From positions 1 through 30,644 of IMG/VR virus record IMGVR_UViG_3300006867_000048: 30,644 nucleotides of DNA; one strand, written 5' to 3'. This document shows positions 1 through 30,644 of this stretch, in pieces. A program made the position numbers and the translations under genes. Each line of letters begins with the position of its first letter. Positions within the stretch are counted from its first letter, which is position 1. The notes under the pieces are model-generated. The model saw only the letters and a program-made list of their open reading frames with translations, searched no databases and was not told the DNA's origin. The stretch is from a virus. Taxonomy: Duplodnaviria > Caudoviricetes.

Positions 1-147
1 TTTCACCAGCTTTCCGTTGGTATTCCAAAGATTGGCGCGGGATTAGCAGGTGGTGATTGGAATATAATCGCAGAAATCATAAACTTCCATTGTGGTGGTG
101 GACACGTTGTATTAGTAAATTATGAAGCAGCGCCAGAAAACTCTTGA
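1..147 (+). CDS. macrodomain (ADP-ribose processing, Poa1p/DarG-like) protein, C-terminal fragment
   Basis: Frame 1 reads FHQLSVGIPKIGAGLAGGDWNIIAEII...; PKIGAGLAGGDW is the typical macrodomain C-terminal motif. Truncated by window edge. Confidence 0.8.
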   Translation, partial: FHQLSVGIPKIGAGLAGGDWNIIAEIINFHCGGGHVVLVNYEAAPENS

Positions 148-171
148 CAAACAACCAGTTTAAACTATATT
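144..171 (+). promoter_or_regulatory. sigma70-like promoter, leaderless
   Basis: TTGACA(144-149)-16 bp-TATATT(166-171)-6 nt-ATG(178). Confidence 0.75.
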
Positions 172-177
172 GGCGCT

Positions 178-366
178 ATGAAAGTAGTATTGATATTATT
201 AATCGGAATCGTGATCGGGGCAGCAGCAGGAACAACAATTTCTGTTTTAGCCAAACCTGAACCTACAGTTGCACGCAGTTACGACGAAGGTTTCACTGAT
301 GGTCGCACAGATGGCTATCATGCAGCAACTAGAGATATGGACGCATGTTTTAATCATAAGCGTTAA
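178..366 (+). CDS. small membrane-anchored hypothetical protein
   Basis: N-terminal hydrophobic helix; promoter directly upstream; TAATG coupling to next gene. Confidence 0.75.
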   Translation: MKVVLILLIGIVIGAAAGTTISVLAKPEPTVARSYDEGFTDGRTDGYHAATRDMDACFNHKR

Positions 367-674
367 TGAAACTATTAGCCGTACATATTTCTCGTTGGCA
401 ATCTAAGTGGACGAGAATACAGAGAGAGGGTGCGTTGGCAATCTATACTCAAGTATTTGACGATGGCAAAGATAATGAAACAGTTTATTATAATGTTGTG
501 TGGATTCGCCACAGGGCAGAAAAAGTTTGGCCCAATGGAAAAGTAACACCTGAACGTGAGGCATTACCTACAGAATCAGAATGGGGTTTGTATGGTTGGA
601 CTTTTAGGTCATTACAACGAGCAGAAGAAAAATTTGCAGAAGCAAAAGTAAATCCACCAAAGAATTATGAATGA
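366..674 (+). CDS. hypothetical phage protein
   Basis: 102 aa ORF, coupled to upstream stop; EALPTESEWGLYGWTF motif. Confidence 0.75.
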   Translation: MKLLAVHISRWQSKWTRIQREGALAIYTQVFDDGKDNETVYYNVVWIRHRAEKVWPNGKVTPEREALPTESEWGLYGWTFRSLQRAEEKFAEAKVNPPKNYE

Positions 675-695
675 TATTGTGGAAAGGAAATTAAA

Positions 696-899
696 ATGAA
701 TGTATTTTTAAGAATAATTATTGGCCTACTCGTAATAGCAGTAGGGTGTTATGGACCTCCATTGCTCAAGGAATATTGTTTGCCTGATAATTGGTTGGAG
801 CTATGGTGGGGAATCCCAACATTGATATTAGGTGGCATGTTCTTCTTGTTCGGCGCTTTGTATGGGGGTTATTTAGTTTTTTTAAGTCACTTTGATTAA
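696..899 (+). CDS. small two-TM membrane protein
   Basis: Two hydrophobic segments; AAGGA upstream; TAATG coupling to next gene. Confidence 0.7.
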   Translation: MNVFLRIIIGLLVIAVGCYGPPLLKEYCLPDNWLELWWGIPTLILGGMFFLFGALYGGYLVFLSHFD

Positions 900-1084
900 T
901 GGGGGTTAGGATTAATATGAATTTTGAAAGAACGATAGAAAATTGGGCTGTTACAGCCTATCAGGAAGTGATGCCTAACGGAAATTGGGGTAAACTCTCC
1001 GAACCACAAAAAGATAGATGGCGTGCGGCGGCACGAAAGCTATTTAACAAGCGACATACTCGCGTATCTAAAACAGCGTTATAA
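899..1084 (+). CDS. hypothetical protein
   Basis: 61 aa ORF in operon order. Confidence 0.65.
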   Translation: MGVRINMNFERTIENWAVTAYQEVMPNGNWGKLSEPQKDRWRAAARKLFNKRHTRVSKTAL

Positions 1085-1095
1085 ATTAAAGCGTT

Positions 1096-1275
1096 ATGAG
1101 TAATCAAACAGTAATAATTAATCTATTCATGCTCCTGACTGGAGCGGCGATATATAGTAACGTAATTCACCTTTTTCAATTAAAGGTTGAGAATCTACCC
1201 AACCCATCGATTTTAAATCTTGTGTTGTGCGTAGTATTTGCAACTATCTTACTACTCAGTAACAGAGGATCATGA
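1096..1275 (+). CDS. small membrane protein (59 aa, not in ORF track)
   Basis: Hand translation MSNQTVIINLFMLLTGAAIY...LLLSNRGS; ATGA overlap with next gene. Confidence 0.6.
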   Translation: MSNQTVIINLFMLLTGAAIYSNVIHLFQLKVENLPNPSILNLVLCVVFATILLLSNRGS

Positions 1276-1430
1276 ATTTACTGTTTTTATTATTCAACGG
1301 ATTCGGCACTGGTTTACTCTTTGCTTCTTCTAATCCTTCTGTGACCTCCATAACTGGACTGGTTTTAGTTTTTATAAGTATATTGTTTCAGGTCTTTCGA
1401 GGGAGCACCGAAGACAATTACGATTGTTGA
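1272..1430 (+). CDS. small membrane protein (52 aa, not in ORF track)
   Basis: MNLLFLLFNGFGTGLLFASS...; ATGA coupling. Confidence 0.6.
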   Translation: MNLLFLLFNGFGTGLLFASSNPSVTSITGLVLVFISILFQVFRGSTEDNYDC

Positions 1431-1433
1431 TCT

Positions 1434-1595
1434 ATGGAAGAGGACAAACAGGAGCACCGCAAATTGTTAACCGATGCATGGGAGACTCTTATCGAAGTGC
1501 AACAGCTTATCGACAAAAATAATTCGTTAGGTCAGCAAATACGTAGTGATATCAAGAATATTGAGGAATATCTTAAAAGGACGCAATCGCGGTAG
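1434..1595 (+). CDS. small helical hypothetical protein (53 aa, not in ORF track)
   Basis: MEEDKQEHRKLLTDAWETLIEVQQL...; fills the gap 3 nt after upstream stop. Confidence 0.6.
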   Translation: MEEDKQEHRKLLTDAWETLIEVQQLIDKNNSLGQQIRSDIKNIEEYLKRTQSR

Positions 1596-1623
1596 TTGAC
1601 TAATTCTCATATTCGACTATAGT
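1582..1623 (+). promoter_or_regulatory. leaderless promoter with upstream CG box
   Basis: CGCAATCGCG(1582-1591), TTGACT(1596-1601)-16 bp-TATAGT(1618-1623)-6 nt-ATG. Confidence 0.75.
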
Positions 1624-1629
1624 AGTCTC

Positions 1630-2184
1630 ATGAACGAGAAAACGACTACTGAGAAAATGGACTTCTACACATTTCAAAAGACACTTAGAGATGATACCCA
1701 AACATGGGTTGATCTCGCAAACGAATCTTTTGGATTGGATCTTACGGTGAATGTTTCTTTTGATTTAAAAGGAAGGACAGCAGGACAGGCGTTTACCAGC
1801 AAGGGACTGATTAAATACAATCTCGCCGCTTATAATGTAGAGGGTGGAATTGAGCATCTGATCAACCATACAGTGCCACATGAAGTCGCTCACATGGTTC
1901 AATACAACAATCCACAATGGCCAAATGACAGAAAATCAAACTCTTCACATGGTAACTATTGGAAGCTGGTGATGAATCATTTTGGAGTAGAAGCAACTAG
2001 ATGTCACAGTTTGCCGCTACCAACAGCTAGAACTGTTAAAAAACAATTTAAATATGTTTGTGGCTGTAAAGAGTGGAATTTAACAGCGATTCGCCACAAC
2101 AAGATCGTGAGAGGAACACGGGTCTATTCTTGCCCTGAATGCAAGGTGGTATTGAGACAAAATAACAATCAATTACATTATTAA
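1630..2184 (+). CDS. SprT-like zinc metalloprotease
   Basis: GRTAGQA, HEVAH (HExxH), HGNYWKLVM, C-terminal YVCGC...YSCPEC Zn ribbon. Confidence 0.9.
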   Translation: MNEKTTTEKMDFYTFQKTLRDDTQTWVDLANESFGLDLTVNVSFDLKGRTAGQAFTSKGLIKYNLAAYNVEGGIEHLINHTVPHEVAHMVQYNNPQWPNDRKSNSSHGNYWKLVMNHFGVEATRCHSLPLPTARTVKKQFKYVCGCKEWNLTAIRHNKIVRGTRVYSCPECKVVLRQNNNQLHY

Positions 2185-2185
2185 A

Positions 2186-2341
2186 ATGAGCACCGTTTCA
2201 CCATACGATTACATTTATGCTTTTATAAAGGGTTATTGTTTTGCTCATAATATCGAAGCGAAAGATCATGTTAAGATATTTGAGGAAGATGAAAACAGAA
2301 ACGTAATTAAAACGAAAGAATGGAAAGAGTTATTTAGATAA
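2186..2341 (+). CDS. hypothetical protein (51 aa, not in ORF track)
   Basis: MSTVSPYDYIYAFIKGYCF...; TAATG coupling at 2339-2343. Confidence 0.6.
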   Translation: MSTVSPYDYIYAFIKGYCFAHNIEAKDHVKIFEEDENRNVIKTKEWKELFR

Positions 2342-2522
2342 TGAACATATTAGAAACTTACGTTTACGTGGAAAAGGGAGGTAATCATTATCGTCGCCAT
2401 GATGATGGTAAAAAAATTGTGTGGTGTTGGTGGAGTGAACCAGACTCCCAATGGAGGCAAGTAATCTCAGCGAAGTATTAGAATCGCAATATCAAATAGT
2501 AGTTAAGAATTCGGCGCTATGA
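2341..2522 (+). pseudogene. small gene with probable frameshift near 2470
   Basis: Start frame stops at TAG 2479-2481; the shifted frame EVLESQYQIVVKNSAL ends in TGA 2520-2522 overlapping the next ATG (ATGA). Confidence 0.4.
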
Positions 2523-2683
2523 AACATTTCAGTTATTTTCCCAACAAGAAAACAAGTTCGTTATGGTCATCTCACACTGCAACACATAGAGGTAGACAAC
2601 TAACAGTAACGATATCACTATTCAGATGTAAGAGGCCAAATCTATACGCATATAGGGTAAATGGTGTGTTTGTTGATAATTAG
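2519..2683 (+). CDS. hypothetical protein (54 aa, not in ORF track)
   Basis: MKHFSYFPNKKTSSLWSSH...YRVNGVFVDN. Confidence 0.55.
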   Translation: MKHFSYFPNKKTSSLWSSHTATHRGRQLTVTISLFRCKRPNLYAYRVNGVFVDN

Positions 2684-2780
2684 AAATTCGGCGCTTGAGA
2701 ATTGTTTATAACTATCTCTACTTGACAACATACTAATATTGTGATATATGTGAGTGTAATTTGAGTTAAGGAACAGGATT

Positions 2781-2981
2781 ATGAGTAAGAATGAGAAAAA
2801 ACCGATAACTGAGGACTTCACACCAGCAGGTAAAAAGGTAGTTCAAGCATGTGTTAACAATAACGAATGTGTAAGAACCAATTTCCTTTTTAAACCATCT
2901 TCTCTTTGTTCTAAGTCGTTGATTGACAGTGGGGTTACATCAGTTACCTCATGGTTCAAATCAGTGGGTAAAACACAGTAG
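2781..2981 (+). CDS. hypothetical protein
   Basis: 66 aa; upstream TTGACA(2722) and GTGTAAT(2754); AGGA RBS-like. Confidence 0.6.
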   Translation: MSKNEKKPITEDFTPAGKKVVQACVNNNECVRTNFLFKPSSLCSKSLIDSGVTSVTSWFKSVGKTQ

Positions 2982-2989
2982 GTAACACC

Positions 2990-3658
2990 ATGAGTAGTAA
3001 CGAATCATATACGGAGGACTATAGTAGTATAACAACGGTAGAACAAGCAGAGGAAGAACTTAAGAATGCGATCAAAAAACACGGGGTGAAGAATGAGGGG
3101 TCACGCCAGCCCCCTAACAAAAAATCTTCGTTCCCCCGCCGAATCCTCCTTATCACAGCTTTGCTGATGATTCCTTCGATGTATTTCTGCATAAATATAC
3201 ACAGCAACAGACTAGCACACACAGAAACACAACTCTTTGAGCAACAACTACTTCTAGACAGTGAGCACGAGGCTAGATTGATGGAAAAAATGGCATTCAA
3301 TGCAGCTTACACAAAGCTTCGTGATGAGCATCTACTGTTGATCAAGTTAAGCAAGGAACTGAAGGAAAAGGTGCAACGATCAGGTCTGGCCGAAACTGAA
3401 GCGGATAATAGGCTACAAGAGAACTTCGTGCTCATCAATGAGAATTTGGCCGAAATTCAGCAGCTTACAAACAATTTTATCGAATCAACGAAAATAATCG
3501 AACAACAGGGAAAAAGATATAATATGCTGGAGAAACAGATGAGCGCACTGTTGCAATTCCTTAAGGAACAAGGCATTAACGTTAATTTTGTAGACGAATC
3601 GGGACAGCCAAAATTACCGTCGTTGGAGACGAACGAAGGCGATGCGCCGAAAAGGTGA
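2990..3658 (+). CDS. single-TM coiled-coil protein
   Basis: TM segment ILLITALLMIPSMYFCI followed by a long heptad-rich region. Confidence 0.8.
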   Translation: MSSNESYTEDYSSITTVEQAEEELKNAIKKHGVKNEGSRQPPNKKSSFPRRILLITALLMIPSMYFCINIHSNRLAHTETQLFEQQLLLDSEHEARLMEKMAFNAAYTKLRDEHLLLIKLSKELKEKVQRSGLAETEADNRLQENFVLINENLAEIQQLTNNFIESTKIIEQQGKRYNMLEKQMSALLQFLKEQGINVNFVDESGQPKLPSLETNEGDAPKR

Positions 3659-3659
3659 A

Positions 3660-3722
3660 ATGTCGTAATAATACAAAAAAATGACCTCTCAGATACAAAT
3701 CTCGATGTCGTAATAATACAAA
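3660..3722 (+). repeat. 18-bp direct repeat ATGTCGTAATAATACAAA x2
   Basis: Copies at 3660-3677 and 3705-3722. Confidence 0.9.
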
Positions 3723-3782
3723 TTCGCATCTTACCCCTCGGAAACTTTCGGTAAGGATGCTCAAGGTGAAAGAAAGATAACG

Positions 3783-3857
3783 ATGATAGCAGTAGGTTTT
3801 TTTATTTTCTTAGTTGTCTGCGCCGTCGTCTCGATTGCGAACGAGAACTACGACTAG
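3783..3857 (+). CDS. 24-aa hydrophobic micropeptide
   Basis: MIAVGFFIFLVVCAVVSIANENYD. Confidence 0.35.
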   Translation: MIAVGFFIFLVVCAVVSIANENYD

Positions 3858-3871
3858 CGCCAAACTGAAAC

Positions 3872-3942
3872 GCACAGGATTTCAAATAAGCAAGCAACGA
3901 TACTGAAGCAGCAATACTGATAAGCACAGGATTTCAAATAAG
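3872..3942 (+). repeat. 19-bp direct repeat GCACAGGATTTCAAATAAG x2
   Basis: Copies at 3872-3890 and 3924-3942. Confidence 0.9.
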
Positions 3943-3951
3943 GGGCGATTA

Positions 3952-3980
3952 TGGTAATTATGGAAATTGCCAGTTTTTTT
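3952..3980 (+). terminator. intrinsic terminator
   Basis: TGGTAATT-ATGGA-AATTGCCA stem followed by a T-run; end of + strand block. Confidence 0.5.
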
Positions 3981-4096
3981 AGACCCACTGAAATAATCAC
4001 AGGAACGAAGATTTTGAGATGTTTGGCGCGACGGTGGGACTACTGTTCGGATGAACAGTAGTTTGGGGCTAGTATTTGCGCCACGGATCTTGATAT

Positions 4097-4336
4097 TTAG
4101 TTATTACCGCTGGTTTCAATCCGATTAGATGCAGTAACGGGCTTGAGATATTCAATCTCACCCACCTGAATAATATGTGCTGTAATTTTCCCCTCATCTT
4201 GAATGAACGATTTAAAGCTCTGGACTCCGCTCTCTTCATCACAGAAAAATTCGAAAGCAGTTGCAAGTTGAGTTAGAGTTTCGCGCACTTCATCCATAGT
4301 GCCGATTCCCGAAATTGTAACAGTATAGTTTTTCAT
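4097..4336 (-). CDS. hypothetical protein (start revised to MKNYTV at 4336)
   Basis: Track start is a TTG inside a hairpin; first ATG is at 4336. Confidence 0.65.
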   Translation of the reverse strand: MKNYTVTISGIGTMDEVRETLTQLATAFEFFCDEESGVQSFKSFIQDEGKITAHIIQVGEIEYLKPVTASNRIETSGNN

Positions 4337-4391
4337 TTTAAAAAGGAGAGTGAGGGGCAAGTCAGAGACTCACCCCTCACCACGATGACAA

Positions 4392-5354
4392 TTAACAAAA
4401 GAGTTTTCTGAACAGTGTTTGACCTTTATCGGTCAGCATTCTTTTCTGATCGATTGTTAGAAGATTTTTCTTTTTGAGCATTAACTCAAATTCCTGTTGC
4501 AAAGCGCCACGCGTGCACTCAGTTTTCGCGGATAAGTCGTTCAATGTTTGAGCGCCGAATTGTCCAATGATTTGAACGATTTGAAGCTCAGTATCATTCA
4601 ATCCATAGTCGTGGATTCCCATTGAATAACGGAATTGATCCCACACAGTTTGATTGATATACGTTTCGCCTGTCGCGTGAGCAAAATGCCGCAAGTGATC
4701 AGCCATCTCGAAAGATGAACGAGGATGACCGCGCAGCACACTCATGATTTCCTCACATACTTCACCACTTACTGACAGATCCTCATCCATTTCCTCAAGT
4801 TTTTGTTCGAAGATAAGATATAACTCTTCATCGCTATATGGGGCAATCGTCAATTTGGTGAAACGATCTTGAAGCGCACCATCCAATTTCTGAACGTCGG
4901 TTGTCGCGAAGAACATGCAGTATTCGCGGAAGTCGAAAGGAATTGTGACCTCACCAACGTCGCGCCGATCATAACGAAAGCGCCGAACCGGATTACTGGA
5001 TTTATTGCACACTGTCAAAAGCATCGCTTGCACTTTCTTAGGCAACATTTGGCACTCATCGATAAACAGGGCCGCGTTATCGTCGCGCATTTTCGGATAC
5101 CAGATATCGAAAAACGTATCGATGTTTTTGATTACCGAAGCATTCACTTCAACAAGTGGACGCTCGCGCCCTTCTGGATCAATCAACTCTTTGCAATATT
5201 CATTGATCATGTAAGTTTTACCGTAACCACGAGGGGCGTTAAAACAAAGGAAGGGATTCATACCAGTCTTCTGTAAAGAAGATTTGTAGATTTGAAACTT
5301 CCGCTTTAAGATATCCTGACCAATCACGTGGTCCATAAATGTGTCATCGTTCAT
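4392..5354 (-). CDS. ruvB: Holliday junction branch-migration AAA+ ATPase RuvB-like
   Basis: VIGQ, Walker A PRGYGKT, Walker B LFIDE, ATT, LQDRF, RGHPR, C-terminal winged helix ending RMLTDKG; RuvB-sized (320 aa). Confidence 0.85.
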   Translation of the reverse strand: MNDDTFMDHVIGQDILKRKFQIYKSSLQKTGMNPFLCFNAPRGYGKTYMINEYCKELIDPEGRERPLVEVNASVIKNIDTFFDIWYPKMRDDNAALFIDECQMLPKKVQAMLLTVCNKSSNPVRRFRYDRRDVGEVTIPFDFREYCMFFATTDVQKLDGALQDRFTKLTIAPYSDEELYLIFEQKLEEMDEDLSVSGEVCEEIMSVLRGHPRSSFEMADHLRHFAHATGETYINQTVWDQFRYSMGIHDYGLNDTELQIVQIIGQFGAQTLNDLSAKTECTRGALQQEFELMLKKKNLLTIDQKRMLTDKGQTLFRKLFC

Positions 5355-5360
5355 AATGTA

Positions 5361-5401
5361 ACTATAGTGTTAATTGTTAATTTTGCAATAGCGCGATTGC
5401 G
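5361..5401 (-). promoter_or_regulatory. leaderless promoter of ruvB
   Basis: CG box 5392-5401; TTGCAA-16 bp-TATAGT-6 nt-ATG(5354). Confidence 0.75.
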
Positions 5402-5740
5402 TTATCCTAAGAATTCATCAACAGCATCGATTTCGCCGCTATGAACTAATTTCTCTTCTTCTTCAAGGTTATATTCGTAATTTGCTTCCTCCCATAATTC
5501 GCAAGCTTCAGAATTGACATCTTCCACGCAATCCCAAAATTCTTTTACTTCTATAGGGTATTCGAGCTTGTCTCGTGTCACTTCCGCATCACTGCCCTCC
5601 ACGATTGAGCCAACGGTTACACCGTCTTCCTCACATTGAATCCATGCGCCACAATCGGTGCCTTTATAGATTGCCTTTTCCGCTTGTGCAACGGTATCAA
5701 CGCCAATCTCGTCTAGTAGTTCTTGATTATTTTTTATCAT
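5402..5740 (-). CDS. acidic hypothetical protein (start revised to MIKNNQ at 5740)
   Basis: Track extension overlaps upstream gene; KGTDCGAWI...VGSIVEGSDAE core, very D/E-rich. Confidence 0.75.
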   Translation of the reverse strand: MIKNNQELLDEIGVDTVAQAEKAIYKGTDCGAWIQCEEDGVTVGSIVEGSDAEVTRDKLEYPIEVKEFWDCVEDVNSEACELWEEANYEYNLEEEEKLVHSGEIDAVDEFLG

Positions 5741-5786
5741 CTGTATAGTTGGGAAAAATAGACTATTATGCCTATCAATATTAGTA

Positions 5787-6482
5787 TTAACATATTTGTT
5801 TCTCTGCTGTTTTCTTCCTGCTACCATGCGCGGGAAAACCAACAACCTTACTATGCTGTTTTTGGCATAGTTCACAATCGATACATTGCACGTCATCGCG
5901 TATAGTCGCAGGACATACAACAATATCACCGTTTGTTTCGAAATCTTCGGGAACCACTGACACCACTGGCGCAATACCTAACGCTTTTAATTTTTTGGCG
6001 TGATCTGGACCATTGGCGCTAATGTTTACCGTGAAACCATGTTCATTAGCCATTTTAACATTTAACCGATTCCATTCGGCAACTGCTTCCTTTTCTGCGT
6101 TAGTATAGATATCACTTTTAACATCTTCCGCTAACATCGGATAATGAGTATAAGTAAATCCGCGCTTTCCTTTATTGGCGTTTACCAATTGCGCCAAACG
6201 TTTTGCATTGATCTTTTCATTGCTACCTTGCAAATCACCAGCTTGATTGTGCCGCCACAACTGATTAGGTTTAAGTGTCGTGATTGCATCGCAAAATTCT
6301 TGAAAGGTGGCAAAGCCATATTTTCCTTTAGTAACATTGCTCCAATGAATATTGATAGGACCACTTTCAGCGTAACACCCATTTCCTTTAAATGGGCAAG
6401 AAGCAGGACACGTATTTTTTGAACTCATAGAGACAGGTATTGGACCAGTCTTTTCGTTCATTGAGATTTTTTTCAAATGCAT
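5787..6482 (-). CDS. Cys-rich phage protein, gp88-like/radical-SAM-related (putative metal or Fe-S binding)
   Basis: NEKTG...TCPASCPFKGNGCYA, RHNQAGD, CPA...CIDCELC, GFPAHG; family recognised from memory. Confidence 0.65.
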   Translation of the reverse strand: MHLKKISMNEKTGPIPVSMSSKNTCPASCPFKGNGCYAESGPINIHWSNVTKGKYGFATFQEFCDAITTLKPNQLWRHNQAGDLQGSNEKINAKRLAQLVNANKGKRGFTYTHYPMLAEDVKSDIYTNAEKEAVAEWNRLNVKMANEHGFTVNISANGPDHAKKLKALGIAPVVSVVPEDFETNGDIVVCPATIRDDVQCIDCELCQKQHSKVVGFPAHGSRKKTAEKQIC

Positions 6483-6488
6483 GACAAC

Positions 6489-6569
6489 AGTATAGTTGAA
6501 AAAAGGAACATAGCAAATAATATATATACGCGATTGCGCTATAGACTTAGCGCCGAAATAGAGTAGTAT
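6489..6569. promoter_or_regulatory. divergent leaderless promoter pair sharing one CG box
   Basis: Minus: TTGCTA-16-TATACT-6-ATG(6482); plus: TAGACT-16-TAGTAT-6-ATG(6576); CGCGATTGCG at 6529-6538. Confidence 0.7.
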
Positions 6570-6575
6570 ATATAC

Positions 6576-6791
6576 ATGACAAAACCGATAGTTAAAAATA
6601 AGTGGATACTTCGTGACGCCAAAACTAATGAGCCTATTATGCAGGGTTCAACCGTGAAGGACTTTCGTGGCGACGAACTTTTTGTGGATGGTGGTGCGCC
6701 ACCACACAAAGAAGGATCAACGGGACGCGTTTATACTAGTCGTGGAAGCTTTTTTCCAACAGTGATTGGCGCTAAGTGGGTAAAGATCTAA
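6576..6791 (+). CDS. hypothetical phage protein
   Basis: DFRG...PPHKEGSTGRVY...FFPTVIGAKW; own promoter. Confidence 0.8.
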   Translation: MTKPIVKNKWILRDAKTNEPIMQGSTVKDFRGDELFVDGGAPPHKEGSTGRVYTSRGSFFPTVIGAKWVKI

Positions 6792-6881
6792 GTTTTTTAC
6801 AAGTTTCTGTAATAAGTAGAAATAAGGCGGGATCACGTATCCCGTCACACCCCCACGGTGGGGCTACTGTTCAAATGAACA

Positions 6882-6950
6882 GTGCCGAACCCCCTTTCGA
6901 GGATTCGGCACAGGTTGGAGGGGCGCGGCCACTCATTTCCGCGCCCCTCC
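6882..6950. terminator. two adjacent GC-rich hairpins at a convergent junction
   Basis: GTGCCGAA..TTCGGCAC (6882-6911) and GGAGGGGCGCGG/CCGCGCCCCTCC 12-bp stem (6917-6950). Confidence 0.6.
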
Positions 6951-6960
6951 TGATCTGTTA

Positions 6961-7206
6961 CTACCACCTAACAAAATTTTGTTCAATCCTTTCAGGAATC
7001 ACCTCACGAAACTTTGATGATTCTTTGGTTGGGCGATTGGTTTCTGGATCAACATCGAACACCATTAGTTGAATGTTTCCATTTTCCGTATCGCCCACCT
7101 TCTTATCAAGAATCCAGTGTCGTGTGGCACCATCCTTTTTGGCCCGATAGATAAGGTGTCTGCGCTTTGTTGCACGCACCAATTGATTAAAAAGTTGTGG
7201 TATCAT
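6961..7206 (-). CDS. small WYL/SH3-like beta-barrel protein
   Basis: IYRAKKDGATR...LMVFD...KFREVIPERI resembles the WYL pattern; TAATG coupling. Confidence 0.55.
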   Translation of the reverse strand: MIPQLFNQLVRATKRRHLIYRAKKDGATRHWILDKKVGDTENGNIQLMVFDVDPETNRPTKESSKFREVIPERIEQNFVRW

Positions 7207-7403
7207 TATTTTTTGAATTTGAATCTCATCTCGGCAGTTTCAAGTGACTGAAAGTTTTCCACTTTCGGCACTCCGACTTCATTGCTCAGATTCGAGCGAG
7301 TATATGTCCTGATGCAACATGCTTTAGGATCAAGAATGAATGTTTTGTTTCGACTGTGCTTACGCTTAGTCCCGTCTGGATTGGTAGTAACTGGTGTTAT
7401 CAT
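7206..7403 (-). CDS. hypothetical protein
   Basis: ATGA/TAATG coupling on both sides. Confidence 0.7.
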   Translation of the reverse strand: MITPVTTNPDGTKRKHSRNKTFILDPKACCIRTYTRSNLSNEVGVPKVENFQSLETAEMRFKFKK

Positions 7404-7795
7404 ATCGCTAACTTAGCGTATTTCGGTTGATTGTCAAATATTTTGTCAATTTCTTTTCGAGTTATCCATTCTCCCTTGTAACAATAAAAATCGCTTACAG
7501 TGGCAACGTAACCCTCTTCTGTATATACTGCATGGACGATAAGGCAGATAGAAGATTTATATTTTGTGTCAAATTGGGTGTCTTGTGGTGTTAGATAATA
7601 TTCGTCTCGTTCAGTTGGGTCAAATTCGTCGTGTCCTTCTATAGCATAATTACCGACTGCGGTAATTGCCATCACACCAATGTTTCCATTAAATGTGTTT
7701 ATACCTTCTTTAACAGGTTCACCGTTAATGTGGGTAATGCGGGGAATCAGTTCTGTTTCTGATTCCCCGCATGGGTCAAACATCACGAATGCCAT
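7400..7795 (-). CDS. hypothetical protein
   Basis: 131 aa; abuts upstream stop. Confidence 0.75.
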   Translation of the reverse strand: MAFVMFDPCGESETELIPRITHINGEPVKEGINTFNGNIGVMAITAVGNYAIEGHDEFDPTERDEYYLTPQDTQFDTKYKSSICLIVHAVYTEEGYVATVSDFYCYKGEWITRKEIDKIFDNQPKYAKLAI

Positions 7796-8038
7796 TTATC
7801 CGCCACGCTGTTCACGTTCCCACTGAGCCAACTGCGAAGACAATTGTTTGATTGCCGTGCGCCCAATGTTAATGGTTCCTGTCGTGAAAATCACACCGCA
7901 TTCGCTTTCGGTATGACCTGTAATATCACAAATCTGTTCCTGATTGTGATTGACTGCGAGAGTCGTGGAAGATTGTTTCTTACCACGCTTTTGATTTTCG
8001 TTTGTGCTCGTCACTTGTGGAGTATCAGTTGTATTCAT
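7796..8038 (-). CDS. hypothetical protein
   Basis: First gene of unit; promoter TTGCAA(8087-8092)-16-TATACT(8065-8070). Confidence 0.75.
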   Translation of the reverse strand: MNTTDTPQVTSTNENQKRGKKQSSTTLAVNHNQEQICDITGHTESECGVIFTTGTINIGRTAIKQLSSQLAQWEREQRGG

Positions 8039-8206
8039 AATAGGTTGTTTATCTTAACAACAACAGTATAGCGCCAAATCAGTCGGTTGCAAGTTTTTTT
8101 GGCATCAGTTTAATAACGCAAATACGTTAGTTGACCAACTACTGTTCATGTGCTCACGGTGGCGCTACTGTTCAAATGAACAGTGGGGGTTTCGCCTTGC
8201 TACCCT

Positions 8207-8518
8207 TTATAAAATTTGACTGTGTTCTACATTACCATCTTTTGTATGAACGATAATTTTATATTCTTTCTCGCCATCGTCAGTAATGAATGCCTGATGA
8301 CTCATCGGCACACCACAATAGGGACAATGACGATAAGGAATTGAAGTTTGTTGGATGTTACTGATCTTTAACTCCTTTACTTCCATGATTGCGCGGTGTT
8401 CGTCTGAATTCACACCATAAATAGGCGCGAAATCTTCAATTTCTCCATAAATGTCTTTAGCGAGAAAAACATCCTCTTTCTCAAAGGCTAATCCGATAGT
8501 GTGGTCGCAATCTTTCAT
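8207..8518 (-). CDS. hypothetical Zn-binding protein
   Basis: CDH...HCPYCG; leaderless promoter TTGTAA-16-TAATAT-6-ATG. Confidence 0.75.
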   Translation of the reverse strand: MKDCDHTIGLAFEKEDVFLAKDIYGEIEDFAPIYGVNSDEHRAIMEVKELKISNIQQTSIPYRHCPYCGVPMSHQAFITDDGEKEYKIIVHTKDGNVEHSQIL

Positions 8519-8637
8519 GTATATATATTAGCGCCAAAAAAGAAGATTACAATGGCGCGATTGCGCTATATTTCAAGTAAGAAAGCTGTTGCAATTAAGT
8601 TGCGGCATGATATAGTAGTAACAGAAAGATAATAGCA

Positions 8638-8817
8638 ATGAAGCCAAAACAACAAAAACAAGAAGAAGCAGATCAACGGCAGAGCGAACATGATCAACTT
8701 TCACCTCAGGAGAAACTTGAAAAACTTGATCGTAATGGTCATGTTGCAAAGAAGGAACGCGCCAAACTGCAACGATAGATTAACTCTAAAGCAAAGCGTA
8801 GAAAGGGTAAAAAGTAA
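8638..8817 (+). pseudogene. small basic protein with in-frame TAG at 8776-8778
   Basis: MKPKQQKQEEADQRQ...KERAKLQR*INSKAKRRKGKK*; final TAA overlaps next ATG; promoter TTGCAA-16-TATAGT upstream. Confidence 0.55.
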
Positions 8818-8993
8818 TGTTAACAACTCTTATAGTGTGCGCGGCAGTAATGCCATGTTCATTCATAGTCTTCGGGCGAATGAGTTATAAAAACATAACT
8901 TCACAAATCTTTACCCTCCTACTTAAAACTTCGGCGCTAATTACAATTGTATTATCTGCCATTCACTTTTTAAAACTAATAAACATAATATAG
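8817..8993 (+). CDS. small membrane protein (58 aa, not in ORF track)
   Basis: MLTTLIVCAAVMPCSFIVFG...; two hydrophobic stretches; ends 2 nt before next ATG. Confidence 0.6.
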   Translation: MLTTLIVCAAVMPCSFIVFGRMSYKNITSQIFTLLLKTSALITIVLSAIHFLKLINII

Positions 8994-8995
8994 CC

Positions 8996-9187
8996 ATGAG
9001 CGAAGTAGATAAGCTAAGAAAGGCATACGAGACGGGTAAGATCTGTGGAATCACAGATACTAACGGAACAAAATACAATGGTCAAGTAACAGCAGTCGGA
9101 CAAGTGACTGTATTGGTGCATGATCGAAACAAGCGGCAAAATGTCGCGTTGCGACACAACGAAATTGATTCGGTGCGTTGCGGTTAA
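8996..9187 (+). CDS. small protein, possibly Sm/Hfq-like fold
   Basis: Helix then GITDTNGTKYNGQVTAVGQVTVLV...LRHNEIDSV pattern. Confidence 0.55.
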   Translation: MSEVDKLRKAYETGKICGITDTNGTKYNGQVTAVGQVTVLVHDRNKRQNVALRHNEIDSVRCG

Positions 9188-9216
9188 TCTCCAGTTTTTT
9201 CTTCATAGTCATAATA

Positions 9217-9250
9217 AAGAGGGGCACGTCAAATAAGGCGTGTCCCTTTT
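9217..9250 (+). terminator. intrinsic terminator
   Basis: AAAGAGGGGCACGTC-AAATAA-GGCGTGTCCCTTTT. Confidence 0.7.
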
Positions 9251-9416
9251 CGTGTCATGGTGCGACGGTGGGCGCACTGTTCAAATGAACACTGGCGCAT
9301 GTGCGCCATAGAAGATCAAAAAAACTTCCACAAAGAACTTGCTTTTAATTATTTTGGCTTTATACTCTTGTATAGCAAAGATGCTATTACTTATTAAAAT
9401 CTAATTATCATATATC

Positions 9417-10451
9417 ATGGCTAATCTAATCTACGGAAATCAACTTGATCGTTCACTTCTTAGCAACGTTCACACTCCCGATCCTGTTGGGACTCACTAC
9501 CCCATTGATCACAACATGTTTCTTGAACTGATCGAAAAGGCATTGGATGATGCTGGTTTCATCGTTCACGCTAACGAGGTGGTTGTTTCGCGGAATTTTC
9601 CCTCTGCGGCAGAAATCGAATTCGTCGCTAACAATATGGAAACGGCGACATTCGCGGAAGGAATCGGACAACGCGCTTTCGGTGGTCTTTCGATCACTTC
9701 GGAAGATCTCGCGGGAACTGAACGTCAACTTGTTTGTGGCTGGCGTAATTCACACGACAAATCTTTCAAAAGCGCCATCTGTATCGGTTCGCGCATGATG
9801 GTGTGTGATAACTTGTGTTTTTCATCTGAGCGCGTGATTGGTCGCAAGCACACCAAAAACATTGAACGCGACCTTCCTGCTGTCATTTCAAAAATCGTCT
9901 ATGGACTGGTGGCAGAATGGAGCAACATGGAAACGAGAATCAAAGCTTACAAGCTTGTCAGGTTGACTCGTGAAACTGCTGCGGATCTTGTATTCAAGTT
10001 GAAGGAACACAAAGCAATTGCGCCCACTAAGTGTGCAACAGTTTTTGACCTTTGGTTGGAACCTGCGCTTGCAGCTAAGGGAATGATTGATAAAACTGCG
10101 TTTATCGATGAAAATGATTCTTACGATGAGGACGCATACAAAGCGGCGATTGCGAGCAAAGAACATGAACTTGAGTCAGCATTTGGAAAAGGTGTTTCTC
10201 TTTGGGGATTGTATAACGCATTCACCGAATCACTTAAAGGCGGCGACTTTTCAAAGCACGCGACTAGAACAATGGCAGCACAAGCTCTTTTTGATTCTAT
10301 TGCAGGAGTCGATATTAAGGCGCAGTCTGATGTTGAAGTCGAGGGCGAAGACGAAAACGGTGTTCATTACGATGTAGAAACCACTACGGAAGACGTGACC
10401 GACAGACTCGCAGAAACCGAAGAAGAAGAAGAGCACAGCTTTAGCTGGTAG
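9417..10451 (+). CDS. DUF932-like protein with acidic C-terminal tail
   Basis: THYPIDH, WRNSHDKS, GSRMMVCDNLCF, RKHT, SLWGLYNAFTESLK; promoter TTGCTT(9339)-16-TATACT(9361). Confidence 0.8.
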   Translation: MANLIYGNQLDRSLLSNVHTPDPVGTHYPIDHNMFLELIEKALDDAGFIVHANEVVVSRNFPSAAEIEFVANNMETATFAEGIGQRAFGGLSITSEDLAGTERQLVCGWRNSHDKSFKSAICIGSRMMVCDNLCFSSERVIGRKHTKNIERDLPAVISKIVYGLVAEWSNMETRIKAYKLVRLTRETAADLVFKLKEHKAIAPTKCATVFDLWLEPALAAKGMIDKTAFIDENDSYDEDAYKAAIASKEHELESAFGKGVSLWGLYNAFTESLKGGDFSKHATRTMAAQALFDSIAGVDIKAQSDVEVEGEDENGVHYDVETTTEDVTDRLAETEEEEEHSFSW

Positions 10452-10480
10452 GTTGCCAGTTTTTTAACCAAATACGCAAT

Positions 10481-10510
10481 AAAGGACTGTTCGAAAGAAC
10501 AGTCCTTTTT
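10481..10510 (+). terminator. intrinsic terminator with GAAA loop
   Basis: AAAGGACTGTTC-GAAA-GAACAGTCCTTTTT. Confidence 0.8.
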
Positions 10511-10574
10511 GTTTGGCGCGGGTGGGACCACTGTTCAAATGAACAGTAGTCAGGGTATATCTTATACCACAGAT

Positions 10575-10766
10575 TTAGGGTTTGTCAACTGCTTTTTTAA
10601 TCAATCCCCTCTCAATTAAAAGCTCAACTTCATTGTTAAAAGCATCAATGTTATTGGAAATTCCAGACTCTACAAAATCATAGAGCATTACCATCATATC
10701 TTCAACAGTCATATTTTCTATAACAAGTTGAGTAACCAACTCCACGTTTTCTTTACTATACTTCAT
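10575..10766 (-). CDS. hypothetical protein
   Basis: ATGA overlap with upstream gene. Confidence 0.7.
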   Translation of the reverse strand: MKYSKENVELVTQLVIENMTVEDMMVMLYDFVESGISNNIDAFNNEVELLIERGLIKKAVDKP

Positions 10767-10996
10767 TTTACTACTGTAATCCTATTCTCTTTAGTGTCAA
10801 AGCATACTTTGAATTTTGGGCCAATAAGATTAAATTTATTTTCTATATGTTCAAAAAGTTGACATTCAAACCATACTTTGTTAATGTCGGTGATTATATG
10901 AGTTATATTATAATGGTATCCAATAGTATGAGGATACATCGTTTTTAACTGTGTGGATACAGTTAACTTGAGAGATTCAAGATCTTTAATCATCAT
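10763..10996 (-). CDS. hypothetical protein (start revised to MMIKDL)
   Basis: Track extension lies inside the upstream gene. Confidence 0.65.
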   Translation of the reverse strand: MMIKDLESLKLTVSTQLKTMYPHTIGYHYNITHIITDINKVWFECQLFEHIENKFNLIGPKFKVCFDTKENRITVVK

Positions 10997-11198
10997 CAGT
11001 TCCGAAAGTGAGATCCTGACAATGTTGGCACATGCCGCTGATGCGATATTCGCGCCGACTTTCATCATCGCGGAAGTCGTCTGCATCCCTACCACATATT
11101 GCACATTGATTAGCACGGATTACTGCTTTTCTGTCGATTCCAAATTGGTTGGAAATGTAGTGGTCGATTTCTGGTGATTTTTCGGTTGGTTCTGCCAT
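10986..11198 (-). CDS. small Zn-finger-like protein, paralog of 13192-13422
   Basis: MAEPTEKSPEID...CAICG...EYRISGMCQHCQD; leaderless promoter TTGCAT-16-TACAAT-6-ATG(11198). Confidence 0.85.
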   Translation of the reverse strand: MAEPTEKSPEIDHYISNQFGIDRKAVIRANQCAICGRDADDFRDDESRREYRISGMCQHCQDLTFGTDDD

Positions 11199-11295
11199 AC
11201 CCATATTGTAGGCTCAAATAAGAAATATGCAAATAAACATCTAACGTGATCGCGTATCACACAGTGGCACGGTGGCACTACTGTTCAAACGAACA

Positions 11296-11326
11296 GTGGC
11301 GTGATCGCGTTACACGATCACGCCAC
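11296..11326. other. 12-bp inverted repeat built from CG boxes
   Basis: GTGGCGTGATCG-CGTTACA-CGATCACGCCAC. Confidence 0.7.
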
Positions 11327-11412
11327 GTTCTACCTACTTACCTACTTTTAAAATTCGTGTCCAAAAAAGGAAACTACTGCAATTAAGATTATTGTTGTAC
11401 AGATTATAGAAG

Positions 11413-11727
11413 TCATTGTGAGATAATCCTTTCTGCTTCTTGTTCTAAGTCGCCCACCAATTTCTGATCAAACGTGATGCGCGTGCCCTGCGTTGACTTG
11501 AAGCCCGTGACATTAGATAGCACTTTGCGGCTACCCAATGAATGCGAATACTCATGTATTTCACCGCCAGAAAGATACGCACCGTCGTCAGTAATTTCTT
11601 CAATTTTATACTCACAAGATATAGCAATTTCATCATATTGCAATGAAGGATTATACTGATGTGATGGCGCGATCACGTCCCATCTATCAGTGCCTTTCAC
11701 GATTTCGATATAGATATCAGTTTCCAT
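11413..11727 (-). CDS. hypothetical protein
   Basis: Own promoter TTGCTT-16-TATAAT. Confidence 0.75.
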   Translation of the reverse strand: METDIYIEIVKGTDRWDVIAPSHQYNPSLQYDEIAISCEYKIEEITDDGAYLSGGEIHEYSHSLGSRKVLSNVTGFKSTQGTRITFDQKLVGDLEQEAERIISQ

Positions 11728-11854
11728 ATTTAACCATATTATAACTTTAAATACGAGATAAGCAAATAATCATCTAACGTGATCGCGTATAGCAGCGGCA
11801 CGGGAGGACTACTGTTCAGATGAACAGTAGTTTGGATGAACAGTAGTTCGGATG

Positions 11855-12067
11855 TCAGATCATAGATTCAATTATTCGATCCAACCGTTGGGCCAAATCT
11901 CGCTGAAAATCGCCGCTCATTCTTTCCTCGTTGTATAATTGTCTACATAGGCGTTGCAGAAAAATTAAATCTTCAGGTTCAAGTTGTAAATCTTCGCGCT
12001 CTAACCCTTCAACTCTTTTTATTCTGTCAGCTACCCATTGATTATCATTATGGAAGTGTGTTGTCAT
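11855..12067 (-). CDS. hypothetical protein
   Basis: TAATG coupling at 12067. Confidence 0.7.
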   Translation of the reverse strand: MTTHFHNDNQWVADRIKRVEGLEREDLQLEPEDLIFLQRLCRQLYNEERMSGDFQRDLAQRLDRIIESMI

Positions 12068-12807
12068 TACCTTATTTCGGGATAAAATTTTCCGATTACC
12101 CCGTTATTTAATTTTGCGAGCACGTAACCGTGATTAACTGACCATGGCGCAAAAACAAAATCAATTTCTTTATTTAGTTGATAAGATGGGTTTGATGAAT
12201 TACCAACTTGAAATTCTTCGTCAAATTCATAATTATCCATAATTTCTTCGCCATCAATAGATGCATCACAAAGATTCCACCCTACTACGGTATCAATAGG
12301 TAATGAATAATCGTAATCAGTACATTTCAAAAACACTGGAAAACTATAACCGCCGCGAATGTCGCAACCCGTATGGATATAAACAACTAAAATAGCCGAA
12401 TCTGAATAAATCCAATCATCACATTCGGGATTGGGATCATCCCATATTTCCCAAACATAATCTTGCGATAAATCGTTTTCGTTATTATAGGTATTATCCC
12501 GCGCTTTCAATTCATAACCCTTTAATTCACAAAAAGCTTGTCCACATTCAAACCATGATTGGGTTAAATCAGCGGCGAATTCATCAAATTGATTTTGTAT
12601 ATAATCAAGATGTTCACACTTTTCGGAGAGAAACGCCACTGTTTCAATTGTGGCCATTACTTCGTTCTCGCCCCACAATTCAATTTTTATTGCAGGATCA
12701 TTTTCGGAAATCGGTCCTTTTTCGTAATGTCTGCCATAATGATCACCACTATCTAAAAAGTGACGCCCCGAATTATATCTTGCTGCCTCTGCTAATTTTT
12801 TAATCAT
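12067..12807 (-). CDS. acidic hypothetical phage protein
   Basis: GRHFLDSG, NTYNNENDLSQ, IHTGCDIRGGY motifs; leaderless promoter TTGAAA-16-TATAGT-5-ATG. Confidence 0.8.
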   Translation of the reverse strand: MIKKLAEAARYNSGRHFLDSGDHYGRHYEKGPISENDPAIKIELWGENEVMATIETVAFLSEKCEHLDYIQNQFDEFAADLTQSWFECGQAFCELKGYELKARDNTYNNENDLSQDYVWEIWDDPNPECDDWIYSDSAILVVYIHTGCDIRGGYSFPVFLKCTDYDYSLPIDTVVGWNLCDASIDGEEIMDNYEFDEEFQVGNSSNPSYQLNKEIDFVFAPWSVNHGYVLAKLNNGVIGKFYPEIR

Positions 12808-12964
12808 GTAAAACTATAGCGCCAAAATCTTTATTTTCAAGTTATAGATTTGAAATACGGATGGCGCAAATACGTATGGCGCAATCGCGCCATCGCGCCA
12901 TCGGCGCGGGGGCTACTGTTCAAATGAACAGTAGTTTGTTATACGAATATTACCTTCCCCTCTT

Positions 12965-13195
12965 CTAATCCTCGTTTTGTATTTCAGATAATTCAAGGTT
13001 AGTATTGCGTCGAATTACGGTATAATCTTCACTATCTAGCAGGAGATCACAACCATTAGCGTTGACAATGAACACAGCACCTCTTTCTTGCCAGTTGGGT
13101 TGATTCGTGGCATTAATCGCCCTGTATTTACCCGCAGGGAATTTTTGATCGGTTCCCAACAGTTTAAAGTCGCAATTTGTTTGAATAGTCATCAT
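12965..13195 (-). CDS. hypothetical protein (start revised to 13195)
   Basis: ATGA overlap with the 13192 stop. Confidence 0.7.
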   Translation of the reverse strand: MMTIQTNCDFKLLGTDQKFPAGKYRAINATNQPNWQERGAVFIVNANGCDLLLDSEDYTVIRRNTNLELSEIQNED

Positions 13196-13422
13196 ACTCC
13201 AAAAACTGAATCTTGACATTCTTGACACATGCCACTTATACGATATTCGTGCCGACTCTCATTATCTCGAAAGTCATCTATCTTTCCAGATTCCACTTCA
13301 ATGGTGACATCTTTGCCGCATGTTGCACATTTATCGGCGCTAATTGATTCTTTGCGATCTATCCCTAATTCGTTTTTTAGGAAGTTATCGATTTCTGGTG
13401 ATTTTTCGGTCGGTTCTGCCAT
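13192..13422 (-). CDS. small Zn-finger-like protein, paralog of 10986-11198
   Basis: MAEPTEKSPEID...CATCG...EYRISGMCQECQD; leaderless promoter TTGCCT-16-TACAAT-6-ATG. Confidence 0.85.
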   Translation of the reverse strand: MAEPTEKSPEIDNFLKNELGIDRKESISADKCATCGKDVTIEVESGKIDDFRDNESRHEYRISGMCQECQDSVFGV

Positions 13423-13530
13423 ATATATATTGTAGCTTTAAATCAGAAATAGGCAAATAAACACTGTAACGCAATCGCGTATCATAGTCGCACGGTGGTT
13501 GCACTGTTCAAATGAACAGTGGGTTATTCA

Positions 13531-13785
13531 TTAGTATCTATAATCTTCAAGTGCTCCGTCAGCAACTTCGTCAGCAATTGCTTCTTTCGCTTTTTCCTGA
13601 AGAGATTCTTCATCAATGGTTGACCCATCTGTTGAAGACATTTCAAGGATTTCAATTTCGTCATCGTCGTCTGGTTCCATTGGACATCCGAATTCATCTC
13701 GTCCGCCCTTCATTCCTGCTGTTACTTCAGCATCAACAAGAATTTCAGTATCATTGTCATCGTAGATATAAGTAGAAACGATCAT
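13531..13785 (-). CDS. highly acidic small protein, paralog of 16419-16673
   Basis: About 27 of 84 residues D/E; near-identical partner. Confidence 0.85.
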   Translation of the reverse strand: MIVSTYIYDDNDTEILVDAEVTAGMKGGRDEFGCPMEPDDDDEIEILEMSSTDGSTIDEESLQEKAKEAIADEVADGALEDYRY

Positions 13786-13947
13786 TTAGTATAGTAGTTT
13801 AGGAGTGGGTAATTGCAACTGAATAAAATCATTTTTTTCTTCAATTGGTGGTAGTGGTTTAATCATTACATAGATACCAGTTACATGGTAAGTCATGATC
13901 AACATGAGGAACAACATTAGTGAGCGATAAAAGACTAGCCAGTTCAT
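13786..13947 (-). CDS. small membrane protein (start revised to MNWLVF), paralog of 16834-16989
   Basis: TTGTAT-16-TAAACT-7-ATG; shared HVxGIYxMIK motif. Confidence 0.7.
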   Translation of the reverse strand: MNWLVFYRSLMLFLMLIMTYHVTGIYVMIKPLPPIEEKNDFIQLQLPTPKLLY

Positions 13948-14074
13948 AATGTGTAGTTTATTCGCAAATACGCCAAATACAAGTAACGTGATCACGTATA
14001 GCAACAGTTGCACGGTGGGCGCACTGTTCAGATGAACACCTACGCATATCCGTATCACATGATTGAGTAGGTCA

Positions 14075-14105
14075 GGGATCACGCGAATCCGTATCGCGTG
14101 ATCCC
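14075..14105. terminator. 12-bp hairpin downstream of the 14122 gene
   Basis: GGGATCACGCGA-ATCCGTA-TCGCGTGATCCC. Confidence 0.55.
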
Positions 14106-14121
14106 GTCCCTTGTGTCATGA

Positions 14122-15279
14122 TTAAAGTGGGTTGTTCGTGGCGATCTCCATTTGACCGACAAGCTGACGAAACAAGAATTGCTGAAAACCACGCGTTTCG
14201 TCGCGATGTCCTGTTGTTAGGTGGTAATGTTCTTCCAACACAGTTTGAACAAGATCGTGCAAACCGTGATCGAAAGCTTTGTCAGTAAGGAAGATTTTAT
14301 CGTCTTTGGCATAACCATAAAGATCGTCGCCTTCTCTTGTTTTGACGAATTCGATTGGCGCTTCAACTTCAACGCCAGCACCTTTTAAAAACTCAATAGC
14401 TTTCGTTAACTTAATCTGTTGAAACTGTGTTGGCTCGAAAGATTCGCGTTGGATTTCGCCACGACGATTATTATGGATATTTGCCAGATTATTTGCAAGT
14501 TTGCGACAATTCACAAGCGCCAATTCAATGGCATCAAGAAACTTTTCGCTTACTGGCGTATTACTCCAAATTGCGTGATAATTTGGATAATTGGAAGTTA
14601 ACGCTGTTTGAATGACAGCAGAATTTTCGCTCTGCGCTAACAAACAAGCAATTTGCTGATCTGCGCAATTAATGGTTCTGTCTTCTGTCAGATCGGCGTC
14701 AGCAAAATTTACGCTTAAAGGAATGTCCATTGTGCCAACCAAAACACCTTTACAGTAAGCGTTGCCTTTACTGCAATCAAGAATCTGATTGTCATTAATG
14801 GTTTCAACAACTGGAATGTTAGCATCAAGGAAGTATTTATCCCGCTCATTCCAACAAGTTTCAATTTCAGGATGTTTAACCGTAACAACGGTATCGAAAC
14901 CATCGATAGGCTTATTCGTGGAATCTCCACCTTCGTCAAGTGCATTAGAATGAAGCTCACGGAACCATTGCCATGCTTTCCAATGTTTTCCATAGTCCGT
15001 GCAGTATGCAAGCTTTTCACCATTGCACAGTATCACGTCAAAGTCTTTTCCACGGATATTCTGAGATTCCGTCGTGAAAATGTATGTGTAAACTTCATTG
15101 TCTGTGCCACGTGTTTTGATTGAAATGTTGCCGCCTGTGCGGAGAATGCCAGCAATGGCGTATTTCAACCCTGTGCCGAATTTACCAATTTTCGAATCGT
15201 CAGCTTTGACACTAACACCCATCATGCGAAACGACTCTTCATTGAGAGTCCCGTTATTGTAGAATCTGATTTTTTTCAT
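14122..15279 (-). CDS. GHKL (HATPase_c-like) ATPase with C-terminal zincin-like motif
   Basis: IGKFGTGLKYAIA, RELHSNALD, C-terminal VLEEHYH...DETRGFQQFL. Confidence 0.7.
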   Translation of the reverse strand: MKKIRFYNNGTLNEESFRMMGVSVKADDSKIGKFGTGLKYAIAGILRTGGNISIKTRGTDNEVYTYIFTTESQNIRGKDFDVILCNGEKLAYCTDYGKHWKAWQWFRELHSNALDEGGDSTNKPIDGFDTVVTVKHPEIETCWNERDKYFLDANIPVVETINDNQILDCSKGNAYCKGVLVGTMDIPLSVNFADADLTEDRTINCADQQIACLLAQSENSAVIQTALTSNYPNYHAIWSNTPVSEKFLDAIELALVNCRKLANNLANIHNNRRGEIQRESFEPTQFQQIKLTKAIEFLKGAGVEVEAPIEFVKTREGDDLYGYAKDDKIFLTDKAFDHGLHDLVQTVLEEHYHLTTGHRDETRGFQQFLFRQLVGQMEIATNNPL

Positions 15280-15328
15280 GACATAGACATATTACCTCAT
15301 TCAACCGATTTTACAACTATTTGTTTGG

Positions 15329-15418
15329 CGTGAATCCGTGATACGCAAATCCGTATGGCGCAAATCCGTAAGGCTCAAATGCAAATAGCGCAAATACGTA
15401 ATACGCACATCCGTAGTG
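15329..15418. repeat. degenerate 15-bp tandem repeat (CGCAAATCCGTATGG) x6
   Basis: Units start at 15329, 15344, 15359, 15374, 15389, 15404. Confidence 0.85.
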
Positions 15419-15493
15419 TTCATCTGAACAGTGCCACGGTGGGACTACTGTTCAGATGAACACGGGGTTCATCTGAACAGCATTGAGAGGTGA

Positions 15494-15877
15494 TTAAGCG
15501 GCGAAGTAATCTTTCAGAATTGGCCTTAGCCAATCTGAGTTTTCACCGCTGAATCCTGTTATGAAATTGTTTTCAATCTTGATGAGAGTATCGCATTTCC
15601 CCGCACTGAAAACGTGAAGCATACAGTAATCAGCGAATACCGCATTGCTGATTAAAAAATCTTCGTCACCTGTTAGGAACAAGCCGCGTGCGGAGATTCC
15701 GAAAACTTCGCCGCCAGCTTTACTGATCGCATCGAAGATTTTCGTAACGTGCTCAACGTCATTGAGTAAACCATCAACCATGTTGGCGGCATCAATAGCC
15801 GCTTCGATTTGCTCAACTTCGGCAGGCAAAAGGTCATTGATATTGTGAACTGGAATTGTTGTAGTAGAGTTATTCAT
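15494..15877 (-). CDS. hypothetical protein (start revised to MNNSTT)
   Basis: TTGTGT-16-TATAAT-9-ATG; track extension runs through the promoter. Confidence 0.75.
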   Translation of the reverse strand: MNNSTTTIPVHNINDLLPAEVEQIEAAIDAANMVDGLLNDVEHVTKIFDAISKAGGEVFGISARGLFLTGDEDFLISNAVFADYCMLHVFSAGKCDTLIKIENNFITGFSGENSDWLRPILKDYFAA

Positions 15878-15994
15878 AACACCAATATTATACCGCTTTT
15901 TGCTAAATACACAAATAACACCTATAGCGCAATCGCGTATCACAGTGGCACGGTGGTGCCACTGTTCAGATGAACAGTGGTATGGATGGCGCGA

Positions 15995-16303
15995 TTACGG
16001 GATCTGCACCTCACGCACATGCGCCAGTTCAAACATGCGGTGATCAACAGCTAATTCCTCTAGTGATTCCAACCATTCTTCTTCAGACACAGCAGACACA
16101 GGATACTCAATCTGATAATGTGAAGAGGAACATTCTAGCTCCCCCACTGCGCCCATAGCGTCCCACTCACGTGAGTGGTCGTGCATACGCACACGGTATG
16201 TAAGTCCACCTTTGGGTTTCCAGTAATGTTTAGGTGCGGCTGCTGTATCGTCGTGAGCGCCATAGTTTTCAACGATTTGAGTAGTGACAATGTAGGTTTT
16301 CAT
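15995..16303 (-). CDS. hypothetical phage protein (start revised to MKTYIV)
   Basis: TQIVENYGAHD...YWKPKGG...EYP motif. Confidence 0.8.
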   Translation of the reverse strand: MKTYIVTTQIVENYGAHDDTAAAPKHYWKPKGGLTYRVRMHDHSREWDAMGAVGELECSSSHYQIEYPVSAVSEEEWLESLEELAVDHRMFELAHVREVQIP

Positions 16304-16418
16304 AACTCCATAGAATAAACGCAAATAGGGCAAATACAGGGTACGTGATCACGTATAGTAGTGGCGCACGGCCGCACTACTGTTCAGATGAACACGGGGT
16401 TCATCTGAACAGCGGGGT

Positions 16419-16673
16419 CTAATAGCGATAATCTTCTAATGCGCCTTCGGTTATTTCGTCAAGAATTGCTTCTTTAGCTTTGCTTTGCAATCCTTCCTCA
16501 TCGAATGATGAGCCACAGGTTGAAGACATTTCGAGGATTTCCACTTCTGGTTCATCGTCTGGTTCCATTTGGCGACCGAATTCATCGCGTCCACCTTTCA
16601 TCCCCATAGAGACTTCTGCATCCACGAGAATTTCGGTGTCGTCATCACTATATATGTATGTTGAAACTATCAT
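16419..16673 (-). CDS. highly acidic small protein, paralog of 13531-13785
   Basis: MIVSTYIYSDDDTEILVDAEV...GALEDYRY. Confidence 0.85.
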   Translation of the reverse strand: MIVSTYIYSDDDTEILVDAEVSMGMKGGRDEFGRQMEPDDEPEVEILEMSSTCGSSFDEEGLQSKAKEAILDEITEGALEDYRY

Positions 16674-16831
16674 TTTACAAACTTGTATTTTAACTTTTCA
16701 AGGAAATTGCAAACCTTAACGGTCCAATCGTGATGAAAGCCATCCTGACCTTCAATGATCTGATCACCGTTTCAGTGGCGTGAGTGCCACCAATACCAAA
16801 CTTTATCCAATGTTCGTTCTAATTTTCTCAT
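16670..16831 (-). pseudogene. 53-codon gene with in-frame TGA at 16772-16774
   Basis: MRKLERTLDKVWYWWHSRH*NGDQIIEGQDGFHHDWTVKVCNFLEKLKYKFVK*; final TGA overlaps next ATG. Confidence 0.55.
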
Positions 16832-16833
16832 GA

Positions 16834-16989
16834 CTAGTATAGTTTTCCGTGATAGAATTTCGGTGCCGCAGGAATTGGAATCTTTTTTTTCACTGGTGCA
16901 GGTTTATTTTTTATCATCATGTAAATGCCGATTACATGGAAGTTAATGCTGATCAACAGACCCGCAATTAGAGAGAGTAAGAATTTCAT
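16834..16989 (-). CDS. small membrane protein (start revised to MKFLLS), paralog of 13786-13947
   Basis: TTGTGT-16-CATAAT-9-ATG. Confidence 0.7.
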   Translation of the reverse strand: MKFLLSLIAGLLISINFHVIGIYMMIKNKPAPVKKKIPIPAAPKFYHGKLY

Positions 16990-17105
16990 GACACCAATAT
17001 TATGCCACAATTCGACAAATACACAAATAACGCGTATGGCGCAATCGCGTATGGCGCAATCGCGACGTGGTTTGGGGTGTTCAGATGAACAGTGCCCCCA
17101 TGTGA

Positions 17106-17291
17106 TTAAAGCCACTTCATTCGCTCAGTATTAAACACTCTCTCATAGCGTTTTCTCGGTGCTGGATTTGTTGCATATTGAACACCTAAACATATGAGAA
17201 CACCATTTTCCCATTTAGGTTCTTCATCGGTAACAATGAACTCTTTGACTCTTCCTTTTTTGTTTTTGTGAGTAAAACGTTTTCCTTTCAT
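17106..17291 (-). CDS. small basic protein, paralog of 17991-18203
   Basis: KGRVKEFIV...YATNPAPRKRYERVF; TTGCCT-16-TATAAT-8-ATG. Confidence 0.85.
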   Translation of the reverse strand: MKGKRFTHKNKKGRVKEFIVTDEEPKWENGVLICLGVQYATNPAPRKRYERVFNTERMKWL

Positions 17292-17416
17292 GACGCCACA
17301 TTATACGGCATTGAGCTAAATAGGCAAATAACGCGATTGCGTAGTGTTCACCTGAACAGTAACGAGGACAGGGGTGTTCAGATGAACAGTGGTGCTCACC
17401 TGAACAGTGCCCTTTT

Positions 17417-17473
17417 CTAGTGGGTAGCGATAATTATCGCTATTATGATAAATGCGATAACTACGATAATCAT
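17417..17473 (-). CDS. 18-aa hydrophobic micropeptide
   Basis: MIIVVIAFIIIAIIIATH; positional paralog at 19264-19317. Confidence 0.6.
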   Translation of the reverse strand: MIIVVIAFIIIAIIIATH

Positions 17474-17476
17474 GGA

Positions 17477-17764
17477 TTACATGATCTTTGTGGATTCCAT
17501 GGTAGGCTCAGAATCTACGACAATTCCGCTGTCTCTGGTGATGCTGAAATCTTCGTTGTCTATGGAATCACTGAGTTTTTTGGTAATTCCAGCTTTTACC
17601 ATTTCTGCCAGCTTTTGTAGTTGTTTTAGTTTTTTTAGTTCTTCCGCGTTTTTATCAACTTTCTCGTTAACTTTGGCAATTATGGAATCAATCTCTTCTT
17701 CAGTGATTTCACCCATGATGGCTCTTTCAGTGAGTTGATTGATTGTAGGTATTCGGTTGTTCAT
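17477..17764 (-). CDS. coiled-coil protein, paralog of 19327-19695
   Basis: PTINQ...KLSDSIDNED...SGIV...ESTKIM. Confidence 0.85.
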   Translation of the reverse strand: MNNRIPTINQLTERAIMGEITEEEIDSIIAKVNEKVDKNAEELKKLKQLQKLAEMVKAGITKKLSDSIDNEDFSITRDSGIVVDSEPTMESTKIM

Positions 17765-17990
17765 AGTGATTATGGTTTTTATATTATAGGTTTCGTAATT
17801 GGCATAGCTCTCATAGCTTTACCATATATACAGTATAGCACATATTTACCATAATGCAATAGCGCGTATGCGCCATGTTCAAATAGACAGTGCCAAATAG
17901 AGTAGTGTGCAGGTGAACAGTGTTCACCTGAACGTCTACAAGGGTGTTCGGATGAACAGTAGTGCTCTACTGTTCACCCAAACAGTGGGG

Positions 17991-18203
17991 TTATGCTACG
18001 GGCACGGGGCGGATTTCGATGGGTTTGATTTGCGCTCGTCTGAATTGGCGTGTGTATTGTTTGCGCGGAGCGGGATTTCCCGCGTATTCCACTTTGAGAG
18101 TGAGAGTGGCTTCGCTTTCCTTCACAGGCGTATCGTCTGATACGATGAAAGTTTTTGTTCTGCCTTTGGCATTGGTATATAAGAAGTATGTTCCTTTTTT
18201 CAT
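17991..18203 (-). CDS. small basic protein, paralog of 17106-17291
   Basis: KGRTKTFIV...YAGNPAPRKQYTRQF; TTGCCT-16-TATGAT-8-ATG. Confidence 0.85.
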   Translation of the reverse strand: MKKGTYFLYTNAKGRTKTFIVSDDTPVKESEATLTLKVEYAGNPAPRKQYTRQFRRAQIKPIEIRPVPVA

Positions 18204-18354
18204 GACTCCACATCATACCCTATCTGACCAAATAGGCAAATAACACGTATAGCACGATTGCGTAGTGTTCATTTGAACGTTGACACTACTGTTCATTTGA
18301 ACACTGGCACGATGACGCCATTGTGTCACTGTCTATGTGTGCTATACTGTTAAC

Positions 18355-18576
18355 ATGTACTTACTATTAGGATTATCACTGTTCACCATCTCAGTAGCTT
18401 GTTTTTGGACACTTGTTCACTTGCACAGTAGTAGAGATATAGAGGAATTACATCCAGTGTTATTTTGGACACTGTTGGTAATTACTGTTGTTCAAATTTG
18501 CGGCACTAATCTGGTGTTCGCATTACCACTGTTAATTTGTGGTATAGACCAGTTTTTTTGTATAGTGCTCAAATAG
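18355..18576 (+). CDS. hydrophobic 73-aa protein overlapping degenerate palindrome array
   Basis: CACGATGACG box, TTGTGT(18321)-16-TATACT(18343)-6-ATG(18355). Confidence 0.5.
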   Translation: MYLLLGLSLFTISVACFWTLVHLHSSRDIEELHPVLFWTLLVITVVQICGTNLVFALPLLICGIDQFFCIVLK

Positions 18577-18684
18577 ACATTACTGTGAGCCTGAACACTG
18601 TTCAGGCGAACGTTGACACTACTGTTCAGATGAACACCTGTGCCCATCTGAACAGTGTGCTATCCTCTAGCTAGTATGGGGGTT

Positions 18685-19023
18685 CTAGCTAGTATGGATA
18701 ACCCGACCTCTATGAAAAGTAAAGATTTCCCATTTATCATGAATTTTAACAAGAACATGACAGTCACAATGGGCATACCTACTATAATTTTCGGCGCTAG
18801 TCAAGTTCTTATCTTGAGTATAATTTCTATCATAGCCAAAACAACCGCCATCAGAACAGATACTATATTCCACAGATCCTTTCTGTAGTATCCATAATTT
18901 CCGTCCACAGTCCATATCAGTATGGTCTATCGAAAAACCAGAATTGTCAGGGTGCTCGGTGAGTGTTACATCTTCTATACTGATGATAGTAGATCCATTA
19001 GTTGCATTTTCAATAGTTTTCAT
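18685..19023 (-). CDS. hypothetical protein
   Basis: 112 aa; promoter TTGCAT-16-TACCTT upstream. Confidence 0.75.
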   Translation of the reverse strand: MKTIENATNGSTIISIEDVTLTEHPDNSGFSIDHTDMDCGRKLWILQKGSVEYSICSDGGCFGYDRNYTQDKNLTSAENYSRYAHCDCHVLVKIHDKWEIFTFHRGRVIHTS

Positions 19024-19263
19024 AAGAGTCGGTATTTTTAAGGTTGAGTAAGATTATCCTAACCTTACCATACATACAAGGTAGCACAGAATTACCATAA
19101 TGCAATGGCGCATATAGGCCATGTTCTAGTGAACACTGGTCAAATGAGTAGGTGTCAAATAGAGCACTGTTCAAGCGAACACTGTTCATCTGAACGGCTG
19201 TACTACTGTTCAGATGAACAGTAACGTCCACCTGAACAGTATGTGCTTATGGTATTTATGGCT

Positions 19264-19317
19264 TTAGCCAACCGCTACCACGATTGCGATCACTATGAAG
19301 ATTATGACTACTATCAT
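19264..19317 (-). CDS. 17-aa hydrophobic micropeptide
   Basis: MIVVIIFIVIAIVVAVG; positional paralog at 17417-17473. Confidence 0.6.
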   Translation of the reverse strand: MIVVIIFIVIAIVVAVG

Positions 19318-19326
19318 ATCTTCAAC

Positions 19327-19695
19327 CTACATGACTTTTGTGGATTCTTCGACAGTGTTCTCATGAACAGTGTCTTCGATTACGATGCCGGAATTCTTAG
19401 TCCAGTCGGTAGTCTGGAGATCTTCGTTGTCAATGCTTGCTGACAGTTTAGCCATGGCCATATCCAGCATATCCTGATAGGCAACATATTCCGACCTTTT
19501 GGCTTCGTTAAGCTTTATTTTCTCTTCGGCTTTATCGATCTTCGCCTGTTCTTTATCATTAAGTTCATCGAACCTTTCCAATTTGGCATCCAGTAATGTT
19601 TGGATTTGTTGATAGTCTGCCTCACTGTATTTTCCCTTAGCGTGAGAACCAGCGAATTGGTTGATAGTCGGCAGCTTAGTAATTTCAGATTTCAT
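19327..19695 (-). CDS. coiled-coil protein, paralog of 17477-17764
   Basis: LPTINQ...KLSASIDNED...SGIV...ESTKVM; promoter TTGCGA(19779-19784)-17-TATGAT(19756-19761). Confidence 0.85.
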   Translation of the reverse strand: MKSEITKLPTINQFAGSHAKGKYSEADYQQIQTLLDAKLERFDELNDKEQAKIDKAEEKIKLNEAKRSEYVAYQDMLDMAMAKLSASIDNEDLQTTDWTKNSGIVIEDTVHENTVEESTKVM

Positions 19696-19823
19696 GTATT
19701 ATTAATGTAGGTTTATTTTCAGTGTGGTTGAAGTTGTCTCAACCATCGTGATAGCATCATAGTCGATTTTTCGCTGCATCGCAATGGCGTCATCGCGTAT
19801 CTTGTCTAACCCGCATGAACAGA

Positions 19824-19888
19824 GGGGTAGGGGGTTTGTTGAAATTCCGCATAACTTAACTAAATCGGAAATCGAGGGGGGGGTGGGG
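19824..19888 (+). other. G-tract boundary element (candidate genome terminus or packaging site)
   Basis: GGGGTAGGGGG (19824-19834) and G8-T-G4 (19876-19888) at the right edge of the repeat-rich region. Confidence 0.4.
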
Positions 19889-20090
19889 CTTACTAAAAAT
19901 ATCCCAAACCAAAACAGGATCGAAGCATCTAAACAGATCTCAAAAATAGGCGGCACCAAAAATAGGCAACACACATTCTGACCAAACCAAAAAAACTAAG
20001 ACAGTTGATGGCACAAATGTCCATAGCGCCGAATTATATTCCGCCAAAACGTTATATATTATGCGGTTCTGGCGTAATTAAAGCTAAAAA

Positions 20091-20126
20091 GAAAAAGCGC
20101 CAATCCCCGCTAAAGGATCGGCGCTA
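20091..20126 (-). terminator. intrinsic terminator of the DUF2828 transcript
   Basis: Minus strand AGCGCCGATCC-TTTAGCGG-GGATTGGCGCT followed by T-rich run. Confidence 0.75.
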
Positions 20127-20296
20127 ACTTCATAGTTCCCTGTAACTCAAGAACTATTCGCGAAGTTTATTTCTACAATCTAGTTAAAGTCTATTTGCAA
20201 AGACTAACTCCGTTTAAAGATAAATGGAGTCACAACTCACTTTTGTTTTTATTTAAAGAGTGGACGCAAAGATACAAAAACCCACTCCGCTACAAA

Positions 20297-21778
20297 TTAC
20301 TCGACTGCTGCATAGCGTTCACTTTCGATCACCGCATCCATCATATCAACTGGTGTCATGACTTCTACAGCAAGCGCCGATTTTAAAATCGATGGTGAAG
20401 CTCCTGATACGAGACATGTGCCTCGATCATCCTTTGTTACTGGTTGATCTTTACCATAGGCATTCACATTCCAGAATACAACTTCAGGGAATTTATAACC
20501 AGCAGCTTCAAATTTCTTTTTCGCCGCTTCGTAGTTAGTCCCTGTGTTATCACAGGCTTGATCAAATTGCATATCACTCACGATGAAAAGAGTATCAATC
20601 ATTTCATCTGCATCAATGTTATTAGCTACCGCAGTTGACAGTATAAGATCAAACGCTGCTTGAAGGTTTGTTGAACCCCAATAACCACCTTTCTCATTTA
20701 GGTGCGCAACTTTTTCATAGATATTGCTACCTTTGATTGTTACAAGTTCCGCGCTTGAAGAAAATGGCATATAGCAGTCTTTCCAAACACCTTCGTTACG
20801 TTCCGCAATATAGATGCTCAATGATAGAGCAACATCAATTGGACTTACTGAGTCGTTACGTCCACCGTAGTAACCTGATGATCCCATTGATCCAGATTGG
20901 TCCGCTAGAACCAGTCCATTGAATGGAGTCACGTAGTTTGGCAGGTTATCCCACTGCAACGAGATCGTTTGATCAAATGACTTACCATAAGTCTTACGAA
21001 TCAAGTCATAAGGGTATAGCGTCGATGTTTGAATCTTAGCGTCACCTTTCTCTACTTTTTCAAGATATTTCTGGTATCGCTGATCTGTTTCGATATCGTG
21101 ACGACCAAACGCCTTACGATAAATCATTGCTGCACGAGAAGGAATCTTTTCGTAATCAATCTCGCTCCAGTTTCCACTACACATTTCGCGTTCTACAACG
21201 TTCAAACGTGCACGGAGTGATGACAATGCTTTACGATAGCTTTTTTCATCTACTTCTAAATCCTTGATGAATTCACGCGCCAATTCACGTGTTGCCGCAG
21301 ATGATGTGTTTGCCGATGGCATCCACTTCGCTAGCAATGATGGAAACTCTGCTTCAAGATCTTCCTGAAACTGTTCAAGGATCACTTCTTTAGCCAAAGA
21401 CCAAAGTGAAGTTCCACGTAGTGCAAAATAGTCATCCCAACGTCCATATTCAGGAATCAGGTTAATGTTTCGCGCCAACGCATCTTTGTGAACGTTCGCT
21501 AAGTAGTTATAGATCGTGCGAGGAACTTTACGTTCACCCGCTCCACCACGAACATCTCGCGCCCAAAACAAAATTTTCAATGCTTTGGTTGGATCTTCAC
21601 CATATGCGGCTGAGAACGCATTAATCACTTCCTGATCGCTTCGTGCTCGCATTGATCCAATGCTTCCGAATAAGTCTACACAGTTGTTCAATGACGACTT
21701 GTTTGACTTTGCTCCTTTGTGGTTTACAGTTGCATTTGCACGCTTCTGTAGTCCGTCTTTTAGCTTATTAGTGCTCAT
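20297..21778 (-). CDS. DUF2828 family protein (TROVE/Ro60-like helical domain + vWA); start revised to MSTNKL at 21778
   Basis: LFWARDVRGGAGER, PEYGRWDD, LAKWMP, LYPYD, MIDAS DQSGSM, STNL, SDMQFD, VFWNV, LVSG. Confidence 0.88.
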   Translation of the reverse strand: MSTNKLKDGLQKRANATVNHKGAKSNKSSLNNCVDLFGSIGSMRARSDQEVINAFSAAYGEDPTKALKILFWARDVRGGAGERKVPRTIYNYLANVHKDALARNINLIPEYGRWDDYFALRGTSLWSLAKEVILEQFQEDLEAEFPSLLAKWMPSANTSSAATRELAREFIKDLEVDEKSYRKALSSLRARLNVVEREMCSGNWSEIDYEKIPSRAAMIYRKAFGRHDIETDQRYQKYLEKVEKGDAKIQTSTLYPYDLIRKTYGKSFDQTISLQWDNLPNYVTPFNGLVLADQSGSMGSSGYYGGRNDSVSPIDVALSLSIYIAERNEGVWKDCYMPFSSSAELVTIKGSNIYEKVAHLNEKGGYWGSTNLQAAFDLILSTAVANNIDADEMIDTLFIVSDMQFDQACDNTGTNYEAAKKKFEAAGYKFPEVVFWNVNAYGKDQPVTKDDRGTCLVSGASPSILKSALAVEVMTPVDMMDAVIESERYAAVE

Positions 21779-21849
21779 TTTCTCTCTTGTTGATTTTGCC
21801 ACAGTTGATGTTGCCGTTACAGTTGTTGATGCTACTGTCGAGAAAGGAC

Positions 21850-21942
21850 AAGATACAATTATTTTTGCCGTCTTTGGCAAAATGCAATGTTGGTGCATTT
21901 TCGTGGAATCGAGCCACAAGATTTGTTTGCTGTATGTATCTT
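21850..21942 (-). ncRNA. putative permuted tRNA-like (Y-RNA/YrlA-like) element
   Basis: Closing stem AAGATACA/TGTATCTT enclosing T-arm TGTGG-CTCGATT-CCACG, 7-bp acceptor-like stem with ACCA in its loop, then a small GCC/GGC hairpin. Confidence 0.6.
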
Positions 21943-21953
21943 AAAAGATCCTC

Positions 21954-22010
21954 GATGCATTTATTTTTCCTTAATAATGATAGAATAAATGTATGTTTGC
22001 TGACCACATC
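21954..22010 (-). ncRNA. second CAGCAAAC-containing stem-loop element
   Basis: AGATGTGGT-CAGCAAAC parallels AGATACATA-CAGCAAAC of the first element; internal stem ATACATTTATT/AATAAATGCAT. Confidence 0.4.
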
Positions 22011-22049
22011 TAAATTTTTAAAAAGTTAGAGATTATCTTCTCTAAACTT

Positions 22050-22077
22050 ATTATACGTCCAAAATGGGATTTGTCAA
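22050..22077 (-). promoter_or_regulatory. consensus promoter for the ncRNA-DUF2828 unit
   Basis: TTGACA-16 bp-TATAAT; about 265-nt leader before ATG 21778. Confidence 0.85.
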
Positions 22078-22135
22078 CATCTTTTTTAGGTTTTTTTAAT
22101 TTTTGAGAGCTGATAGAAATTGTCTATCGCTCATT

Positions 22136-22897
22136 TTAGTAACAGAGTTCATTAGCGTGTTTAACGATATCAAATGTTGGATGGCTCATTAACTTTTTTG
22201 CTGCCGCAAATTTTTCTTTGTTTTGTGACCATATTTTTCCAATTACTGGAAATTCATTGTTGAACTGTTGCTCCATCGCATCTGCTAAGACACGAATCTC
22301 CGATTGCGCATGAGAATCTGTGCGCAAACCCAAAAAATGCATAAGGTTATGAAGATCGACATTTACTGTTATTGCTGTCATTAAGTTTAGCGGCAAGATC
22401 ATTCGCGCTTGCTCTTTCGCTACATTCTCATCTAACATATGAGAGTAAAGTCCATAAGCTTTTTCACACAGTTCCTCTATCTCCTCGCTAAAGAAAATGG
22501 CTAACTCCTTATAGGCTTCACCTTTCTCGTGGAGTTTGCCGCCTGAACCCTGTTTATTACCTGTCTCATTCTGAATTCTCCATTCATCATAGGTAGGTAT
22601 ATAAAAATCGTCACGCATCTCAGAATATCGTCCGCTTTCTTCATTAAGGCGAAATGTGCGGTGACGCACAAATTGGCGCATGACAAAAATTGGCATTCGA
22701 ATTTCAAACGTAATGCTTGCTTGTTCGAACGGGGAGGAATGGCGGTTGCTCAGAAGATAGTTCAACAGTCTAGTATCCTGCTTCTCACCCTTTAACGCCG
22801 TTGCTCCGTAACTCTGTCGTGCTGCCTTAACTGGAGTCCAATCATCCCCCAATACGTCAACGACCCTACAAAAACCTAAATCGTGATATAGATTCAT
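22136..22897 (-). CDS. thyX: FAD-dependent thymidylate synthase
   Basis: AARQSY, HSSPFE, RQFVRHR...NEESGRY, EQARMILP, HAQSEIR. Confidence 0.97.
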   Translation of the reverse strand: MNLYHDLGFCRVVDVLGDDWTPVKAARQSYGATALKGEKQDTRLLNYLLSNRHSSPFEQASITFEIRMPIFVMRQFVRHRTFRLNEESGRYSEMRDDFYIPTYDEWRIQNETGNKQGSGGKLHEKGEAYKELAIFFSEEIEELCEKAYGLYSHMLDENVAKEQARMILPLNLMTAITVNVDLHNLMHFLGLRTDSHAQSEIRVLADAMEQQFNNEFPVIGKIWSQNKEKFAAAKKLMSHPTFDIVKHANELCY

Positions 22898-23025
22898 AAT
22901 TCTATGCGTTCCTGTTGTTCCTGTTCCTGCTCAAGCTTCTCGCGTTCCTTTTTAAAATGAAGATGGCGTTCCCATGCGCCAATCCCCGCACCGCCCAAAA
23001 CAATTAGTAACAGCAAAATCTCCAT
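22894..23025 (-). CDS. 43-aa membrane-anchored protein (not in ORF track)
   Basis: MEILLLLIVLGGAGIGAWERH...; ATGA overlap with thyX. Confidence 0.65.
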   Translation of the reverse strand: MEILLLLIVLGGAGIGAWERHLHFKKEREKLEQEQEQQERIEL

Positions 23026-23029
23026 ATTT

Positions 23030-23500
23030 TTATATTACTTCAATTTCGGAGTTATCAAGACGATTTTCGACATATTCGTCAAGTGCGCGGTCATAGTCAT
23101 CATCAGAATTTCCCAACGACAATGGGTCATCCGAAGAATAACAACCAGCTAATTCATATGGATCGTCACCTTTTTTCAGTCGTTCTAATATGTGTGACAA
23201 TTCACATTGCGTAAAAATTGTTCGAAATTGCTCCGCGCCAAACAATACCTCTTGAAAAATAGTATATTCCTCAGGAACCGTATATTGATTCAACACTTTT
23301 GGGGTGGATAATGTCGTACTCAAGTGTGATATTGACTGTTCATAAACATTAACGCATTCAGTGCCACTATGAATATAATCGGCTGTTTTTCCGTCTTTCA
23401 AAACTTGAAAGACATAAGAGGCAGTTATTCATTGGTGACAATTATAAATATCCCAAAAATTTCGCGTTTTGGTATGTTCGATTAAATCATCTAATGTCAT
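23030..23500 (-). pseudogene. acidic hypothetical protein with in-frame TGA at 23429-23431
   Basis: TTGACA-16-TAGTCT-6-ATG(23500); MTLDDLIEHTKTRNFWDIYNCHQ*ITASYVFQVLKDGK... continues in frame with track ORF 23030..23401. Confidence 0.6.
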
Positions 23501-23558
23501 AGCGCCAGACTATCATCCTTTTTAAGCTTGTCAAGTAAAAAAGTGTGTAATTATACAC

Positions 23559-23858
23559 ATGGATCTCTTACACCGAATTCATATCTGCTCATCTGGCGAC
23601 CTCGCTGGTTATAAGACGGAAATGCAAAATGCCTACAATAGTGGGCTTTTCGACTTGCAATATGTGGAAAATCATGTTGGCCGTGAATTTAATAGGCGAT
23701 GTGATGCTTATGGTGCAACTGATAAAATAATTCCACACAGCGGGCATTTTAGACCTTATGATTATGCAGCGTCAATCTCAACAGGGGTTAATGACATTGT
23801 ATTGATTGGCGGTGACGATATACGACTAATCGATGGTGGTGATATGTTGGCGATTTGA
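23559..23858 (+). CDS. hypothetical protein
   Basis: First gene of + strand block; GTGTAAT 7 nt upstream. Confidence 0.75.
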   Translation: MDLLHRIHICSSGDLAGYKTEMQNAYNSGLFDLQYVENHVGREFNRRCDAYGATDKIIPHSGHFRPYDYAASISTGVNDIVLIGGDDIRLIDGGDMLAI

Positions 23859-24553
23859 TTATGGTAACTTACAAAAAGATTACGGTTGAAGACGTTGAAA
23901 TGTCTGAAGAGGATATTTTCGAGCAACGAAAGTTCCGTGTCCTTGTTGCAGGGGTGGCGCGAAGTGGAACCTCAATGATGAGCGGAATTGTGGAACGATT
24001 GGGTGTTAATTTCTTCTCAACCACCGATACTGAAGAGGAAAAGGAGAAGCGCCGACTAAATGAGCTTAAACGTTTTGGGGAAGACTTTAAGATGAACGAA
24101 GATTTTTACGAAGTTGCTAAGGATGTTTGGCGCTATCGACTCAAGTTATGGAGCGAAGATTATTCGGGCCAAAAAATCTTACTTCCAGTTAGTAGAATGC
24201 ACCCTTCTTATTTTATTAATCCCTGTCGTGTAATTCAAATGTGGAGAGATCCCGAAGAGATTCGACAGTCGCAACAAGCGAGCTATAATGGAGAACAGAT
24301 AATGACTCCTGAACAGTGTGACTTGAAACGTGCTGAACTGTTGAATCATTTAGTTGGCGCTAAAACTTTCTTCGGTGATCGCAACATTCCATCGTTGGAT
24401 GTTGAATATAGAGAAATCTTAGTTAATCCAAAAGGTGTAATTGAAGAGATTGCAAAATTTATCAATGCGCCAAATCCAATTGATGAAGCTGTGGCATGGG
24501 TGAATCCTGATAAGAACAGATTCAAGAAAGAAGAATTAACGAAAGACATATAA
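23855..24553 (+). CDS. sulfotransferase-family (P-loop) protein
   Basis: 5'-PSB motif GVARSGTSMM, 3'-PB MWRDPEEIRQS, VEYREILVNP...IEEIAKF; ATG start may be 23861. Confidence 0.85.
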   Translation: MIMVTYKKITVEDVEMSEEDIFEQRKFRVLVAGVARSGTSMMSGIVERLGVNFFSTTDTEEEKEKRRLNELKRFGEDFKMNEDFYEVAKDVWRYRLKLWSEDYSGQKILLPVSRMHPSYFINPCRVIQMWRDPEEIRQSQQASYNGEQIMTPEQCDLKRAELLNHLVGAKTFFGDRNIPSLDVEYREILVNPKGVIEEIAKFINAPNPIDEAVAWVNPDKNRFKKEELTKDI

Positions 24554-25182
24554 TGAGTGACGAAGCAGAACAAGTAGAAGTTGTAAATGATGATGCTGTT
24601 TTCTTACCCGAAGGGGTGACAATTGTAGATGATACATTACCGTTGGAGCTACAAATGATGTCAGATGGTAGACCTGTTCTACAAGAGATGCTGGCTAAGA
24701 GAACAGAAACCACGAAGACCTTTTATAATTGGAGTACAGGAACTCGGCGCTTAATTTCCGCCAACCGTCCCATACATTACATTAAGGATCAGTATTGGGT
24801 CGATATTACAGGCGAGATTCAAGATGCTACTGTGCCATATGTAGAGACTCCTACCTATTTTGTAAAGCTACATGAGAATAAGGTTGCTGTTACAGACAGA
24901 AATAAAACAACATCAATTGATATACCCGTTGAAGGGGATCGAAGCTATGAATGTAATATGGTAGCATACGAAGAAGTTGTTTTTTCATTTGAGCCGTATA
25001 GCATATCAGTTGTCACGGCCCGAAAAGAAATCGTTGAACACTTCGGTTCATATATCGCTCATGACGCTGAAGGTAATATGGTGGAGGACGACAAAGCTAT
25101 ACATATTGATAACGAAACTCGTGTTCGCACAGAAAAAGAAATCGTTGCTCCAGTAGTTTATCAAGCTAGCTTTAATTTCTAA
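24553..25182 (+). CDS. hypothetical, resembles N-terminal region of DNRLRE/RHS-associated proteins
   Basis: KRTETTKTFYN...PIHY...WVDI motif; TAATG coupling. Confidence 0.55.
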   Translation: MSDEAEQVEVVNDDAVFLPEGVTIVDDTLPLELQMMSDGRPVLQEMLAKRTETTKTFYNWSTGTRRLISANRPIHYIKDQYWVDITGEIQDATVPYVETPTYFVKLHENKVAVTDRNKTTSIDIPVEGDRSYECNMVAYEEVVFSFEPYSISVVTARKEIVEHFGSYIAHDAEGNMVEDDKAIHIDNETRVRTEKEIVAPVVYQASFNF

Positions 25183-25913
25183 TGCCCTCCCCTTCGTTTA
25201 CAATTAATACCGCTAAAGCGGACGCATTGGGTTATGTAAGTGCTAGCTATGCTAGCAAGAGTGCTTATACAGGTAATCCAGCTTCCCCTAATACTATAGC
25301 TATTTATCCATCAACTCTGACAACAGTAAACCCTGTCATACTTACTTGTGGTAATTCACACACTACGGGAGGAAACTTTTATGCTCGTCGCACCTATATG
25401 TTGTTAGACGTGACGGGTATTAACAAAGGAGATACTATTAATAGTGCAACACTTAATTGTGATTTACAAGCACAGAATTATTGGGCTGGTGCAACAACAA
25501 AATCTGTTGGGGCGTTTATGTGGATAGCGGGAAGTGCTTCGCCATCTGCGTCACAATCTGTTACTCCTAATACTGGTGCTGCCGCGCCAACAGCAAATCA
25601 ATTCTTAACTTCCAACACATCTAAATGGAAATCTGTATGGACAGGGTTAACTTTAACAACTACTAGTGCCGATGCCACTCATAGTTGGGATTATACCTCT
25701 CACGTGCAAAATTTAGTTGATAGTTATTATTTTAATCCTCAAAAAATATTAGTTAGATTCACTGCTAATAATGTGACTTATACTCAAGCTTCATCAGGAA
25801 CCTTTTTGAAAACATCAATGGATAGAGGCGGGAACAATACATATCTTGCTGTAGATTATACTGCTGCTCCACCAGCGGGATCAGATTTTGTGCCCCAAAT
25901 CATCTTTTCTTAG
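25182..25913 (+). CDS. DNRLRE/CBM-like beta-sandwich, probable virion or receptor-binding protein
   Basis: RTYMLLDVTGI...INSATL, WDYTSHVQNLVD, YLAVDYT; S/T/A/N-rich. Confidence 0.65.
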   Translation: MPSPSFTINTAKADALGYVSASYASKSAYTGNPASPNTIAIYPSTLTTVNPVILTCGNSHTTGGNFYARRTYMLLDVTGINKGDTINSATLNCDLQAQNYWAGATTKSVGAFMWIAGSASPSASQSVTPNTGAAAPTANQFLTSNTSKWKSVWTGLTLTTTSADATHSWDYTSHVQNLVDSYYFNPQKILVRFTANNVTYTQASSGTFLKTSMDRGGNNTYLAVDYTAAPPAGSDFVPQIIFS

Positions 25914-25929
25914 GTGTAATTAGGGGTAT

Positions 25930-26607
25930 ATGTCAAAGAAACGTTTCGAGACTGGTGTTCTTTTAGGACACATAGAACTGACGGAGAAACAACAAGAGTT
26001 TCATAAAATCATGACGAACTACAACACGCGTGTAGTTTTTCTATCTGGACCAGCAGGGTCATCCAAATCATTCCTGTCCGTATATTCGGCACTAGATTTG
26101 TATAATAAAGACAAGCGGCGAACTATCACCTACTTGCGCACGGTGATAGAATCAGCAAGTAAAGGAATTGGTTTTTTAAAAGGGGATATGGATCAAAAAC
26201 TATCACCTTATCTTCGACCATTAGAAGAAAAAATCTGTGACCTCCTTAATGAACAGGAGAAAGATATGATGAAGCGCCAAAATGTGTTATCAGGAGAGCC
26301 TGTGAATTTCGTGCGGGGTCAAGACTGGAAGCATAAAGTAGTAATTGCCGATGAGATGCAAAATGCCACCATCAAAGAGCTACTGACTGTGATGACACGT
26401 ATCAACGATAATACAAAGTTATATATATGCGGGGATAAGAGGCAAAGCGATATTAATAACAGTGGTTTTGAGCAGTTGTTTGATTTATTCAATGATGAAG
26501 TTTCCAGAGAGCAAGGGATACACTGTTGCGAGTTCGATCATGATGATATCATGCGTGATCCCGTAGTAAGTTATGTCATTAAAAAGATAGATTCATTGAG
26601 AAATTAG
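25930..26607 (+). CDS. phoH: PhoH-like ATPase
   Basis: GPAGSSKS, IGFLKG, FVRG, IADEMQN, MTRI, GDKRQSD, DIMRDPVV. Confidence 0.95.
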   Translation: MSKKRFETGVLLGHIELTEKQQEFHKIMTNYNTRVVFLSGPAGSSKSFLSVYSALDLYNKDKRRTITYLRTVIESASKGIGFLKGDMDQKLSPYLRPLEEKICDLLNEQEKDMMKRQNVLSGEPVNFVRGQDWKHKVVIADEMQNATIKELLTVMTRINDNTKLYICGDKRQSDINNSGFEQLFDLFNDEVSREQGIHCCEFDHDDIMRDPVVSYVIKKIDSLRN

Positions 26608-26652
26608 GAGTAAGTTAGTATAATATTAGTGTAACACGGTTAAAGACTAGAC

Positions 26653-27012
26653 ATGACTTATAAATTTTGTCCACATTGCGCGGCGAAGAACTTCTTCGAA
26701 ATCGAGCCTAAATTTTGCTGTTCGTGCGGTGAGCCTTTGAATGCGGCAGTAGTTGCATCGAGCGGAGCACCTAGCATGGACGATTCAACGTCTCCAGTTG
26801 ATTCTGGCGGATTTCGTAAACCAGCTAAACTGGACGTTGATATCGACATACCAGAAGAAAGTTGGGAAAAATTCGGTGAAAATATCGGCACCGCGCCAGA
26901 CGAAAATTATCAAAGGGATTCGCGACCTGAATTTAGAAAGGACGTTCCCATCAGACAAGTACTTCTAGAAGACCGTCAACTCAAAAAAGGCACTATTGGC
27001 GGAGATGACTAA
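26653..27012 (+). CDS. zinc-ribbon protein
   Basis: FCPHC...PKFCCSCG. Confidence 0.75.
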   Translation: MTYKFCPHCAAKNFFEIEPKFCCSCGEPLNAAVVASSGAPSMDDSTSPVDSGGFRKPAKLDVDIDIPEESWEKFGENIGTAPDENYQRDSRPEFRKDVPIRQVLLEDRQLKKGTIGGDD

Positions 27013-27016
27013 CTAG

Positions 27017-27688
27017 ATGGAAACTTACGAAGATAAACAACACGAAATCGATGAACTACTAGTCAAGATGCGCGGAAAATGGCAACTTGATAGTATCCAA
27101 TGGATGGGCTATGATGATGTCTGCCAACATATCCGCAGGCACATCTGGCAGAAATGGGATCTATGGGACCAGAAGCGTGCGTTCAAGCCATGGTGCCGCA
27201 CGGTAATTTCGCACCAAATTAGTAACCTAATACGAAACAATTATAGAAGTTTTGCGCGGCCCTGTCTCAACTGTGAGCATAATATGGGCGCTGACGCATG
27301 TGGTCTAACAAAATCTAAAGTTCAAGACTCCACATGTAATGAATACGCTAAATGGAAAAAGAAGCGTTCTCATGTATATAATCTGAAACTACCTGTCCCT
27401 ATTGAGGATAAGATGCTTTCGGAAACTGTTGAATTGCATGATGAAATGGACTTTGAGGCTAGTTCTGATAACCTACATGGTTTGGTTATGATGCAACTAA
27501 CTGAACGACAACAACAAGTTTACAGACTTCTATACATTGATCAATTAGATGATGCAGAGGTGGCGAAGAAAATGGGGTTCACTGCCGATGGTAGTAAAAA
27601 TGTAAGATATAAACAGCTTACCAACCTAAAGAAAAAGTTCGTCGCTATTGCTAAAATTGTAATGGAAAACAATGACATTATCGAGTGA
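27017..27688 (+). CDS. phage sigma70-family (ECF-like) sigma factor with Cys-rich insert
   Basis: Region 2 DDVCQ...WDQKRAFKPWCRTVISHQISNLIR; region 4 LTERQQQVYRLLYID...EVAKKMG. Confidence 0.8.
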   Translation: METYEDKQHEIDELLVKMRGKWQLDSIQWMGYDDVCQHIRRHIWQKWDLWDQKRAFKPWCRTVISHQISNLIRNNYRSFARPCLNCEHNMGADACGLTKSKVQDSTCNEYAKWKKKRSHVYNLKLPVPIEDKMLSETVELHDEMDFEASSDNLHGLVMMQLTERQQQVYRLLYIDQLDDAEVAKKMGFTADGSKNVRYKQLTNLKKKFVAIAKIVMENNDIIE

Positions 27689-28748
27689 ACAAATAGAACG
27701 AGCACTGGAACTGTTCGACAGTGGAATTACCAACCTTAATGAAATAACCCAAACAGTCTTCGACAATCCAGAATTGGATGGAAGACACAGAGAGGGTCGT
27801 GCTATTCGTGCTGCACTGGTAGATCAGGGCCGCGAATATGGCACCACTCGTAGTGAAGCAGAAATTCCCGCTGAATTGGATGCCGAAGCACTTCACTTTT
27901 TAAATAACTCAGATAGAATAGTGGGCATGAATCCTTTGGAGATTGCCCGTATGATTTTTAATGATGACACAATTCAAAGTCTATCTTCCCATCACAGAAT
28001 CGTCCTCAACCACCTCCAACAGCATCGTGCCGATGTTATGGATAATACCGAAGCGCCAGCAGTCGGCAACTGGTATAATCCAAAGTCATTGTCTACTACG
28101 CTTAAACGTATTAACAAATGGGCGCACGCAGAATTAGGTGATACTGTAGACGAATTAACAGCAAGACACCTCAAATGCGTAGAGTCACTGTTTCGCTATC
28201 TACAAGCGTTCAAATTAGAATCGACGCTAAACAGCTTTCAAGATCAATCCGACCGTGATCTATTCGAGTCTGAATTTATCCGTGCAACGTGGGATAAACC
28301 AGATTTAACCAATGACGAGTTGAACTTGTATATGACCGTGTGCTCGAACTATGTTCGAATCAAACATATACAGGCTCGAATATCATCCCTCAACACGCTT
28401 TTGCAGGAGCAACAGGCAAACGCTGATGAAGAGGCTAGAGGACTTACTATTCAACTAACTGAGCGCCTTAAGGGAACCAGTGATGAACTGAACCAGACAG
28501 AGAAACGAATAGAGTCGTTAATCCAGAAACTAAATGGTGATCGGGCCAAAAGAAAAGAAAAACAAATGGAGAATAATGCCTCATTTCTCTATATTGTAGA
28601 AGAGTTTCAGCGCAAAGAATCTCGTGATAGATATTTGAAGATTGCGAGGCTACAAAATGCTGCTGTTAAAAAGGAAACTGAGAGGCTTGAATCTGTGGCA
28701 GACATCAAGGCGCGAGTTTTCGGAATTGCACCAGAAGAATTGTTATGA
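27672..28748 (+). CDS. hypothetical protein with C-terminal coiled coil
   Basis: 358 aa; ATGA coupling to next gene. Confidence 0.8.
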   Translation: MTLSSEQIERALELFDSGITNLNEITQTVFDNPELDGRHREGRAIRAALVDQGREYGTTRSEAEIPAELDAEALHFLNNSDRIVGMNPLEIARMIFNDDTIQSLSSHHRIVLNHLQQHRADVMDNTEAPAVGNWYNPKSLSTTLKRINKWAHAELGDTVDELTARHLKCVESLFRYLQAFKLESTLNSFQDQSDRDLFESEFIRATWDKPDLTNDELNLYMTVCSNYVRIKHIQARISSLNTLLQEQQANADEEARGLTIQLTERLKGTSDELNQTEKRIESLIQKLNGDRAKRKEKQMENNASFLYIVEEFQRKESRDRYLKIARLQNAAVKKETERLESVADIKARVFGIAPEELL

Positions 28749-29677
28749 TCTTAACTTGTAAGGAATGTTATCGAGAATTTAAATCAAAGAGAGCTTTACA
28801 TATCCACCTGAAAACACATGGTGGTAAGGCAAAGTATTATCATAAGTTTTATCCGCGCCACGATAGACGGAGCGGCGAAGTTATTCCTTATAAAGACTAC
28901 GACCAATACTTCTCTACTTTTTTTAAATCTCAAGCGAGTAGAGAAGAGTTCTATAGAACAGCGTCACAGAGTGATGTGCATGACGCAATCGTTGACGAAT
29001 GGAATATCAACTTGAAGACAAAGGATTTGACGGTTCTACCAACAGAGACGTTTTTTATGCTTACCAACCTTTGTTCGATCTACGATATCCGTCAAAGTTT
29101 TGGTTCAACGCAACAGTTCTGTAAAGAGCTTCGACTAGAACAACTGTATGACGCTCATATGCCAGCAGATTTCTGGAACACTCCAGCCGACGAATTAGAA
29201 ATGGAGGTGCTGGTTGATACTCGTGAGCAACAGCCGTTCAAGTATACCAATGCACAAGTTCAAAAACTGTCAATTGGTGACTATATGACGGCAGGCAAAT
29301 ATTTTTCAAAAGTAGCTGTTGATAGGAAGTCAACAGAAGATTTTAAAGGAAGCTTCGGTTCACAAATTGATCGTATCAGGGACAACCTACAATTAGCAGA
29401 AGATATGGGATACCGTATCTACTTCGTGGTTGAAGGAACACCTGATCAAATGGAAAAGGAAGCTAAAAGAAATAAGTGGGACCGAACACGTTGGGGATAC
29501 ATCTATAAAAATGTGCGTGATGTATTAGTAGACTACCCAACAACACAAATCATTTTTTGTAATAACCGCAACGAGGCACAGAAAGTCACTCGCAAGATAC
29601 TCTATTATGGAGAGCGACTGTGGCGCGTTGATTTACAGTATTTTTTAAATGTGGGAAAAAGGAGTTCAAGAGTATAG
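28745..29677 (+). CDS. C2H2 zinc finger + ERCC4/XPF-family nuclease
   Basis: CKEC...LHIHLKTH; VDTREQQP, LSIGDY, VDRKSTEDF, VVEG. Confidence 0.85.
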   Translation: MILTCKECYREFKSKRALHIHLKTHGGKAKYYHKFYPRHDRRSGEVIPYKDYDQYFSTFFKSQASREEFYRTASQSDVHDAIVDEWNINLKTKDLTVLPTETFFMLTNLCSIYDIRQSFGSTQQFCKELRLEQLYDAHMPADFWNTPADELEMEVLVDTREQQPFKYTNAQVQKLSIGDYMTAGKYFSKVAVDRKSTEDFKGSFGSQIDRIRDNLQLAEDMGYRIYFVVEGTPDQMEKEAKRNKWDRTRWGYIYKNVRDVLVDYPTTQIIFCNNRNEAQKVTRKILYYGERLWRVDLQYFLNVGKRSSRV

Positions 29678-30644
29678 GTTTGATTTCAGCGCCGAACAAG
29701 TTAATAATGAAATTGAAGCGATTGAAGGGTTCATTCCAGAGGATGAAGCGCAAATATTGGTGTACAGATTTCTTAGAGCTAATATTGGTTTCGCTAGTGA
29801 GCTTCTTCTCGGCGTAAAGCTGTTTCCATTCCAGCACATACTAATTAAAAGTATGATGCTCGGTGACTTCTCTATGTTTGTGTTGTCACGTGGTATGTCT
29901 AAGACATTCTCCGCAGCTATCTACGTGATGCTGCAACTGCTATTCAAGCAGGGTGTCAAGGTTGGCGTATTGAGTAGTGGTTTCCGACAGGCTAAGATGA
30001 TCATGGGTAAAGCCTACGATGTATTGAAAAAACCCGCCGCTAAGATCGTGCGCCCACTATTTGGTAATGGTAAAACTATTATTCAAAAAGGAACGGATCA
30101 ATGGACGTTAACCTGTGGTGCGTCCGAAGCTATTGCACTGCCACTGGCAGACGGAAGTAGGTTACGTGGTTTCCGTTTTCAAATTCTGTTGCTAGATGAG
30201 TTTCTAAACATCTCAAAGAATATCTTTCAGGAGGTTATCTTGCCCTTCATTGGTGTTGTGGATAATCCTACTGTGCGTGCTGATATGCGCGAAGCAGAAA
30301 ACAAACTCATCGAGCAAGGTGTGATGGTAGAAGAAGACCGTTATAAATGGCCTTCAAACAAACTCATCCTTCTATCATCGCCCTCATATACATTTGAATA
30401 TATGTATGAGGTTTATTGTCTATATCGAGACAGGATTTTAGGAGTGCACCATGAGGTGCATCATGACGATGCAGACCTTGCAGATCAATCAGATTACTCT
30501 ATCATTGTGCAACTTGCGTATGATATGGCACCACCTGACCTATACGATAAGAAGCAGCTTTCACAGCACAAACAGACAATGAGTGAAGCCGTTTTCGCAA
30601 AAGAATATGGTGGACAGTTTATCAGTGAAAGCGACAGCTACTTT
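29649..30644 (+). CDS. terL: terminase large subunit, N-terminal ATPase domain (truncated by window)
   Basis: Hand translation: LFPFQ, SRGMSKTF (Walker A), FRQAK, LRGFRFQILLLDEF (Walker B), LSSP, FAKEYGGQF. Confidence 0.9.
   Translation, partial: MWEKGVQEYRFDFSAEQVNNEIEAIEGFIPEDEAQILVYRFLRANIGFASELLLGVKLFPFQHILIKSMMLGDFSMFVLSRGMSKTFSAAIYVMLQLLFKQGVKVGVLSSGFRQAKMIMGKAYDVLKKPAAKIVRPLFGNGKTIIQKGTDQWTLTCGASEAIALPLADGSRLRGFRFQILLLDEFLNISKNIFQEVILPFIGVVDNPTVRADMREAENKLIEQGVMVEEDRYKWPSNKLILLSSPSYTFEYMYEVYCLYRDRILGVHHEVHHDDADLADQSDYSIIVQLAYDMAPPDLYDKKQLSQHKQTMSEAVFAKEYGGQFISESDSYF

Follow-up and report, generated by a model that had tools for sequence, protein, structure and literature searches.

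An array of predicted LexA operators confined to a probable terminal repeat of a large uncultured freshwater phage

Temperate phages have been shown to co-opt LexA, with a few operators that repress lytic promoters. Examples include GIL01 with its proteins gp7 and gp6 (PMC6182141) and further cases listed in PMC9437464. According to that source, host CtrA sites of PhiCbK-like phages are concentrated in the direct terminal repeats, CtrA acts as an activator, and the outcome is discussed as "lytic deferment" (PMC9437464). Two other arrangements are relevant, i.e., the PeSL promoter-terminator cassettes located between variable ORFans of T4-type phages (PMC4122927) and the T5 terminal repeat, whose eight DnaA boxes lie off the promoters within inverted repeats and for which the model is so far a proposal (bioRxiv 10.1101/866236). 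We found no description of a LexA-box array like the one reported here in the literature covered, which left out most subscription journals and the bioRxiv supplements; temperate-phage LexA co-option and the CtrA sites were the only near cases.

The window (i.e., the whole stretch of 30,644 nucleotides analyzed) is part of a large freshwater phage with an estimated genome of ~170 kb, belonging to a large, uncultured, and apparently lytic family. Two records of the same phage (G001 and G091) extend about 9 to 10 kb past the window. Among two metagenome contigs of this phage, one extends about 12 kb further left; no leftward extension was found in viral contigs. The 4- to 20-kb region had no megablast match in 50,697 cultured phage records, and no RNA data set was among those listed as carrying the phage. 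The following genes are referred to below.

4097..19695, minus strand: gene block with about 33 members, mostly small and almost all lacking a family match
4392-5354: AAA ATPase gene of this block
5787-6482: DUF7227 gene of this block
9417-10451, plus strand: DUF932 gene of this block
14122-15279: phrog_8203 gene of this block
25930..30644, plus strand: core module, not part of the array, with genes for PhoH, a sigma factor, an ERCC4 nuclease, and the large terminase

On the basis of their host-type promoters and gene size, the small genes are presumed to be early genes. The open reading frame adjoining the dense array end (19327-19695) had no informative look-alike. The core module served to find relatives.

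4044..19369, no strand assigned: array of TGTTC-N4-GAACA palindromes (Verrucomicrobia-type LexA boxes, as predicted), 25 perfect and 10 with one mismatch
17345..19238, no strand assigned: dense array end, with doublets, triplets, and clusters
4044..4057, no strand assigned: box at a convergent junction without a predicted promoter (likewise 6868 and 10532)

The initial annotation, made from the sequence of the window, had counted at least 25 perfect palindromes in a 15-kb region, and the count was borne out: 25 lie between 4044 and 19369, compared with a mean of 0.02 and a maximum of 1 in shuffled sequences. Their spacer is mostly AGAT or AAAT. With up to one mismatch, the window holds 36 sites (1.45 by chance), 35 of them within the array region and the remaining one, with one mismatch, at 28947. 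No site occurs at 1 to 4.0 kb, and perfect sites are lacking beyond 19.4 kb in the window as well as in the longer records G001 and G091, in agreement with the boundaries described earlier. The density gradient and the placement of three sites at convergent junctions were also correctly described: the thirds of 2.85 to 20.1 kb hold 3, 8, and 24 sites (KS P = 6e-6 for sites with up to one mismatch; 0.025 for perfect sites alone), and all 10 one-mismatch array sites fall at 15.4 to 19.2 kb. The block at 18266-18654, within the dense end, contains no credible gene. Judged against a hand-chosen gene list, 24 of the 25 perfect and 10 of the 10 one-mismatch sites (34/35) are intergenic, in a region that is 75% coding. 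In a 179-kb relative (G002), 60/60 perfect boxes lie within 8.3 to 41.6 kb.

2850..20150 (approximate ends), no strand assigned: probable direct terminal repeat, ~17 kb long, from contig depth
19824..19889, minus strand: double C-run element (CCCCACCCC / CCCCTACCCC), immediately beyond the dense array end

The array coincides with a region of high depth. Contig depth over about 2.85 to 20.1 kb was 1.6 to 3.9 times that of the flanks in 8/8 runs, with a step at either border; the ratio was taken from contigs and does not equal copy number. This elevation suggests that the array fills a long direct terminal repeat, which we consider probable. One end of each of three assemblies lies near the right depth border, at 20156, 20185, and 20228. 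A contig end at 19883, common to four runs, was rejected as terminus evidence because it coincides with a G run. The C-run element is a candidate terminus or packaging signal; similar elements begin the early block of a clade of three relatives (G003 to G005) and are also present at position 7253 of G002.

11205..11295, minus strand: typical cassette, comprising a box (11282), an ACGGTGG flank, CGYRATYRCG, a TTGCAT-N16-TACAAT promoter, and a leaderless start
9278..9366, plus strand: box 47 bp upstream of a TTGCTT-N16-TATACT promoter
5392..17341, no strand assigned: second palindrome, CGYRATYRCG, 16 copies, plus one at 1582 (0.48 expected)

The sites lie upstream of the promoters and not over them, as had been noticed initially. 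In a hand-assembled list of 19 predicted leaderless promoters, whose entry at 16333 lacks a good -10, none (0/19) is overlapped by a box, and the arrangement of classically LexA-repressed genes (i.e., an operator over the promoter core or start) was thus not found. The predicted transcripts lack a Shine-Dalgarno sequence. At 10 of the 15 boxed promoters, the box lies 46 to 51 bp before the -35, a regularity matched in 0 of 20,000 random placements; the constant gap may come partly from the copying of one cassette, and the 10 cases are therefore not independent. The cassette pattern repeats, with this same gap, at 11765, 13456, 15914, 16333, 17026, 17327, 17859, and 18239. The ACGGTGG flank of the 9278 box is oriented as in the minus-strand cassettes, despite its plus-strand promoter. 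The initial annotation underrated the link to promoters, i.e., the fixed slot before the -35.

The second palindrome usually sits between the box and the -35 and is present at box-free promoters as well; Box-N3-CGYRATYRCG is common to the window and the clade of G003 to G005. A composite of a half-box and CGCRATYGCG gave scattered single matches in 22/301 host genomes, for which the control was unsuitable. In the clade of G003 to G005, which shares about 55% terminase identity with the window and has different filler DNA, the gap between the box and the -35 is 46 to 49 bp. In G002, it is 23 to 26 bp at 21 of the 35 boxed promoters and 50 to 52 bp at 8; 22 of its 57 predicted promoters have no box, many of these being near consensus, and a box overlaps the core in 2/57, both weak predictions. 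The gaps form an apparent helical ladder (16-17, 25-26, 36-37, and 47-48), with the 50-52 group of G002 off the ladder. The promoter spacer is 16 nt in 10 matches versus 17 nt in 1 in the array region, and 16 nt in 31 versus 17 nt in 4 in G002. For boxed host promoters, the 16-nt spacer prevails by 9 to 1, where five of the nine represent one orthologous locus and two represent one locus fetched twice.

Erill, Campoy, Kilic, and Barbe reportedly identified TGTTC-N4-GAACA in 2016 as the Verrucomicrobia LexA box. In Limisphaera, Opitutaceae, and Opitutus genomes, lexA genes confirmed with Pfam have tandem boxes at their start. In a Verrucomicrobiota sample selected without regard to the motif, 10 of 29 lexA loci carry a box with up to one mismatch within 250 bp upstream (2 perfect), and 19 carry no such box. 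Of 10 recA loci, 2 have a perfect box, 4 have two-mismatch sites, and 4 have none. Host and phage sites share preferences for A as the first spacer base (80% versus 84%), for C/G adjoining the core (68% versus 98%), and for A two bases outside the core (52% versus 84%). The boxes of host promoters lie over the promoter core. G002 also encodes a 159-amino-acid LexA DNA-binding-domain protein without an S24 domain, adjoining its dense array end; among its matches that have a named relative or a boxed promoter, the best four are Verrucomicrobia-type LexAs, and it has no close homologue and no PDB sequence match. The box motif, the 16-nt spacer, and this LexA head indirectly suggest that the host phylum is likely Verrucomicrobiota, and we predict with nearly as much confidence that a DNA-binding head of the LexA family reads the boxes. 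Neither CRISPR spacers nor prophages linked the phage to any of 401 Verrucomicrobiota genomes, in which two weak matches (80 to 91% over 32 to 56 bp) were dismissed as host links. The initial annotation envisaged an array that loads protein at an end of the genome, which the lexA-operator match and the about twofold depth support; the likely protein, LexA, had not been named.

Box number differs widely between relatives, and most have no array: at least three boxes were found in just 1 of the 31 terminase-picked records, and a relative that is 89% complete (G101) has none. The family therefore does not need LexA input. The 75 loci with distant homologues of a 385-amino-acid gene also lack boxes. 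The window and G002 sit on long branches of a terminase tree of 21 rows, 19 of which were chosen from 80 loci. G122 and G123, which carry many TGTTC-N4-GAACA with other spacers and have no protein matches to the window, were excluded from family counts. No integrase family match was found among 88 G002 proteins (at least 150 amino acids; 40 to 179 kb).

We tentatively favor, at somewhat less than an even chance, a reading in which the genome ends are loaded with host LexA, which from its upstream position would tune early promoters to the SOS state. The palindromes would be operators for host LexA that occupy a constant slot before the predicted leaderless promoters. At infection, LexA would load onto the terminal repeats and, acting in cis, would assist RNA polymerase and not block it, because the promoter cores are free of boxes and the slot is constant; it might act alone or with a factor that would read the neighboring CGYRATYRCG. 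Upon DNA damage, LexA would be cleaved and the promoter input lost, such that early-gene output would follow the host SOS state. The retention, in a distant clade, of the box spacing to TTGnnn-N16-TAnnnT sequences argues for this reading, and the activating CtrA sites of PhiCbK-like phages provide a precedent (PMC9437464). LexA is normally a repressor, which counts against it, and the three promoterless boxes, the one box inside a gene, clusters denser than promoter control requires, and the differing slot in G002 also sit uneasily with it. Two repeats would bring about 70 sites per virion, and some LexA titration is therefore expected as a side effect.

Titration alone, i.e., decoy boxes that strip LexA from host operators and elicit SOS repair or division arrest without damage, is possible but unlikely. 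Sponging had been proposed in the initial annotation and survives as the main rival, since the 35 sites of the window, or about 70 if the repeat is present twice, and the 96 sites of G002 compare with 2 to 7 perfect boxes in each of five host genomes (3.6 to 7.7 Mb), which were picked as box carriers and whose weaker sites were left uncounted. The promoterless and clustered sites and the wide variation in site number among relatives fit a sink, as do the 0/19 overlapped promoters if boxes are kept off promoter cores so that the phage avoids self-repression. However, a sink requires no fixed spacing, yet 46 to 51 bp is retained across lineages and, at 9278, also on the opposite strand; furthermore, the load of a few dozen sites would be buffered through lexA autoregulation, and G002 encodes a UvsX-like recombinase of its own as well as an uncleavable LexA head. 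Similarly doubtful is a host takeover by DNA only, in which the terminal repeats would bring about ten times the host's perfect operators and turn SOS on without damage. If it did occur, SOS repair could restore phage DNA that UV has damaged in surface water, and the uncleavable head of G002 would reset the system.

It is rather improbable that the boxes are read by a phage-encoded uncleavable LexA head, which would accumulate early and switch or coat the early region. The LexA head of G002 beside its dense end suggests such a reader, and GIL01 gp6, a truncated homologue of LexA, acts as an activator (PMC6182141). However, G002 was the sole viral locus found by the LexA-head profile, and the gene is absent from the window open reading frames, from 4/5 and 37/37 other records, and from G091/G448, about 40 of the estimated 170 kb of the phage having been searched. 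A weak match in G001 was rejected as a sigma factor.

10481..10508, plus strand: terminator-like GAAA-loop hairpin whose stem is the perfect box at 10488 (-20.9 kcal/mol; z = -7.5)

This hairpin and the folding of some array sites into 9- to 10-bp hairpins recall the PeSL cassettes, as does the single cassette per intergenic space among ORFan genes, as reported for T4-type phages (PMC4122927). It is nevertheless very unlikely that the palindrome serves as an RNA terminator stem or as a recombination handle in a copied promoter-terminator unit: palindromic extension past the 5-bp arms is absent in 14/25 window sites and 51/60 G002 sites, a T run is present at 1/25 window sites, and most palindromes do not form a stem-loop terminator upstream of a sigma-70 promoter. 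Separate GC-rich hairpins exist apart from the boxes, and the arms do not covary but stay the same in distant phages. Contigs of 8 runs, which drop rare variants, contained no joints or deletions, and a closely related yet distinct strain was not found.

A structural coat on the genome end is scarcely probable. LexA is not known as a membrane or motor protein. The confinement of the array to the high-depth region, densest beside the conserved C-run element, and the T5 model of DnaA boxes (bioRxiv 10.1101/866236) are set against sites that follow promoter geometry, a dense end that lies downstream of genes in G002 and upstream in the window, and the lack of recognizable A1/A2-like genes, and no support was obtained for end protection, injection pacing, or segregation, all suggested initially.

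In an apparently lytic large-phage family, a terminal repeat thus appears to be tiled with 35 to 96 predicted host operators that avoid promoter cores, which points to LexA working from upstream or to phage DNA serving as a sink for this SOS repressor. Either reading, if true, would represent a new phage way to read or rewire the SOS response. The motif additionally allows a host call for an uncultured Verrucomicrobiota phage family.

Among known systems, the locus resembles T5 in having (predicted) host-protein sites in a long terminal repeat, whereas the T5 boxes lie off promoters and T5 pre-early genes were not recognized in the window. With PeSLs it shares a repeated palindrome and promoter unit between variable ORFans; however, the palindrome here is fixed in sequence and mostly too short for a terminator, and the predicted transcripts are leaderless. 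As in GIL01, host LexA boxes occur on phage DNA and a truncated phage LexA homologue exists (here in G002), but in GIL01-type systems a few boxes repress prophage lytic promoters and gp6 reads its own sequence, in contrast to the 35 to 96 boxes here. The PhiCbK/CtrA system is similar in its intergenic, genome-asymmetric host-regulator sites in the terminal repeats (putative here) of large phages and in site turnover between relatives; it differs in regulator, signal, and host phylum. Finally, the phage palindromes match the Verrucomicrobia LexA box of host lexA/recA sites in the 14-bp palindrome, spacer, and flank preferences, but the host sites are few and lie over the promoter core, whereas the phage sites are many and lie upstream.

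The window contains 25 perfect copies of TGTTC-N4-GAACA (here, the box) at 4044 to 19369, compared with 0.02 expected, in agreement with the palindrome array reported in the initial annotation. Another 10 boxes with one mismatch all lie within 15.4 to 19.2 kb. The proposed density gradient was recovered as well (3, 8, and 24 sites in successive thirds of 2.85 to 20.1 kb), and 34 of the 35 boxes are intergenic although the region is 75% coding. Two records of the same phage (G001 and G091) that reach 9 to 10 kb past the right end of the window carry no extra site outside the array. The genes under the array form a block of small ORFs, mostly without a PHROG or Pfam match; pairs of similar small genes inside it (17477-17764 and 19327-19695; 13531-13785 and 16419-16673; 10986-11198 and 13192-13422) point to cassette duplication. 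GGCGC occurs approximately 94 times in the window and recurs just 5' of -10 elements or start codons (e.g., 178, 2519, 6576, 8518, and 12807).

As the initial annotation had stated, the boxes do not lie over promoters: no overlap occurs with any of the 19 predicted promoters in our set, which combines scripted predictions with four manual additions. A box lies within 150 bp upstream of 15 of them and, in 10 of these 15 cases, is located 46 to 51 bp before the -35 element, an arrangement never reached by random placement (20,000 trials), with the caveat that copying of a single cassette would make the 10 cases nonindependent. A gap of 47 bp also separates the box at 9278 from a promoter in the opposite orientation. 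The spacer of promoter-like sequences in the array measures 16 nt (10 cases, versus 1 for 17 nt). A second palindrome, CGYRATYRCG (17 copies; 0.48 expected), mostly lies between the box and the -35 element and is also present at promoters without a box.

Our analyses show the window to be part of a large phage, for which no match was found among cultured phages. Its right part encodes a terminase, a sigma factor, an ERCC4 nuclease, PhoH, ThyX, and an RNA-binding protein (PHROG and Pfam scans); farther right, two loci of the same phage (L199 and L241) carry 16 to 18 tRNA genes clustered after the terminase. Contig depth is raised over ~2.85 to 20.1 kb relative to both flanks (ratios of 2.9, 2.1, 1.6, and 3.9 versus 20.3 to 22.9 kb and of 2.8, 2.3, 3.3, and 3.1 versus 1 to 2.7 kb), although contig depth is not copy number and low-depth gaps inflate these ratios. 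Assembly boundaries fall at 20156, 20185, and 20228 in three other cases; the window and one more assembly continue through. The simplest reading of contig depth and assembly ends is a 17-kb direct terminal repeat at ~2.85 to 20.1 kb, which, because of these limits of contig depth, we infer rather than observe. A double C-run element just outside the dense array end recurs at the early-block start of relatives. Three runs share a loose end at 3685, and the convergent junction at 3661-3945 contains short direct repeats (TGTCGTAATAATACAAA and CACAGGATTTCAAATAAG, two copies each).

In three named Verrucomicrobiota genomes, the box, which we take to be the LexA box of Verrucomicrobia, occurs in tandem where a lexA gene confirmed by Pfam begins. 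A phylum sample of 81 genomes included 51 with a LexA domain, from which the best 30 lexA loci were taken, 29 of them from genomes chosen independently of the motif; 10 of these 29 have an upstream box with at most one mismatch (perfect in 2), and the recognition helix is visibly different in most sampled LexAs without an upstream box. A perfect box was found at 2 of 10 recA loci, and five host genomes (3.6 to 7.7 Mb) contain 2 to 7 perfect boxes each. Host and phage boxes have base preferences beyond the fixed positions in common. Unlike in the window, boxes at host promoters cover the promoter core; boxed host promoters have a 16-nt spacer (9, with redundancy among them, versus 1 for 17 nt). 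No direct host link to the window phage was found among 401 genomes, and all 23 runs holding the phage are labeled freshwater metagenome. Eight Verrucomicrobiales loci (L062, L064, L065, L068, L075, L096, L127, and L130) have a conserved double box over a promoter adjoining an MFS transporter gene.

A double-box scan of viral contigs yielded 59 stretches. The distant clade G003 to G005 and its close kin (~55% terminase identity) carry 4 to 8 boxes at the early-block start, with gaps of 46 to 49 but different filler DNA; the arrangement box-3 bp-CGYRATYRCG is common to the window and G003 to G005. The complete, 179-kb genome of a more distant relative, G002 (36% terminase identity), has the phoH-sigma-ERCC4-terminase order of the window and 60 perfect boxes, all at 8.3 to 41.6 kb (96 with one mismatch allowed); its gap is 23 to 26 at 21 of 35 boxed promoters. 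Adjoining its dense array end is a gene for a LexA DNA-binding domain without a peptidase domain (LexA head), with a degenerate box over the start codon:

G002:C1:7615-8094 (L182:1369-1848), strand -, LexA head of 159 aa: LexA DNA-binding domain, no S24 peptidase domain

This protein has a basic N-terminal arm and is the sole member of its cluster; among the 34 compared, the top scores for its helix, PSTRDIQ..GF.SQT.AM, come from Verrucomicrobia-type LexAs. Separately, the members of a family of ~160-aa proteins carry a tandem pair of LexA DNA-binding domains and lack a peptidase domain (P0168, P0169, P0187, P0189, P0190, P0195, P0203, P0219, P0231, P0235, P0241, and P0249). A universal role of the array in relatives is counted against, because 1 of 31 records chosen by terminase has at least three boxes, no palindrome is enriched in G101, G103, and G108, whose records include the early block, 22 of 57 G002 promoters lack a box, the dense end of the G002 array lies downstream of the genes, and searches of the window and 41 other records found no LexA head. 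Other palindrome sets were also observed: TCGTT-N7-AACGA with GTAAS/STTAC flanks in the early block of G004 (G004:C1:3055-13915), G005, and G126 (13 copies; 0.1 expected), often 46 to 66 bp upstream of promoters without a LexA box; >40 GTTCCTAGGAAC palindromes in an array at G123:C1:54000-66000; and 27 evenly spread TGTTC-N4-GAACA, mostly with the asymmetric spacer CACA/TGTG, in the unrelated GC-rich phage G122 (80.6 kb, complete).

Judged by their sequences, the boxes behave as putative protein-binding operators rather than RNA stems, because at most sites (14 of 25 window sites and 51 of 60 G002 sites) the palindrome stops with its 5-bp arms and a T run follows at 1 of 25 window sites; the box at 10488 is the only one doubling as a terminator stem. 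Host LexA is the most likely candidate for their reader. Action in cis is favored by the fixed upstream position of the boxes, which different lineages have retained, and the lack of box-promoter overlap argues against ordinary repression; on these grounds, LexA is taken to assist the early promoters. Host LexA at the upstream boxes would assist these promoters and, upon DNA damage, would drop out, so that the assistance would be lost. We favor this whole chain tentatively, at somewhat short of even confidence. A pure sink, in which the boxes titrate LexA, would suit the large number of sites, their clustering, and the copies without a promoter, and is a possible but rather doubtful account. 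Reading by a phage-made LexA head, such as that of G002, is unlikely. PeSL-type cassettes are very improbable given that the boxes mostly lack a stem extension or T run, and a structural coat on the genome end is the least probable of all.

No paper describing such an array was found in the literature searched. The window array would act as the CtrA-site arrays in the terminal repeats of PhiCbK-like phages do, with a different regulator (PMC9437464); GIL01-type LexA control differs from the window array in site number and placement (PMC6182141); and PeSLs are alike in layout only (PMC4122927).
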